The translations under genes were made by a program, and so were the position numbers. A stretch of 64,000 nucleotides of DNA from NCBI GenBank assembly GCA_977016875.1, contig CDRNST010000102.1, forward strand, positions 806,001 to 870,000, in the 5' to 3' direction. The stretch is from Pavona decussata. Taxonomy: Eukaryota. Of the stretch, positions 1 through 64,000 are shown in pieces (position 1 is the stretch's first letter; every line of letters starts with the position of its first letter). The notes beneath the pieces were generated by a model. It saw nothing but the letters and a program-made list of their open reading frames with translations, was not told the DNA's origin and searched no databases.

Positions 1-80
1 TCATTTTTTCTGTTACCTGTGCGCTTTTGCAAGGCCGTTAGAATTTATGGTTATGCAAATAGGGGTGGTTCAAATAGAAG

Positions 81-290
81 AAAGATCCTCGCAGTTCGTA
101 CACAACTTAAGCAGTTGCGAAAAGAAAGCCTGAAAAAAAAATCAGGCTTGAACGGGATTCGAACCCATGACCTCTGTGATGCCGATGCAGTGCTCTATCA
201 ATTGAGCTCAGTCAAGCGAACTGGGAGCTGGTCATATTGTGAGTTCGTAAAATACCCGTGAGGGATGAATAAATGAGTGTAAATATGTGG
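81..290 (-). mobile_element. tRNA-derived SINE-like repeat
   Basis: Minus strand reads AGCTCAATTGATAGAGC (A box)...GGGTTCGAATCCCG (B box) embedded in non-tRNA flanks. Confidence 0.7.
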
Positions 291-327
291 TGTTGTTCGA
301 TCAGTCTAATTTCTTTTCCATTCTTAG

Positions 328-518
328 CCGGATATATCTTCTATGAACAATACGAGGAGAACATTCTTGGAAGAGAATCTGGTGCAAGAGTTTCCGATGA
401 TGAGCCCTTCTGTGGAAGATATTCCTTGAAAAATCCAACGATTATTTGGAGAGCCGGCTACTCAGCCTTCTCGATTGCCCAACCTCAAGATCCTTATGCG
501 ATCTCCAGATACAAGCAA
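328..518 (+). CDS. exon 1 in window (PKHD1L1-like N-terminal region)
   Basis: ttcttag acceptor; reads GYIFYEQYEE...EPFCGRYSLKNP; CAA/GTGAGT donor, phase 0. Confidence 0.85.
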
Positions 519-3500
519 GTGAGTGACAGTGGTTTTCCTTTTCAGTTTGAATCCGTGGGCTCAAACATTATAGAGCCAATTTAGGACAGTGACACTTCAA
601 GATTTGACTTACATAGAAGTGATAACTATACATGATTATAGAACGGTTTTCAATTGAGTGGTCTGAAACCAAAACCAAAGAAATTACTTTGAACAATCAC
701 GACAGAGGTAGAAAGCGCAATGAACCAATCAGAACTCGTTGTAAATACATGTAACGGTTGCCAAGCGCGGGAAAACGCGTGTGATCAAGTCAAGATTGGT
801 TTTGGTCTTGCTTTTAATCAGTTGAGAAAATTGCACGAGTTTTTAGAGTGCCTATGAAGCGAAAATTGTTTTTGTGTAGTTATAAAATTTGCACTTTAAC
901 ATATACGATTCCGAAGTTTTAGAGTACTGGGGTAAAACTTGTAGATTTTACAAACGCTCAAAGTTGAGCTATTTTGCTTTCAAAAATGGTCAGAGGACTG
1001 GGTCGAGTTTTTACTGAATTCCAAGTTGTGACGTCACGTTGGTGCCAAAAGTTTGTTTGCTTTCATTCCGTTCTTGCCGCCGAAAAGGATTGTAGAAAGA
1101 GAAAAGCATGTCTAGCGATTCTGTGAACGATCGATTCTGGCAACTCTCTTTGTTACGGACGCCAGCAACGCAATACCGCCCTCGCTGTCGCTTATCTTTC
1201 GTCTCTTCCGCCATGATGAATTGCAATTCTTGGCACCAACGTGACGTCAGCGGTTATTGTCACCTGGCATTTTGGCCGCGCGGTTCGAATACCATTTTTG
1301 AAGGCAAAATAGCCCAACTTTGAGCGCTCACAAAATCGGCAATTTTTACCCCAGCAATCTCAAACTTCGAAATCCCGTGTTTGAAAGGGTAAATTTTATA
1401 ACTACCTAAAGACAGTTTTCGCTTCATGGGCACTTTAAACCAATCTCGGACGGTAGAAATGCAAGACAAAAGCAAACGTTAAAATGAGTCAATCGAAAAC
1501 CGCTCAATGGAAGCTTCTTTTGGATTTAATTGTTATCAAATTTAAGTTCTAAGCTCGCGTAGTGTTTTCAAGGCAAGCGAAGGTAAACATTTCCAGGCTG
1601 AGCACAGATCTATGGTAGATTTGGAGGTGTGCGAAAAGCGCTATAAACTGGCTTTGTAAATAAAAAAGGCATATTTGTCAAAGCGCCTGTTTGATACCGG
1701 AATTATTTCCTCCATGTAGTTTTGCTTCGCCTACAAAGGACCCATAAAAGACGAGGTGAGATTTCAAGTGAAATACGAGGAAAACGACCAGGTTCGCTAC
1801 ACTTATCACACCTACGATTTCGTTAGACTATCTTCCCGATCCAGCTGGGGATTTTCTTGTATAAATGTGTGGGAACGCATCAAAACTGAATATTCGGCAG
1901 AGATTGGACCTCAAGTTGAAATGAACAGTATTGAAATTGTGCGCTTGGACGGCGAAGGTCAGCACGATATTTTCATCGATAACGTTTGGATTGGAAAGAC
2001 CTCGATAGCTGGTAAGGATTTGCAGTAATATTTTCTTGCTGACTTAATGGCTTTAGGTGGCCGAACACAGTTTTCCAGTACACAGGTATTAGTAAACATT
2101 ATTTGAAAACTACGTACTTCTGAGTACCCGAAATTAGCATGGTGCAAGATTAACTAAAGCCGCGGCCACACGAGCGATTTTTTGCTCGCGCAGGTGATGC
2201 GATTTTTTCAAATTTTGTCGCGTCGCCAGCGCGAGATGAAAATCGCACGTGTGGCCACCCTCGAACTGGCGACGCGACAGGTGAAGAAATCGCAAGAAAA
2301 AAGTCGCCGGAATTGAAATTTTCGCGACAAAATCGTAGAGATAGCGCCCGTGTAGCCACCCTGCAACTAAGCCTCGTCATTCGCAATAGCTCGGGAAACG
2401 CCGGGATATCAACGACTGAAATTTCCGTCAGCAGTTGATGGTAAAATCCTTGTTCCTTTCTCTTTGCGAGCCACGGACGGACCCACGTTGACCTTTTCTT
2501 AATTTTCTTCTTCTTTTGTCTGCTTTTTATCGTCAAGAAGAAGAATGCAAATAGGCGATAAAACAATATCCTCGTCTGAAAGGGCCGTCCGCCATGTCTG
2601 TTTATAGCGCCAGGTCTCTTGAAGTATGCGATTCACGCGGCTTTCAATTTGTCGCCAAACTCGCTAGAATTTGTCACTCGTGTAGCCACCCTCTCGCGCT
2701 GGCGACGCGACAAAATTTGAAAAAATCGCATCACCTGCGCGAGCAAAAAATCGCTCGTGTGGCCGCGGCTTAAGAAGGAATAAATTTTGATACTTCTTGT
2801 TGAGCAACCCTAGCGCGCGCTTAATAGCATCACTAACAGAATCTGTAAAGCGCGCGCAAACTGTGTTCGGCCACCTTAAAATGCAAAGCTGTATACTAAC
2901 ACATACGTACACCTTCTTTTAGGTACTTGGGTGACTGGGCGAGATTTGATTGTAATACTGTAAATCATGCAGTGTCGAAAGTAATTCGCGTTTGGTTTAG
3001 TTTTGTCTTAATGGACCCTGTGTTTGATCTCACGCCACTTTATCAGTCAATGACAAACAAAACCAAAACCAATCGTAACTTTTTTTTAAAATTTATTATT
3101 TTTATCATTTCATTTCATTTCATTTCATTTCACATTACCAATTACAAAACCAACAGTGACTTGCTCGCACCTTTACATGTCTCTGCTTCGAATTCTTATT
3201 GGCTCTTTGCGCTGTTTACGTGCGTTGTGGTTGGCCAGAGTAATTGCTTTGGTTTTACGTCACTCGATTAAAAAAAGGCTCTTAAGAGACCCCGTTAGGG
3301 GGGAGGGGGGGGGGGGAGGGCTAGACTAGTTATTCCTTACCCCTTAACATTTTCCCCATTTAACCCTTAGCCATAACTTCGAAAGCCCATTAATAATTTA
3401 TAATTATTCATTAATGATTCATAATTGACCTATCGAATGATCGATAAAACATCACGTGCAGTGGTTTTAAAACCCGATCAAACCTCCTCCTTATTAGTAT

Positions 3501-3953
3501 GTGGTGTTTAATGTTTTTCTCGTATGCTAATTTCCAACGTTCACAAAAGCATCGTTGTTATGAACTCTTTTGGCACACGCTTTTCCAGGAATGTTTTGAA
3601 GCCGTTCAAAAAACTCGCAGCTCGCTGCGCCTCGTGGTTTTAAATCCCGATAAAACACTGCTCCTCGTGTTTTAAACATTACGTTATTTTGCCAATCCTG
3701 TCCCTAAATGCTCTTACAGGATGTCAATGGAGAACGTTCGCATGTTATATTTTTTTTAAATCCGAGTTTGATAACGAAAAAGAGTTGTTGAAAACTGGCA
3801 AAAAGTCTTGACAGCTCTGCTTCTTACCAACTAGCACATCCCCATTTTGACAAGTTTACACAAGACCAATTGAATTTGCTTACTCAAGTTTTCAACCGTT
3901 ATTTAGATATGTTTAAGTTGGCGTTTTTAAAGGGAATGGGAGAAAATAATAGT

Positions 3954-4024
<71 letters not shown>

Positions 4025-7000
4025 TAATAATAATAATAATGTTGATGATAATGATGATGATCACGATGATCATGATGATGACAATAATAATAATCATAAT
4101 TATCAGTCATAAACAATTTTTGTGTGTCAAGTAAAAACTTGATTGATTCGTTTTGCCTAAGAGGAATTCTGGTCAGCAGTATTTCAGAGCGCTATTTTGT
4201 AGCACTTGTCCCAAATCTTTCTCCGTTCGCTCGTTCATTCATTCATTCATTCATTCATTCATTCATTCATTCATTCATTCATTCATTAGTGGGTTGGTTC
4301 GTTCGTTTGTTCGTTCGTTCTTTCCTTCCTTCTTTCATTCATTTAATGTTTACTCGTGTTTGTTTCAGTTACACCGACAAAACTTGGCGCAAGACCGAAT
4401 GGTTTTATTATCAAGGATTTCCAAGTTGAAAAGAATGATCAAAACTGGACCATCAGTCTCCTTCCTGCAAACTGTGGTTCCCCTGTTCCACTGCTCGCTG
4501 TTGTGGACGCCATCTGGGGCAATAATAGTGGCCGTAATAGTGCTGTCTTTACTGCAAAAGGTCTTACCTCAAATGCCACAGTGACGCGAATACAAAAAGC
4601 TTCGCCTCGAGTCCGTGGAACGTTTAACATTACATACAAAGGAAAAGTTGTCAAAGGTGGGTGTCATTATTCAGTTTCCGAATACCTCAAACAACTTCGC
4701 AAACAGTAGTCTGAAATGTCAACCGTCTGCACCCCCTAACCCACAGGGGGCCACACCCCCTTTTGGGTTAGGGGGAGGAGACGGCTGACATTTCAGACTA
4801 CGTAAGTAGCAGCTTGCGAAAGTGGAGACGAATTTTACCTTAATTTACGTCAAGTTGCCGATGATCGCAAACAAAACTTGAGAGGTAAGGAATGTTCTAC
4901 CTTTTGCATCTTGTTTGCGACGATTTGGAACTAACGCAATGTTTACATAGAAAGAAAAAGTGATAAAAGATGGGTGATGTTAATTAGTTTCCAAATGCGC
5001 GAAACAACGTTGCAAATATTTGGCGATGGCTTATTCGCAAACAGTTTTTGTAACGCTAGAAACACCTTTTACGTTGATTCCCGTCGATCTCCGATGATTG
5101 CAAGCAAAACGCGTTCTACTTTTGCGTCGAGAGAAAACAACAACGTGGATACTATCACAGACTGTTTGTGATCAACCGTCGACCAGTTTTGAGCAATTGA
5201 GAAGTTCTGACGAATTAGGAGCTAGTACGAAACAATAAGATGGCGTCCTTTTTGAGACGCAAAGCCGGAGAGGCTAGGAAACCAAAAGAAAACGGTCAGA
5301 GGGCAAACACCAGGGAATTTTTTGGTGTGTATAAGCCGCTCGGTTGCCGAACTTCTGACCCTATTTCGCATCAACATTTATTTTTCCAATAGCCATTTTC
5401 AAGACCTGGTCTCCAAAGTACATCCCGTTTTCACATTTTCTGATCAATGCGATTTAAAAAAACTACACCCGTTTTCAAACTAAAATGATTCAAAACCCCT
5501 ACCCTAATCTGAGTAAACAAACTTTGTTTCGTGGTGCCACAACTGGCTCCAGTTGTTCAAAGAGTGGATAACGGTATCCAGCGGATAAAATGTATTGGTT
5601 GTAGTACATTTTAGCTTTCTACACTTTCCCCTCAGAAAAAAATGAATTTGTGAGAGGGGTGGTTTGGAAGAAGCAGAAAAAAATTGACACTTTGCCCCGG
5701 AAGTGGCCGTAAAGAAAGGAATATGGATCCAAGCCATTGAAACGAATAGTCCTATGTATTCTTACTTAGTCTTCTCGTTGCATTTACCAGATGTTCCCGC
5801 TAACATTTCCGAGGCACGTCTTAAAGATCGGTTAGAGGAAGAATTTGAAGAAGGCATCCTTGCCGTGGAAAGATCCGGGACATGCGCCGGCTTCCTATGG
5901 AAGGTCACGTGGCAGACAAGAGGCGGTGATCATCCTACTATGCAGGTCAGCGGTGACGGTCTCAGTGGTAATGACGCATCTGTAACAGTGCAGACCATTG
6001 TGAATGGCGGCTTGTTCTTGGATCCAATTCCTGGAGAGTTTTTGCGAATGCCGAAATCTTCAGGGCAGGTAGGTTACGCAGCTTGTCGTCACGCAACACC
6101 TCTCCCAAAGAATGTAGCCTTGCGTGACGACCAAGGTTTCCTTTCGATTGATGAAGACTGAAAAAGAAAGGAACTCGACAAATATTTTCCCAAAATGGAA
6201 CAAACAGGTTAATTTAATAAGGGTTTTATTACAATACCTCTTTTGCAAATTTGCCGACAGCTAGTGTGAGAAGGCCGAAAACTAGAAGTGTAGCAATATT
6301 CAGGGCAAACAACGAATCGTTTAGGTAAATTAGCTGTTTGGAAGACCCTTAATCCCCTATAATTTTCTAAAGGGAATTTTCACCTCGAACTTCTGTGATA
6401 AGGGACATTTAAGACCTATTGTTTTCGGATTGATTAGAATTTGGTTTCGGTTACCGAAGAAGGGTCAGCTAAGATTTTGAGAAAGGAAATAAGACCTAAG
6501 GTTTTCGAGAAATGGAAAAAATGCCCTAGTAATATTAATTTCGAAAAGACGCAAGTTCTCCTATAATGACCGAACAGATAAAATATTATAGCGCGGCCTG
6601 AAATGAACCTACAGAGCTTTAAAGGCACTCCAGATAGCCTAAAATTGCGTTTCAAAGGATTTGAGAGAAAGCTATCGTTGGGTGCCCCTGAATATTATCA
6701 TAGACACGTTTAGGGATCTTAAACAGCTATAACGGCAACGGAAACGAAAACGTCACTTGAAAATATAACTTCTGTGACTGTAATTCTGTAGGCTTTTTCG
6801 TCTAATTGTTTATTTATTTATTTACTTTTTTTTCAGGTGGTTGTGGTCGTAAATGACATTATCGGATCCTGCAACAACAACAATTGCTCGTTTAATTATT
6901 CTGCCAGTCACACCCCTCAGATCACCTCCATATCACCCCCGTCAGGTGCAGGCGGGCCCCCCGGTATTGGGACCGTTATCACTATTCGTGGCTCAGGATT

Positions 7001-10000
7001 TTCCACAGTAAAAGAAGAAAATGTTGTCACAATCGGTGGCTCTTCTTGTATCATCCAAACTAGCACCATCGACAACATCACGTGCCGAGCAGGTAAGTTG
7101 TCTTCTTATTTAGCTTTATTTACTTCAAGGTCAATATCGTTTTTTGCCTAACGGTTTACTGCGCCTTTCAATAACATGCGGACTCTGAAGTTCAAGATTC
7201 AACCAACCGTTACGCTTTCCACTATCATTGCATCCGACATAATCTCTTTACGACAGACAAATTCTCATCGTAGGCCTTATCCAATCATAAGTGGCGTCCA
7301 GTTACCGCTCAGTGACGCACCACATGTTCTTTATCACGGAATTTGTATATTTCTTTGTCAGATTACGGCCCTGGTGGAACTCATGAAGTCAGGATTTCCG
7401 TAAAAGGCAAAGGTTTGGCCGCTAATGATCAGCAACTCAACTTTACTTACGTCATCAGTGCGACTTCAGTTACTCCGTCCAGCGGAAGCACGGCGGGTGG
7501 AAGTGAAATTACCATATATGGCAGTGGCTTTGGAAACAGGATAAGCAGTGCCTCGGTCTCATTGGGAGGCTCTCCATGTGATATCATAAAGATCAATATG
7601 TCCCACATCACGTGCATAACAGGTGCTCATGCCGCCGGAAGTGTCACTGTGAGTGTATCAGTTGATGACAGCTCGACCACCGTTGCCAATGGTTTCCTCT
7701 ATGACGCTTCATTAAACATTCAAGTCACCAGCTTAAGCCCACTGGAGGGGAGGGTAAGCGGCGGTGACGTCATAACCATTTCTGGTTCCGGTTTTGTCAA
7801 CACGACATTGGTGAAAGTGGGAAACGAAAACTGCGTGATACAAAGTTGGTCACCCGGGCAGATAACTTGCGTTACACCACGTCACGCTCCAGGAAAATTT
7901 TCTGTCAAGGTTGTCACGCCAGGGAAAGGTTATGCCGTGATCCCTGAGCAATACAAAGAGTTTGAGTTCACATTTGTTGTGCACTCCATCTTCCCTCTGA
8001 ACGGCTCAGTAGCTGGAGGAACCCACGTGACCTTCATGGGACGAGGGTTCAACTGCAGCGAGTCACGCACTGTTATCACGGTACATGCCAAACCATGCAA
8101 AATAAGGGAATGTAACTCAACGCATGTGACTTGTGAAACAAAAGACATATTTGAAACCATCACAGTGAATAATACTGGATCCCATCCAGGTTAGTTAACG
8201 TCAACTATTTACATTTTATTTTCGTGCTAACACAATAGGCCATTTCCGGGGGTTGGCCTGCACCGTTTTGCAAGGTCTTGTTGGGAGGACATAAGAACGA
8301 ACACGGAAACATTGTTCCCAGCCCTAAAAGCAATGCAGCTGCAGGTTAAAAGGGTCCAGTAAAAATAGAGCTTTTGAAAGATGCAGGTTGACTGGATTCT
8401 CGAGTTGTTTTGAATCTCACTGTGAAAGCGAAGCTAAGTACAAAGCTTTTCATGTGAAAATCAGTGTTTTGCATATGAATGAAAACTAATTCTCCTTAAA
8501 AAAAAAAACCTATACACAAAGCCTCGCTTCCATACTGAGGTTCTAAGCAGCTCGGAAACGACCTATTCATTCCCCTTCAGACTACGTTAACCTCGGGACC
8601 AATCAGGAGCGTTTTGGTGCCGAATTCGTTTAGGCGTTTACACACAAAACATGAATCCGGAATGAAGAGTTTCGAGATTCATCAAACAGCCGTAAGCTAA
8701 ATAAGCAAAACACGGCGTTCGCGTCCGCAGATCGTTGATTTTCTGCTAAGTAAAAAATTTTAACTCGTTTCAAAATAACTTCCACCCTATTTCTTGTATT
8801 GGCCAGTTGACAAATGCGTCGATTCTTTTGACATCGTCTTACTTACCAGTCTCATTCCCGCAAGTCGTCATTTTGTACAGAATGTGGGCCAACTATGCTC
8901 TACAAGTATTTTCACATCGATCGTTTACCCTAGCAATTCGCACTTTCGATAGAATCTGAAGTATCTTTTCACATTACGGGTCTAAAATCGCCCGTACTCC
9001 GCACGCAATTCATGGTGTAGTAGAAACTTCCCTTCTCCGAGTAGGTTTATTTTAAGGACAAGGAACAAAAACTTAAATATGAAATAAATGATCACGAGTT
9101 GCCGTACTTTCTAATGTAAACCTTGTTCTTATTTTATCAGAGTTTGGACGTGGATACGAATGGTCTCCAAAGCACGTGACCTGTTACCAAGGTGACACCG
9201 TTGAGGTAGGGTAACACTTAACGGATGAAATTCCTTCTGTTAATTCATACAAATTTTATCATTATCCTTAATTTTTGCTAAAATTCAAAAGAGAGCATGT
9301 ACAACCCTTTCTTGAAAGGGACGGAAGAGAGAAGGACGATAGCTCCTTATACAGTGCACTAACGCAGTTTGTGACTACGCGGGAGAAGCATCTCTTAGCA
9401 AGGGCTATTGAAATCGAAAATCAAATTGGGGGTAACCAAGCATTTTTCAGAGATGATTTAAATACATAACTGTGTATGGCGTTTTTTTTACCATGTTTAT
9501 GCTTGATTATCTGTGAACATGCGCGGTAACCCCCAATTTCCTTTTCGATTTAAATAGTCCTTTGTAAGATCTTCTTTTCCCGCATATTCATAAACCGCGC
9601 AAAGGTACCCTTGACTTAGCTACCGTCACCGTCCTATAAGGGGCAGTGTCACTGATTTTTAGTGTGCCTTTGAATAGCGAAAAACTCATTTGTATCGATG
9701 GGAATGTTAAAATAATGATTCAGTAATGTTAACAATTGCCCTACGAGTATTCAAAAACAAGTATTTGTTATCTTTTGCTGTAGATGGCTTGGATGGAAAT
9801 GGATTACAACTTGAAAAAATTGACCAATTGTTTCAAATACTTCTTGCGGATTTTGGAGAAATTGCTAAAAAACTTATTTATAGTTACATCATTGGAGAAA
9901 TCAGTTAATATTTCCCTCCCGGTACTCAACGAACAATTTTATGTTAGAGAAAAGGTTCTGTTCTAAAGTTTTGACTAGCGTTGGTCAAAATACGGAAAAA

Positions 10001-13000
10001 TCACCTTGACAGTGTCCCTTTAAGAAATAAGAATTTCGCGGACCACCCCGAGACGGCACAGAACGCATGCGCAGCAGTTAAAGGAGACGCCGTCTACAAG
10101 AGGTCAATTAATTAATTAAGAAAATACTCCATCTCCATCTAAAACTTAGTGCCATCAATACAAAACTAAAATAACAAACACGTGTTGAAAACGCCTTTGG
10201 TTTTCGTTTCGCAGTGGAAGTGGTCTGGTCAGGAATTCTCCAAAGTAAGCTATAATGTCCATCAAACCGCCGATTCTTCCTCGATCGCGTACGATGGGTC
10301 TGGGTTTCGTAGCGGTAGCAGCAGAACTGGCAGTTTTAAACACAGGTACAGTGCAATGTAGTTTTGATAGAGCCGTAAACTTTGACACAACGAACATCCG
10401 GATATCACAATTTATAACCCACCGCGTGATTAATTTCCGCGCGTCCACTTTGGACAAAACGCCTTGGTGGAACAAAATTGGACGGCGGTTGTCAGACGAT
10501 AACAGTCGGCCGATTTTTTTCGACGACAAATTAAAACAAAGAAAGGACGTCACACTTTTAGGTCTTAGTTGCAATCCAATGACAGTTTGGTAAGTGATGT
10601 ATCAAACACGAGACACAGTGTTTCAGCTGATCACATATCACACCGAGAAGAGAGTTGGAAATACGATGCGTAGCGGAGTATTTTTTTGACGACTTTCGAG
10701 GTTTTTGATATAAATTGTGATAAAACACTGTGACGAGTGTTTGATATTATTTCTCAAACAAACTGAAAACAGCCCACGTCGAACTGTGTCTTGTTCATTA
10801 CCTCTATATTTGCTGGCTGAGAACACAGAGCTAATCCATGATCACGCTGGCGTGAACTTGTGGCTGGATATCTATAGATTTATGCATGCAGAACCAGACG
10901 TCAAGCATAGTTGCCAAAACCTCTTGCACAGTGAGCAGCAGTAAAGAATTTACAAAATACCATAATCCACTGGGGAAAGTGTTAAGTGTTGCAAAACGCT
11001 GCCAAGTTTAGCCCAAAATGATGAAATAGTGTTTTAAAGGTATAAGGAAGCAACTATTGGATTCGGCTTTCCCATTTTAGCAAGAATTATCAAGGCCAAG
11101 GTTTAACTTGTGTGCCTTAGCCGATTACTGCTTTAGCTTCTCTCGGAAACTAAGGGACTCCACGGGACCCTACGGGACCATAACAAAGCTGGATTGGGAT
11201 AGGAATATTAGCTAGCACGGGATTTCGGGACGAAACGAATATTAAATTTGAAAGCTCACATTGGACTTTCCGTAGGTTCCTTGCGCCAGGTGTGTATTAC
11301 TATGCGGGCAGCGGATCTGTTTTAATGAAAGGAGTCATCAAGGTGCTTCCAGCATTCAGAACACAGACTGGACCAATCAGAATCAAGAGAGAAGGTATCA
11401 CATAAATGTTTCATTTTCATTATCGACTGGACGTAATCCAGTAAAGGGTGACCATTCAAATGAAAGTTACTGACTGGAAAAATGCTTTTCTTTGCAGTAA
11501 AATATGAATCTGAGTTTGGATTTTGTGCATGAAATCCCGGAGTGTGGTCATTCAAATGGAAGCTACTAGGCAGCACTTTCAAGAGGGGCTGTTTATTACG
11601 TAGTACAAGGCGGTTCTAATTTTTTGAGTGTACGGATAAAATTATAAAGTGTGAACATTCAAATTGAAGAATCTGGTTACCGAGCAGTATTTCTTTAGCG
11701 TACTAGTTAGTTTTCAATGTTTTGCGATATTCTTTCTTGCCATGAGCCCCAGAAATCATTGATGGCTAAATAGCAGTTTTTTGTCCGACTAAACAAACAT
11801 CACTCAACCCTGCAATTCGTATTGATGACTTCCAAATATAGCCTTCTTCGTGATCAGTCTGGATTCTCAAAACTCACAACAGCTTTTTATGATTATGATT
11901 AGCATTTGCTCCACAAGCACGCGTTGGCAATAATCATTCCATATCCAACAAGCGCTAGTGGAATAATTGTTTTATTAAAAACAGGCGACCAAGATTATTG
12001 CTAGATCTCGCTGATTTCGCTTTGCTAGAACAACTAAAGGACAATTTAATGGTCGCTATTTCTCAGGCATGGTATAATGGTTCGTATACCATGGCCGCTA
12101 CAATTATCCAGTTTTTAAAAATTATGATATTATATTGCATAGTTTATATAGGGTGGCACCCTATATGATCGTAAGTTAGCTGCACGCCCTTTACGGCACG
12201 CTTCATACCCGTTTCTGCTGTGTGTATGAATTCCAATTTCCTCATCAAGTTGTCTGTGATTAGCCAAATGTAATAACCTTGAACTGTTTTGGGAAAACTG
12301 AAATCCATTTCGTCAATACTGTTTGCTTTTGCTTAGGGTATGAAGCACGTTACAATCTCACTTCGCTTCCAAGCTCCTCTCCTAAATGCCAATCTGGGAG
12401 AATTGACGCTGTTGCTGGCTGCAGCTCTTCGTCGTCAGCTGAGAACTCAGGTCGGAGCTTTACCTATTCCCCGTGTAGCACGCCTCGAGTGTTCTCCGTT
12501 TTACCTCCTCGAGGAACGAGCGGGGCTGTTATTACAATTCGCGGGAATGGCTTTAGTGATGAATCATGCCACAACAAAGTGACTTTCACCTCGCATGTCT
12601 GTCAGGTTATCTCCTGCAATGAGACCACGATCACTTGTCAGCTTGGTACAGCGAAATCTCCACCCTCCGGTGAGCAACTTGATGTGGCGGTGAAAGTACT
12701 TAACAGAGGCTTCGCGTTCGTCAAAGCAGCTTCGGGTGAAACTGCACAATTCACGTTGAAGCCGAGTATAACTGCAGTGTCACCAAGTAGCGGTTCCCAA
12801 GCGGGTGGCACTCGACTCACGATATCGGGCAATGGGTTCAGCGAGACTACTGATAAAAATATTGTGCGTATTGGCGGAACCATTTGTGACGTTGTCGACT
12901 CCAGGTTCACCAGCCTTGTATGCGTTACACGAGCCTCAAACACTTCCCAGTTGCAACACGTCAACGTAACAGTTAGTGGTAGTAGCGGCGAGTGTGTTGC

Positions 13001-16000
13001 CGCTAACATTGCGGACTGTCAATATACATTCGCGTCCGACAGGACCCCAGTGGTGATCACAAAGACCCCGATTAGCATTAGCAGTCCTAACACAGAATTT
13101 CGATTTATAGTGTCACGGCTTCCTTCCGAAACCTCCGATGTGACGGTGAAAGTAGGTAACGCAATATGCAGGGTGACAGGGCTTGACTCTTCGTTACTCA
13201 CGTGTGAGATTACAGGAGCGGTGGCTGGAAACCACAAAATTGTGATCCACGTGTCAGGGAAAGGAAATGCTCAGTTTGATAGTGGTGCGGCAGACGTTGT
13301 TAATAGTGAGCCGAGAGTGTCCTCGGTCTCGCCATCACAGAGCAGCGTTAATGGAGGCTTGACCGTAACTGTCGGTGGGAATGGATTTGATCCAACGCCA
13401 GGAAAAACTAGAGTGACTATCGGAGGTGCGCCTTGTAAGATTGTAAATGTAACACATGGAGAAATCAAGTGCGTGACACCACCACACCCCGCCCAAGCAT
13501 CAGTAACATTACAAGTAACGGTTACTTCGGAATCTTCGCGTCGTCGCAGAAATGTGGGAAGCTCCTTCCCAGCAGCTTCTATCGCTTTTACCTTAGCCCA
13601 GACCCCTGAAGTAACGTCAGTTTCCCCTTTAACAGGGAGAGGCGGCCAAGCGTTGACTCTCTCTGGAAGTGGTTTGGAGCCGTTGCCGTCGCACGGCGAA
13701 GTTGTAGTTCATATTGGGGATGTGCCATGCACAGTAACCAGCTCGTCGGGAAGCTCTGTTGTTTGTGCGCTGGCTGCACACGCCGCCGGTTCAAACAGGG
13801 TGGACGTGATCGTACCAGGTAAAGGAAGAGCTACTTCAGGACTTTCCTTCGTGTACACCTTAAGCATAACCGGTGTTAATCCCAATGAGAGTGGCTTCGG
13901 TGGCGGGCGCCTTCTTATGTTGCAAGGGTATGGATTTGATAACTCAGCTGTGATCACGATTTGCGGCAATCCGTGCATCATTAGATCCAATCACGCTACG
14001 ACAACAACACAAATATCGTGCGAGGCGCCCATGAATCCTAATCACGCGGCAGGAGTCGATCAACAGTGCGACGTGGTGGTAACTTTGAACGGCTTAACCT
14101 CTACACTTGCGAATGGTTTTACTTATAAAATCGCGATGACCTCGAGGATAACCTCCATCGCGCCACCCCGGGGAGGGAGAGGTGGGGGAACATCTCTCAC
14201 CATCCGTGGCACTGGTTTCAGCAGTACACAAAATGATAATGTGGTGACTATAGACGGTACCAGCTGCACTGTCACATCCGCTTCTTCGACTGAAATTGTG
14301 TGCAGGACTGGAAATCACAGCAGGACGATTGAGACGAGAGTTCGAATTGATGTAGGGGAGAATGGCAAGGCCCTGGACGATGGAGGATATTTCTTTTACG
14401 TGGACGTTTGGTCGTCGCCATACACATGGGGCAACAAACCCCCTCCTGTAGAAGGTCAGCAGTTTTTTTTTGTTTTTTTTGTTTTTTACATTTTAATCGC
14501 AACAGAGAACGTTTTTAATTAGAAGTGAGCCGATGCAATTGGTTTTGGTTTAAAATGTTGGCACTTGATAATTTCAGCGCTTTAAGTATGCTGGGCGTTG
14601 TGCATAGTCAGCAGACTTAAGAAGGAAAGTAGAGAAATACCAAAACTCTCAAAGACTGAAACAGTTAAAAGAAAAAGCAAAAACTGTTCATATCCTAAAG
14701 GCTCACATTGCCACAACGCACCATTCACCAGATCTTTAAGTCTAAAAGCACTAAACCTAGATAGCTTAAGCTAATTCAGGTGTATACGCAGGAACAGGTC
14801 TTATAGTCTTCGTAGGTGGCCAGGCGCCCACAAGGATGTAACTGCAGGAAGGGCGGCCGTCAGTTGAACGCCTTTAGAGTAGCTTCGATTCACTGAAAAA
14901 ACTTTTTTATTCCCACTCCCAGTTGTTTCCCAGTTGGGTTAACTTCTGATGGACTACCGTCCCATCCAAAGGGTAGAAGTGATACTCTAAGTCACTTCAT
15001 ACCGGGTATTCTGTCAAAGACTACTAAGCTTCCTATTCAGGGGGGAGAAGTAATAATTCAAGTTAATTCATGTTGGATATCTTGTGATGGACTTGTATCC
15101 CATCCAGGGGGTAGGTGGGGGGGAATACTCCTAGTTGCTGCAGTTTACAAAAACCGAAGTAATGTGACCCCGTGGACCACCATATCTCCTTACTATCGCG
15201 TTTTTCTAAGCTATTTTTTTTCTCATCTACAGGAGCCGTTATAAACAAAGGGCAAACAATTTTACTTGATCAAGACACGCCCGTCCTCAAATTGCTTCTG
15301 ATTCAGGGAGGAAAGCTCATTTTTGACATGGAAAAACCTTCTCTTCACTTACAAGCGGAGAATATTCTAATTACCGATAATGGAGTTCTTCAGGTAGGAA
15401 CAGAAGATAAGCCGTTTCCAGGTAATGCGACCATCACTTTGCATGGACACGTTCGATCTAAAGAGATACCAGTTTTTGGCACCAAAACACTTGCGCTCCG
15501 CGAAGGAACACTAGATCTTCACGGTCTACACGTGCCTATCACGTGGACGCATTTAAGTTCCACAGCAGACGTCGGCACCACTGAACTTCACCTATTAAAA
15601 GCGGTCACGTGGAAACCTGGAGATGAGATCATTCTAGCACCAACTGGAAAATCACAGCGCGAGTTTGAAGAACTTACTATCACTGGTGTTAGCAACGGAG
15701 ATAAAACCCTGCATATTACACCAGCCCTTAGATATAAGCACATCTCAATTGTTCAGACTTTTGATGGCATACACCGCGTGGAAACGCGCGCAGAGGTCGG
15801 TCTGCTGACGCGGAACGTGCGAGTGCGAGGCTCGGTGCAATCTGAGTGGACGGAAACAATTGAGTCTTGTCCTGATGAATTCGCACCAGGACAGTTTCAA
15901 ACCCAAACCTGCTTTCAAGGAAAGTTTGGCGAGGAGATTGGAAGCGATGAATTTGGCGTTCAGATTATGATCCATGCACCTGAGGAGAGTAAGAATTTGG

Positions 16001-19000
16001 TGACAGCTAGGTTCAGCCACGTGGAGATCTCGCACGCGGGGCAAGCATTCCGTCTTGGTCGTTATCCAATTCATTTCCATCTTAGTGGTGACGTGACTGG
16101 ATCATATGTCCGTGGCTGTGCAATACATCATAGCTTCAATCGAGCCATCACAATGCACGGCATCCATAATCTTCATGTGAGCCGCAATGTCGTTTTTAAC
16201 GTCCGCGGAAATGCTTTCTTCATGGAGGACGGCATCGAAACAGGAAATGTGGTCGAGTTTAACCTTGGAATATTTGTCATCGCTTCTTCATCCGCGCTAA
16301 ATGTTGATATAACTCCAGCAACATACTGGGTTACAAACGCCAATAACACCGTGAGACATAATGCGGCCGCTGGCGGCAGCCATTTTGGGTTTTGGTACCA
16401 GATGTTTGAGCACCCGGATGGCCCTTCCTTTAGAAGTGATTACTGCCCCAGGAATGTTTTCATGCATGAATTCTTCAATAACTCCGCTCACTCCTTTGGC
16501 CGCTATGGTTTGTGGATTTTTCCGACTTATCATCCTTTGGAGGGAGGGCGTTGCAACTCAAAAATTGCGAAGCCCGCGGTATTTGGTCGATTCCTTACCT
16601 ATAACAATATGCGCGGAGCAGAGGCTGTCGAAATTGGGGCCGTCCAAATGAAGGACTTTCTAGTGCTTGACAATGATATTGCTGGAATAGAGTACGTATT
16701 TGGAGGCTTAATGGACTCTCCTAGAGGGGGAGCCAGGATTGTTAACGCACTCATCGTTGGCCACAGTCAAGCAAGCGAGGGACTGGAACTGAAGATCAGC
16801 AGTAACACGCGATGTACGGAGTCTGGTATCAGGCTTCCACAGTTCTCTAAGCTAGTTGTAGAAAATGTGACCTTTGTGAACTTTGACCGTTCGGGATGCA
16901 CCTGCTACACCACCTGTGCGCAATGTTCAGAATTCAAAAAGAGAGGTGGCTGGACTACACATACGTCGAAGAATCGTTTTGTGAACGCTCCTCGCCGTAC
17001 GGCCTTTCAGTGGAATCACGAAGCAGTTATACTTGATCTGGATGGAAGCTTTACTGGTTATGTAAATGGAAGCGTTGTGCCGACTAATGCAAACCTTCCT
17101 CCCCAGCATTGCACCGTCTACCCGCAATACAGCCATGGTCCTCACAATGGGAGCGTCTGTGATTCAACTCTAAAGTTCAGGAGATTTGCGTTCAACAATG
17201 TTGCGCCATCTTCTCTGAAAAGCAAAAATGTTTTATTGACCAACGAGCATGGTACTGATGTGGTGCCGTACTGCCTCAAATGCGCCACTCACCCTGAAGG
17301 CTGGTTGACGACTGTAATCTTAGGCAGTTCATACACCATCGCATTTGAAAATGCCCAACATATAACAAACATAACCTACTCTGGCTTGTTCTATGACCTG
17401 GAGGAACTAGATCATGTTTGGATTAGTCACAATTTAACGCAGAAACCCGATCATTTTACGGTGACTGGGAAATATCAAAACATGACCGATGTCGTCCCAT
17501 CTGCAGACGCACAGCACGGCAACTGGAGCTTTGTGAACGAGACAAAAGAGTTCACGTACATAGCGTCCGGTAAAAACGGTGTGCGGACAATAAACAACAA
17601 TATTGTACCACGCGCAGTCCAACTTCGCGTATTTCGCTGCTTCTACGAGGACTGCATTATCCCTGTGCCGCCCCCTCCACCGGAGGGCAGACCGGCGCAA
17701 TTTCGGCGTTGGTCGATCGCCGATGACTGGGAGGGAAGTGAGCCTTTGTATGGCGGTTATGGTAGAAGATTGCCTCACAACGGAAGCAACGTCATGATAC
17801 TGCCAGACTGGTACATGTTGGCGGATATACCGCTGCCATATTTAAACAAGCTTCTGGTGTACGGGACTCTTGAGATTGAGGACATGCCAGGAATGGTCAT
17901 CAATGCTTCCATCATATTCATCAGTGGAGGTCTGATCGTAGGATGGCCTGACAAACCGTACCTTTCCAATATACTAATAACTCTCCAAGGCGACGTGAAC
18001 AGTGAAGAATATCAGCCCACACAGGGTGTTAATGTCGGTAGCAAGGCCATCGCAGCGTTCGGGTTCCTGTGGCTTCATGGCAGACCGAAAGCTATCTGTT
18101 GGACGAAACTTTCAGTAACAGCGGAAGTCGGGGATGTTTACTTGATACTAGTAGAAGCAGTGGACTGGAATGTTGGTGACGAGATCGTCCTCACGTCGAC
18201 TACCGTTAAGCCAGAGCAGACCGAAAAGTTCATTATAATAGCCATCTCACCAGACAGACAAAATCTGACACTGAACGCGCCTCTCCGGTATAAGCATATC
18301 GCAGAAACTCACACGGCCGGGAACTGGACATACACCTTAGCAGCGGAAGTAGGACTGCTGACCAGAAATATTGTAATAGAAGGCGCAGACAACCCTTCTG
18401 GGGCCTGGGCCGCGTCGTTTGGATGTCGTGTTCTGGTTGTGGGAAGCGGCCGGATTGAGTACGTGGAGATAAGGCGTTGTGGACAGGAAGGATGGATTGA
18501 TGACTTTGATCCTAGGTGAGAAATATTTTTTCAGCCCTGTGAGCCCTGTAAACTGACCGACAGCTAGTTTCGCCTCTGAACTTGAAGAAAGTAAAGAAAG
18601 CCACCAACAAAAATTAAGTATCTTAAGCAAATTCTCCCAACTAGTAAGTTAAGAAATGGATGGAGAACAGTAAAGAGAATCTGCGTGTTGATATCACACC
18701 TTAAAAAATTCAATTCAGCTTTGGCGAAATTAATCAGATAAAGTTATATTAATAGGCCATTTTCATGATGGCGTCATTTTGCTACAACTACCAGAATTCA
18801 TTTCGTTTTCCTTTTCAAATTCAGCAAAGAATTATAGCACTAATTAGCATGAGAAAACAAAACCAGAAGGATTCTGGTAGTTTTAATAAAATGACGCCAA
18901 AGTGATAAATTATGTCCTATTGAGGGGTGAAGGAAAATATTAAACCACTTTTTATTCAGCTATTCTCTGTAAATGTTATGAACCTGCTTTATCTTCTTAG

Positions 19001-20772
19001 CCAATAAGGACAAAATCCAAGCGCCAATGAGTCATTACATGCCTATCGGCACGTTCGCGCTCGTTCGTTAAACGCACAAGTGAACACGGAAAGAGCACAA
19101 GCATTTAGAAAAGCCGGTAAATACACTAAAGCTTGGTATAAACAATCGATCAAATACTTCGTGCTTGTGCATGTACTTGTGATTATATTCGTTTTCACTC
19201 GACTCGGAATTCTTGCGCTTTTTTCTGCTTTCGTCGCCGGAGAGAATAAAGGTCTACTGTTAGAGCACGTGATTCGCGTCACTGTGAAGTTTCGTAGGAA
19301 ATTATATTCTTCCATCCATGTAACACTAGAAACCAGCGAAATGGACTGACTGACGCGAAGACTCTAAGTACGTCGGTCTCTCTGCATGTGCTATGTGCCT
19401 ATTTACGTAGTTAGCTTAAAGTAAGCTCGCAATAGGCCATTTCAACAACTCAATCAGTTTTACATCACGAACTTATACAATAGGTCTGCAAAAGGTACAT
19501 TTAAGGGACTTAAATCTCTCTATCTGTCACAACGAATTACGAAAATATAACTTGGTCCCCCACCCCTTCCCCCTCCCTATAAGGCCCCATCTAATAATGC
19601 CCTGATTTTTTCAATTCCAGATTCTCCCTTGCTTTTCTTAACGCCGGAGACGTAGAAGGCAACGCATCATATGTGCGTGGTAATGCAATTCATGATGGCT
19701 TCAATCCCGGTATTGGCGTCTTCGGGACTAACAATCTAGTAGTCGAGGACAATGTTGTTCATCACACCGTCGGGCCTTCAATTCAAGTCGCTGGAAAGTT
19801 TAATCGCGTTTTGCGCAACTTGGCTGTGTATTCCATTTCCATCCACACGTACAATGGTCGAAGAGAGAAGACTCTTGTGCACTGGCCAGGCGCCATTGAG
19901 GTACACAAGGCTGAAGATGTGATCCTTATAAACAACACCGTCGCTGGAAGCGAAAAGTTTGGGTTTAAGATCGATGGTGTTAAGTGCCCCTCTGAGAGTC
20001 ATCCAGAAAATTCCACTTTAGAACGTAACGAAGTTCACGGCGCCTGGCATGGAATTCACTTGGCCTACAAGGAGGGAACGTCTCCTTGTACGATGATAAG
20101 GGGATACATGACATGGAGAAATATCGACTACGGAGTCTTCAGTTATCCTAAGTTCAGTGTCATTCTAGACAATCTCATTGCTGTGGATAATACCGTAGGT
20201 GTATTCCCTTATGTCTGGGGTCCTCCCGCTTTAACACACGTGACTGCCGACAAATCTGTTATCCTGAGAAACAGCCTAATTATTGGCACTAGTCCCAACT
20301 ACGACTGCGCAGATTACAACACTGTACCATATGCCAGAAAACCATACCAAGGTATTGGAGCGAAGAAAGCCCCAGGAGGTAACTATGGTAACCCTTTTTG
20401 TCTTCAAGATAGTCGAAAATAAAGACGGGAAAAATACACTAACCAAATTCAAAAAATTCTCATTATCTAATTCCCAAAGGGGAATTTTCAGAGGTAGTAA
20501 CATAAAGTAAAAAGATACACCAGCTAATACGCATGAATTTTCATAGAAACATAAATTATATACATTTATTATGCGCGTTTGCTACAGTGTCTAAATAAAT
20601 TTAAGTAGTTATAGCAAATTGAAACAAACCAGTTTAATAACAACCTTAATCGTTTGACTTAAGTTAAGATGTTCACACGGAATTGAGCATTTTGTGGAAA
20701 TTGCGCTATGTAAGTGTTACTTATTATTGGTACTGTCATTAATTTTATTGTTATCTCTTATAAGTTACTTAC

Positions 20773-20839
<67 letters not shown>

Positions 20840-23800
20840 TACTTAGTTCACCACGCCGTGAAGGTCTAAAACGAGATATATTGGGCACTTTGGAGTGCCT
20901 AGTTGGTACGTCTATCTGTTTACTTATTTATTTATTTGTTTATTCTCCAACTCGTTGTACCTCACCAGGTGGTAGAATTGGTGTCACGATGACCCACTTT
21001 TGTTCAAACGAGGGAACTGGTCCTATCATGCCCTGGGAAAAACCAGGTAAATATCCCGCTATTAACGGCCACACGCTGTACGAAGACGTCACCTTCTCTG
21101 GATTTCAGGACAAATGTGGCAAGAGGCACCGAGCAGTGATGACGAATACGTGGATTGGTGACATACTTCACCCAGTAGACGTACGAGGTTTGTTACAAAC
21201 CGAAACGAGTGAATTTTGTTTGTTTGTAATGTATGCTTGCTTGTCTGCTTCGTTTCTCTTCAACTCGTCAGATTGTCAAATATTTGGTAATAAAGAAATT
21301 TAGGGACAGTTAGCAGCACAGAAAACTCTCTCACATCAGTAACTTTCATTCAAATGGTCACCTTAAATGATTTCATGATTTTATTTCATCTACTAAAGAT
21401 ATAAAACAGCAACAGTGCTATAGAAATGTGATCAAATATGCGTAACAATTTTTAAGTGTAAAAAGTAAAAACTTAAAACTTTGGTGAGATTTTGCTAAAA
21501 TTAAACAAATGGTACGAAATAGAAAAGTTACATTCAACTCGAGAGTGGACAACATCACAGTACTTTTTTTGAATAATTTCATCTACAAATTTAAAAGTTA
21601 GAATGAATTTGAACACTGGTTGTACAGCATAATAAACAGCACCACAGCAAAGTAATTCTCAGACTTTGCTTTCATAGCGAAGGTCGCCAGGAAAATACAA
21701 TCCATCATGCACAGCACATTTAAAAACTCATTAATAATCCATAAGTCCATTGACCTATCAAATGGTCGATAAAACATCACGTGCAGTGGTTTTAAAACCC
21801 GATAAAACCTCCTCCTTATTAGTATGCGGTGTTTAATGTTTTTCTCGTATGCTAATTTTCAACGTTCACAAAAACATCATTGTTATGAACTCTCTTGACA
21901 CACACTTTTCCAGGAATGTTTTTGAAGCCGTTCAAAAAACTCGCAGCATGTGTTTTATCGGATCTAAAACCATTGGGCTGCGCAGAAAGCCTTTCCTGTT
22001 CAGCTGGCGGTATTGTCCACCTGCGAATATAAAGTTTTGGCAGTTGAGACCAGTAGACCTGTAACTTTTCTAAGGGCTGTTTTCACTGGACCCAGATAAC
22101 CTGTAGCTCTATTGTTTTTGTGTCTAGTCTCTGCTCATTGTTTTGTTTTTCGTTCTTTTGTTCTTTCGACCAATAATGCGGGACGTTGCAGACGGTACAA
22201 GTCGCCTAGTTGAGCCACCATGGCCGGAGTAAGCCGCGACAACGAGCGGTATAAGACGCGAGAAATCGCACTTTTCCCCATTCCCCTCGCGGCTTCGCTG
22301 TTCGCCCACCTTTTGCCTTTCGCCCAACATCCCGCCAGAAATTCACGCTAATGAGATTCATGTACATCACAGGGTGCCCCTTAACCTTAATTCTCACTAA
22401 AACATAAATAATTCTGTCAAACATGAAGTCATATGAAAACGAAAAAAAGGTCTGTTTTATATGAAGTGCCAAAATTCATGGTTAGGTGCATTTCTGGACA
22501 TTAGTGGTCCAGTTCTTGCGATTACAATCGCTGAACCTTTCTACTGTCGTCATCAGAAGGAATTTTACCCTACCCTTTTACCTTTTAGTTTTAGTTTCCA
22601 TTCTTTTTAACAATTGTCTTTTGGCCTGCGTTAATTGGACTCGTATTTTTTCCAAGCACCTTCAGATAATTAAGAGCGGCTGCCTGAGAATATCGAGAAC
22701 TCGCGGTCAAAACTGAAATTTCGGATTTCCTCATATTTTGTCAGAAGAATCCCTTTAGAGAACTATTTACGAAAATGACATTAAAACTTTCCAAAGATTT
22801 TTCGTTTTCGAGAATTCCGGCATAATGTGAAATGCCGTGATCGCGGCGCAGCCGGCGTTAAATTTTGACGAGATTTGGTGCATTTTCAAATCGCTCGGGA
22901 AGGAAGACGGCTCAGCGTATTAAAACGATCTTTTGAAATTAAGTTAGGCATCCTTCTGAGAATACGGTCTTAGGAAAATATTGCTGGAGGATTCTTATTT
23001 ACATGCAGTTTTCAAAGTCCGAAGATTCCTATTTTCAACATTTTTGTTGACACTTGAAATTGTGGAAACTTTGCGGACAAATATCGTGTCCTGGTACATC
23101 GAAATTTGAAGCAAGTATTATACTTTAGGAAAGCTCTATTCATGTACTGCAATATATAAAAAAACCAGCTTGGGTAATTTAAAATCCAAGCGTTGACGGA
23201 AGTAAACACATAGGGAATTTTAATATTTTTTTTTTCAAAAATGGCAGTGGTCACGCAAGGACAAGTTTTAAAATAAGTTTAAAATAAATTTATTGTTTAT
23301 GTTTCAGTTCTGGTGGAATAAAACTAAGTTGTTATTCGGAGACAAAATCTCATGTATTGATGGGTTTATCCCTATAAAAAATAATTTCATTCCTAGTAGG
23401 TGATCACCGATCGCAAACAAAAAAATGAAACGTTCAGGTGTTATGTCACGCTTTCCTCGGTACGCCAGCGTCAACAATGCGAAGGATACGAAACGAAATC
23501 AGGAAATATTTCATATCAAAATGTATCTGAAACCCCCAACAGGCGGTAATGTTTCATTAAATTACTAATCGACTTGCGTGAAAAACGGCTTTGGTCCAGA
23601 AAAGTTGCGCAAAAGTCGCAGTTTTTATAAATCCTAGGTTTGTCAAAGATGCATCTCATCCTCACTGTCAATAAAATGTCGTGACAGGCACTTACATTGA
23701 GCTGGACAAGCGAAGACGAGAATTCTAAAAGCTGAAGAACAAGGTATCTGTGTTTTCAATTTGCAGGTCCTAGACTATATATCATAAACAGAACTGAGAT

Positions 23801-26800
23801 ATCAGAGACGGTAGAGAAAATCATGCTTTCACTTTAGAACAAGGCTGGCCATAATATCTTTAACGGCTACACTGCGGCTATAATATATTTGAATGAGCAC
23901 TTACCGTTCCAATGCCTGCAAAATAGGCATTTAATGAACCATCCCCATTAATGCGAGCAATAGTCCACCCTTCTCAGTCCGATCCGGATAGAAGAGCACC
24001 AGAAAATAACCAAGCTTGTTTGCATATTATGGCCATCACTGTGTACATAGCTATTTTAAACTTGCTATTTATAAACAATGACGCAAAATGGTTATAAATA
24101 GCAATGTGCGTTCTTGGTTTGGAGTGGTTTGCTCGATACTAGAAACTGTATTTCTTCTTCCGCGATGTCATATTTTGCAGTTTTTATATATTTTCGTTTG
24201 ATTTTGTGGCTCCGTGTTCATTTTCGTCCTTGATAGACGACGAGTCCGGTTGCGGTCAAAGTTCGTACTATTACAGCAACCTGCGTTTCTTTGGGTGAAT
24301 GCCAAAAAGATATCTCCAGTCATCCAGGTCCCAACGCCAGGAAGGTGTTTGCTGACGACAAAACTGACAGTGAAATGTAATGAATCCTCGTGCGCGCATG
24401 TTAGTAAAGTTATCGATCATCTGATGTTGTTGATTGAACAGATGAAGTTAAGTTTACTGACTTTACATTGATGGAATACAAACAGCGGTGATATTTCTGA
24501 TCAACCTACGATGACCCAAGAACAACATTATATGGCTGTAGTGAAGGGAGTCTGTACTGAATCGATGATTGCTGGCCAAGATGAAGTAAAGAATAACCCT
24601 GGTTACATTGTCAATGGAGAGGTAGCAATATTTTGTCGTACTTTTTACTAAGAAAAGATGATTTATTCTGACTGATTGTTGTGTTACATTAATTACTTCC
24701 GAGTTTTCAGTTTGATGCTTATGTTGTTTCTTTGATCTTACACATGATTTGCCACTAGAAATTTTTAAGGTTAGCATTAAAAAAAATTGAATTGAATTAT
24801 CCAGGCATACTGAGAGAAATTTACACACAGGTTTATGCGGAGTATTGGTCCTGATATCTGCAATTTTTTTTCCTTTCAGTGTGTCATAACAGATGCACGA
24901 CATGATTCAAGCAGATCAGCAGCCCACACAACTGTGTCAGCTATCTCCTTTTCGTAAGTGGCATACTCTGACAACGGGCCTCTCCCTATTAGTGAGTTAC
25001 TGTTTCTACAGAGAATTGTTGAAGTTGTAGTCAAGATTCTGGATAGCTTATGCTAAGAAAATCTAGACGTTTTGTCACAATTACTTGATTTGTTATTTTG
25101 TCAAGATCGTTATTACGAACGTAGAGGATTTGCGACACTCGTTGTTTATTCGAGCATAAATAAAAATGGCGCTTCATTTGCATGTCAATAGCGTAATATA
25201 ATGAACAGATTAGAGCGCTTGTATTCACATTGTATTCAAATTAGATGTAGCGAGAAGGTCATTGAAGTAAAAATATTGTTCCAAATGATTAAACCTTACC
25301 GTTTGACGAAACCGGAGTATCATCTAAGAGTATTTGCGGCGGAACATCTGCAGACGGCGGTTGTACTTGTTGACCCGGCTCTTGTCTTCCCGCTCTCTCG
25401 ACATTTCTTCGGCGCTTTGTAGCCACAATTTCCCCCTCACACTGGTTCAGGAATGCCTTTAGCATTTCAACATCACCCTTCTTAACTTTTATGGTCATCT
25501 ATATTCAGTATTATTAGAGGAGACAAAAAGGTTTTACTAGAACCGGTTGCGCGACGGTAAGCGTATTATCTCGAAATTCAAAATTAGCGCCATAAACCTT
25601 CAGAAATTTTCCATGTGTTCTAAAGATACAAACCTCAACATAATCTTCCATCGTGACTAACAATGTCGGCGATAGTAAAAACGAAAATTCAAACTTCTGC
25701 AAATAAAGCACAACAGACAGATTGCTTGAAAGCTGACTTTTATTTCAGGAGTATTGTATAGAGGTCTGTATGCGACGACGGTTGATTGACAAATGATTCG
25801 AAGGTACCTAAGGTACCGCTCCTTTTATAGCGCGTCTTCGTGTTTAAGGGACTCGTATTAACTCCTCCCCGAGTCCCCTCAAAACGACTGCGTGGGAGGT
25901 TACCGCCAACGAAGACCGTACACATCTAGTTAAGACGTCTAGTTTAGTCGGAAGGGGCCGAGAGGGAGAAATCTGCGTGACTAGCATTCCGCAAGCGTTG
26001 CTCGTCTTCGCGCTCGCGAAACTCATATATGCCTGAATCATCATCATCATCATCATCCTCATCATTAGTGAATCGAATAAAGGCCTTAGAGGTACGGCAT
26101 GTTGCTTTGCTTTTTTTGTGAGCATGAGAAACCTGCAGTTACTATTAAATGACATCTGTAGTGCGGAAATACTTCGGATTATTGTTGAATACCTTTTTCG
26201 TGCAAGGGTATGTGTGTACTGAAGGAGATTCAAAATTCGTTCAAATTAAAGTAGCCACAGCGATAGAATGATTGCTGAGACCATAGCGGATTTTGAATAT
26301 TATTTTCTCTCTTTTTTTCTTTAAGTTTTATCAGTCACCTTTCCTTCTAAGACCAGAGTATTGTGTCTCTATACCACATGGTACCCTCCTCTTAGATAAA
26401 ACAATAGTTTCCCCGCTTCCTCTTCTCCCCGCATTAACTTCATTCATTGTCCTCTTTTTTAAATGTCATATTCACTCAAGATTGTTTGAGGGCCGGTTGG
26501 AAAAAGCAAGCGCCTGGGATCTAGGGATTATTTTCAGCAAACTTATATATCTATTAACAAGTTGAATGCGTTGTAACCAGCTTTAAATCAATGTTATTTT
26601 CTTTACTATGGAAGAAAATACCCAAAAAGACTCAGAAAATGCTGTTTAATTAGCTATGATAAAGGTCGTTTATTGACAGGCAGACAGACAAACAGACTAC
26701 ACGGGTTAGTTGAACTCCTCAGTGCGAAAAAGATGAAAATACCGCAACGTTTGTTTGATGGAAGTTTCGTCTTCAGTGAGCAATACCACGTGTAGGTGAT

Positions 26801-29800
26801 CTATCTTCTACTCGAAAATATGCCAAAGCGCCGGGCAAAATGGAATTTTATCTCATATCAGCGGTATCGAAGCGGCAGGCAAATACAACTCGGATACTAC
26901 ACTGTAGTTATAAAAACGTAAACATGTCATTAACCCTAGCTATCGACTGTGAGGTAGAAAATGTCGCTGTTTCGTACAGATTCATTTAAGAACTGAGCAG
27001 ATTGTCATCCTTCTGTTTAGTGAAAAACGTACTAGTTGCGTGAAGTAAAATAATGAAATTTGTCGATCATTCTGACGTTGCGTCATATGCCACGGCAATC
27101 GGCCTTTACGAATTTTGCTGTGGCATTAGTTATCACTCACTCTAACTGTGAATAATTTTTTGTATAGGAATATTCAGCAACGAAAAACTGTTTAGAGTAT
27201 TACGTTTTGTATTGTAGCGATAACTTTGTCATTCTCTCGGGAAAATATATTATACAAACTATAAAATGTATTTCAAATGTGTTAACTAGTACTTGCGTGA
27301 CTGACCACTGACTGACCATTTACTTGACTATAACTGTTATACCCAAACTAAATTTCTTACATGTTGCAGTAAAATAACAGATCGTACCTCAAGCATACCT
27401 GTCGTTGTAAGTTTCGATGTACCAGGGCAAGATTTTGCCTCGAAATATTTCCTCATTTTCAAGTGTTCACATGCGAGGAGTTCAACAATCAGCATGTTGT
27501 TGATAGGCTGTGATCTAGAAAACGTGCCTGCTTTGCACAGCTTCACAAACCCAAAAGTGATTTTAACGCCTGCTATTAGCTTTATTATTGAAACAAGTTC
27601 TTATTTAGTCAGATATATCATAAATACTTGGTTCTAGAAGTACTTCTAGATGCACCATGTGACAATGAAAAAAAATTGGTTGAGATCTGGACGAGCAGAA
27701 AGGTGACATGACACTTTGACCTTTTCAAATTTGGGGTTACATCTCACTCCCTAGTTAGACTTATTTTATTTAAGGTATATAAAACAATTCAAAGCTTATT
27801 AGATCATTAGATTTAGTTTTGGAACAAGAATTTTATAATTCTCCGGTAAAAATAACATACAAATAATAATTTATTGAAACATGTCATCTTGTCCTTGCGT
27901 GACCACAGGAATTTTTTGGAAAAAATATGTCAAAAATTCCCTATGTGTTTTATTCCGTCAAAGGCTGGCTTTTAAATTACCCAAGCTGAATTTTTGATAT
28001 GTTGCAGCACAACAATAGAGCTTTGCCTTACTGTAACTTTCATTGTAAATTTCGATGTACCAGGAAAAGAATTTTGTCCGCAAAGTTTCCACAATTTCAA
28101 GTGTCAACAAAAATGTTGAAAATAGGAATCTTCGGACTTTGAAAACTGCATGTAAATAAGAATCCTCCAGCAATATTTTCCTAAGACCGTATTCTCAGAA
28201 GGATGCCTAACTTAACTTCAAAAGATCGTTTTAATACGCTGAGCCGTCTTCCTTCCCGAGCGATTTGAAAATGCACCAAATCTCGTCAAAATTTAACGCC
28301 GGCTGCGCCGCGATCACGGCATTTCACATTATGCCGGAATTCTCGAAAACGAAAAATCTTTGGAAAGTTTTAATGTCATTTTCGTAAATAGTTCTCTAAA
28401 GGGATTCTTCTGACAAAATATGAGGAAATCCGAAATTTCAGTCTTGACCGCGAGTTCTCGATATTCTCAGTCAGCCGCTCTTAATACGTAAAGTATCTCC
28501 TTGAAATACAAAGTGTAATTTTTGTTGTTTGTTTTCTTTTGCTCGTTGTCATTGTTGTTGGTTGGTTTTTTGTTTGTTTGGTTATTGTTCTTGTTTTGTT
28601 TTGTGGGTACTGTTGTTTGTTTTGTGTTGTTATTTGTTTTGTTTTGCTTGTTGTTGTGGTTTGTTTTAGCTGACTTGTTCTCTTCTTGCTTAGGTCTCCA
28701 CTTCGACTCAGTCGACGAAATATCGAGACTGTATTTCGACAAATCCACTACTAAATGGATTAATCCGTCCGATTGCGTAGACATGGATTGTGACGCAAGG
28801 AGACAGCTTCTCATCCGGGACCTTGACGGCTCTTTCACGGGCTCCGTGGGCAGTGCGATCCTCTCCATGGCCGAGTATCAGTGGGATGGAGACAAACGGT
28901 TTGGACTGGGTAAACCTCAATATCAACATCCAAATTCTCCCCACTGACTTTATGTGTTTCGCTTCGTACTAGTTGAGAGAAATTGCTTGAAATTATTTTG
29001 TCTTATCATTTCCTTGTTCTCATAAACTGCAGTGTGGTTTAAGGTTATTTTAAACCTTCGCGGGTGTCCCTGAGAAAAAATGTATGCGCGCCACTTCTAT
29101 AGAAAGCCTAGAAAACGTTATATCACTGTCAATTGATAAACTGTAAAATCTGAAGATAAGGCTACTTTTGAACATTATTCCTTTGGTAGGCGAGTGCAAA
29201 CACTGAAACGCAAGGCTGACAGTGTGTGCTCTAACTGAATTATCAACCCTTACATTAATGCGACAAACTGGACTGTATTACTCAGTAGATAAGGGGCTTA
29301 CAAGGTGTGCCAGGGTTTTTTTTAAATTTACATTGATTCCTGAGAAAATCTATTATAAAGTTTGACAATGTAATATTTTTGAATGATTTGCACGCGCTGG
29401 ACGCCACAAGAAAGCTGTTTTGGATTTCCCAAAAGCCCATGTGTGCCGAACATTTTGGCCAGATTTCGTTTAAATCAGATAAACCTAGACACCCTATTGA
29501 TACATTTGAATGGAGGGAATATTCGCAAAAACAAGAACCCGAGTTTTTGGTCTCCAAACATTTGCATAGCTTTCGCACCCCATTACAGCAGTTGTCAACA
29601 AGGTCATGCCTGTTAAGACTCCCTGTTAACCGTTTCTTTATTTCATACACGCCACAGGAGATTATCGTATCCCCAAGCCAGCTCTGACGGCAGTAGATGG
29701 AAGCCGTCTCAACATATCTGTAGTCGCTCCTCACAAGGGAATTGTTCGTGGCACACGTAATTTTAACATTTGCTCGTGGTATGAAGATTGGAACGCTTAC

Positions 29801-32800
29801 AAGTGCAACTCAGATGATTACCGCATGTTGGTTATTGAGAGTTTAGATCCTGATACTGAGACGAGGCGACTATCCCCCGTAGCGCTGATTGCAAATGGTT
29901 TGTACACCTTTTTGTTTAAATAAATGAATAATGTTGCTGTTATTGTCATCGTCATCATTATTGTTGTTGTTGTTATTGCAGAGAAAACTTTTGACATTTT
30001 TCAGACTTATAGGTGACAACTTACCTATCGTTTGGCTTTATCAAAATAAAGGCCTCGTTGTTGTTGTTATCGTCGTCGTTGTCGCATTGTTGTTGTTGTC
30101 TTTTCCTTTTGCACTTGCCCTCTTCGACACTTCCCCGGTGATGTGTAAATGTTCTCATTCTATGCAACAGGTTACGTGAATCTGTTGAACGGCCCCCAGG
30201 ATCACGGTTGGTGTCTTGGTTACACCTGCCAGGAACGAATATCTACATTTTATGGAATAGTCGCAACAGGAACGAATTATTCTCTGTACTTCACGTCCAA
30301 CGAACCACATAGGCTGAGGCTACATTTGTTAAACAGCGACGTAACGGATGTGATAAGGGTTGGATTGTTTTACCAAAGACCTCAGAGACAGGATGTTTAT
30401 AGAAGAGGTAAGTAAGTTAATACTTTCTTCCTGAGTTACACTGCTCAGTCCCTTATTACAACGAGCCACCTTAAAATCCTTAAAACTGGCAATAAAGTCG
30501 AGCACATTTGATTAAAAAGACTGGGAAATTGCTCCATAAGCCATCTTAATCATCCAATCACTTACATTGTATAGGATTAATATAAAGCTTTGTATGTAGG
30601 TAGAAATAAGCCCTAGTGGGAGTAAGCGATGTTTAATTCGTGACCAAGATTATGTTTTAAGCAATAATGGAAGAATGAAAATAATCAGTGTATTATTTGG
30701 GTAGCATACCACAAAGCACATTTTCAATGGCTGGCTCAAACCGCTAGTGATCTCGTTCTTTAAAAGGCATAAAAAATACATAGTTTTAATTGTACTAAAT
30801 TTGTGTTTTTTTTCTCATTTTTTCGCCCTTATAAAACTAAGGTTAAATGCCGACATCACGAAATACGCGTAATTGTCTTCACGGCAATTCAACGCCCGAG
30901 AATGTGTCTACCTCTAGTACCCCTCTTTCACCAGGTATTTAATAGCAAATATTCAATTACAGGAGTATTCGTAAACCCAACAAATGGACAACTTGGAGGT
31001 TCACAGTACACTCTACTCCCCAATCCCCCGGGGACGCCTGATGATTACTTTGTGCCGCCGCTGACCAGTCATAGTGGTGCCAACTATTTTGACCGCAGTC
31101 TCTCTACCTTGTTTGTGATTGTACGTGGATCAGAGCCTGTGGATATACGAGTAATGCCAGTAATCCAGGTAAAGAGATTTTGCTTTACAACTACATACGT
31201 TTCACCTACGAAGAGCGTCGAAACTTACATTGCATCCACCGTCTAAAACTAAGCTAGAAGCATCCAGTGCAGCATAGGGTGAGGGAGACTAAGAAGAGTG
31301 CAATACGCTCCGATATTGGCACTCGTTTTGATGAGTATTCGTACTCCAAAATGCTATCTGCATACATTGATTATGGTCACGATCAACTGAAACATTTTTT
31401 TCGTTTGTCATTGGTCATTAAGTACCACAGGAGGCAAGATCAGATTATTAAACTGGACGACAATCGATGATACCACAGCGATAATAACTGACTTCAACAT
31501 TTCAATATCACGTTCGCCGTGCGATTTCTTTGTTGTTTTAAGAATGTAAATCTCTTGGCGGAATAACGCTTTGTCTCAGCTTTCAACTGTAAGTTGAAGC
31601 CCAGTTTTGTGGGTTTTTTTTTTTTGTCGAATAGCATATTTTGAGTAGTTTCTTAATGTTACAGTTCGAACAGTACAAGTACGGGTGTGCCTTTAGCACT
31701 AATGACACAAATGATGGATAAGAGAATTCTGCAGTGTATGTTGTATTGCCGAGTGGACATTATTTTCCTTATTAGGACTAACGCTCAGTCGTAAATTCAT
31801 GTGTTCACTTAGCAGTAAAACATAAACTGCAGAGTAAGTTCATCTCTGATCCATCGTTTAATCGAGCATTGTTGAGACGATTTGTATAGTTAACTCGGTT
31901 TAAACACTTCATTTTAAGGCAGGCGAGCTAAATTTATCATTCAAATGACAAGCTTTTAATTTGGCAATTTTCTCACAGGTTTCCCTTGGGGTGGCAGCTG
32001 TCAAAGTGGATGATTTCTTCAAAGAGAACCTGCTAAATAACCTAATCGCACTGCTGGGTATCGATAGATCTCGTATCAGAATAGTGGACATAGTTAGCGC
32101 TGATGGTTCTCGTCGTCGGAGAAAGCGATCCTCTGGTGTCGTACATCAGGTAAAGATTGAGATCGGCGATCCTCCCTTGGCTTCAAATGGTTCCTTGTCA
32201 TCTTCGTCTAACTCTTCAAGCAACTATACAGGTATGAAAATAAACCGTACGTTGATGTGAAAGAAATGTGATGTTGTGTTTTAAGCCCGTTGAATAAATG
32301 ATAGATAAAAAAAAGTATGTTTGTGACGGTTGAAAAATGTTAGCAAGGATCAAGCATAGAGACTAAAAGTATTTACCGTTTGCAAAAACAACTGGTTGGC
32401 CAACCAAAAATAAAATGACCCACTTTGCTCAAGAGTCGAAGTATCTAGCCGGGCAGGAGAATGGAAAATGCGAGAAATGACAACTGGTGGGGAATTTCCT
32501 GATAGCGATGTTCCATTCCGAACGGAAAAGATAATTACTTCTGGAAGTACCAAGAAAATCCGGATAGAATTTCCGGAAATGTTGTAATCTATTTGAATAG
32601 ACGGTATTCGTATTTTCGGTATTGGACTGGAAAGAGCTTGCATACGAGGCTTACGTGGGAGCCTTTCACATGAAAATTTTTGTTAATTTATTCACCCGCA
32701 AAAGTCTCCACTGAAAGCTGGATCCAGTTTAATACTGATAACACGAATACGGTCTATTGCAACCAAAATTGCAGCCGTGCCAGGGAAGTGGAAAAACCCT

Positions 32801-35800
32801 AGTTCTCATTGTCGCCAACGGTTTACCAACATGTCTTCTCAAACTCATTAATAATTCAAAAGCCAAAGACAAAGGAAGTTATGCACTGTGACGTGTTTGG
32901 ATATCTGATGAAAAACTCCGTTTTGGCATCCTCAATTTCCCCTTCAAAATCAGTTTGTTTGAGAAGTTATATCAAACACTCGTCACAGTGTTTCATCACA
33001 ATATCAAAAACATCGAAGTTCGTCAAAAATACTCCGCTACACGTCGTATTTTCAACTCTCTTCTCGGTGTTTGATATGTGATGAAACACTGTGTCTCGTG
33101 TTTGATATATTACTTGAAACTAATACGGCGACGTTAACATTCACACCCTTGTCACTGAAAGTAGAGTGTATAATCACACTATTGTCAGTGATAGAACTAT
33201 ATTTGTGGAGTAAAGTAGTCTTAAAGGAGAAGTATCACAAATTTGATGTCATTTCAAAACCCAAAAATGTTTGCCTGACAACAGAAACAAAAAATAATTG
33301 TCTAGTTTTGTTATAAATTATCACCCTAGTGCAATAAAACTGTCGATTAGCGCCCCTGCCCAGAGACAGAGTAGGTTGGAATGGATTGAAACTTGAAAAA
33401 TGTTCGGCTAATGTTTTTCAAGTTTTCGTATTTTTATTTTCAAAATGCACCAGAACAGGGGACGAGTTGTTCCTGTCAAGAATTGAGTTGATTTCTCTCC
33501 TCTCGTTGTTTTAAAATTATTTTGTAGCAAAGTGAAGGTCTTACTTCACCATTTTTAACAAAAGAGGTCAAAAACCCCATGAGACTTCCCCTTTAACTGA
33601 TAATCCATTGCATATTTGACAACAGGAGTAAACAGGACAACATCGATCGAGGAGCTTAAACAAGTTGGCGACAACTTAGTGGAAAAGGTACAAACAGGTG
33701 AACTCGCACAGCAAGCGCAACTGGAAGTCGTGTCGCTGTCCTTGTCTGACCCTATCCCTGAACCAGTTGACCCGACCGGCGGTGTCCGAGCCACTAATGA
33801 GACTGGTAAATAGCATAACTTCATTCTCGTTAGCTAAATTAGTTTCTTCAGCCAGGGCTATTTAACACAAATAAAAGTTAAAACAGTTTTACGTCTAGCT
33901 TTGGCGCTGAAGAAATCTAGTAATGTTTGGTACAATAGAGAGATTTAGAATTACGACAGAAATGACCACGTGACCATGTTTACCCTACATTAACTTACAT
34001 TTGCCGCTCGCTGTTTTCATTTTCTCAGTAATTGGGTAGTTTCCCGTTAGCATGAAAGGTCAGAATTATTTTGCACTATTCTTATCTATGTACGTATTTT
34101 TTCAACTCAAGAAAATTAACGCAAGGGTCTCTAGTTATTTACTCCAAAAAACAGGGGGGTTGTCTATCATCTAAAGATGTAGCCCTAACGTCGTGTTACG
34201 ACCGCAACATTCCAAAAAACTTTTGAGCAAAAATGGCACGACTTTTTATTGCCTCCTGGAGACTGCCTATAGTTTTATAACTTTTCGCTTATTAGACACT
34301 TCATTTCTGTGCCAGGGCCTTTTTAAATATTCTCTCAGTTTTAAAAAAAAACTGATAACTTCACTTTGAAGGAACTGGGCACTAGTGAAAATTGTCGTTT
34401 ATTTTAAAAATTAAAGGAATTTTTGAAAGGCCCGGGCACAGAAATGTGCCTAACACTCTCAAAGTTTTAAAACTACGGGCAACCTCCAAGATGCAATAAA
34501 AAGTGGTGTCATTTTTGCTGGAAAGTTTTCATGAGTGTTGCGGCCTCAACAGGTCACGTGACCTCATTTACATACATCGTGCATGTCAATGTGATGACAT
34601 TTAGAAGGATTTAACGCTTCTGAAGTCTTACGATGTTCTGGTTAAATCCTCAGAAGATAGACCACCTCCTCACTTTTTCCAGTTAATAACTAGACACCCA
34701 TGCCTTAATTTTCTTGAGAAGGAAACATAAGCGTGAATTTCACGTTTGCCGTTTGCCGCTTACGTTTACGGCAAACGGCAAACGTGAGATACGACCACGT
34801 GACCATGTTTATCCTATATTTGCCGCTTGCTGTTTTCAGTTTTTCTGTCAAATCAAGTAGTTTTGCGTTAGTATCAAAGGCCAGAATTAGTTTGCACTGT
34901 TCTCATCTTTGTACTCTTTATTTCAAGAAAACATAAACGCGGATCTCACGTTTGCTGTTTGCCGTAAACGCGATTCTTAATCTCTCTACTTAAATGTACC
35001 CCGGATGTAAGGCCACTGTTGCAGTTGTTTTGATATCTCACAGCTGTAACCCCTCCCTTCTCAGAGATCAGGAACAAGACTATTGTTATATGAAATAAAT
35101 GTGATGGTATTTTTCCAGCCTGGTGAATGAATGAGAATGATGTATTATTCTAGAAAGTGACACAGGCATAGTCGGAAAAAAGAAATCCGAGTGCTCCTAT
35201 CAGGAGTCGAACCTAAGACCTTCCGATCACTAGTTCGGATGCTCTACCACTGAGCTACAGGAGACTCGTGGGAGCTAAGGCCATTAAACTAGGTTCATGG
35301 GACAAACATCCTGCATACTGCAAGGATTTGGATGTCGAACGTGTGGTATATGAAATAAGTGTGATGGTATATAAATTATCCAGCCTGATCAATGAATGAG
35401 AATGAATGTATTATTCTTATTATTTCGGTGAATAAGAGAACACATCATGATCACAAAATGTGGGTTAATATTAAAACGAGCTATATTACGCTTACCATGA
35501 ACATAGAAATTCATCAAAAAACTTCATCGAGAAAAATTGAGTCCTAACTATACTCCATTCGCCGCCAGCGGTTGGATCTGGATGTAAACATTGAACTTAA
35601 GTGAGAATCGACAAAGCTAACTCATATACACGGGTCATAAAACATATACGTCTTAGAATCATCGAGGTAATGTGAGTTTCTCTCCGTTGTACGGCATTGT
35701 TACACTGTACGTTTTGTTTCACGACTGTCCTAAACAATTTGTCTCTCAAACAGTGTTGCTTGAGAAGTTGCACATGGTTATCTCCGCCTGTCTCACGTTT

Positions 35801-38800
35801 CTCTTTCTTGCAGGTGGACCAAACATAACAGACAACTCTACTCTGCGTTATGACCAACTACAGGCACAACAGCAGGCCGAGGCTCCCAGTAACCTGTTCA
35901 GCTTCCTCATTCCCAACAGACTGGAGCTCTTTACCGAACCGAACGGAGGTAACGAGACTGTTCCCTTCACTATCCAGCCAAAACTCAAGCTGGTGGACAT
36001 CGATGGCAAGTTAGTGACAACCTTGGGTCATGGCTCGTTAAGCAACTGGACTGTGAGAGCCAGCATACTGAACGGAACAGGAGACCCCATGGCGGTGCTA
36101 GAGGGTAATGTCTCTGTAACGATTGTGGAAGGCTGGGCCAACTTCACTGATCTGAGCATCACTCATAATGGTACCGATTATAAGTTACTGTTTAACGTCA
36201 GTAAACCTGCGGCTTCTCAGTTTAACGCCACTTCGCAGTCGTTTGAAGTCAAGGAGAGGATTTTGTACTTCACCGTTTCCATTCAGCCAGACGACGCTAA
36301 TGAAACCGTTAGCTTCGGAAAACAGCCGAGAATTGAAGTCCGCGATGCTGCCAACGGAAAAATCGTAGACAACACAGGTTGGAAAGGAAGAAGGTGGCTG
36401 TTCACGGCTTCCATAGCTAACTCAGATGATAACAATGGGCATCTAAACGGAACTACAGAAGTGGAATTTGTTCAAGGTATTTTTGTTTTATTACTCACTG
36501 TACCCCTGGGGTGGGAGCATTCCCTATAATGGATTATACTGGGAGGGTCCACCTGGAAGGGGCACTGTTTACAGGCTGAAGGAATATTAAAGGGCGGAGA
36601 TTTCACGAGCCGAAGTAAAGGAAAAGGCAAGGAAAACTGTCAATTAGGTATTTAAAGGGGGCTTTCAAAATATCTCTAAAAGACCAGCCTACCGTAGGTA
36701 TATGAAAGGGGTACCGTTTGTTATGAAACGTGTATGAAAGGGTTACCTTTTCTTGTAACAAGTTCATTGCTATGTAGTGCTAGGAAAAGTGGTTTTAAAG
36801 ACAATTTGGCCTTTAGGGTTTTCTTGTGCCACTTATGAAAAAATTCCCCTCGGGTTTCCAAAGTTCTACTTATTATTGATGACACAGTCCCTATGGACGT
36901 GCTCTCGGTGTTTCAAACTGTTTTTCTTGTCAAGTCGAACAAACTTCGAGACGAATTATTCCCTTTAATAACAAACCCTACCTGAAAATGAGCCCTTACA
37001 AATCTAACATAAATCTAATGTTTGTGGTAGGTGTCGCCCAGTTTACAAATCTCAGTGTGGACATTTCCGGAGACAACTACATCCTAGCGTTACAGGCGTC
37101 AACTGTCCCATGGTCCCGCTACGCCTTTAGCGAAAACTCCTCAGCGTTTAACGTTTCAGAAAGACTGCTCTACCTTAAATTGGTTCAACAACCTGGCGAC
37201 TGCAATGATACTGTTATCTGCGGCAGTCAACCAATGTTGGAGGTAAGAAATGTATTCCCGGACACTATTGTCGACAACATCGGCTGGAGGGGAAGAACGT
37301 GGCAGATCAACGCAAGTATGGTTGGCGTGAGCAATTCTGTGCTTAACGGTACTGCGCTGCTGTCGGTACCAACATCAGGGAAGGTACAGTTTCACGACTT
37401 AAACTTCTACGACGTCGCACAAGGATACCAAATAAAATTCACTGTTATAACTGAGCCATCATCTTCATATTCTGGATTGTCCGTGATCTCGGAAACTTTC
37501 GACGTCTCCCCACGCAAATTCTACCTCGAAGTGATAACACAGCCTGGCAACGCCAACCAATCGGAGATCTTTGGTGTTGCCCCAGTAGTAGAAGTACGAG
37601 ATGTAGGAACGCGCATGCGCGGACACCCTCTGAAAGGTGATTGGTCAATAGCAGTGTCGCTCAAACCGTCACCTTTGAATGGAACACTGAGTGGAGAGCT
37701 AAACGTGACCGCTACGGACGAGAGGGTGGAATTTGGCAACTTGTCAATCTCTTTCTATGGTGTTGGATATGAACTTGTTTTCGTATCTAATTATGGACAC
37801 ATGGTAAGTAGAGGAATAAATGTACAATACTAAAGAAAATTAATTAATGCACCTTGAAGTGAGCGCGAATTTTCAAAAATAAACGTTAGTGTACCTTTAA
37901 TTTCTTGTGGCGTTATTTCCCGCGACCTAATTTGAGAACGGTGCCTCCTAATACAGCTGTATTTTTGGCGCCTTTTAAGACTATAGAATAAAAATGAGCG
38001 ATATAAAGACTGAACGACGTTCCAATGACTCCATGTCATCATTATCAAGTTCGAAATACATGGTGAAATTGATTATATATATAGTATCTAAAGTGTGGAA
38101 ATATTTAGGGAATAAACAAAGGAGTTAAAGTATTCATAACAATTGAATACTTTAACTCCCTTGTAAACTCCATAAATATTTCTACACTTTAGTAGTGGGC
38201 CATTTTCTTTTTGAATGCAGAATTTCCAATGCACTCTTTCTCGAAATAATACGAAATCTGAAAAAGCTAGCTTAATTTCCTTCATTTGGAGTCAATTGAC
38301 TGTTTTTTTTTTCTTAAATGTAAACATTTTTACAAGAAATAAATACCATCTTATTTCGTCCCCCATCTTAGTTGGATATTACAGTGTAATACATGGTCAA
38401 AAAAGAGGTCCTAAAAAGATGCTGTTCTGGTGCTTTTTAATTGTAACATCTAAATTCCAATTCAATACTTACAGCTAGTGTGCTTCTTTATTCTACAGGT
38501 ATACTCTCAGACCTTTGAAGTCAAATATGTAAATGACTATTCCCCAGTATTTGAGCCTTCAAATGGCTTTTACAACGCCACTATCTCTGAGGACGCTTCC
38601 GTCGGTGTATTTGTAACCACAGTAACGGCAACTGACCAAGACTCAGGTTCCCAAGGTGATGTTTTCTACTCCATTGTGGGTGGAAACACTGGCAACAAGT
38701 TCACTGTTGATGCTGTCTCGGGAAATATCACATCAATTGGAGAGCTTGACCGGGAAACAACTGCAGTATTTACGCTAACTGTGCGAGCGTCCGACGGCGC

Positions 38801-41800
38801 GGTGCCAGAAAAAGTACGGTATACGGACGGCACGGTGAAAGTTGTCATCTCCGATGTTAATGACAACGCTCCGTCATTTAACACGTCATCAATTGTCGCC
38901 AACGTTTCAGAGGATGTCAATGTTGGTGGCGTCATCATCACGCTTCAAGCTAATGACCCGGATGAGGGATTGAACAGTGAACTTCGTTATTCAATAACAA
39001 GCGGAAATGACGCTGGAATGTTTACTGTGGACAGTGTATCAGGGGAAGTAAAAGTAAATGTGTCATGTGATCTGGAAAAAGTGCCTAGGCCCGATTTAAT
39101 TTATTCCTTGAACATATTTGTTCAAGACCTTGGAACTCCAGAGAGCCTAAACACGAGTTTAGTGCTCAATATCAGCATCACTGCTGCCAATGAATTTACC
39201 CCGCAGCTTCTTCATGGCTCCTCGTTCAACTTTAGCTTTGCTGAGAATGCAGCTGTTGGTGATGGTGTTGTTGTGGTGCAGGTGAATGCTACAGACCAGG
39301 ACTATGGTGACCAAGGAAGAGTGTCTTATGTTATTAATTCAGGTAGGAATAAATCAATACGGCGGGGTTTTTTTTCTATTTCCCGCGCCCGATCTAGGGC
39401 TGCACAAAAATGCAGTTATTTGGGGTTCTTGGTTTCAATCCACAAATATGGTCAAAAGAAACCTATTTTCAAAGTATGGTACCTTCCGAAAGACCTTCCA
39501 TCAAGATTGGTCTCTTGGGGGATCCCAAGCCCAGACTCGATAGGGTGCAAAAGGCAGAGGGATCCTGGGTTGCTCGGTGTTAATCAACTATTAAAAAGAA
39601 AGTTAGTGGTCCGTCGACTCTTGAGACACCACAACTGGTCTCCTTGGGGTACCCGAGCCTGGATTTAGGTTGTAAAAAATGCCCTAACAGGACACAGGGG
39701 CTTCTGGTACTCAGATTTATCACGGGTTTCCTGCGAAAATGACTAAATGAAGCGTCAAGTGTTTAGAAAGTTCAGTGTGTCGTTTCTAGGTCACTGAAAC
39801 AACAATAAACTATCGTTATCAAGTTTGCCAATATTTATACTTGTGCTCGTGTTCACAGGTAACGACGAAGGCAAATTCAACCTTAGTGCCTCATCTGGTG
39901 AATTGAAACTCGTGGCTACACTCGACTACGAGACCACTCCGTCTTACATCTTGGTGATACACGCGCGTGATAATGACCACGCAGGAAACGTGAAGTTCGC
40001 GGTCTTCATCGTGAACGTGAACGTCTTAGACATGAATGACAACGCCCCTGCATTCTCTCAATCCCAGTACGAGGTGAACGTCGCAGAAGACGCGGTTATC
40101 GGCTCCAGTGTTTTCAAGTTCCTTGCCTCTGATCCCGATGGCGGTTTGAACGGACTCGTTTCTTATTCGCTAGATTTCAGCAATGCCAGCGAGTTCTGGA
40201 GTCTTAACTCGTCTACTGGTGAACTCACTGTTAATGGTAAGATAACGGGAAGAAAGAAGGGGTGATGTCGCGAAATCCACCTTGAAATTGTCGATTTTGG
40301 CATATATTTCATAGCTTAGCAATAAAAAATCTAAGAGTGCTTTCCATTTGCTAGAACTGGCCAGCCAGATCAGTCAGTCGTTGATGAGCTGGTACTACAA
40401 AATCTTGAAAAATAAACACTCCGAAAATGGCACACCGCCGCTATTTTGAAGAAATTGGAAGGACTAGAATAAGACTAAAATAAAACTTATTCTTCAAATT
40501 GGTGCATTCCGTTTACGAACTGACCGATGTGGCCGGCCAGTTCTTACAAATGGAAAGCGTCCTAGGAAATTCTTCTGTTCCTGCAGACTTTTTTGCTACT
40601 TTCAACTGGCGCCTTGATTAACTTCTAAGCTTGTATCTGATAATTAATCGAGTTAGCCCATCTTCGAACAACCGGTAGGTAGGGATAGTGGGAAATTTAA
40701 TTTACTCCCTTTTTCATGATAGATTATGGGGCAGGCAAATGCTTCATGCCAGGATCCTTGTACATCAACTCTAAATTTATATGATACAAGCATCAATTAC
40801 CATGCTTACTGTTAAAGACCTTCTAGAAACAATTCGACAAGGGTGGTCATCACTTTAAGTTGTAATCATACCTTTACTAAAATAATCACAATCCCTGTTT
40901 CCTTTTATTAGCCTCACTTGACATGGACAGCAGACACATTTCCACATGGACGCATACGTTAATCGTTATAGCAAAGGATGCCGGAACACCAATGCTTCAC
41001 TCCAACACTACACTTATAATCCGCGTTCTCCTTACCAACGAATTCGCGCCAAGCTTCGCAGCTTCAGATGTGTCAGTGACGGTCAGTGAAGACATTGCTG
41101 ACGGAAGCGTTATTTACCATGCAAATGCCACTGATGCGGACTTTGGATCAGACGGGGAAATACGATACAGTATTACAAGCGGGAATAACGACCTGAAATT
41201 CTTTATCAATTCCCTCACCGGTAAAATAACCACTCTTGCAGCACTGGACCGTGAGTCTCAAGGCATATATAACCTTGTTGTCGAAGCAAAAGACCAATCA
41301 CAGTCAAGCAAAAAGACAGGAACAACAACTGTTCATTTGAGCTTGAGCGATGTGAATGACAATGCTCCTAGCTTCGCCAACAATTATTACTCTACGGGCG
41401 TAGATGAAAATGTAGCAGTTGGTGGCGAAGTCTTCACCGTTAGAGCCACAGATCCTGATCTTGGAACAAACGGGGACCTTGTCTATTCTATTGCAAGCGG
41501 GAATGACCTGGGTTTCTTCAGCATTGAGTCAAATCAAGGCATCATTCGCGCTGCTAAGACCCTGGATTTAGAGACTCAGAGCCATGCAGCTGGCCGCACT
41601 TACCACTTGGTCATATTTGTTAAGGATCAAGGCTCCCCACATTCCCTTAATAACTCTGTGCCTGTGACTATCACTGTTCAAAGTGTCAATGAATTCCCTC
41701 CCGTCTTGGAACACAGTGATAACCAAGTCGTGGAACTCATCGAAAACGCGACCCTGTCTTCCGCGGTGTTCGATGTGAATGCAACTGATAACGATTATGG

Positions 41801-44800
41801 AGATGAGGGGGTTTTGACTTATTCTATCACTGCTGGAAACAGTTTGGGACATTTTACCATTAACAATGTCACAGGTAGGTGGAGTAACCTTGTGGTTATT
41901 ACAAATTGTAACTTAAACGCAACATCCAGTTTTTTATGAACCTCTTGTCAGTGGTATGTATATAAAGCAACTCTTTTTTTTTTTAACCAATACTGATTTT
42001 TACAGTATCTGTCAAAATATCTGCGCGCTGATTGGCTCGTAGTTATTGTCTACGGTACAGACAATAGATCAGATGTAACGCGAGGGGCTTTTTCAACGGA
42101 AGTTAAAGCCAATTCGGCTTGTACTTTTCCCATGTTATTGTAACAAAAATCGACGGCAGTTTTCTACGGTCTATACTCCTATAGACCATAAAATAACGCC
42201 ATAAAATGTTCAAAACTTGTAGGGCAAGTGAAACCATTCCACTTGAGTTTTGAACATTTTATGACGTCATTTTATGATCTATAAGAGCATAGACCATTGA
42301 AAACTGCCGTCGATTTGTTAAATACAACATCTTTTGATCACAAACTATTATCCTAGCGGGTGTACTACCAAAAAGTACTTATACTCATAATATTTTATTA
42401 TCGCTAGGCGTCATCAGATTGGCGAAGGAGTTGGACTTTGAAACAATCAGTCAACACAACCTGGTAATCACAATAACCGACAACGGTCAGATTTTGAACC
42501 AAAGAAGACAAGTCACTGTTAATGTCCAGGTACGAGTCATCAACATAGACGACGGTGTCAAGTACACAGCCCAGGTCCGAATGTTACAGACATACATTAC
42601 CTCTCCAGTCAATCCTGCTAGTTTGGCTGGCGTTCCTCAGAAGTCTGCTTTGGAAATACGTCTGGTGTACGAAAACGGAACCTCGGTGGACATAACTAAA
42701 GAATTAAACCGCTACACAGTGGATGGCACTTCAAAATCCAACAACCTCTTTAGTGTCGCGACAACTGATGGCACTCCTTTTGTCGTTGCTAACAGTAACG
42801 GTGTGACTGGAATAGGCCAACTTCTTGTTCACGTGACAAACGTCCAGACTGTCGAGGTCAATGTAACCGTCGTAGGGAGCAGCTCCCTTAGTATCAAATC
42901 TGTGACGTACCCTGGCGCTTCTGAAGTCAGTGAACTCAAGCAAATTATCCCTGGACTATTTCAGAGAGTTTTGCTCAAAGTTCTTCTTAACCTGACAAAT
43001 GATCACCAGGTAGACGTTTCCATCTCGGTGAATACCTCGTTTGTTTTGACAAATGCACAGCAAGTTGGAGGTAACTTCCTATTTGGACCTGTTCCACGGA
43101 ACCTTTTCTCGATCTCAGGGAACGGCTTGACTGGCATCGTTTCAATTCAAGTAGCCTTTGCTCAGAGTCTTTATGCGAGTGTCAATCTGACACTGTCTTC
43201 AACAGTCCTTGAAATAGTCGCAATAACCCGTTTTGGCTTGGAAAATGTCAACACGACTCTGAGTGGTATTGCGATGGTGACAACCGCATCGCCGTTTGCC
43301 GAGATGCAAATGAAGGATGGCTCGGTCCATGTTCTCGACAACTTTACAATGTACAGTGGCTTGCTCAGGTTCAACTCTAGCGACCCCGATGTAGCATCAG
43401 TAGATTCAGCTTCTGGTGTTGTTACTCTGCTCTCGGACAGTAGTTCCCCTGTAACCATCACAGCTTTTGTTCTTTCAAATACAAACATAACAGCGACAGT
43501 TGCGGTCTACTGCAATCTGGATCCCGGTGTTGGTGAAGTCGACATCGGGGCCAAAGAAGGGCCAGCTATTCCTTTGCTAGCTGTAAATGAAATTTGGCGA
43601 TTGCCTATAAGGATGAACCCTGGAACACTCGGCATATTAGCCGTGCACGTGGAACTTTGGTTCAGCACTAGCGATGTACGGGTGGATAACGTCATTACCG
43701 ATCTTCCATACTCATTGTCTGGGAATACGGTACATATATTCGGGCCCATCACAGAATCTAATGCACTCTCAGAAAACATCGCCGAGGTTGTGCTGACATC
43801 TCTAAAAAATGGTGTTCCTCAAGTCAATTATCATGCCTTCAGAACAGTTAATAAAGCGCTCACACCCTTGCCTACTAAGTCAGTAAAATCTTGCTCAGAT
43901 GTCGTACGAGGTGATATCGACTTAGATTGCACATTTGACATTGTCGATGTCGCTTTTATCAATGCCTACATTGCTTCCTCCAAGGCTCAATTCACTGACA
44001 GTCTTGGAGCACAGATGAAGGCCGTGTCCTCTTCTCAGAAATCAGCGATGGATGTCAACTGGAACGAAGCAATAGAGAATAACGACGCCATTTTCTTGTC
44101 TTTCATCTTTCTGAAAAAGGCAAAGTTTGTAACAGAACTGACTTACCAGCTTCCCAATCACGAAAGTAGTTCCTCGGACAAGTGTGGCTTACAACTAGCA
44201 ATCAAACTAGCTAACAAAGATGGGTCACCAACCTTGTCTTCGCAAACAGAAGCATACTTCCTCGTTTCGCATTCTGCCGTAAATGTTGCTGAGCAGTTAA
44301 GCAAAACAACGTTTACCGCAGGCACTAAAATAACTGTGCAGGGAAGCACGCCTATACAAGGGCTGATTAAAGCTAAATATGAAGACGGCAATTTCTTCAT
44401 TGCTACTGAGAAGTCAGAGCTAGAAGCAAGCGACGTTGGAGTCTCCATTGTTCAAGATGTTTCCTTCAATGGACTGAAATATATTGCTTCGATGTTTTTG
44501 GCCTCCAATCTTGTATCGACCGGTGCAGTAGATAGTACCTGGGCGAAACGTCAGGCAAGTGACGGCTTCGTACCACAGCGGAAACTACAGTTCTCGGAGT
44601 CCACGGCAAGATGTGTCGATCCGCTTGTCACGGTCAACGTGGAAATTATTTTTGATGGCGATTATGACAAGATCGTCAAGGGCAAAGAAGAGCAGTTTGA
44701 GACGCGTTGCGTTACCACACTATCAGAATATTACCCCGAGACAACTATAACAAATTGCAAGGTCAGAAAAGGAAGCATTTTGGCTTCATTCAACATGACA

Positions 44801-47800
44801 ATGCCTGGATCAAAACAAAATACAACACTCGCTAAACTATGGGAGGATGTTAGCAAAGGTATGACACTCAATTTCAATGGAGCAACAATGACGACCTTAC
44901 CACGCATGCAGGTTGATGGAAAGGATTATTCCAAGACACCTGTGAAGACACCTGAAGATGAAACGCGAATGCCCGTCTACATCATCATCATCGCTTGTGT
45001 GGCAGGCTTTGTCGTGATTTTGATTGTTGTAATCATAATTTACTGCGTCTATTGGCGAAAAGGAAGTACTGGAAAAATCAATCCGTCACCGCCCAACACA
45101 CCAGAGTACAGCGGAAAAGGGCATTTAGAAGTAGAGTCCAAATACGTCACACACAGTGCGAGTCCATCGTTGGTTTCGTTGCCGGCCTGGACTGAAGGCA
45201 CCCCTCAGTTTAAGCGTCCTAGTCCCTCAATGTTAAGGGGCAATGTGGAACCAGCATTTGAAGATAGAGAGGAACATCTCCCGGATTCTCAGGTAACTTC
45301 CTTTTTCTGTTATGAATCTGGGGAAAGGTCATTCCCTAAATGCCATTGACAAGGAACTCACCGCACCCTTTTAATGTTAAAATGCTTCCTTTTAAATATT
45401 TCATTGTTTTCAGGCTTTTAATTCTTTGTTTTATAATTGGTACCTGCCAAAGCGGTACAACCATACCCTATCACCAATCTATTAATACGACCAAAATTAT
45501 ATGGTCTATACGTTTCTTTTTTGAAATTTCTCTGATTAAGAGAAGTTCCCGGTTTGACACAGGGTGCATGTTTTTCCACGCTTGATACCGGTCAAAGTTT
45601 GGCCACGCTTGAAATCAGTTTTACTTATTTCACTGCGCTTGAAATTGGTTACATGTTTACCCGCGCTCCACAACCATCTATGTTTGTTTCCGCTTGATAT
45701 AGACTGTATTGTTTCTTTGCTTGACACTTTTTGCATGTTTAATCTACGATAGACACCATTTTTATGCTCTTCCGCTCCAATTGGGTGATTTATCGCGCTA
45801 AACAACTCTGTTTTTCAGCGGTCGAGTTTTAATTCTGAGATTTTATTACGGCAATTTGTGTTTGCGACCATTGGCCTCTGTACATATTGATTGTTTGTCT
45901 ATCGCATCTTTTCACAGAGACCGACACTATCAAAGGAGGATTCAGGTGACCTCCCAAAGACTCTTCTAGCGTTCCCTGTGGATTCAAATATAAAGCGTCT
46001 CCTAACTCCCATACTTGAACAAAAAGCAATTGTGCCACAATCGCCAGCCTCTTCTCCTGTCGACCAACAACCGCCAAGTGAACCTGATACAGAGTCGACG
46101 GATCGTGAAGAGTCTCCTGACATTGCCTCGACAGCGGCCAGTGTTCAAAGCCCAGCAGTGTCTCCATCTGGATTATGGCCACACTGTGAGGATGCTGGAG
46201 AGACCGAAGCGTTGGACGATACATTTGATGAAGATGGAATGCCCGAGGGTATCAGACAGGAAGCTCTGCTACGTCGACGAAGAGCATCGTCAATAGATTC
46301 TGATCATGAACGAACCTTCTTTTCTGAGATGCCAGGTGTCTTAACGGAACAGAGTAAGTTTTTGGAGTTTTATATTATTCCATAAGCCTTTCCTGTCACC
46401 AGACTGGCCGAAAAAAAAATAGATAGTAGGCACAGGGGTGCAACAGAAAACTCGCGCCGGCGCTAGGAATGACTTGCCTTGACGTGATCCTCCTCGCACC
46501 ATGTGGCACGTAAGGCTGAAACCAGAGTTTTCCATATCTCTCAGTCGGTTGCAATATTCTCGACTTCATTCCATGTCTAAGATGTTGTTTTCATTTCGGC
46601 CGCGATGTCCTCCTCCATGTTTCATCTGCGCAGTCTTTCCTGTTTGATGAATAGTCCTGACGTTTCATAGTAATATGGTAATCTGCTATTATGGGGTTGC
46701 TAGCCCACGCGAAATCTTTTCATTACTCGAGATACTGAATCTCTTTAAGGAAAACAAATATGATGTTTAAACGTGGTTTTATTGTTCTAAAGCTAGCGCA
46801 AAACTCCGCCGTAATTCACTTACCACTAGACAGTGTCCTTGTCGTTGAAACCTGAACCTCAAATGTCAAACGGGACGGCAGGATTGGAGTCACTTGACGT
46901 TTAGACGTTTGCAGTTTGCGGGAAACGAGGAAAAACTTCAATCTTTAAGTCCCTATTGTTATTTTTCTTCCTGCAGGCTCCAATGTACAGCGAACTAAGA
47001 TGCAAGTCAAGGTAGTACGCCCCAATCCCGAGTTGGGCGTCCTTGCACACATGGCCGGAGTAGTCGACGTCAATCTATCCGGGACCTTAGATGAAATGCG
47101 CCAAGACATCAACCGTGTGTTGCCTGGATACCTCGGCTCAGTTAGATATTTGCTGTTATCACGCAATTTCAAGATTATTGACCCAAGGACAGAGAATCAG
47201 CTAGTTGTATCGGCGGTATATAAGAAGTCAATTTATGTGAAAGTGTTCCACGGTGCAGGTGAGTGAGCTGATTAACAATTGTTTACTCCTTAGAAGCGCT
47301 TTAACTTTAATACAGGACCGGTTGGTGATATCAACTTTTCACGTGTTTTTCTTTTTTAACCATTTTTGAATATCCCAAAGTGTTTCATATATATTAAAAG
47401 AAAAGTTCAAGGCATGGCCTTAGCTCCCACGAGTCCCCCACGAGTCTCCCGTAGGTTCGACTCCTGATAGGACCACTCGGATTTCCTTTTTCCGAGTATG
47501 CCGGATTCCTAAAAATATAGTATCTTGAAATGGCTCCTTTCCAAAATTGCAAAAAGACAAGTTGTTGTGAACTTCCCTGTATAAAATAAGCTCTCTGTTG
47601 TTGGCGTATATTAAAAACTAACACTGCCTTTCATTTGTCGTGACAGAAAACTGCGAGTATTTCTGCCAGTGTGGCAAGGTGGCGTATATCTGGTGCCCAA
47701 GGTGTAACGTTCAGGGGTACTGTGGGGAAGATTGTCGCGGGCGAGATGAGAGCGAGCATGCAAAGCTGTGCAGCAGTAACAGAGAAAGAGCCATGCAGGG

Positions 47801-47837
47801 TGCTCGCACAAGACGCTTATCCAAGACGAGAAGATAA
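328..47837 (+). CDS. PKHD1L1: 5'-truncated giant multidomain receptor: fibrocystin-L (PKHD1L1)-like ectodomain + cadherin repeats + TMEM132/Ig-like + cohesin-dockerin + SEA-like + TM + MYND finger. 28 exons: 328-518, 1720-2011, 4369-4656, 5791-6068, 6837-7092, 7362-8189, 9141-9205, 10215-10345, 11276-11394, 12337-14454, 15233-18515, 19621-20378, 20969-21187, 28694-28909, 29658-29897, 30171-30407, 30963-31168, 31979-32231, 33626-33805, 35814-36476, 37031-37803, 38499-39342, 39859-40236, 40912-41874, 42408-45292, 45918-46353, 46977-47258, 47647-47837
   Basis: All 27 introns are GT-AG with matching phases; the exon sum of 17,573 nt equals 2 nt plus 5,857 codons ending in TAA. PKHD1L1 hallmark peptides: WSSPYTWG, QAFRLGRYPIHFH, INPSDCVDMDCDA, GDYRIPK, NGPQDHGWCLGYTCQERISTF. 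The symbol applies to the N-terminal two-thirds only. Confidence 0.88.
639..1508. mobile_element. MITE-like repeat interrupted by the 847-1434 element; related copies near 2970-3270 and 55071-55323
   Basis: Ends AGAACGGTTTTCAATTGAG / TCAATCGAAAACCGCTC; internal AACCAATC and GCGCGGGAAAACG motifs shared with the 55071 copy. Confidence 0.6.
847..1434 (-). mobile_element. non-autonomous Kolobok-like DNA transposon with THAP-like fragment
   Basis: About 145-bp imperfect TIRs (AGTGCCTATGAAGCGAAAA / TTTTCGCTTCATGGGCACT), flanked by TTAG and TTAA; internal minus-strand RGRYCVAG...SCQNRSFT resembles a THAP N-terminus. Confidence 0.7.
1720..2011 (+). CDS. exon 2
   Basis: catgtag acceptor; FCFAYKG...DIFIDNVWIG; G/GTAAGG donor. 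Confidence 0.85.
2158..2770 (-). mobile_element. PIF/Harbinger deletion derivative
   Basis: About 79-bp perfect TIRs starting AGCCGCGGCCACACGAGCG; TAA TSD at 2155-2157 and 2771-2773; retains WVRPWLAKRKEQGFYHQLLTEI...LRMT, typical of Harbinger transposase N-termini. Confidence 0.88.
3407..3680. repeat. dispersed repeat, second copy at about 21728-21980
   Basis: Shared block TTGACCTATC...GATAAAACATCACGTGCAGTGGTTTTAAAACCCGAT...AAAAAACTCGCAGC. Confidence 0.8.
3946..4100. repeat. (AAT)n microsatellite grading into (GAT)n
   Basis: Direct reading. Confidence 0.97.
4234..4320. repeat. (ATTC)n / (GTTC)n microsatellite
   Basis: Direct reading. Confidence 0.95.
4369..4656 (+). CDS. exon 3
   Basis: tttcag acceptor; ARPNG...RIQKASPRVRGTFNITY; G/GTGGGT donor. 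Confidence 0.85.
4707..4800. mobile_element. 94-bp palindromic mini-MITE
   Basis: TAGTCTGAAATGTCAACCGTCT...AGACGGCTGACATTTCAGACTA with inner CCCCCTAACCC / GGGTTAGGGGG arms. Confidence 0.7.
5791..6068 (+). CDS. exon 4
   Basis: ttaccag acceptor; GGLFLDPIPGEFLRMP; CAG/GTAGGT donor. Confidence 0.9.
6301..6690. mobile_element. MITE with CAGGG termini
   Basis: CAGGGCAAACAACGA / TCGTTGGGTGCCCCTG; AATATT on both sides. Confidence 0.55.
6837..7092 (+). CDS. exon 5, IPT/TIG repeat
   Basis: tttcag acceptor; TPQITSISP...ITIRGSGF; G/GTAAGT donor. Confidence 0.9.
7362..8189 (+). CDS. exon 6, three IPT/TIG repeats
   Basis: Repeated PxxGSxxGGxxITIxGxGF motifs; AG acceptor, G/GTTAGT donor. Confidence 0.92.
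9141..9205 (+). CDS. exon 7 (small; start of cupredoxin-like insert)
   Basis: tttatcag acceptor; EFGRGYEWSPKHVTCYQGDTVE; GAG/GTAGGG donor; not in the ORF track. Confidence 0.85.
9331..9638. mobile_element. degenerate palindromic MITE
   Basis: Arms GGGCTATTGAAATCGAAAATCAAATTGGGGGTAACC / GGTAACCCCCAATTTCCTTTTCGATTTAAATAGTCC; boundaries approximate. Confidence 0.55.
9640..10019. mobile_element. TTAA-type (Kolobok-like) MITE, related to 33225-33592
   Basis: GGGGCAGTGTCA / TGACAGTGTCCCT ends, followed by TTAA; shared internal GGAATGGATT..AACTTGAAAAA-type motif. Confidence 0.6.
10215..10345 (+). CDS. exon 8 (cupredoxin-like insert)
   Basis: ttcgcag acceptor; WKWSGQEFSKVSYNVHQT...GFRSGSSRTGSFKH; AG/GTACAG donor, phase 2. 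Confidence 0.82.
10594..10770. repeat. dispersed repeat, inverted copy at about 32950-33116
   Basis: ATCAAACACGAGACACAGTGTTTCA...CACCGAGAAGAGAGTTG is the reverse complement of 33050-33110. Confidence 0.8.
11276..11394 (+). CDS. exon 9 (end of cupredoxin-like insert)
   Basis: ccgtag acceptor; FLAPGVYYYAGSGSVLMKGVIKV; G/GTATCA donor. Confidence 0.85.
12337..14454 (+). CDS. exon 10, seven IPT/TIG repeats and start of G8 domain
   Basis: 747-aa ORF; TIG motifs; ends YVDVWSSPYTWGNKPPPVE. Confidence 0.93.
15233..18515 (+). CDS. exon 11, G8 domain 1, parallel beta-helix, G8 domain 2
   Basis: 1115-aa ORF; GQTILLDQDTP, RAEVGLLTRNV, GRYPIHFH, second AEVGLLTRNI; AG/GTGAG donor. Confidence 0.95.
18751..18922. 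mobile_element. palindromic MITE (AATAGGCCATTT-type end)
   Basis: GGCGTCATTTT..AACTACCAGAAT / ATTCTGGTAGTT..AAAATGACGCC arms. Confidence 0.6.
19621..20378 (+). CDS. exon 12, second beta-helix region
   Basis: ttccag acceptor, phase 2; SYVRGNAIHDGFNPGIGVFGT; G/GTAACT donor. Confidence 0.92.
20775..20838. repeat. (TTA)n microsatellite
   Basis: Direct reading. Confidence 0.97.
20969..21187 (+). CDS. exon 13
   Basis: caccag acceptor; GGRIG...YPAING...DILHPVDVR; G/GTTTGT donor. Confidence 0.88.
22674..28480 (+). mobile_element. 5.8-kb Kolobok-like DNA transposon in intron 13
   Basis: TTAA TSD at 22670-22673 and 28481-28484; about 590-bp TIRs (GAGCGGCTG.CTGAGAATATCGAGAACTCGCGGTCAA...); decayed transposase exons inside. 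Confidence 0.88.
24230..24953 (+). pseudogene. decayed spliced DDE transposase fragment
   Basis: An exon ending at 24621 (YMAVVKGVCTESMIAGQDEVKNNPGYIVNGE/GT) splices in phase 0 to 24880-24953 (CVITDARHDSSRSAAHTTVSAISF/GTAAGT); upstream frameshifted C..C/C..H remnants. Confidence 0.65.
28694..28909 (+). CDS. exon 14
   Basis: gcttag acceptor; INPSDCVDMDCDARRQLLIRDLDGSF; G/GTAAAC donor. Confidence 0.92.
29658..29897 (+). CDS. exon 15
   Basis: cacag acceptor; GDYRIPK...YRMLVIESLDPDTETRRLSPVAL; not in the ORF track in this frame. Confidence 0.9.
30171..30407 (+). CDS. exon 16
   Basis: GYVNLLNGPQDHGWCLGYTCQERISTF; G/GTAAGT donor. Confidence 0.92.
30963..31168 (+). CDS. exon 17
   Basis: GANYFDR...VRGSEPVDIR; CAG/GTAAAG donor. 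Confidence 0.9.
31979..32231 (+). CDS. exon 18, contains furin-type site RRRRKR
   Basis: DDFFKENLLNNLIALLGI...RIRIV...IEIGDPP. Confidence 0.9.
33225..33592. mobile_element. TTAA-flanked MITE
   Basis: TTAA-AGGAGAAGTATCA ... TGAGACTTCCCCT-TTAA. Confidence 0.7.
33626..33805 (+). CDS. exon 19
   Basis: Phase 1-1; PIPEPVDPTGGVRATNETG continues as GPN in the next exon. Confidence 0.85.
33936..34988. mobile_element. composite MITE containing a nested palindromic element (34108-34716)
   Basis: TAGAGAGATT / AATCTCTCTA ends; direct duplicate GACCACGTGACCATGTTTA at about 33964 and about 34792; nested arms TCAAGAAAATTAA.GCA.GGGT.TCTAGTTATT / AATAACTAGACACCCATGCCTTAATTTTCTTGA. Confidence 0.6.
35087..35417 (-). 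mobile_element. tRNA-derived SINE-like repeat flanked by about 65-bp direct repeats; deleted relative at about 47412-47502 (+)
   Basis: Minus strand TAGCTCAGTGGTAGAGCATCCG...AGGTTCGACTCCTG; TATATGAAATAA.TGTGATGGTAT...GAATGAGAATGA..TGTATTATTCT repeated at 35087 and 35347. Confidence 0.75.
35814..36476 (+). CDS. exon 20, Ig-like modules 1-2
   Basis: PFTIQPKLKLVD...GWANFTDLSI and SFGKQPRIEVRD repeats. Confidence 0.9.
37031..37803 (+). CDS. exon 21, Ig-like modules 2-4
   Basis: Repeats QPGxxNxT/S...QPxxEVR...FxxLxI; ATG/GTAAGT donor. Confidence 0.9.
38499..39342 (+). CDS. exon 22, cadherin repeats 1-3
   Basis: ATDQDSG, LDRE, DVNDNAP, NEFTP motifs. Confidence 0.93.
39859..40236 (+). CDS. exon 23, cadherin repeats 3-4
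   Basis: LDYE, DMNDNAP, ASDPDGG motifs. Confidence 0.92.
40331..40565. mobile_element. MITE, second copy at about 63442-63675
   Basis: GCTTTCCATTTG..AGAACTGGCC / GGCCAGTTCT.ACAAATGGAAAGC arms; shared CACTCCGAAAATGG core. Confidence 0.65.
40912..41874 (+). CDS. exon 24, cadherin repeats 4-7
   Basis: NEFAP, LDRE, DVNDNAP, NEFPP motifs. Confidence 0.93.
42147..42316. repeat. long inverted repeat (part of a MITE)
   Basis: AAATCGACGGCAGTTTT...ATAAAATGTTCAAAAC / GTTTTGAACATTTTAT...AAAACTGCCGTCGATTT. Confidence 0.75.
42408..45292 (+). CDS. exon 25: end of cadherin 7, TMEM132/BIG-like modules, cohesin-like, dockerin, SEA-like, transmembrane helix (about 44975-45052)
   Basis: 976-aa ORF; LDFE; SSDPDVASVD; GDIDLDCTFDIVD...DVNWNEAIENND; VRKGSI; VYIIIIACVAGFVVILIVVIIIYCVY followed by WRK; CAG/GTAACT donor. 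Confidence 0.9.
45918..46353 (+). CDS. exon 26, low-complexity cytoplasmic segment
   Basis: tttcacag acceptor, phase 0; S/P/E/D-rich; RRRRASS; A/GTAAGT donor. Confidence 0.8.
46977..47258 (+). CDS. exon 27, putative ubiquitin-like (beta-grasp) module
   Basis: ctgcag acceptor, phase 1; G/GTGAGT donor. Confidence 0.8.
47647..47837 (+). CDS. terminal exon, MYND-type zinc finger
   Basis: CQCGKVAYIWCPRCNVQGYCGEDCRGRDESEHAKLC; stop TAA at 47835-47837. Confidence 0.85.
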
Positions 47838-48631
47838 TGCGTATACAAGCATATACTGGAGGTGTCCATCTGTTTATAAAATGCCGAGCTCATCTGATTT
47901 AGCGCGAGTAACAAGATTTTTAGTGGTAAAGAAACTCATGTCCTAATAAGGGCTGAATAAGGACAACTTTCACTGTTCCTGACACGTACTCTCGTTCGAG
48001 ATAAGATAAGATCTTTCTCAGAATTTAAATGAAAGAGGACGAAATTACTTTCTATGGAGGTATACTTTGAACATTCCTTTTTCTGCTTGATTTGTCGATT
48101 TTGATGATCAAGCCGCCAGCCAAACACTTGGTTTGTATTATTAGCCAATCAGAGGCCTTCATTTTAGTTGATCTAACCCGTTTGACTACTAAACGGCGGG
48201 AAAAATGTTCTATGAAATTACCTTTCACAAACTTTATGAGCTACGAGCTGATCGCAGATGGACATGCGCTTTGCTCTAGGTGTAATTAAACATGTTTAAC
48301 CATTGTCTGGAACAATAGGTGCGCAGGTAGGATCGTAAAAATCTTAACACGGTATTTTCAAACTTTTGTCTCGTTTTTTGAATTTAGTTGAGGAGCGTAT
48401 TTCAAATGAAATTTTTATTAATATTACATACATGCGGTGGCGGTTACCTTTTTGTATTATACTGCTTCTTTTTATTGTTGGCAATATATAAAACATACAA
48501 ATATAAAGTTTTACGTGCATGAAATTAGCATTTATAAAATAGTGGTGTCTTTTCAGCCTAGTCGCGTCCAGACTTTCCCGAATCCAGTTGGTCAGCGGAA
48601 GTCCTGGGATCGATGGTCACGTTCAGTAACG

Positions 48632-48816
48632 CAATCTCGTACCCAGAATCCTCAGGCTTTTTGGTCAGCGGGTGGTCGCCAGGAGAGCTTCTGGGGTACT
48701 GGAATTGTATTACCGCAGGATTTCTGCGTAAAACAATGCAAGCCGTTTCGGGGCAAACAATCAAAAAATTTAAAATTTTTCGAACTCTTAACCAGAGGAC
48801 TCTGGGTACGAGATTG
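48632..48816. mobile_element. 185-bp MITE with 9-bp TSD
   Basis: CAATCTCGTACCCAGA / TCTGGGTACGAGATTG TIRs; TCAGTAACG at 48623-48631 and 48817-48825. Confidence 0.88.
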
Positions 48817-50202
48817 TCAGTAACGCGACCATACCCTTGCACTGACCAATAGAGAACGCAGGCTCTATGAAGGGATTCTAGTTAGTAGGAGTTTCTTTTC
48901 TTAACAGCAAACAGTTTATAAGTTTCATATTAAGAAGGTGAATTTTGTTTGCGTATAACTCGCGCATGTGTAAGTGGCTCATATGCTTGTTCACACGGGA
49001 GCATGGAAACTCTCTTTTGTAACAAAAATAATGTACAAAGAATGTAGAATATAGCGGTGTGTGTAAGTGACAGTGCACACACAAGGCATACCTTAATGCT
49101 CATTCAGAAAATCACAGGAAAATTATTATCACATCCATTACAAGAGAAAATGACCTCTGGTCATGTGGTATTCATACAGCTCTGAAGACGGTCGATTCGT
49201 CCGTGTGCGAAACTCGCCCTTTCATTCAGTAGACCCGGTTTTAATGGTTTCTCGCTTGCTTTTCTTAATGTGAGCGAGTTTTTGCATCTGGGCGAATTTG
49301 CAACATGGGCGAATAGAGCAATGTTATGTATATAAATAAGAGTGTAATATAAGGAGACTAGCTGTTAGCCTTTGTTTTTAGCACGACTTTTTTTACTGTC
49401 TTTGTGTACTTGAGAAGGTATTTTGTTAAAATAAAATCGTTTTCAAGACTAAAGTTTCAGTTACGATTTTTCAAAGATTTCTTAAAGCTGAAACTGCAAG
49501 CTGTCCGGTTATTTTCCAGGGATAGGCATTTGAGAAACTTCTAGCGTCGAGTTCCTCCACAATTTCCTTTCCAGGATCCACGTTGACAGTCGTCCACGTT
49601 GCCGTGGCTCCTTTCCGCTGGAAAAAGGTAACGTGGGCTCTTTGCAAGAGGTATAACGAATGTTGTGCCGCTAGTACTAATGGCACAAATGAGGGATCAG
49701 AGAGTTCGGAGTTCGCTTGTTTAGCACTCAAATGACGTTGTTAAATCCAAGATGACGCGAAAACTGAAAAACAATTGCAAGAAAACCAAAAGTGAAAACA
49801 GGCAATAATCCAATCCTGTTTTATCTGACACCGAATTATGGTTTGCTTTTTGCAACGAAATTTGAAATTACAAGGTGTTTCGCCGAACAATTGATCGTCA
49901 ATTTATTTCAATAGCGGACTTGAAGATGCGTTGGTGAAGCTACCTTTTGCAAGTTAGTTTTACAAGCTGGCGAGAAAAAAAATATCCACCATTGTTCCTA
50001 CTTAGTTACCTTGTTTATTTCCTTTTTTTTACATTTTTCTTTTTCCTCGAGGCAAGGCTTTTTGAAAACAGTATTTAACGTTACGCGGTGGTCTCCAAAA
50101 AATTCACTATTTGCTATTTGTTCATCTTTCGGACAATATCATGGTACCTGATTGGAAAAATGTCGTTTCGAAGATATAACCATAAAACACTCTGCATCTT
50201 GA

Positions 50203-50573
50203 GGGCCTCTTCATATGAGCCCGGTAACCAGGCTGCCCCGGTAGGCGGGACGAATTTTGTCTTCTGTTCATATGGGAAATTTAATCCCGGTTACCGAGAT
50301 AAAAAATGCCCAAAAGGCCCCCAATATACCCGTGGAACCGCGTTCCGACTTGTCGGCGACCTTACAAGCCATGCGCAGTTGAAAATGTTTTGTCAGGGAC
50401 AGTCCCGCTATCCGGGCTAGAGTCTTCATATGGACAAAATGTCCAGCTCGTTGACCGAGATCCAGCCCGCCTTCTCATATGAGCACGTCGAAATTTTTGT
50501 AAAGAAAAGAGTGGTGAAACGAGATCTCGGAAACCGAGCCAGCCCGGTCGACCGGGCTCATATAAAGAGGCCC
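50203..50573. mobile_element. PIF/Harbinger-type MITE
   Basis: GGGCCTCTTCATATGAGCCCGGT / ACCGGGCTCATATAAAGAGGCCC TIRs; 3-bp TGA TSD. Confidence 0.82.
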
Positions 50574-51800
50574 TGAATAGTCCTTTTTCTCGGTCTCTTT
50601 GGTCGGTTAAAAAATAGTGATTGGCATTAATTTTTAATTTTAATAATAATTTGTTTGAGCAGACTTATTTGCTCAGTGTTTTATTTGAAGTTAAATGCTT
50701 TCCAGAAAGCCGTTGGGACGCACGACTTGTCCTGACATCTTACACTGCCGGTGTTTTTTGAATCAGTCAGTATATAACAGCAGAGAACAGAGCGAATCGT
50801 TATGGTGAGGAGCTAACACTAGAAAAGTCAGCACTCGAATCTCTTCACAGTGGCCAAATTACGAAATTATACCTTATCAACTCAGTTGATAAAACCTTTT
50901 TGGTTGCAATTGGCTTTTACAATAAGAGCAGCGTAGGACACTTAGCTTACACCAAAAAACGGGTTACCATAAACGTACAAAGGCTCATTTTCTGGAGAGA
51001 TTTTTATGGGAACGATTTTTAGTGTTTGAAATTTGGGGGCTTATGTTGGGAAGTGAGGCTTATAACCAGATTTTAACGCTATCTCGGTAGGCTGCGACCA
51101 ATCAGCACACGTGATTGTTTATATTCAGAAGCTGTTAATGTATGCTAAAATTCAACACGCTGGTAATCCCAAATCAGCCTTTTCTTAATCCTGTTTTTGT
51201 TGTACAGTACAAACGTGCAGTCTTTAACCAGGCAGAAAATGCGCCCTTTTTATCCCGTTATTACTGTATTGTTAGCAGATATAAGAGTTAATCCACCGTT
51301 ACTACCTCCCATATCCCGTACCATGTAAATACGCAGACTCACTTTTAAGTTTGTTTGTAATAAGTCATATACGAAAGTTTAGTTCTCAGTGCGTATGACA
51401 TGTATAGATCTGAATGCTAAACACAGGCGATTGGTTTATGAAAGTAAACACTGGTGCAACGTGTGTAGCGAGTGAAGAGGGTAAGCTGACGTTAACCCCA
51501 TTGTTGAACTAACAAATTGACATCTTGTGGTCAAACGAACACAAACACTTTACAATGAACCAAAGGAAAGGAAAAGTTGACGTAATGCCAGTGAACAATA
51601 AAGGACTTTATTTCTGATATGCGAATACAAAAGATAATTTTAATTCGGCATTAGACTTAATGAGAAAATAACATATTCCATTTTGCGATTGTACAGCACA
51701 AAGGAGACGTCTTTATTGGAGTGCGAAGTATATTTTGGCCGTATCAGCATTTAGTCATGCCACTGAAACCATAGAAGGAACGTGTACATGCTTCGTCGCT

Positions 51801-52580
51801 ATGCCCTACAAACGTTTATTTACCCAGGCTGATCCAGTTTTGGGATTACAGAAACACAATACAGGGTCTTCGAATATGCGTGGAAAAGCTTCTAACCGGA
51901 CAAAAGATGGCAGAGGTGGTCTTATTGTTGAAACGGTCGTGGGAGTAGAAAAGGAAAGGCCGAAATCGCGCGAGAGAAGTAAAACTCCGGATATTGTATC
52001 GAAATGGTATCGCGACGGCTCAAGCTTGAACGATCCGGATTTTTCGAAGAAAGTGAATTTCTCATCGCAACCAAACACTAGACAAGTTATTTACCAATCG
52101 AAGATAAAACCAAGGAACAGGGCGGCCTCTAAGGTGTTAGAAACTGAATCAATAGGACGAACAGTGTTATATACAGATGGGACGCCCACGGACGGAAAGA
52201 GACGCAAGAGCGAAGCACCAGAAAGACTAAAGCAAACAACAGACTCTTGGCGTTCTCGAACTGATTTTCCTGACGGGGTAAAAGGGCCTGTTAGCTCGAC
52301 TAGAAAGCGTTCTCTATCCGTTCCACCTGATCCTGGGCAAAAGATTTCTATTTCAACCATCGTAAAAGCTAGAAACATGGCTATGAAGTGGCGTGGAAAG
52401 AACGGTAGAATGGGAAGAAGGCATACAGTCCTGCCAACGATAGCCGACGACTCGACAAAGTTCTCGCTCTGCGCGAACGTGAAATGCAGTCCACAGTTTG
52501 AGGCGGTGATTAAACTCTTAGAAGGAGACGAAGAAGTTGATGATGCAGATAAAAGCTTTAAACTGCTGAGTGTAAAATGA
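51801..52580 (+). CDS. uncharacterised basic, probably disordered 259-aa protein (single coding exon)
   Basis: 780-nt open frame from ATG 51801 in AT-rich DNA; candidate 5'UTR intron from donor G/GTAAGC at 51481 to acceptor gtacag at 51696; no family recognised. Confidence 0.6.
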   Translation: MPYKRLFTQADPVLGLQKHNTGSSNMRGKASNRTKDGRGGLIVETVVGVEKERPKSRERSKTPDIVSKWYRDGSSLNDPDFSKKVNFSSQPNTRQVIYQSKIKPRNRAASKVLETESIGRTVLYTDGTPTDGKRRKSEAPERLKQTTDSWRSRTDFPDGVKGPVSSTRKRSLSVPPDPGQKISISTIVKARNMAMKWRGKNGRMGRRHTVLPTIADDSTKFSLCANVKCSPQFEAVIKLLEGDEEVDDADKSFKLLSVK

Positions 52581-55500
52581 TCAATACAAATATCGATGGC
52601 TTTTGGTAACTGAAATAACGATGCTTTTGCCGGACTCGTTTCAGGAAGAAGTACACTTCCTGTAGGAAAACGAACAAGAACAATACCTTGGTGTTGTACT
52701 GTACGAGAAATGGGAAGTTGAAAAGTGAAGTGTACATAGAAAAGTACGTTTCGGATTACGGTATATTTTACATAAGAATCATGTCATTCACTTAGCAGTA
52801 CTTAGCAGTTCGACAGCCGAACGAAAATGGCCAAAACCTACATACATATCGCCTGACAATGCCAGTTTCGGTTTTCCAATTTGACTTGGTGTTTAATGCT
52901 CAAGTAGAGACAAACAAGAGGATTTTAGCAAAGAATGAAATAACTTTTCTTTCTTGAAGAAAGAGAGTCAACCAGTTTCGAAGTCGGTAGCGAAAAGTGA
53001 AGGAACGAAAAGGCAACAAGTTATCGTTGTTGTTCCTGTTTAATTTAAGTTTTACAATGGATGAAAGTTTACAAAGTAAACGATTCACTTGTCGACTTAT
53101 TAGTGATGAAGAATATAAAATTGCAACGCAAAGGCCGATAAAACCAACTTTAAAATTTACTCTATGGCACTAACTTTTCATTCTAACTACAAAACTTATC
53201 CAAATCGCAAGGCCTTATTTGTGAGCTTATCAATTGAGGGCCAATATCACATGTAAAAAATTGTAACCTCATTTTTTCGCACGCGCGCGTCAATTAGCTT
53301 TCAAAGACAAAGGGGCAATCCTGAAATTTGCATGTGAAAGAGAAGCCAAAGTAAACAACTGCACTTTGAAGAGAAAAAAATCTGACATTAAATCAACACA
53401 TGTTTCGTTAAAAGTAATCACAGAAGGCTTATGGTCCCGACGTTTACTTGCTGATAAATTGGAACGGCTAGGCTCGAAGTAGCCAATTTTTGCAGTGGAT
53501 TTCACATGCTAGTCAGTAGCCAGTAATTGGAAAATTATTGCTCGCCTTTTAATTAGGTTTTCTTTCTTGATTATTGTTCTTTTGACACTTTACAAAAAGG
53601 CAGCTTCGTTTAATGCTAGCTTTAATACGATAATTACTCTAATTTTGGAACTTACTTTGCTTAAGTATTTTTAACATTCCGGCTCTGAACAATTGACCAA
53701 GACATTATACATCCGTACTGTCGTGCGTCGTGAAGTGGAAGCAATTTCAACTAGTTCCTAGTTTAAACTCATCTAAATTATCAGTGTTTTGGGAGATTTT
53801 TGTGTTAAGTGACGCATGTGCCTCCCTTCTCATTTCAGTAATCTAGAGTCTTGATCCAACAAGAAAAGAGAAAAAAGAAAGCATCAGAAGAACCGAGTGT
53901 GACTTGCATTGAGATCGGCAAAAGCACAAGATGTAAAAAGAATGTGTTTGCTTATTTCAGGAATGTGCAATGCTTTTCTCACAAGTGTGAACTTGTGTCA
54001 AATTACGTCAAGCATTTAGCAGCATGCGCGGCGTGTGCGTCTGTGGTCTTACACTTGCAAGCTAGAAATTGCAAGCAAATGTTCATGTCAAAAATAGACA
54101 AATTTTCCGCGTATTTAAAGAGTTTAGCCCCAGTAAAAGTGTTTTTTCCTGTGCTGTTTTGTGCATGCTTTCTTGTACTAATTGCACAGAGAACACGTGA
54201 ACTGTTTTCTGTTTCCTTTCCTGAAAATCAACAGTGTTTCCATAGAAACACGACCTTCAACCAGCGAGATTGGTCGCTCACTGAAGGTTCTTTTTATACA
54301 GTGGAGCCGGTATGTCCTGGTGTTGACCGTGTAATTCATCTACATCTGATTTTACCAGTGAGAGTCTAATCAAGTTTATGCCTCTTCAGTGAAATTCAGT
54401 AATACTCTTTACGCTATCGTGATCCTCTTCACGTTTTCATACTGTGTTTGCCTCTTTCGTTGTGTGGGAGCACTTCCTTGTGTTTGAGTAGTCTACTGGT
54501 GTAGTGACGTTTGAGGAACGAAGCTATCATCGAGGCAGTAGCCTCAGTAAACATTTCCAAGTTCAGGATATCCAATTATCTCAAAATGAAATAGACCTTT
54601 TGAACCCATTTAGAATACGTCTGAAGAGACTGGGGATTGCCAGCCACAAGCAACTATTTTTATTAGTCAGAACAGAGGGACTACCATTTTCTCTCTCCAG
54701 ATCTGGTATTTCATTTTCACCAACCGCTTTTGAAGTTATTGACAATAAACACTTGAAACAAGAATCAAATTTTTTCTCATAGTGTTTAACTTTTTTATTT
54801 ATATATTTAATGCTTTATTGACGTATACTACCAAATTTCTTCTGTTAAATGTGAGCACTTTTTAAAAGTTTGTTATTTTTCATGTTTCATCTCGTTAATT
54901 TGTAGTCCGAACATTATACTGAAAGAGTTGTTGTAAAGAATATTTGGGAGCAATCTCATTTATAAAATCCTGTCACATGAAACTTCAAGGTGACCAAAGC
55001 TCAGATTGTGCAAGGTCAGATCATGGGCTCCTGGCAAGCTAGGTCCATGAAAGGAAGACTACTGTGTTAAGAGCGGTTTACAGTTGAGTGTCGAAAGTAA
55101 TTTCGCATTTGCTTTGGTTTTGCATTACTACGCTCTGTGATTGGTTAAAAACAACCCGCGCCACTTTCTCAACCAATGGGAATCCAAACCCGAAACCAAT
55201 CGTGTTTTGGCCGCACGGGTTTTCTCGCGCGCCGGTTACACGTATTTACTTCGAATTCTGAATGGTTCATTGTGCTGTTTATAACTGTTTTGGTTTAACG
55301 ACACTGAATTGGAAACCGCTCTATTTATTTCTTTATTTTATTTTATTTTTTGCTACCTTGGCAAATGTTTCGGTATACGCTTTTGCGATAGCGAGAAAAG
55401 CTTGCTTCGGCCTTTTCATTTTTAAAAAGGAGAGTTGTGATGCTGGATTGTACATACCGCTTTAATCGTATTCTCGAAGGTTGCAATTATGGAGCGCTGA

Positions 55501-56764
55501 TGAAAACAAATATAAGAAATTGATGCATCGCGATCCTGTCACCTCACCTCATTGCAACTCTCCAAGGCCTGATAATCCTTATTTCACACCCAGCGTCATC
55601 AGAGGGGCTCTGCAGACCACACTTTCTACCAGCGAAGAAAAAGTCTTGGTCAGTCTCTTATCATGCAATGATGAGTGCTGCCGTTGGGCTATGAAGCACT
55701 CAACCGTCTGATACAAGGATTCACCGAAGGACAATACTAAAGCCATCAACAAACGAAATGGAATTTTTGTAAGCCCCCGTCAACACAGCATGCAGCCGAA
55801 CGATAATTTAGGCCCACATTTGGCTATTGCAGATGTTGTAACTCCACGATCAGTGTTAATCAGTCAAGGATAAAGCAAAGCGTCTTGTTTCTGTTGTTTT
55901 TCTTTTAACAGTGTGAATCGCTTTCTATTAATAGCTCTCGTCTCTGTTTCGTTCTAGAACTTTTTTCGGCTGATATCCCCAATTGCTACCTTGCCTCCAG
56001 AGGGCTGTGGAAATTAACCGCGTCGGCGTTTAAATTGTGCAAAAGAAAACAATCATAATGCGAGCGCAAGAGACCGTGATAACCACGAGTCACGCCAAGG
56101 TTAAGGGTAACACTAGCGTCACTAAATAAATGCATAAAAGAAACGGGATGTTTTTCGGCTAGAAAATGTACGAACGAAGGCAAGCCGCAATCTGCGCACA
56201 CCGCATTTAGAAATAACCTCACTTTGAAGTGATGACTCGTTTTGAGGTTACCCTGTAGAGTCGAAATGATTCATGGTCTGGGACAAAGGAGGGGGCGTAG
56301 TTGCAAATTATTCGTGTTTGTATCTTCTATGACGCAGTGGTTTATTCGAACAAGAGAGGTTATTATTTTGGTTACAAAAACATTCCCTCGAAACAAGAAA
56401 GCGAAAATGTATTTTAAATATATCCACAAAAACCAAAATGGTCTTAAAAACGGCGATTTGTATATTTATTGAAAAAACGCAAATTTGGTGCTTTTGTTCG
56501 GAGAAAAAATCGCAAAAAAAAAAAAAAACAAACGAGATAATTTACATATTTTCCGAATGCACAGTTGTCGGTCGTCATGATAAGCAGCATTGTTATGCTA
56601 ATTCTTAACAATTTCTGGAATGAGGCCAAAAGGGCGCTCAAATCATAACGAACTCTGATCGAACTGTCTTCGAGCGCTCGCTGTTTACATGCGTAAGCTG
56701 TTCGTAACGAACGTACCTCACAACAAAACAAGTTTTGGCCTGTTTGGCGTAGAGGAGGGAAACA

Positions 56765-59700
56765 ATGTTTAAGCTGTGCATCGCTTGCAGTTCGAAGGTT
56801 AGCGAGCTTAAATGATATAAACCTAATATTTATAACAGAAATATTATCGGGGTTTAGAGATTTTGCAGTTTTGCAAACGATCGCATAGGGTTTTCACGTT
56901 CCGGCTCTGGTGCAGTACACTGTGGCTGCCGTGACGAAATGTTGTTCTGTAATCCCTGTAATTGAATTTGAGATACAATTCTATTATACTTCTCCAAAGC
57001 AATTTGATTCCCTTAACGAAATTGTTGCTTTCAAAAGATTTTGTTTTGGTTTGCTTCGGTAAAATGTAGCAGTTTTGTTCGAACACCCCTTTATGTACAA
57101 AGCAAAATATAACGCAATTTCGAAGCGTCGCGGTCGCAATACGTCGAAGCATGTAGGGAAAACCCATCGCATTCGCTCGTATTTCTTTGCCAGTTCAAAG
57201 AATAACCTCTTTGTAATGACAAAAAGCGTACTTGAAGTTCAATTGCCGCTGTACAATTCTTGTACAACCCGATTCAATTTTTTGTATTTAGCGACATGGT
57301 GTAGCGGGACCATTCCTTGTGTCAGTCCCTCGAGTTACGTCGATTTCGCGAGCCCGAAAATTAGGAAAAACGGGGACGTCCTTGTTCCCTGAACGTGCGC
57401 GTAAAATTTGAACGGCTTCTCGTCTTCAACCCTCCACTTTTAAGATTGTAATTTGGAGATACTGAAATTCAGCCGGATCACCAAACGGCAAGATTTTCTG
57501 GATTCCAAATCTTTTATTTTTAAACGGCAACTCCTGCTTGTTAACAATTCCATTGTCTCGTTTATATTTCGCATTCGGTAGGTTAGGTACTTCACCGGCA
57601 AAACGTTCAAAAAAATGACAAATAACAAACACACCAAATTATATGTTATGAGACGCAATCGGTATGTATATTAAGAATTCTTAAGCTTGCCCCGCCGGTA
57701 AAAAGAATTAATATTTCCTAATATTACACCGTAAATAATGATGCTTAAGTATCAGTTTCATTTGCACCATCTTTTGACTCTGTAGGAAGAGTTTTACCCG
57801 TGAAAACTGGCAAATTGTAGAGATTTGCTGATGTTTGCGGGAAACATAGAAAAACGAACATTACGTACCACAATAAAGACAACAAAGTTCTGCTGGAGTG
57901 TCAGATGCACGGGATTACATAACATAATCCTTATTCCCTTCTTCGAGCAAAGGTGAATTCAAAACTGCAAAAACAATTCCTTAAAAATATGGAAGGAAAA
58001 ACAGTACCGCGTGAATGTAAACGAGTCAGAAGCTTTTAAATGAATGATGATAATTTAGGATTGCATCCACGGACTCAAAAGTTAGAACCACCTTGTACAG
58101 CATAACAAATAGTACCGCTTTGATTTGAATGGTTAAACTTTAGGATTTCATTCACAGACTGAAAAGTTAGAACCACACAATGAATGGTACTGAACTGGAA
58201 AATACTCCTCAGTAGCTTTCATGTGAATTGTCACACTGTAGGATTTTATCCACAGACTCAATACTTAGAGCCATCTTGTACAGCCTAATGGACAGCACCA
58301 CAGAAAAGTACTGCGCAGTAACTTTCATTTGAATGGTCACACTTTGGGATTTCATACACAGACTCAGAAGTGAGAACGCCTTTTACAGCATAGTGAGCAT
58401 AACCACAGGAAAGCTTAAGGATTTGTCATGTTTTATTGACAGTATGTTTCAAAAATTTAAACCATAATGCCTAACTCGAAGTTTGACTCTGAGAGTAAAA
58501 GCCACTTTATACAATGTACAGTGTCCCAGTTGCTATGGACCGTTCTATTTACTAAGTCTAGTGTTGTTGCTAGGATACCTTAACAAATGAAATTCATGTA
58601 AAATATGTATGCAATAGTTAATTTAGCGCCGAGTTGAACAATGATAAGTTACGAGAACAAATTAAATCTGTTTTCCTACCGACTATCGCTCCACCGTACA
58701 ATTACTGAACGTTTCTAATTAAAAGCCTGAGTTTGCTCCTTATTTTCCTACATACATGTATTTTCACGATTCTTGAATAGAATAAGGCGTACGTGGTTCA
58801 CTGGTGGACAAAAGAAGCTGTAATAGGGAAAAACAAACAAACAAAAAAACAACAACAACAAAAACCACTGCTTGCTGTGCATTATATACGCAAATATTGC
58901 CGAGGGGTAGTTACCATACTTGATTTACAGGAACTCATTTATGAATTAAGACTTTATTTAATGCCATACTATTCCTTCAACTCCCCTAAACTTTTGTCGG
59001 GTCCCCTGCTAATGGAGGCCTTTTTTTTGTCGTTTATGTTTCCTTATTTTTATTTTTTCGCTTCTGTTTAATTTTCTTTCTCAAAATTTAAGAAGGAAGC
59101 AGAAACGACGAAGAGAAAGCCCTTGTTAGCAGAATAAGTTCATGTTTTGGGAAGGTATCAATGGCCAACTCAAGTGCTGATTTCAAATAACGCATTCACT
59201 TTTATTTTTAAGAAGGCGCGAGCTCGAAGCCAGAGAGCATTGAAAAATTTTAACCGCTTTGTTTTGAGAAATCATGCTATAGAAACTGAAACCAATAACA
59301 CTGTAGAAAGATACTGGTAAAAGGCTTTCATTTGACTGATTTAAGTAGTCACGCTATAGGATTCTGTCATAATAAGCCGCACTTGAGGAAAGTGCGGCTC
59401 ATTTCTTTTGAATATCTCATCCACTCACTCAGACAGAATTATAACCCAAATAACTCCTACAACGAACTGCTTAGTAAGAACATGCAATTTCTATCACCAC
59501 TTGTTTCAATATGTGAATTTCTTGAAAGAAATCTTCGCCGCAAACTGCAGCTGTAGATAAAAAATTGGATCCTCGAAGAACGAACCACAGTGATTTTCTA
59601 AGAATCCTTGACCTTTGCGATAACAGTGGAAGTGCTTTACCACTGCAAAGCCCCATGCTGACAGCAGCCCGTTTACATGCTATTGTTTGTTTAATGCCTC

Positions 59701-62700
59701 GTTAGGTTGCTGCCTCAAGTCGCACCTGTTCTTGTGGTCACGTGTTTTCACCAGAAACCCGCAGGATTGGTGGCAAGCGGTTTTCAGGTGAGTGAGATTT
59801 CGGAGTTAAACTTAGTAAGGCTATCCTCTCAAAATAAATCAAATTTGGAGGGTATAACCATCGATTTTATCGTACAGCCAACAACGTAATCCATATCCAG
59901 TGTTCACAACAGCCACTACGGAACTCGAGACTGCTGCCAGGTGAATAAAACCGTGGACAATTTAACAGGGCCGCAAATAACGGCCGGTCAACGGACAATG
60001 TCCGGTCAAAATTAGGTACTGACCGGACAAATCCTTGGATTGCCGGACATCTTGTCCGGTCCTTTACCGACTCGTTAAGAGAAATTTTAATTTTCAACTA
60101 TTTGATAATCACGAGGGACAGCATTCATGTTTCCGAAAGAAAACACAACGAATTAACTATGATAAAACTATAGACAAATTAGTGGTCGAGAAATTCCCGG
60201 TAGTCGCAAATTTCCACGATGTCATCAAGTCCTGTCGCGACCGCAACGCGACCGTTATTTTATATATTTTACCTTTGGCTAGATAGCATGATTGACTCCT
60301 AAATAAAGTGATTGATTATTTGATTGATTGAATGATCGGAAAGCACCCTCACGAAGAATAGTCTCGCTACACCGAGAATATTCCACGTAGCATTTGTTGC
60401 AAAGTGCGAAAAGGAAACAAACTGACGTTACTTCCGGCACACCCTGCAAAACATGCTTGGTTACTAAGCTTCCTGGTGATTTCATCACTCGATGCAACCC
60501 AAAAATGGAGCGTATAACACAAAAAGTGGAAGAATAAAGTTGTCTTAAAGGGATTCTAAATGGAAGAAAGTCAGCGAGCGCAACAGTTGTACTTGGAATA
60601 AGACGCCATGCATTCAATACAATTACATACAGTGCTGCCGAATTTCGAAACCCTTAGACGATATGAATTAAAGTTAAGTGTTTCTTGTTTAAGTTTACAT
60701 TTCAGTTAACTTCTTTTTTCAAATTAATTAAGAGATCGATTGAACCCTTCAGCTTTAATATGTTCTGCACATTTTACTTAAAGTTCAGTTGTAGAAATGA
60801 TGTGTCGATTGCCAAAGTGTTATATTTAATTGTAAGTGATTTTGCCAGATGTAAAGCAAAACGGACAATTGCGGTTGTACATGTATCCTGCGTAACCGTT
60901 CCACGTACTGAATGTGAGGCTGCTTGTGCAGTAAAGAGTAGTAAAACTATTAACTTGTAATTTTTATTGCCAAACCGACTTGGATTCAGTTGTTTTTTAG
61001 TTATAAAAGGATTACTGTGCAATTTGGTTTCACTATCGCAAGAGTTACGACTGTTAAAATTTGACCGGTCAAAAACGGGTAGTGTTCGAGCAAAAACATG
61101 TTTGACCGGACAACGTGACCGGCGCTTGCCCGTTAGTTATTTGCAGCCCTGTTCAATATCCAGTTGCGAAGCTTAAAATTTATTCCTGCAATTATCGCAA
61201 ATTAATTCTCAAAGTCTTACCTTGCTGGGTAATATTTAGGCTTCCAGTCTTGAATCCTAGCTGAGTTACAGCTCAGCAAAAACGAGCAATTATTGGCATC
61301 AACCTTGTTAAGCATTAGTACAGTGTTTTAGAAGTGTTTCGGCTTCCACTTAGTTACCTCGCACCACTTGGGGGATAGGGCCTGTTTGGAAGCATCACCA
61401 TAATATTGCTTGTTTACCCTTCGTAACCAAATACCAGTTGGAATCATGGCTTAAATGATAAGATTTCTCAAAACAACGTACCAACCGAAGGAGATGGAGC
61501 ATTCCCTGTACAATGCCTCGCCACACTGTACACTTTTCAAAGGAGACGACTGGACTCTAGGGAAAATAAAACAAATGGTACGGAATTTCCCGACGGTGCG
61601 TTCCGAACGGGAAACAGGTCCCCCGAAAATTCCAACAGGCCATTTTACAGTTGTGTGTTTAGTGACCTGGCCTTGGATTGGAAGCGAGGCTGGGGGTGAC
61701 CTTGTTTTGATACAAACCTCACTGCTTTTCATATGTAGATCATACTGTTCTTATTCTAACTAGTTTGCATTTACATATGAAAAGCAGTGAGGTTTGTATC
61801 AAAACAAGGTCACCCCCAGCTTCGCTTCCAATCCATTGCCAGGTCACTAAGCACACAACTGTAAAATGGCCTATTGTGATCCATTCCATTTTCAGAATTT
61901 TTTTGCAAGTGGCGAACACTCAATCCTCATCAGAAAATACTGCATTAACTGTACAGCAATCTAATTGATTCTCTCCCCAAAATATGGCTTTCCTATTTTC
62001 GTCATTTTTTTTTTCTGATAATCAGTATAAACTATCCAGCAGTCAGTTTGAATTGATATGAAACAAATAATCATTTCCTTTGAAGCCTGCGGAAAATTGG
62101 GAAAATCATTAGGGATGTGAAGGGCAAATCTGCCATATTTATAAAGGATTGGACCTAGAGAGCACAGCAAAGCTATTTCTACTTCATCTAACATTCTTTT
62201 GTCCTACTAGGTTACCGACTTGGGACAACAAGGAGGCAATCCTCCAGCACTTTGCGGGAAAGGCAGCAAACTGATCCACTCGCCAAGAAGGTAAGGCTTT
62301 CTTCATAACTCATCTTATTTCCTTCGTTATCTTAGCGCAATATACATTTACAAGTTAACGTTCGATGTAAATCATACACAAATGTATACAATCGATGAAA
62401 AGAGTGGAGAATTGAATTCTCGTTGACCCAACTCACGTGCGTCTGAGAAGATAAAAACGTTGACAAAATCGATAACGTCAACGGATGTACAGAGAGAAAT
62501 GCAGAATCACGCGCAGATGGTTTGTGTATAGGCTAGGTCCACCCTAACGTGGATCCAATTCGAATTTGGAAAGTGTTTAATACATTCTGCTATTTATGAA
62601 GTTGAAGAGTCCGATATTTCTCGCAAGAATCGATATTTTTTCAAGGAAACCTCAGTATCGAGTATTTGGTATCAATATCGGGGCACCCTAAACATGGTTC

Positions 62701-63033
62701 TATCGATACTTTCATTCGTCCTTTTCGATACTTTCATTCGATCTTTTTGTAATAAAATAGGTTAGAAAACCAATGCTGTATCAGAGCTTTAAAAGTCCAA
62801 AGGCAGTTCAAGCGAAAAGTAAGATTACTGTGGAGAAAGCCATCAAGCGAAAGGGACATCACATGTCAAAAGAAAACCATGCTAAAGCGAAAGAGAGAAA
62901 GCTGGAACACATCATGGAGGTGTTGTCTTCACCGGACAGACGTTTGAAACTCTCACTGGCATTAGCCGAGATCAACAGAAGATTGGCAGGTCAGATTCTC
63001 ATCTGGAAGATGTTGCCTTGTCAAACCGGATAA
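56765..63033 (+). CDS. C16orf87: UPF0547 / C16orf87-like zinc-ribbon protein, 155 aa; exons 56765-56797, 59706-59787, 62211-62290, 62761-63033
   Basis: The spliced product MFKLCIACSSK/VAASSRTCSCGHVF...LSLALAEINRRLAGQ matches the family CxxC...CxCG.F N-terminus and ALAEINR C-terminal motif; GT-AG junctions with consistent phases (468 nt). Confidence 0.85.
58030..58412. repeat. degenerate tandem repeat of about 90-105 bp; related pieces at about 11445-11700 and 21345-21700
   Basis: Recurrent TTTCATTTGAATGGTCACACTTTAGGATTTCAT.CACAGACTCAAAAGTTAGAACC-type unit. Confidence 0.75.
59966..61151. mobile_element. 1.2-kb non-autonomous DNA transposon with CAGGG termini (hAT-like), in a C16orf87-like intron
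   Basis: CAGGGCCGCAAATAAC / GTTATTTGCAGCCCTG TIRs; multiple subterminal GACCGG/CCGGTC motifs; no clean 8-bp TSD. Confidence 0.7.
61634..61875. mobile_element. near-perfect palindromic MITE
   Basis: About 105-bp arms AGGCCATTTTACAGTTGTGTG...GCTTTTCATATGTA / TACATATGAAAAGC...CACACAACTGTAAAATGGCCT. Confidence 0.85.
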
Positions 63034-64000
63034 AAAAATGAGATTTTATTTCACTGTCAGTAATGATGAACATGTAGATATGTGATTCATAGAACTATAC
63101 TCTAGTCCATTCAGTCGGGAAACAGCTTCAAGGTACAACTGTTTCGTCTGTGAGGCTAAACTGTTCACACAGGGTACAGAACTGGGACATCTAGAAATGG
63201 GTACCACATGTAGCAGGCGCGCCAGTTAAACAAAGCGCGCGTGTTTTCGGAGGGCGTACGTGTCTTCTAGCTCGCTCCTTGCTTTGAACCTCATTATGAA
63301 AGCAAGGCTTCGTGCATAGTTGTTATTATAAAAATTCATTTTTATTCATATGCAGACAAAACTAATTTTCACATGAAAAGCTTTTCACTTAGCCTCGCTT
63401 TCGTAATGAGGTTAAAAGCAACTTGGAAATGGCCTATATATTAAGGGCGTTTTTCATTCGTCAGAACTGGCCGGCCAGAGAGACCAGTCTGTGAATCAAA
63501 TGCGTCATTTTAAAGGGATGGTGCTGCAAAATCTTGGAAAATAATCACTCCGAAAATGGAACGTGTTATTTGGAGAAATCCGAAGGACTTAGGAAAGAAC
63601 TTATCATTAAAATTGGTGCACTCCGCACGTTTACGAACTGAGCTGTCTGACCGTGCAGTTCTGACAAATGGAAAAGATTACTTTAAGCAAACGAATGTAA
63701 CATATGTATAATTACGAGAACCGAAAAATGGCAACTTTGTTGACTTTCCCAACTGGTTGGGAAAGCAAAAGAGCCTACAGATTCATTTGAAGGAATCAGT
63801 TTAGAATCACGATAGCCAACGTAACTTATCAGTTGCTAGTAACTGATTAGGGTGAGGAAACTGCCGTTGTGTTAATATTTATTTATGTATATAAGTAGCT
63901 ATCGCAACCCTGACATAAGTTTTCAAGGTTCCGCAATGAAAGAGTAGTACCTCAGTTAATTATATCTCTCAATTAGTACGCGCGGTGTGATTGGTGAATT

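What the first reader, a model, noticed from the sequence alone, without database searches (positions are those of the whole stretch)
328..47837. Giant chimeric receptor: fibrocystin-L ectodomain joined to a coherin-like cadherin with a MYND tail
Seen: one continuous spliced frame of about 5,850 aa, still 5'-incomplete. Established: vertebrate PKHD1L1 ends with a TM helix and a tiny tail soon after its last Ig-like module. Here there is no TM or stop at that point, and more than 2,000 aa of extra Ig-like, cadherin, TMEM132-like, cohesin-dockerin, SEA-like, TM and signalling modules follow. I do not know of a described protein with this architecture. Inference: an adhesion, mechanosensory or glycan-sensing receptor with its own intracellular signalling output.
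Basis: partly seen in the sequence, partly recalled or inferred. Interest (0 to 1): 0.85.

Follow-up and report, generated by a model that had tools for sequence, protein, structure and literature searches.

The report
Coral fibrocystin-L with internal cadherin cassette
This is a real, expressed coral gene of about 6,400 codons: a relative of the hearing and kidney protein fibrocystin-L that carries cadherin, cohesin and dockerin modules in its stalk and a zinc-finger tail, a form shared by other cnidarians but not described in the papers I could search.

Summary
Observation confirmed. About 570 more codons lie upstream of the window.

One 15.7-kb spliced RNA contig joins a fibrocystin-L-specific exon (33626-33805) to the stalk exons and the first cadherin exon at GT..AG sites. 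Three of those junctions recur in runs from two or three studies.

The architecture is not a one-off:
- A paralogue on contig C37 has the same module order.
- A 5,801-aa RefSeq model, 'fibrocystin-L-like' of Clytia, is collinear with the window.
- Sea-anemone contigs show the same order.
- In an unidentified eukaryote one uninterrupted 4,686-codon ORF spans TIG, G8, beta-helix and cadherin.

The word 'chimeric' needs correcting. The juxtamembrane domain and the MYND tail belong to fibrocystin-L itself: hemichordate and sea-urchin homologues have them without cadherins. The cadherin, Big_2 Ig, cohesin and dockerin block (about 1,460 aa) sits inside that frame. It is paralogous to a cohesin-bearing giant cadherin elsewhere in this genome.

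A furin-type site (RRRRKR), conserved across the family, predicts cleavage upstream of the stalk. Function is inferred only.

Verdict: new variant of a known kind, present in databases but not found described.

The parts
328..518 (+). exon (IPT/TIG region), first exon inside the window
   Evidence: aligns to Glandiceps fibrocystin-L-like aa 570-627; AG/GT, in phase
1720..2011 (+). exon
   Evidence: tblastn to Clytia and Actinostola homologues; AG/GT
2194..2280 (+). exon (weakly supported)
   Evidence: my gene-finder only; keeps phase
4369..4656 (+). exon
   Evidence: tblastn to three homologues
5791..6068 (+). exon
   Evidence: tblastn E 2e-24 to Actinostola
6837..7092 (+). exon, TIG
   Evidence: Pfam TIG 5.6e-12
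7362..8189 (+). exon, three TIG domains
   Evidence: Pfam TIG 1.7e-50
9141..9205 (+). small exon
   Evidence: weak tblastn (E 0.09) collinear with P0181; phase
10215..10345 (+). exon
   Evidence: tblastn 1.7e-5
11276..11394 (+). exon (weakly supported)
   Evidence: gene-finder; fills the 41-aa gap in the homologue alignment
12337..14454 (+). exon, seven TIG domains
   Evidence: Pfam TIG 1.7e-88
15233..18515 (+). exon: G8, CEMIP-type right-handed beta-helix, second G8
   Evidence: Pfam G8 1.4e-58 (2 stretches), CEMIP_beta-hel 4.4e-50; 46-54% identical to fibrocystin-L of many phyla
19621..20378 (+). exon: second beta-helix
   Evidence: Pfam Beta_helix, CEMIP_beta-hel
20969..21187 (+). exon of the conserved fibrocystin-L C-terminal region; followed by a 7.5-kb intron
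   Evidence: tblastn; junction 21187|28694 keeps phase and homologue contiguity
28694..28909 (+). exon, conserved region
   Evidence: tblastn 4e-19
29658..29897 (+). exon, conserved region
   Evidence: tblastn 6e-22
30171..30407 (+). exon, conserved region
   Evidence: tblastn 3e-29; hits every family member
30963..31168 (+). exon, conserved region
   Evidence: tblastn 5e-18
31979..32231 (+). exon: first half of the SEA-like domain
   Evidence: phmmer hits nearly all fibrocystin-L proteins tested, vertebrates included
32111..32128 (+). furin-type polybasic site RRRRKR
   Evidence: aligned basic site R-x-[KR]-R in 11 of the 12 homologues aligned; weakened in ENAx (RKRE) and absent in the ENA group of P0015
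33626..33805 (+). exon: second half of the SEA-like domain
   Evidence: tblastn 7e-11 to Glandiceps; spliced to 35814 in RNA contigs of runs X1 and X2
35814..36476 (+). exon: stalk ('bridge') modules of about 100 aa
   Evidence: RNA junctions on both sides; one module matches all fibrocystin-L including vertebrates
37031..37803 (+). exon: further stalk modules
   Evidence: RNA junctions; 795 library proteins share the module
38499..39342 (+). exon: last strand of a stalk module, then cadherin EC1 to part of EC3
   Evidence: Pfam Cadherin 4.7e-46; sequence read at the junction; RNA junction 37803|38499 in X1, X2, X6
39859..40236 (+). exon: cadherin repeats
   Evidence: Pfam Cadherin 5.7e-20
40912..41874 (+). 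exon: three cadherin repeats
   Evidence: Pfam Cadherin 1.7e-57
42408..45292 (+). large exon: end of last cadherin, beta-rich region, Big_2 Ig, cohesin, dockerin, beta-sandwich, juxtamembrane domain, TM, start of tail
   Evidence: 27 coral orthologues 59-93% identical; aa 63-740 collinear with a cohesin-bearing cadherin on C36 (BLASTP 2e-32, hhalign 99.7%)
43205..43522 (+). Big_2-type Ig-like domain
   Evidence: VIA-align Z 8.7-9.6 to LigA, intimin, SbsC over model aa 266-371
43526..43867 (+). cohesin-fold domain
   Evidence: VIA-align Z 9.4-10.1, rmsd 2.4-3.1, 98-108 residues; the best 11 rows are all cohesins; aligns to a Pfam-significant Cohesin of the C36 gene
43913..44113 (+). dockerin-like helical segment
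   Evidence: Pfam Dockerin_1 below cut-off here (E 0.004) but found in 22 of 27 orthologues, best 7e-5
44126..44596 (+). beta-sandwich domain of unassigned fold
   Evidence: AlphaFold2 pLDDT mostly 80-90; no fold match obtained
44624..44929 (+). juxtamembrane alpha/beta domain (SEA/MAD12-like by secondary structure only)
   Evidence: 36% identical to Glandiceps fibrocystin-L-like aa 4222-4318, E 5e-15; hits amphioxus, molluscs, brachiopod, nemertean, bryozoan; strand-helix pattern
44972..45058 (+). transmembrane helix
   Evidence: hydrophobic run MPVYIIIIACVAGFVVILIVVIIIYCVYW; modelled as a helix
45918..46353 (+). exon: cytoplasmic, low complexity
   Evidence: AG/GT, in phase; no Pfam hit
   Evidence: its last strand is conserved in the tails of Glandiceps, Lytechinus and Clytia
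47647..47837 (+). last exon: MYND-type zinc finger with a CxCG first pair, stop TAA 47835-47837
   Evidence: Pfam zf-MYND E 0.0012, 19.4 bits, below the cut-off of 22.7; aligns to the MYND of Glandiceps and Lytechinus proteins, which carry PF01753

Best explanation
The window holds most of one real, transcribed gene for a type I membrane protein of about 6,400 residues. It is a cnidarian long form of fibrocystin-L (PKHD1L1 family).

Shown, from the N-terminus: an IPT/TIG array; two G8 plus right-handed beta-helix units; the conserved fibrocystin-L C-terminal region; a SEA-like domain with a conserved furin-type site; about 4.5 stalk modules of roughly 100 aa; an internal cassette of about 1,460 aa; the fibrocystin-L juxtamembrane domain; one TM helix; and a tail of about 380 aa ending in a CxCG-type MYND zinc finger. 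The cassette holds about 7 cadherin repeats, a beta-rich region, a Big_2 Ig domain, a cohesin-fold domain, a dockerin-like segment and a beta-sandwich. It is paralogous to the repeating unit of a cohesin-bearing giant cadherin elsewhere in this genome.

Inferred mechanism: a proprotein convertase cuts at RRRRKR in the secretory pathway. This would give a distal fibrocystin-L fragment of about 4,400 aa that stays attached to, or is shed from, a membrane-anchored stalk. The stalk would be stiffened by Ca2+ through the cadherin linkers, and the cohesin and dockerin would clasp each other or a partner. Forces or ligands sensed by the distal beta-helix and TIG part would be relayed to cytoplasmic partners through the MYND finger.

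The most likely role is an apical-surface or ciliary adhesion, coat or mechanosensory receptor, by analogy with PKHD1L1 on hair-cell stereocilia. I hold that role at about 40%.
For: - One transcript: run X2 holds a 15,708-nt contig laid as 33622-33804 | 35813-36474 | 37029-37802 | 38498-39345 with GT..AG introns removed, and it has 7.8 kb more upstream and 5.5 kb more downstream. These junctions recur in X1 and, for the last two, X6. The introns at 35400-35800, 36800-37000 and 38200-38400 have no depth in those runs.
- Frame: 29 exons, about 5,885 codons, no stop.
- Conservation: paralogue C37:1655115-1693541 has the same order from G8 to MYND. Clytia RefSeq protein P0211 (5,801 aa) is collinear with the window. 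Anemone contigs L004 and L005 chain TIG, G8, stalk and cadherin ORFs with gaps under about 250 nt. P0015 is one uninterrupted 4,686-codon ORF with TIG, G8, beta-helix and Cadherin.
- Frame is fibrocystin-L's own: the Glandiceps and Lytechinus proteins align to the stalk exons and then jump to 44639-44929 and 47547-47771. Domain matrix; tails.
- Cassette: Pfam Cadherin; cohesin fold Z about 10; Dockerin_1 in 22 of 27 orthologues; homology to the C36 cadherin, which has Pfam Cohesin at 5.9e-9.
- Furin site conserved.
- Family placement: tree.
Against: - No full-length read was seen. That the 15.7-kb contig reaches from the TIG exons to the 3' UTR is inferred from length arithmetic, not observed.
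- The runs are labelled 'RNA?' by guess, although removal of introns shows that they derive from spliced RNA.
- Contigs cannot exclude shorter isoforms that end before the stalk.
- The first exon and signal peptide were not located.
- Three small exons rest on my gene-finder or on a weak match (E 0.09) only.
- MYND and Dockerin_1 are below the Pfam cut-offs in this sequence.
- Cleavage, Ca2+ binding, the cohesin-dockerin clasp, localisation and signalling are all untested.
- The TMEM132-type Ig triple was not found.
Confidence: 0.78

Rival explanations
1. Two neighbouring genes were wrongly read as one: a canonical fibrocystin-L gene ending near 33.8 kb, and a separate coherin-type cadherin gene starting at about 35.8 kb, where 'MVISACLTFLFLAG' could be taken for a signal peptide.
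For: There is an ATG-led hydrophobic stretch at 35775-35813. A 2-kb repeat-rich intron precedes it. Vertebrate PKHD1L1 ends shortly after this point.
Against: The stretch 35775-35813 is a polypyrimidine tract plus CAG acceptor and has zero RNA depth in X1, X2 and X6. Spliced contigs join 33805 to 35814 in two runs. No TM or stop exon follows the SEA-like exon. The stalk modules are themselves part of fibrocystin-L in all phyla. In P0015 both halves lie in one uninterrupted ORF. The paralogue keeps the same order.
Confidence: 0.03
2. A read-through or conjoined transcript: the long mRNA exists, but the main products are a short fibrocystin-L isoform and a separate cadherin isoform made from alternative ends.
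For: Contigs cannot show transcript starts, ends or isoform ratios (notes). Long genes often have internal polyadenylation.
Against: No candidate terminal exon with a TM was found between 33.8 and 35.8 kb. The architecture is kept in frame over cnidarian divergence and after duplication. Depth is even across the SEA-like, stalk and cadherin exons in X2, at 34-36 (weak evidence).
Confidence: 0.07
3. The same gene, but the cassette is ancestral rather than inserted: the first animal fibrocystin-L already carried cadherin, cohesin and dockerin modules and bilaterians lost them. On this reading the coral form is the primitive state, not a cnidarian novelty.
For: A divergent, unidentified group (P0015 and five relatives, about 60% identical to each other) also has cadherins after the stalk, and sits beside the cnidarians on a long branch. 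Tails shorten stepwise from cnidarians and ambulacrarians to amphioxus, protostomes and vertebrates, so reduction is the trend in this family.
Against: A second unidentified non-bilaterian-like group (P0281 and relatives) and all bilaterians lack the cassette. Support for the position of the P0015 group is only 88 SH-aLRT, on a midpoint-rooted quick tree. The taxa of both ENA groups are unknown.
Confidence: 0.3

Closest known systems
Vertebrate fibrocystin-L (PKHD1L1)
   Same: IPT/TIG array, two G8 plus beta-helix units (46-47% identity over 1,100 aa), the conserved C-terminal region, the SEA-like domain with a polybasic site, one stalk module, and a single C-terminal TM.
   Different: No cadherin, cohesin or dockerin cassette. 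No detectable similarity to the juxtamembrane domain. A tail of 3-12 residues with no MYND. About 4,200 aa against about 6,400.
'Fibrocystin-L-like' of Glandiceps talaboti (P0181, 4,619 aa) and Lytechinus pictus (P0182, 4,782 aa)
   Same: Everything in vertebrate PKHD1L1, plus two stalk modules, the juxtamembrane domain (E 5e-15), the TM, and a tail of about 250 aa ending in the same CxCG-type MYND finger.
   Different: The stalk runs straight into the juxtamembrane domain, and the 1,460-aa cadherin-cohesin-dockerin cassette is absent.
RefSeq model 'fibrocystin-L-like [Clytia hemisphaerica]' (P0211, 5,801 aa)
   Same: Full collinear architecture, including the stalk, cadherins, the part of the cassette after the cadherins, the juxtamembrane domain, the TM, and a Cys/His-rich C-terminus beginning FCACG.
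   Different: Only 25-48% identical. Its zinc finger is not called by Pfam. It is an automatic annotation, and I found no paper describing it.
Coherin-type premetazoan cadherins (Nichols et al. 2012, as cited in PMC6030884) and this coral's own cohesin-bearing giant cadherin at C36:4283001-4303000
   Same: Cadherin repeats followed by a beta-rich region, cohesin and dockerin. The window's large exon aa 63-740 aligns collinearly with the C36 ORFs (BLASTP 2e-32; hhalign 99.7%, E 1.5e-26). The C36 gene has Pfam Cohesin above cut-off.
   Different: Those proteins have no fibrocystin-L part as far as I could test. The C36 gene has Ig_TMEM132 4th to 6th domains, which the window gene lacks. Orthology to sponge or choanoflagellate coherins was not tested, and the defining paper could not be read.
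Fibrocystin (PKHD1) processing
   Same: A polybasic proprotein-convertase site in the membrane-proximal ectodomain.
   Different: Cleavage is not shown for this protein. Here the membrane-bound product would itself be a cadherin of about 2,000 aa with a MYND tail.

Membership tests
Fibrocystin-L / PKHD1L1 family | Long array of IPT/TIG domains | tested here: met
   Pfam TIG in exons 6837-8189 and 12337-14454, E down to 1.7e-88
Fibrocystin-L / PKHD1L1 family | Two G8 domains, each followed by a right-handed beta-helix (CEMIP/TMEM2-like) | tested here: met
   G8 in 2 stretches, CEMIP_beta-hel in 15233-18515 and again in 19621-20378
Fibrocystin-L / PKHD1L1 family | Collinear homology over the whole ectodomain, and placement inside the family tree | tested here: met
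   Collinear tblastn chains to hemichordate, urchin, frog, Clytia and anemone proteins. The window groups with cnidarian members, support 99.
Fibrocystin-L / PKHD1L1 family | Single C-terminal TM with a very short tail (vertebrate definition) | tested here: not met
   The TM is present (44972-45058) but the tail is about 380 aa with a MYND finger. This is the state also seen in ambulacrarian members, so the short tail defines vertebrate members only.
Cadherin superfamily | Tandem EC repeats with Ca2+-binding linker motifs | tested here: met
   Pfam Cadherin E 4.7e-46, 5.7e-20 and 1.7e-57 in three exons. DxNDN, LDRE and DxD motifs are readable in the translations. About 7 repeats.
Coherin-type cadherins | Cohesin domain in the same membrane protein as the cadherin repeats | tested here: met
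   No Pfam Cohesin hit on the window exon. However, the fold match to cohesins has Z 9.4-10.1 with the best 11 rows all cohesins, and the domain aligns to a Pfam-significant Cohesin of the C36 cadherin.
Coherin-type cadherins | Orthology to the sponge and choanoflagellate coherins of Nichols et al. 2012 | not tested
   The paper is not held. No named coherin sequence was reachable. The search with the Clytia C-terminal part returned only FAT-type cadherins.
TMEM132-like module | Three tandem TMEM132-type Ig domains next to the cohesin | tested here: not met
   Ig_TMEM132_4th and 6th were hit in only 1 of 27 orthologues each, below cut-off. hhalign places the window exon downstream of the TMEM132 Ig triple of the C36 gene. 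One Big_2-type Ig precedes the cohesin.
Dockerin type I | Paired Ca2+-binding helix-loop segments matching PF00404 | tested here: inconclusive
   E 0.004, 17.7 bits against a cut-off of 22.9 here. Found in 22 of 27 orthologues, best 7.3e-5. Four helices are modelled. The GDIDLDCTFDIVDV motif aligns to GDTDGNCIFDIRDV of the C36 gene.
MYND zinc finger | PF01753 match with the C4-C2HC ligand pattern | tested here: inconclusive
   19.4 bits against a cut-off of 22.7, E 0.0012. The ligands are readable but the first pair is CxC, not CxxC. It is homologous to the C-termini of P0181 and P0182, which carry precomputed PF01753.

The most novel reading that the evidence does not exclude
The ancestral eumetazoan fibrocystin-L was a furin-cleaved, cadherin-stalked receptor with a cohesin-dockerin clasp and a MYND signalling tail. 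Vertebrate PKHD1L1, the stereocilia coat protein, would be its stepwise-truncated remnant. In cnidarians the full-length protein would form Ca2+-dependent surface links of ciliary or stereovillar mechanoreceptors, combining in one molecule what vertebrate hair cells split between a coat protein and tip-link cadherins.
Probability: 0.15. Interest if true: 0.8.

Novelty: new variant of a known kind. Interest (0 to 1): 0.55.

Why it matters
PKHD1L1 is needed for normal hearing in vertebrates, yet it has almost no cytoplasmic part, so how it acts is unclear. The cnidarian form, and the intermediate hemichordate and urchin form, show that the family once had a long tail with a MYND protein-binding finger and a conserved juxtamembrane domain. 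In cnidarians it also has a Ca2+-dependent cadherin stalk with a cohesin-dockerin pair.

This gives a testable series of reduction or gain across animals. It offers candidate binding partners through the MYND tail. It also gives a concrete example of a cohesin-dockerin pair built into an animal receptor. For cadherin evolution, it shows a coherin-type unit reused inside an unrelated receptor frame.

Tried and rejected
1. Only exon-by-exon references and phase arithmetic were used.
2. My gene-finder first inserted extra exons at 14780-14837, 14923-15110, 24237-26091 and beyond 47258. These were rejected because the homologue alignments are contiguous across those introns and the simpler junctions keep phase.
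3. The search for homologous proteins with Clytia aa 4930-5801 returned only FAT-type cadherins through one cadherin repeat.
4. Foldseek on the 885-aa model gave only generic multi-Ig chains with TM about 0.1. The ESM Atlas shape search was uninformative. The Atlas feature search gave Dockerin, Big_2 and Cohesin clusters at 0.80-0.87, which are leads only.
5. Pfam gave no Cohesin or TMEM132 hit on the window exon.
6. Literature: six searches found no paper on a fibrocystin-L with cadherin domains. Nichols et al. 2012 is not held. The TMEM132 supplement adds nothing on TIG or G8.
7. The first exon and signal peptide were not pinned down.
8. The taxa of the ENA groups (P0015 and relatives; P0281 and relatives) could not be determined.
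9. An earlier-findings search by words gave nothing.

Full report
**What is in the sequence**

The window is G000:C102:806001-870000 of a 602-Mb genome. Sequencing-run labels show it is a coral. On the + strand Pfam finds:
- IPT/TIG domains at 6.8-8.2 kb and 12.3-14.5 kb;
- G8, CEMIP-type beta-helix and a second G8 in one 3.3-kb exon (15233-18515);
- a second beta-helix at 19.6-20.4 kb;
- cadherin repeats in exons from 38.5 to 42.5 kb;
- a weak MYND finger at 47.6 kb.

I wrote a small splice-aware gene-finder and corrected it against homologue alignments. The result is 29 exons from 328 to 47837. All have AG/GT borders, they total 17,660 nt (about 5,885 codons), and there is no stop until TAA at 47835-47837.

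Homologue residues 1 to about 570 map to exons 1.5-12 kb upstream of the window (C102:794028-804505), so the whole protein has about 6,400 residues. The first exon and signal peptide were not located. All searches used single exons by reference, and the joined model was used only for phase arithmetic.

**One transcript**

I laid contigs of four runs from four studies on 33400-39399.
- Run X2 holds one 15,708-nt contig (depth 36) that lies on 33622-33804, 35813-36474, 37029-37802 and 38498-39345 as record positions 7778-10244. The three introns are removed at GT..AG.
- Junction 33805|35814 is seen in X1 and X2. Junctions 36476|37031 and 37803|38499 are seen in X1, X2 and X6.
- The contig's alignment ends at 33622 and 39345 are explained by the letters ACAG and GTA shared with exon ends 32231 and 39859. 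They therefore fit junctions 32231|33626 and 39342|39859.
- The stretch 35600-35799 has zero depth in X1, X2 and X6. It contains an ATG plus hydrophobic run that might be mistaken for a signal peptide. Read as DNA it is a polypyrimidine tract plus CAG acceptor.

Exon 33626-33805 is fibrocystin-L-specific: it is the second half of the SEA-like domain and matches family members of several phyla. Its splicing to the stalk and cadherin exons is therefore direct evidence for the fused mRNA.

By length arithmetic the contig would start near exon 10215 and end about 330 nt past the stop. This is inferred, not observed. The whole-genome search found only this gene and one intron-bearing paralogue. No intronless copy of the 3.3-kb G8 exon (the one exon searched) was found that could mimic a spliced contig.

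**Conservation**

- A search of 1.84 billion representative proteins with stalk exon 37033-37803 found P0015. It is a 4,686-aa product of one uninterrupted ORF on an 810-kb ENA contig, with TIG x10, G8 x2, beta-helix x2 and Cadherin x2. An ORF with more cadherins and a dockerin follows 170 nt downstream. Five relatives about 60% identical to P0015 exist.
- NCBI's 'fibrocystin-L-like [Clytia hemisphaerica]' (P0211, 5,801 aa) carries TIG, G8, beta-helix and Cadherin, and is collinear with the window from 1.7 to 45 kb.
- Logan contigs L004 and L005 group with a sea anemone in the tree. They chain TIG, G8, stalk and cadherin ORFs with gaps under about 250 nt.
- This genome has a second copy at C37:1655115-1693541 with the same order: G8/beta-helix, conserved region, SEA-like, stalk, cadherins, cassette, juxtamembrane domain, MYND. 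Identity is 28-64%.
- The large exon has 27 coral orthologues at 59-93% identity.

**What belongs to what**

I ran thirteen exon pieces with phmmer against about 130 retrieved homologues.
- One stalk module matches nearly all fibrocystin-L proteins tested, including most vertebrate ones (about aa 4030-4100 of 4,210).
- The juxtamembrane piece (44600-45292) matches amphioxus, mollusc, brachiopod, nemertean, bryozoan, hemichordate and urchin proteins (1e-6 to 1e-22), but not vertebrate ones.
- The hemichordate protein P0181 aligns to the stalk exons and then jumps to 44639-44929 (36% identity, E 5e-15, upstream of the TM) and to the MYND exon.
- Coral, Clytia, Glandiceps and Lytechinus tails end in the same finger, beginning F/L-C-x-C-G.
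- The amphioxus tail is 191 aa without a finger, protostome tails are 80-120 aa, and vertebrate tails are 3-12 aa.

So both the N-terminal 4,400 aa and the C-terminal juxtamembrane domain, TM and tail are fibrocystin-L's own. The cadherin-to-beta-sandwich block, from about 38520 to 44600 (about 1,460 aa), lies inside that frame. 'Chimera' is right in the sense of an inserted or retained cassette, but not as an end-to-end fusion with a cadherin that brought its own tail.

**The cassette**

About seven EC repeats are followed by a poorly modelled beta-rich region. AlphaFold2 on aa 385-740 of the large exon, with 29 aligned sequences, gave pLDDT 80.7 and pTM 0.78.
- VIA-align puts aa 373-486 on cohesin modules: Z 9.4-10.1, rmsd 2.4-3.1, about 100-107 residues, with the best 11 rows all cohesins. 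Foldseek lists cohesins at probability 1.00 with modest E-values.
- aa 266-371 matches Big_2-type Ig domains, Z 8.7-9.6.
- Dockerin_1 is below the cut-off here but recurs in 22 of 27 orthologues.

A third locus, C36:4283001-4303000, encodes a giant cadherin with Pfam Cohesin (5.9e-9, above cut-off), Ig_TMEM132 4th to 6th domains and nine or more EC repeats. The window's large exon aa 63-740 aligns collinearly to it (BLASTP 2e-32; hhalign 99.7%, E 1.5e-26). 'Coherin-like' is therefore supported. The TMEM132-type Ig triple is not present in the window gene.

**Processing and mechanism (inferred)**

The loop of the SEA-like domain carries RRRRKR (32111-32128). An aligned R-x-[KR]-R site is present in 11 of the 12 homologues aligned (Clytia, anemone, hemichordate, urchin, amphioxus, lamprey, frog, marsupial, abalone, Lingula and others).

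By analogy with PKHD1, which from my own knowledge is cut by proprotein convertases, the protein is probably cleaved into two parts. One is a distal fibrocystin-L fragment. The other is a membrane-bound stalk, cadherin, cohesin-dockerin and MYND fragment. The two may stay associated or be shed.

I commit to an apical-surface adhesion, coat or mechanosensory receptor with MYND-mediated output, at roughly 40%. Nothing here tests localisation or binding.

**Novelty**

Six literature searches found no description of a fibrocystin-L with cadherin domains. The TMEM132 paper (PMC6030884) says cohesin domains in eukaryotes were previously known from choanoflagellate and sponge cadherins and from TMEM132. 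The defining coherin paper could not be read.

The architecture exists in databases only as automatic models. I rate it a new variant of a known kind.

Whether the cassette was gained in the cnidarian stem or lost in bilaterians is open. The P0015 group has it and sits beside the cnidarians (support 88, long branch). Another unidentified group (P0281 and relatives) lacks it. Neither group's taxon is known.

Noticed in passing
window 70-289: An interspersed repeat of about 220 bp with at least 77 copies at about 90% identity across the genome, often in tandem pairs or triplets (for example C327, C320, C35). It looks like a SINE or MITE.
   Followed up: no
window 33400-33600, 33800-34200, 34600-35400 (intron between 33805 and 35814): High-copy repeats. 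Summed RNA-contig depth runs from thousands to hundreds of thousands, with many rearranged joints, against 6-36 on the flanking exons.
   Followed up: no
window 36269-36430 (stalk exon 35816-36475, aa 152-205): The stalk module matches the blade repeat of the Ralstonia fucose-binding lectin RSL (PDB 4csd, 7e7u; phmmer E 4e-8, two stretches). The shared motif is P-x-I-x-V-...-NGKI-...-W-x-G-x-x-W. This may hint at glycan binding or may be a shared strand motif. The module has no Pfam family, yet it recurs in 795 library proteins, in up to 26 copies per protein.
   Followed up: partly
G000:C36:4283001-4303000, minus strand (L015, L016): A giant cadherin gene with ORFs of 1,677 and 2,111 aa. It carries Pfam Cohesin above cut-off, Ig_TMEM132 4th to 6th domains twice, and nine or more cadherin repeats. 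This is a bona fide cohesin-bearing (coherin/hedgling-type) cadherin in a coral.
   Followed up: partly
G000:C37:1655115-1693541, plus strand (L010-L014): A paralogue of the window gene with the same module order through to the MYND finger. It has many more introns in the G8/beta-helix part, which is a single 3.3-kb exon in the window gene.
   Followed up: partly
L003:10001-24061 (ENA ERZ20067936, contig ptg000100l): In an unidentified eukaryote the homologous region, which takes about 25 exons in the coral, is one 14-kb uninterrupted ORF, while neighbouring small genes on the contig are split. This is either extreme intron loss in this gene or a very different intron regime.
   Followed up: no
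window 20764-20843: A (TAT)n / (TTA)n microsatellite that produces poly-Tyr, poly-Leu and poly-Ile open frames in the intron just before exon 20969.
   Followed up: no
window 48500-63500, plus strand: My gene-finder chained further open frames downstream of the stop (for example 51828-52505, inside a 302-aa open frame with no Pfam hit). This suggests another + strand gene after the 3' end, which I did not study.
   Followed up: no

Follow-up and report, generated by a model that had tools for sequence, protein, structure and literature searches.

The locus described here is centred on one large coding exon on the forward strand of a 64-kb window, by which we mean the whole stretch of DNA that was analysed; the window contains 0 N and no segment recognised as human. 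The open reading frame that starts at 42419 within this exon comprises 976 aa, and the amino acid numbering of all modules refers to it. The features, with coordinates in the window, are:

42408..45292, + strand: large coding exon of about 961 codons, with GT..AG introns on both sides; carries all modules
42422..42532, + strand: C-terminal half of a cadherin repeat, matching positions 56-92 of the Pfam Cadherin profile (E 9.5e-4)
42566..43513, + strand: beta-rich region of ~320 aa (aa 50-365), from sequence matches in relatives and weak BIG signals
43526..43858, + strand: compact cohesin module of ~110 aa (aa 370-480), from AF2, structure matches and family profiles
43859..43909, + strand: linker of 17 residues with the invariant Cys492, from orthologue comparison
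43910..44119, + strand: dockerin module (aa 498-567), from profiles, Ca ligands and the AF2 model
44126..44521, + strand: beta sandwich X (aa 570-701), AF2 pLDDT >90, with the invariant Cys589
44576..44923, + strand: SEA domain (aa 720-835), from VIA-align and Atlas
44975..45055, + strand: transmembrane helix (aa 853-879), a 27-residue hydrophobic run followed by RK, after which the cytoplasmic tail starts

Receptor architecture

Transcript contigs from three runs (X1, X4 and X6) join 41874 to 42408 and 45292 to 45918, skipping the introns 41875-42407 and 45293-45917. The GT and AG dinucleotides and the reading frames were confirmed at both exon edges, and the mRNA that carries the exon is at least 15.7 kb long. 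It may also include TIG/G8 exons in the region 7000-40900. The cadherin repeat at the start of the exon is split, its first half being encoded by the preceding exon, 40911-41874, which holds three cadherin repeats (Pfam, E 7.8e-57; exons were searched one by one and not as the joined spliced protein). Cadherin exons at 38478-41874 are spliced onto exon 42408-45292, which itself ends with the membrane helix, and all 11 N-x-S/T sequons precede that helix. The modules run in the order cadherin repeats, BIG-like region, cohesin, dockerin, X, SEA and membrane helix. The spliced cadherin exons and the membrane helix bear out the initial annotation in its placement of the pair within an animal membrane receptor: the cohesin and dockerin belong to the part of the ectodomain nearest the membrane, in a cadherin-type protein that is very large, single-pass, expressed and encoded by spliced transcripts.

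The beta-rich region between the cadherin repeat and the cohesin gives weak profile signals to Big_2, intimin, LigA and S-layer BIG domains and probably consists of Ig/BIG-like domains, to judge from these sequence similarities. Among the giant relatives described below, this region is matched more widely than any other stretch (for example, aa 67-423 against P0036, E 1e-85), and in relatives it always lies N-terminal to the cohesin.

The dockerin module

The segment 43910-44119 is a genuine dockerin with two intact predicted calcium-binding loops. Its layout is that of dockerins, with a calcium loop and helix, two short helices, and a second calcium loop and helix. The residues and the two loops that had been quoted from the sequence at this place are present: RGDIDLDCTFDIVD... 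begins at 43907, ...FLSFIFLKK stops at 44119, loop 1 is DIDLDCTFDIVD (aa 499-510, nt 43913-43948) and loop 2 is DVNWNEAIENND (aa 545-556, nt 44051-44086). Apart from these two loops, no stretch of the 976-aa ORF matches D-x-[DN]-x-[DN]-x3-[DNE]-x2-[DE]; shuffled ORFs gave 0.007 matches per ORF, and two matches occurred in 0 of 20,000 shuffles. At loop positions 1, 3, 5, 9 and 12 the calcium ligands are D/D/D/D/D and D/N/N/E/D, and across the 135 cassette units that make up our family profile each of these positions is conserved at 84-100%. The Gly-Asp pair leading loop 1 (G498-D499) is invariant, and both loops are conserved together with their exit helices across 21 orthologues (55-94% identity).

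Profile searches point to dockerins specifically. The profile built from coral orthologues matched nine sequences in the PDB, all of them dockerins or dockerin-bearing enzymes (best E 0.0022), and the 135-unit family profile matched 4fl4_A at 1.5e-8 and 1ohz_B at 2.7e-6, with calmodulin at 0.47. Pfam Dockerin_1 (PF00404) is matched by 19 of the 22 orthologues (best 6.5e-5) and found in 58 of the 135 family units (best 5e-10), EF-hand families in 3. The window's sequence alone scores 15.0-17.3 bits against Dockerin_1, below the cut-off of 22.9, and when aa 380-594 were compared on their own with the sequences of the PDB, only chance-level potassium-channel matches came back (E 0.06). Because its own Pfam scores lie under the cut-off, the membership of the window's module rests on profiles and a chain of homology. 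The Pfam comparison suggested by the initial annotation thus succeeds in homologues, which match both Dockerin_1 and Cohesin, but not in the window's own sequence, which stays below the Dockerin_1 cut-off and has no Cohesin match.

Structure prediction agrees with the profiles. With the 22 close orthologues the dockerin reached a pLDDT of only 30-57 in AF2, and a deeper alignment was needed; with it, the model had a mean of 94.8, and values over aa 485-565 were 88-98. In this model the exit helix begins at loop position 10 in both loops, and no helix lies ahead of loop 1. It is on these grounds, namely profile matches solely to solved dockerins, conserved calcium ligands and a confident order of loops and helices, that we adopt the identification as a dockerin made from the sequence at the outset. 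Two features are unusual: position 6 of loop 1, a Gly in classical dockerins, is a Cys in the window, and the two loops are separated by about 10 residues more than in most relatives.

The cohesin module

The segment 43526-43858 is a genuine but divergent cohesin module. The initial annotation had offered a cohesin here as the weaker of its two readings, beginning at 43571; the domain is real and beta-rich, but it starts about 45 nt earlier. AF2 gave aa 366-477 a pLDDT of up to 95, with eight strands of at least three residues, a count that describes the model itself and is not a comparison of strand number or topology with the nine-stranded cohesin. In Foldseek searches with this model nearly all of the first 33 matches were cohesins, and in VIA-align the best 25 matches were all cohesins (Z 9.8-10.8, rmsd 2.3-3.2 Å, 100-106 residues aligned); unrelated pilin sandwiches came next at Z of 9.2 or less, a narrow margin from fold alone. 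Cohesins thus head the structural comparison that had been recommended for this stretch.

Relatives supply the sequence evidence. The 135-unit family profile matches the solved cohesins 4ums (2.1e-5), 2xdh and 1g1k, and the orthologue profile reaches the cohesin part of units in the giant relatives with E values down to 1e-10. Pfam Cohesin (PF00963) does not match the window's own sequence; it is found in 93 of the 135 family units (best 2e-14), and cohesins of the same genome exceed its cut-off with 34.7 and 26.8 bits. By language-model features, aa 375-575 lie closest to bacterial Cohesin/Dockerin proteins ~200 aa long (score 0.95). The structural scores and the family members above the Pfam cut-off together uphold the tentative identification, and we are highly confident that both modules, taken jointly, are what they appear to be.

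Linker, sandwich X and SEA domain

The 17-residue linker of the window contains no furin-type site, unlike the linkers of giant relatives. A furin motif occurs in 74 of 135 cohesin-dockerin linkers, against 0.03 expected per 45 aa, and in both units of a second gene in the same genome (contig C36).

Throughout the family each unit has sandwich X after its dockerin, and dockerin and X recur in all giant relatives; structure, Atlas and language-model searches assigned X to no family. Dockerin, X and SEA were predicted together with a pTM of 0.86, which could mean that the dockerin lies against X and is unavailable for binding. Foldseek with the 366-residue model of these three domains gave only poor global overlays (rmsd 15-20 Å), and VIA-align and Atlas searches with it reported the SEA domain alone, with nothing for the dockerin or X. 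The SEA assignment comes from VIA-align matches to SEA domains of MUC16 (Z 9.7, 9.4 and 8.7) and to those of Trop2, Gpr126 and TMPRSS6, and from the Atlas search, whose top match was a SEA cluster. Within it, G785-S786-I787 (44771-44779) is invariant in orthologues and lies in the beta2-beta3 hairpin, between model strands 292-299 and 304-312.

A conserved cassette under constraint

Taken together, the BIG-like region, the cohesin, the dockerin and sandwich X are a single copy of an old and conserved eukaryotic cassette. Giant eukaryotic proteins with cadherin repeats carry about three copies each, and the same genome holds three further copies at two other places; the receptor in the window has a single, membrane-proximal cassette followed by SEA. 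Since the pair is not a one-off but is repeated in other genes, its presence here is less surprising than it would otherwise be. The same exon is found in orthologues from related genomes, and coral-reef metagenome scaffolds carry orthologues as well.

Pairing of the two modules is close to a rule. In long relatives a dockerin lies within 330 aa after 94 of 115 cohesins, and across about 120 units cohesins and dockerins are paired one to one. Constraint within the exon is also strongest on the cohesin and the dockerin (dN/dS 0.15 and 0.17), in values taken from a close orthologue pair only, since dS against the distant orthologue L002 was saturated. Pairing and constraint, both read from sequences, indicate that cohesin and dockerin function as a unit.

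Discussion

We propose that the receptor contains a genuine cohesin and a genuine dockerin and that the dockerin docks onto a cohesin, an explanation to which, as a whole, we assign a probability of about 0.7. The dockerin would fold only with two calcium ions bound, like the adjoining cadherin repeats. Its partner may be the neighbouring cohesin of the same chain, in which case the two would make a compact, force-bearing joint, or it may be the cohesin of an adjacent receptor or of another cassette-bearing cadherin, which would give lateral or trans oligomers. The initial annotation had likewise considered a cis/trans clasp of the matched pair that would polymerise receptors between cells. 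In giant relatives the furin-type sites suggest that the chain could be cut in the linker and held by the contact between cohesin and dockerin; in the protein encoded here the SEA domain may serve as a comparable cleavable joint. The parts of this proposal differ in strength. That the window's own pair takes part in any cohesin-dockerin binding is a tentative idea, to which we give somewhat less than even odds; one complex prediction for the cohesin (aa 366-483) against the dockerin (aa 484-580) scored 0.31 against a mark of 0.34, in a run made without controls, and speaks neither for nor against it. More doubtful still is the full form of the proposal, in which cassette cohesins and dockerins bind mutually, in cis or between molecules, as a calcium-dependent, force-resistant clasp that in giant relatives joins furin-cut chains, and of which the cohesin of vertebrate TMEM132 would be a remnant.

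The modules might instead be true homologues that act only as a calcium-stiffened spacer, with the dockerin permanently packed on X and binding no cohesin. Such a spacer would fit with the prediction that dockerin, X and SEA make up a single rigid body (pTM 0.86), with the presence of X after the dockerin in every unit, and with a disulfide that could form between the near-invariant Cys of loop 1 and a Cys in X. Strict pairing of cohesin with dockerin across ~120 units and the strong constraint on both are, however, hard to reconcile with a contact between dockerin and X alone, and the location of the furin sites, precisely between the modules, suggests that the hold between them is non-covalent. 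We consider a mere spacer rather unlikely.

It is far less probable that the receptor captures microbial proteins bearing cohesins or dockerins, the second role considered in the initial annotation, and acts as a host receptor for bacterial surface proteins. Bacterial cohesin-dockerin tandems are indeed its nearest look-alikes by language-model features, and the occurrence of orthologues on reef metagenome scaffolds could be read in the same way; the cassette is nevertheless deeply conserved, and partner modules occur within the very proteins and genome that carry it, which argues for an endogenous partner, and nothing in the data ties it to microbes. We give even less credence to an ordinary EF-hand pair beside a generic Ig-like domain with only a superficial likeness to cohesin and dockerin. 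Such a reading could appeal to the window's own Pfam scores and to pilin and adhesin sandwiches that score only ~1 Z unit under cohesins, but it is largely refuted by the specificity of the profiles, which prefer dockerins to calmodulin (1.5e-8 versus 0.47), find Dockerin_1 in 58 units against 3 for EF-hands, match solved cohesins and detect Pfam Cohesin in 93 of 135 units, and by the order of helices, with none before loop 1. Bacterial contamination or recent horizontal transfer into the assembly, which might be suspected of two mainly prokaryotic families, has a negligible probability and is ruled out by the spliced transcripts: the modules share an exon with a cadherin repeat, SEA and a membrane helix and are spliced to cadherin exons, their G+C resembles that of the surroundings, the same exon is present in related genomes, and paralogues exist in the genome.

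If the receptor carries genuine modules that dock, as we propose, several known systems offer points of comparison. In bacterial type I pairs (1ohz, 4fl4, 2ccl) the cohesin has a similar jelly-roll fold (Z about 10), and the dockerin, as here, has a duplicated calcium loop and helix with ligands at positions 1, 3, 5, 9 and 12 and a leading Gly-Asp. The cohesin in the window is shorter (~110 aa versus ~140), and the dockerin differs in the Cys of loop 1 and in its longer spacer. We take loop positions 10-11 (S45/T46 in 2ccl) to be the positions of dockerin recognition. They are Ile-Val and Asn-Asn in the window and Ser-Thr in the type I pair (S45/T46, title of entry 2ccl). In contrast to cellulosomes, both modules lie on one chain of an animal receptor, which carries no carbohydrate-active enzymes. 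A closer match in size is provided by non-cellulosomal cohesin-dockerin tandems of bacteria and archaea, which, like the pair in the window, span ~200 aa (Atlas clusters, 0.95); cohesin-like structures of Clostridium perfringens (2jh2, 2vo8) and the Archaeoglobus cohesin 2xdh are among the best structural matches. Some non-cellulosomal cohesin-dockerin proteins self-associate. Unlike the receptor, these tandems are secreted prokaryotic proteins. The SEA joints of MUC16 and other mucins, Trop2 and Gpr126 share with the window a membrane-adjacent SEA fold with G-S-[IV] in the hairpin where such domains are classically cleaved; the putatively cleaved SEA domain of the window differs in standing after cohesin, dockerin and X.

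Among animal proteins, the receptor belongs to a kind already known, the cohesin-bearing cadherins, or coherins, of choanoflagellates and sponges (Nichols 2012, as cited in PMC6030884), and the comparison with coherins drawn in the initial annotation is apt, since cadherin repeats and a cohesin module are likewise combined in one membrane protein. It differs in its source, probably a cnidarian, namely a coral, and in its single membrane-proximal cassette followed by SEA; moreover, the sections of PMC6030884 considered here do not mention a dockerin directly after the cohesin of coherins, which the window has. According to the same sections, TMEM132 proteins consist of a conserved N region, a cohesin, three BIG domains and a membrane helix, and they resemble the receptor in having a cohesin in an animal single-pass protein of adhesion type. 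Pfam Ig_TMEM132 families match giant relatives and the C36 gene of the same genome, and a faint Ig_TMEM132_6th match occurs in 1 of 60 upstream regions, but TMEM132 Pfam families gave no match to the window's ORF at E values up to 1. The receptor has its BIG-like region before the cohesin, and the cohesin is followed by dockerin, X and SEA rather than by three BIG/Ig_TMEM132 domains; we therefore rejected membership in the TMEM132 family. In a literature search on dockerins in corals, cnidarians, choanoflagellates and TMEM132, only PMC6030884 was relevant, the original coherin paper being outside the search.

The cohesin-dockerin interaction is among the strongest protein-protein bonds known. 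To our knowledge it has been studied almost only in bacterial cellulosomes, and in animals we know of attention to the cohesin half only, in coherins and TMEM132. Vertebrates are described as having no detectable dockerin partner, and TMEM132 proteins as linked to hearing loss and panic disorder, in the sections of PMC6030884 used here. At this locus an early-branching animal has both halves intact, adjacent, expressed and under purifying selection in one cadherin receptor, and throughout a large family the two normally occur as a pair. If the clasp were real, a second, cellulosome-type principle of adhesion would have been built into early animal cadherins, as a mechanosensitive joint that can be cleaved, in analogy to SEA and GAIN domains. 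The two modules of the locus can be cloned and are a concrete test case for dockerin binding by animal cohesins. They could also reveal whether the calcium-dependent adhesion of cadherins used to be linked to a clasp of the cellulosome type, and what the orphan cohesin of TMEM132 has lost.

Results

The initial annotation proposed a cohesin-dockerin pair at 43571-44119, within an animal membrane receptor, and the residues that it quoted lie exactly where it placed them in a 976-codon open frame. G+C is ~40% across the whole window and N is absent. Amino acids (aa) are numbered in this frame, whose features are as follows.

42419-45349, +: open reading frame of 976 codons, containing the quoted residues
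44126-44521 (aa 570-701), +: beta sandwich X, directly after the dockerin; model residues 86-217
44576-44923 (aa 720-835), +: SEA domain; model residues 236-351
aa 853-879, +: transmembrane helix of 27 residues

Scanning the frame with the pattern D-x-[DN]-x-[DN]-x3-[DNE]-x2-[DE] gave two matches, Ca-loop 1 (aa 499-510, DIDLDCTFDIVD) and Ca-loop 2 (aa 545-556, DVNWNEAIENND). Shuffled frames contained a mean of 0.007 matches and none of 20,000 contained two, so the loop pair is real and not a chance pattern.

Contigs from three public runs skip 41875-42407 and 45293-45917, both with GT..AG borders and with the reading frame preserved, and these introns delimit the cohesin-dockerin exon as 42408-45292. 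The second intron, 45293-45917, is covered by a DNA run. Unaligned ends of the spliced contigs match 40206-40235 and 46978-47007, which together with the spliced contigs gives an mRNA running ...40235 / 40911-41874 / 42408-45292 / 45918-46354 / 46978...; one transcript contig measures 15,708 nt. In Pfam searches made exon by exon, the exons directly upstream proved to encode cadherin repeats (E 4e-46 and 8e-57). The cohesin-dockerin exon is an expressed animal exon, and the receptor setting is borne out by spliced transcripts, GT..AG introns and cadherin exons on the mRNA.

Since 46354 splices to 46978, the exon in which the frame MQVKVV... begins (46978-47266, +) shares this mRNA. Further upstream, open frames at 7343-18519 and 35672-37833 (+) carry IPT/TIG repeats, G8 domains and a CEMIP beta helix and are fibrocystin-like; two more, of ~280 aa each, have no Pfam match. 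Of the 15.7-kb spliced transcript contig, 10.6 kb lie upstream of 40911, approximately the summed length of these frames, and the TIG/G8/CEMIP frames and cadherin-cohesin exons may be one gene. Within the intron 41875-42407, 41964-42351 is a very high-copy repeat, at which many short contigs end: depth there is 20,000-87,000 in a DNA run (X15) and hundreds in RNA-like runs, in contrast to ~33-43 elsewhere on the stretch and 0 on the upstream exon.

Taken alone, the window dockerin scores 15.0-17.3 bits on Pfam Dockerin_1, below the cut-off of 22.9. The family is matched by 19 of 22 orthologues (best 6.5e-5), and a profile of the orthologues found nine matches in the PDB, all dockerins or dockerin-carrying enzymes (best 5m2o_B, E 0.0022). 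Exhaustive comparison with 1.8 billion representatives returned 336 relatives with textbook loops, G-D-x-N-G-D-C-x-F-D-x-x-D ... D-x-D-x-N-G-x-I-x-x-x-D-A-x-F-L. The profile of 135 cohesin-dockerin units gathered from the family matches solved dockerins (4fl4_A, 1.5e-8; 1ohz_B, 2.7e-6), with calmodulin at 0.47, and Pfam places Dockerin_1 in 58 of these units (best 5e-10) and EF-hand families in 3. Calcium-ligand positions are conserved in 84-100% of the units, and in 94% of them loop 1 carries Cys at position 6, in place of the Gly of classical dockerins. In an AlphaFold2 model of aa 485-850, built on a 133-sequence alignment (mean pLDDT 94.8, pTM 0.86), each exit helix begins at loop position 10 and two short helices lie between the exit helices; this modelled arrangement is of the dockerin type. 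Profiles, conserved ligands and predicted arrangement all support the dockerin identity. A four-helix EF-hand pair is contradicted by the AlphaFold2 layout, in which no helix precedes loop 1.

The cohesin, initially rated the weaker inference, gains support from both fold searches and family profiles. It is compact (~110 aa) and alone has no Pfam match. Even in an AlphaFold2 model with a shallow alignment, aa 366-477 form a beta sandwich (pLDDT to 95), for which the first 33 Foldseek rows are almost exclusively cohesins (E from 3e-4; TM by target, 0.5-0.58). VIA-align puts cohesins in each of the top 25 places (Z 9.8-10.8, with 100-106 residues aligned at rmsd 2.3-3.2 A) and pilin-type sandwiches next, at Z <= 9.2, a narrow margin, so that sequence evidence matters. 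The first 150 positions of the 135-unit profile match solved cohesins (4ums, 2.1e-5; 2xdh, 1.3e-4; 1g1k, 1.5e-4), Pfam Cohesin occurs in 93 of the 135 units (best 2e-14), and language-model features of aa 375-575 lead to bacterial Cohesin/Dockerin clusters of ~200 aa (0.95, 195 shared features). Ahead of the cohesin, aa 50-365 gave weak BIG-type signals only.

Proteins of 3,000-8,000 aa contain counterparts of aa 50-425 and aa 490-680, each repeated several times per protein, and local profile searches give the order cohesin, dockerin, sandwich X in about three copies per protein. A dockerin lies within 330 residues after 94 of the 115 cohesins of long relatives. These giant relatives also bear cadherin repeats and Ig_TMEM132 domains, and their gene neighbours (CwfJ, mitochondrial carrier) are eukaryotic. 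The genome of the window (G000) has at least four units: that of the window, one on contig C37 and two on contig C36. The C37 unit (L009-L011, G000:C37:1686637-1691177) is a single-unit paralogue: its cohesin reaches 22.8 bits on Pfam, and an intron separates the two Ca loops of its dockerin. Those on C36 (L005, G000:C36:4287153-4290986; L006, G000:C36:4296107-4299895) belong to open frames 1,852 and 2,141 aa long that also encode cadherin repeats; both cohesins exceed the Pfam cut-off.

With aa 370-640 as query, a word-indexed search yielded 30 open frames of comparable length at 55-94% identity; orthologous frames adjoin cadherin exons on their own contigs, and one sits on a Tara metagenome scaffold. 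Invariant in 22 aligned sequences are G498, D499, D503, C504, F506, D507 and D510, as well as D545, V546, D556, A557, F559 and L560. Loop spacing is 36 residues in most orthologues versus 46 in the window and its closest relatives. In comparison with an orthologue at 90% identity, the cohesin (dN/dS 0.15) and the dockerin (0.17) both lie below the exon as a whole (0.29).

Sandwich X, present after each dockerin in the family, matched no Pfam family, Atlas cluster or clear PDB fold in the searches run here. For the SEA domain, VIA-align returned MUC16 SEA (Z 9.7, 9.4 and 8.7) and further receptor SEA domains, and SEA is the top Atlas cluster for the three-domain model. The invariant G785-S786-I787 (44771-44779) lies within the SEA hairpin, the classical place of SEA self-cleavage; the receptor may be cut here into two non-covalently joined chains. 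All 11 N-glycosylation sequons precede the membrane helix. Cysteines occur at Cys492 (43892-43894, linker), Cys504 (43928-43930) and Cys589 (44183-44185, X); those of the linker and X are near-invariant too, so that the dockerin may be disulfide-bonded to the adjoining parts of the chain.

Discussion

Our results confirm the observation of the initial annotation and support its domain calls. Peer 2009, by its title, reportedly catalogues eukaryotic dockerin-like modules. According to PMC6030884, the cohesins of eukaryotes had been regarded as confined to cadherins of choanoflagellates and sponges (the coherins), TMEM132 proteins likewise have a cohesin, and dockerin homologues are undetectable in vertebrates. 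The window protein fits the simple definition of a cohesin-bearing cadherin, and its domain order is not that of TMEM132. We regard it as a further member of a known group; the regular succession of cohesin, dockerin and X, the cysteine of loop 1 and the furin-type sites of the linkers may be previously undescribed.

In this single-pass receptor the two modules are intact, occur as a pair, evolve under constraint and are expressed on the extracellular side. A bacterial dockerin folds only with its two Ca ions and, once folded, binds a cohesin very tightly. By analogy, the dockerin here would be Ca-dependent and would bind a cohesin, either the one next to it or one on another cassette-bearing molecule, a tentative reading to which we assign a probability of about 0.4. 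One or two furin-type R-x-[KR]-R motifs are present in 74 of 135 linkers (expected, 0.03 per 45 residues), including both C36 units; the window protein, with a 17-residue linker, and its coral orthologues have none. Were the furin-type linker sites cleaved, the fragments could stay joined only non-covalently, most obviously through a cohesin-dockerin contact. For the window protein, SEA could serve as the cleavable joint in place of linker furin sites. The main rival, which we consider somewhat less likely, is that the dockerin is merely packed onto X to form a rigid stalk stiffened by Ca; the high pTM agrees with this arrangement, as do the cysteines conserved in loop 1 and X. The putative function of the pair in cohesin-dockerin binding can now be addressed with one defined pair of modules.
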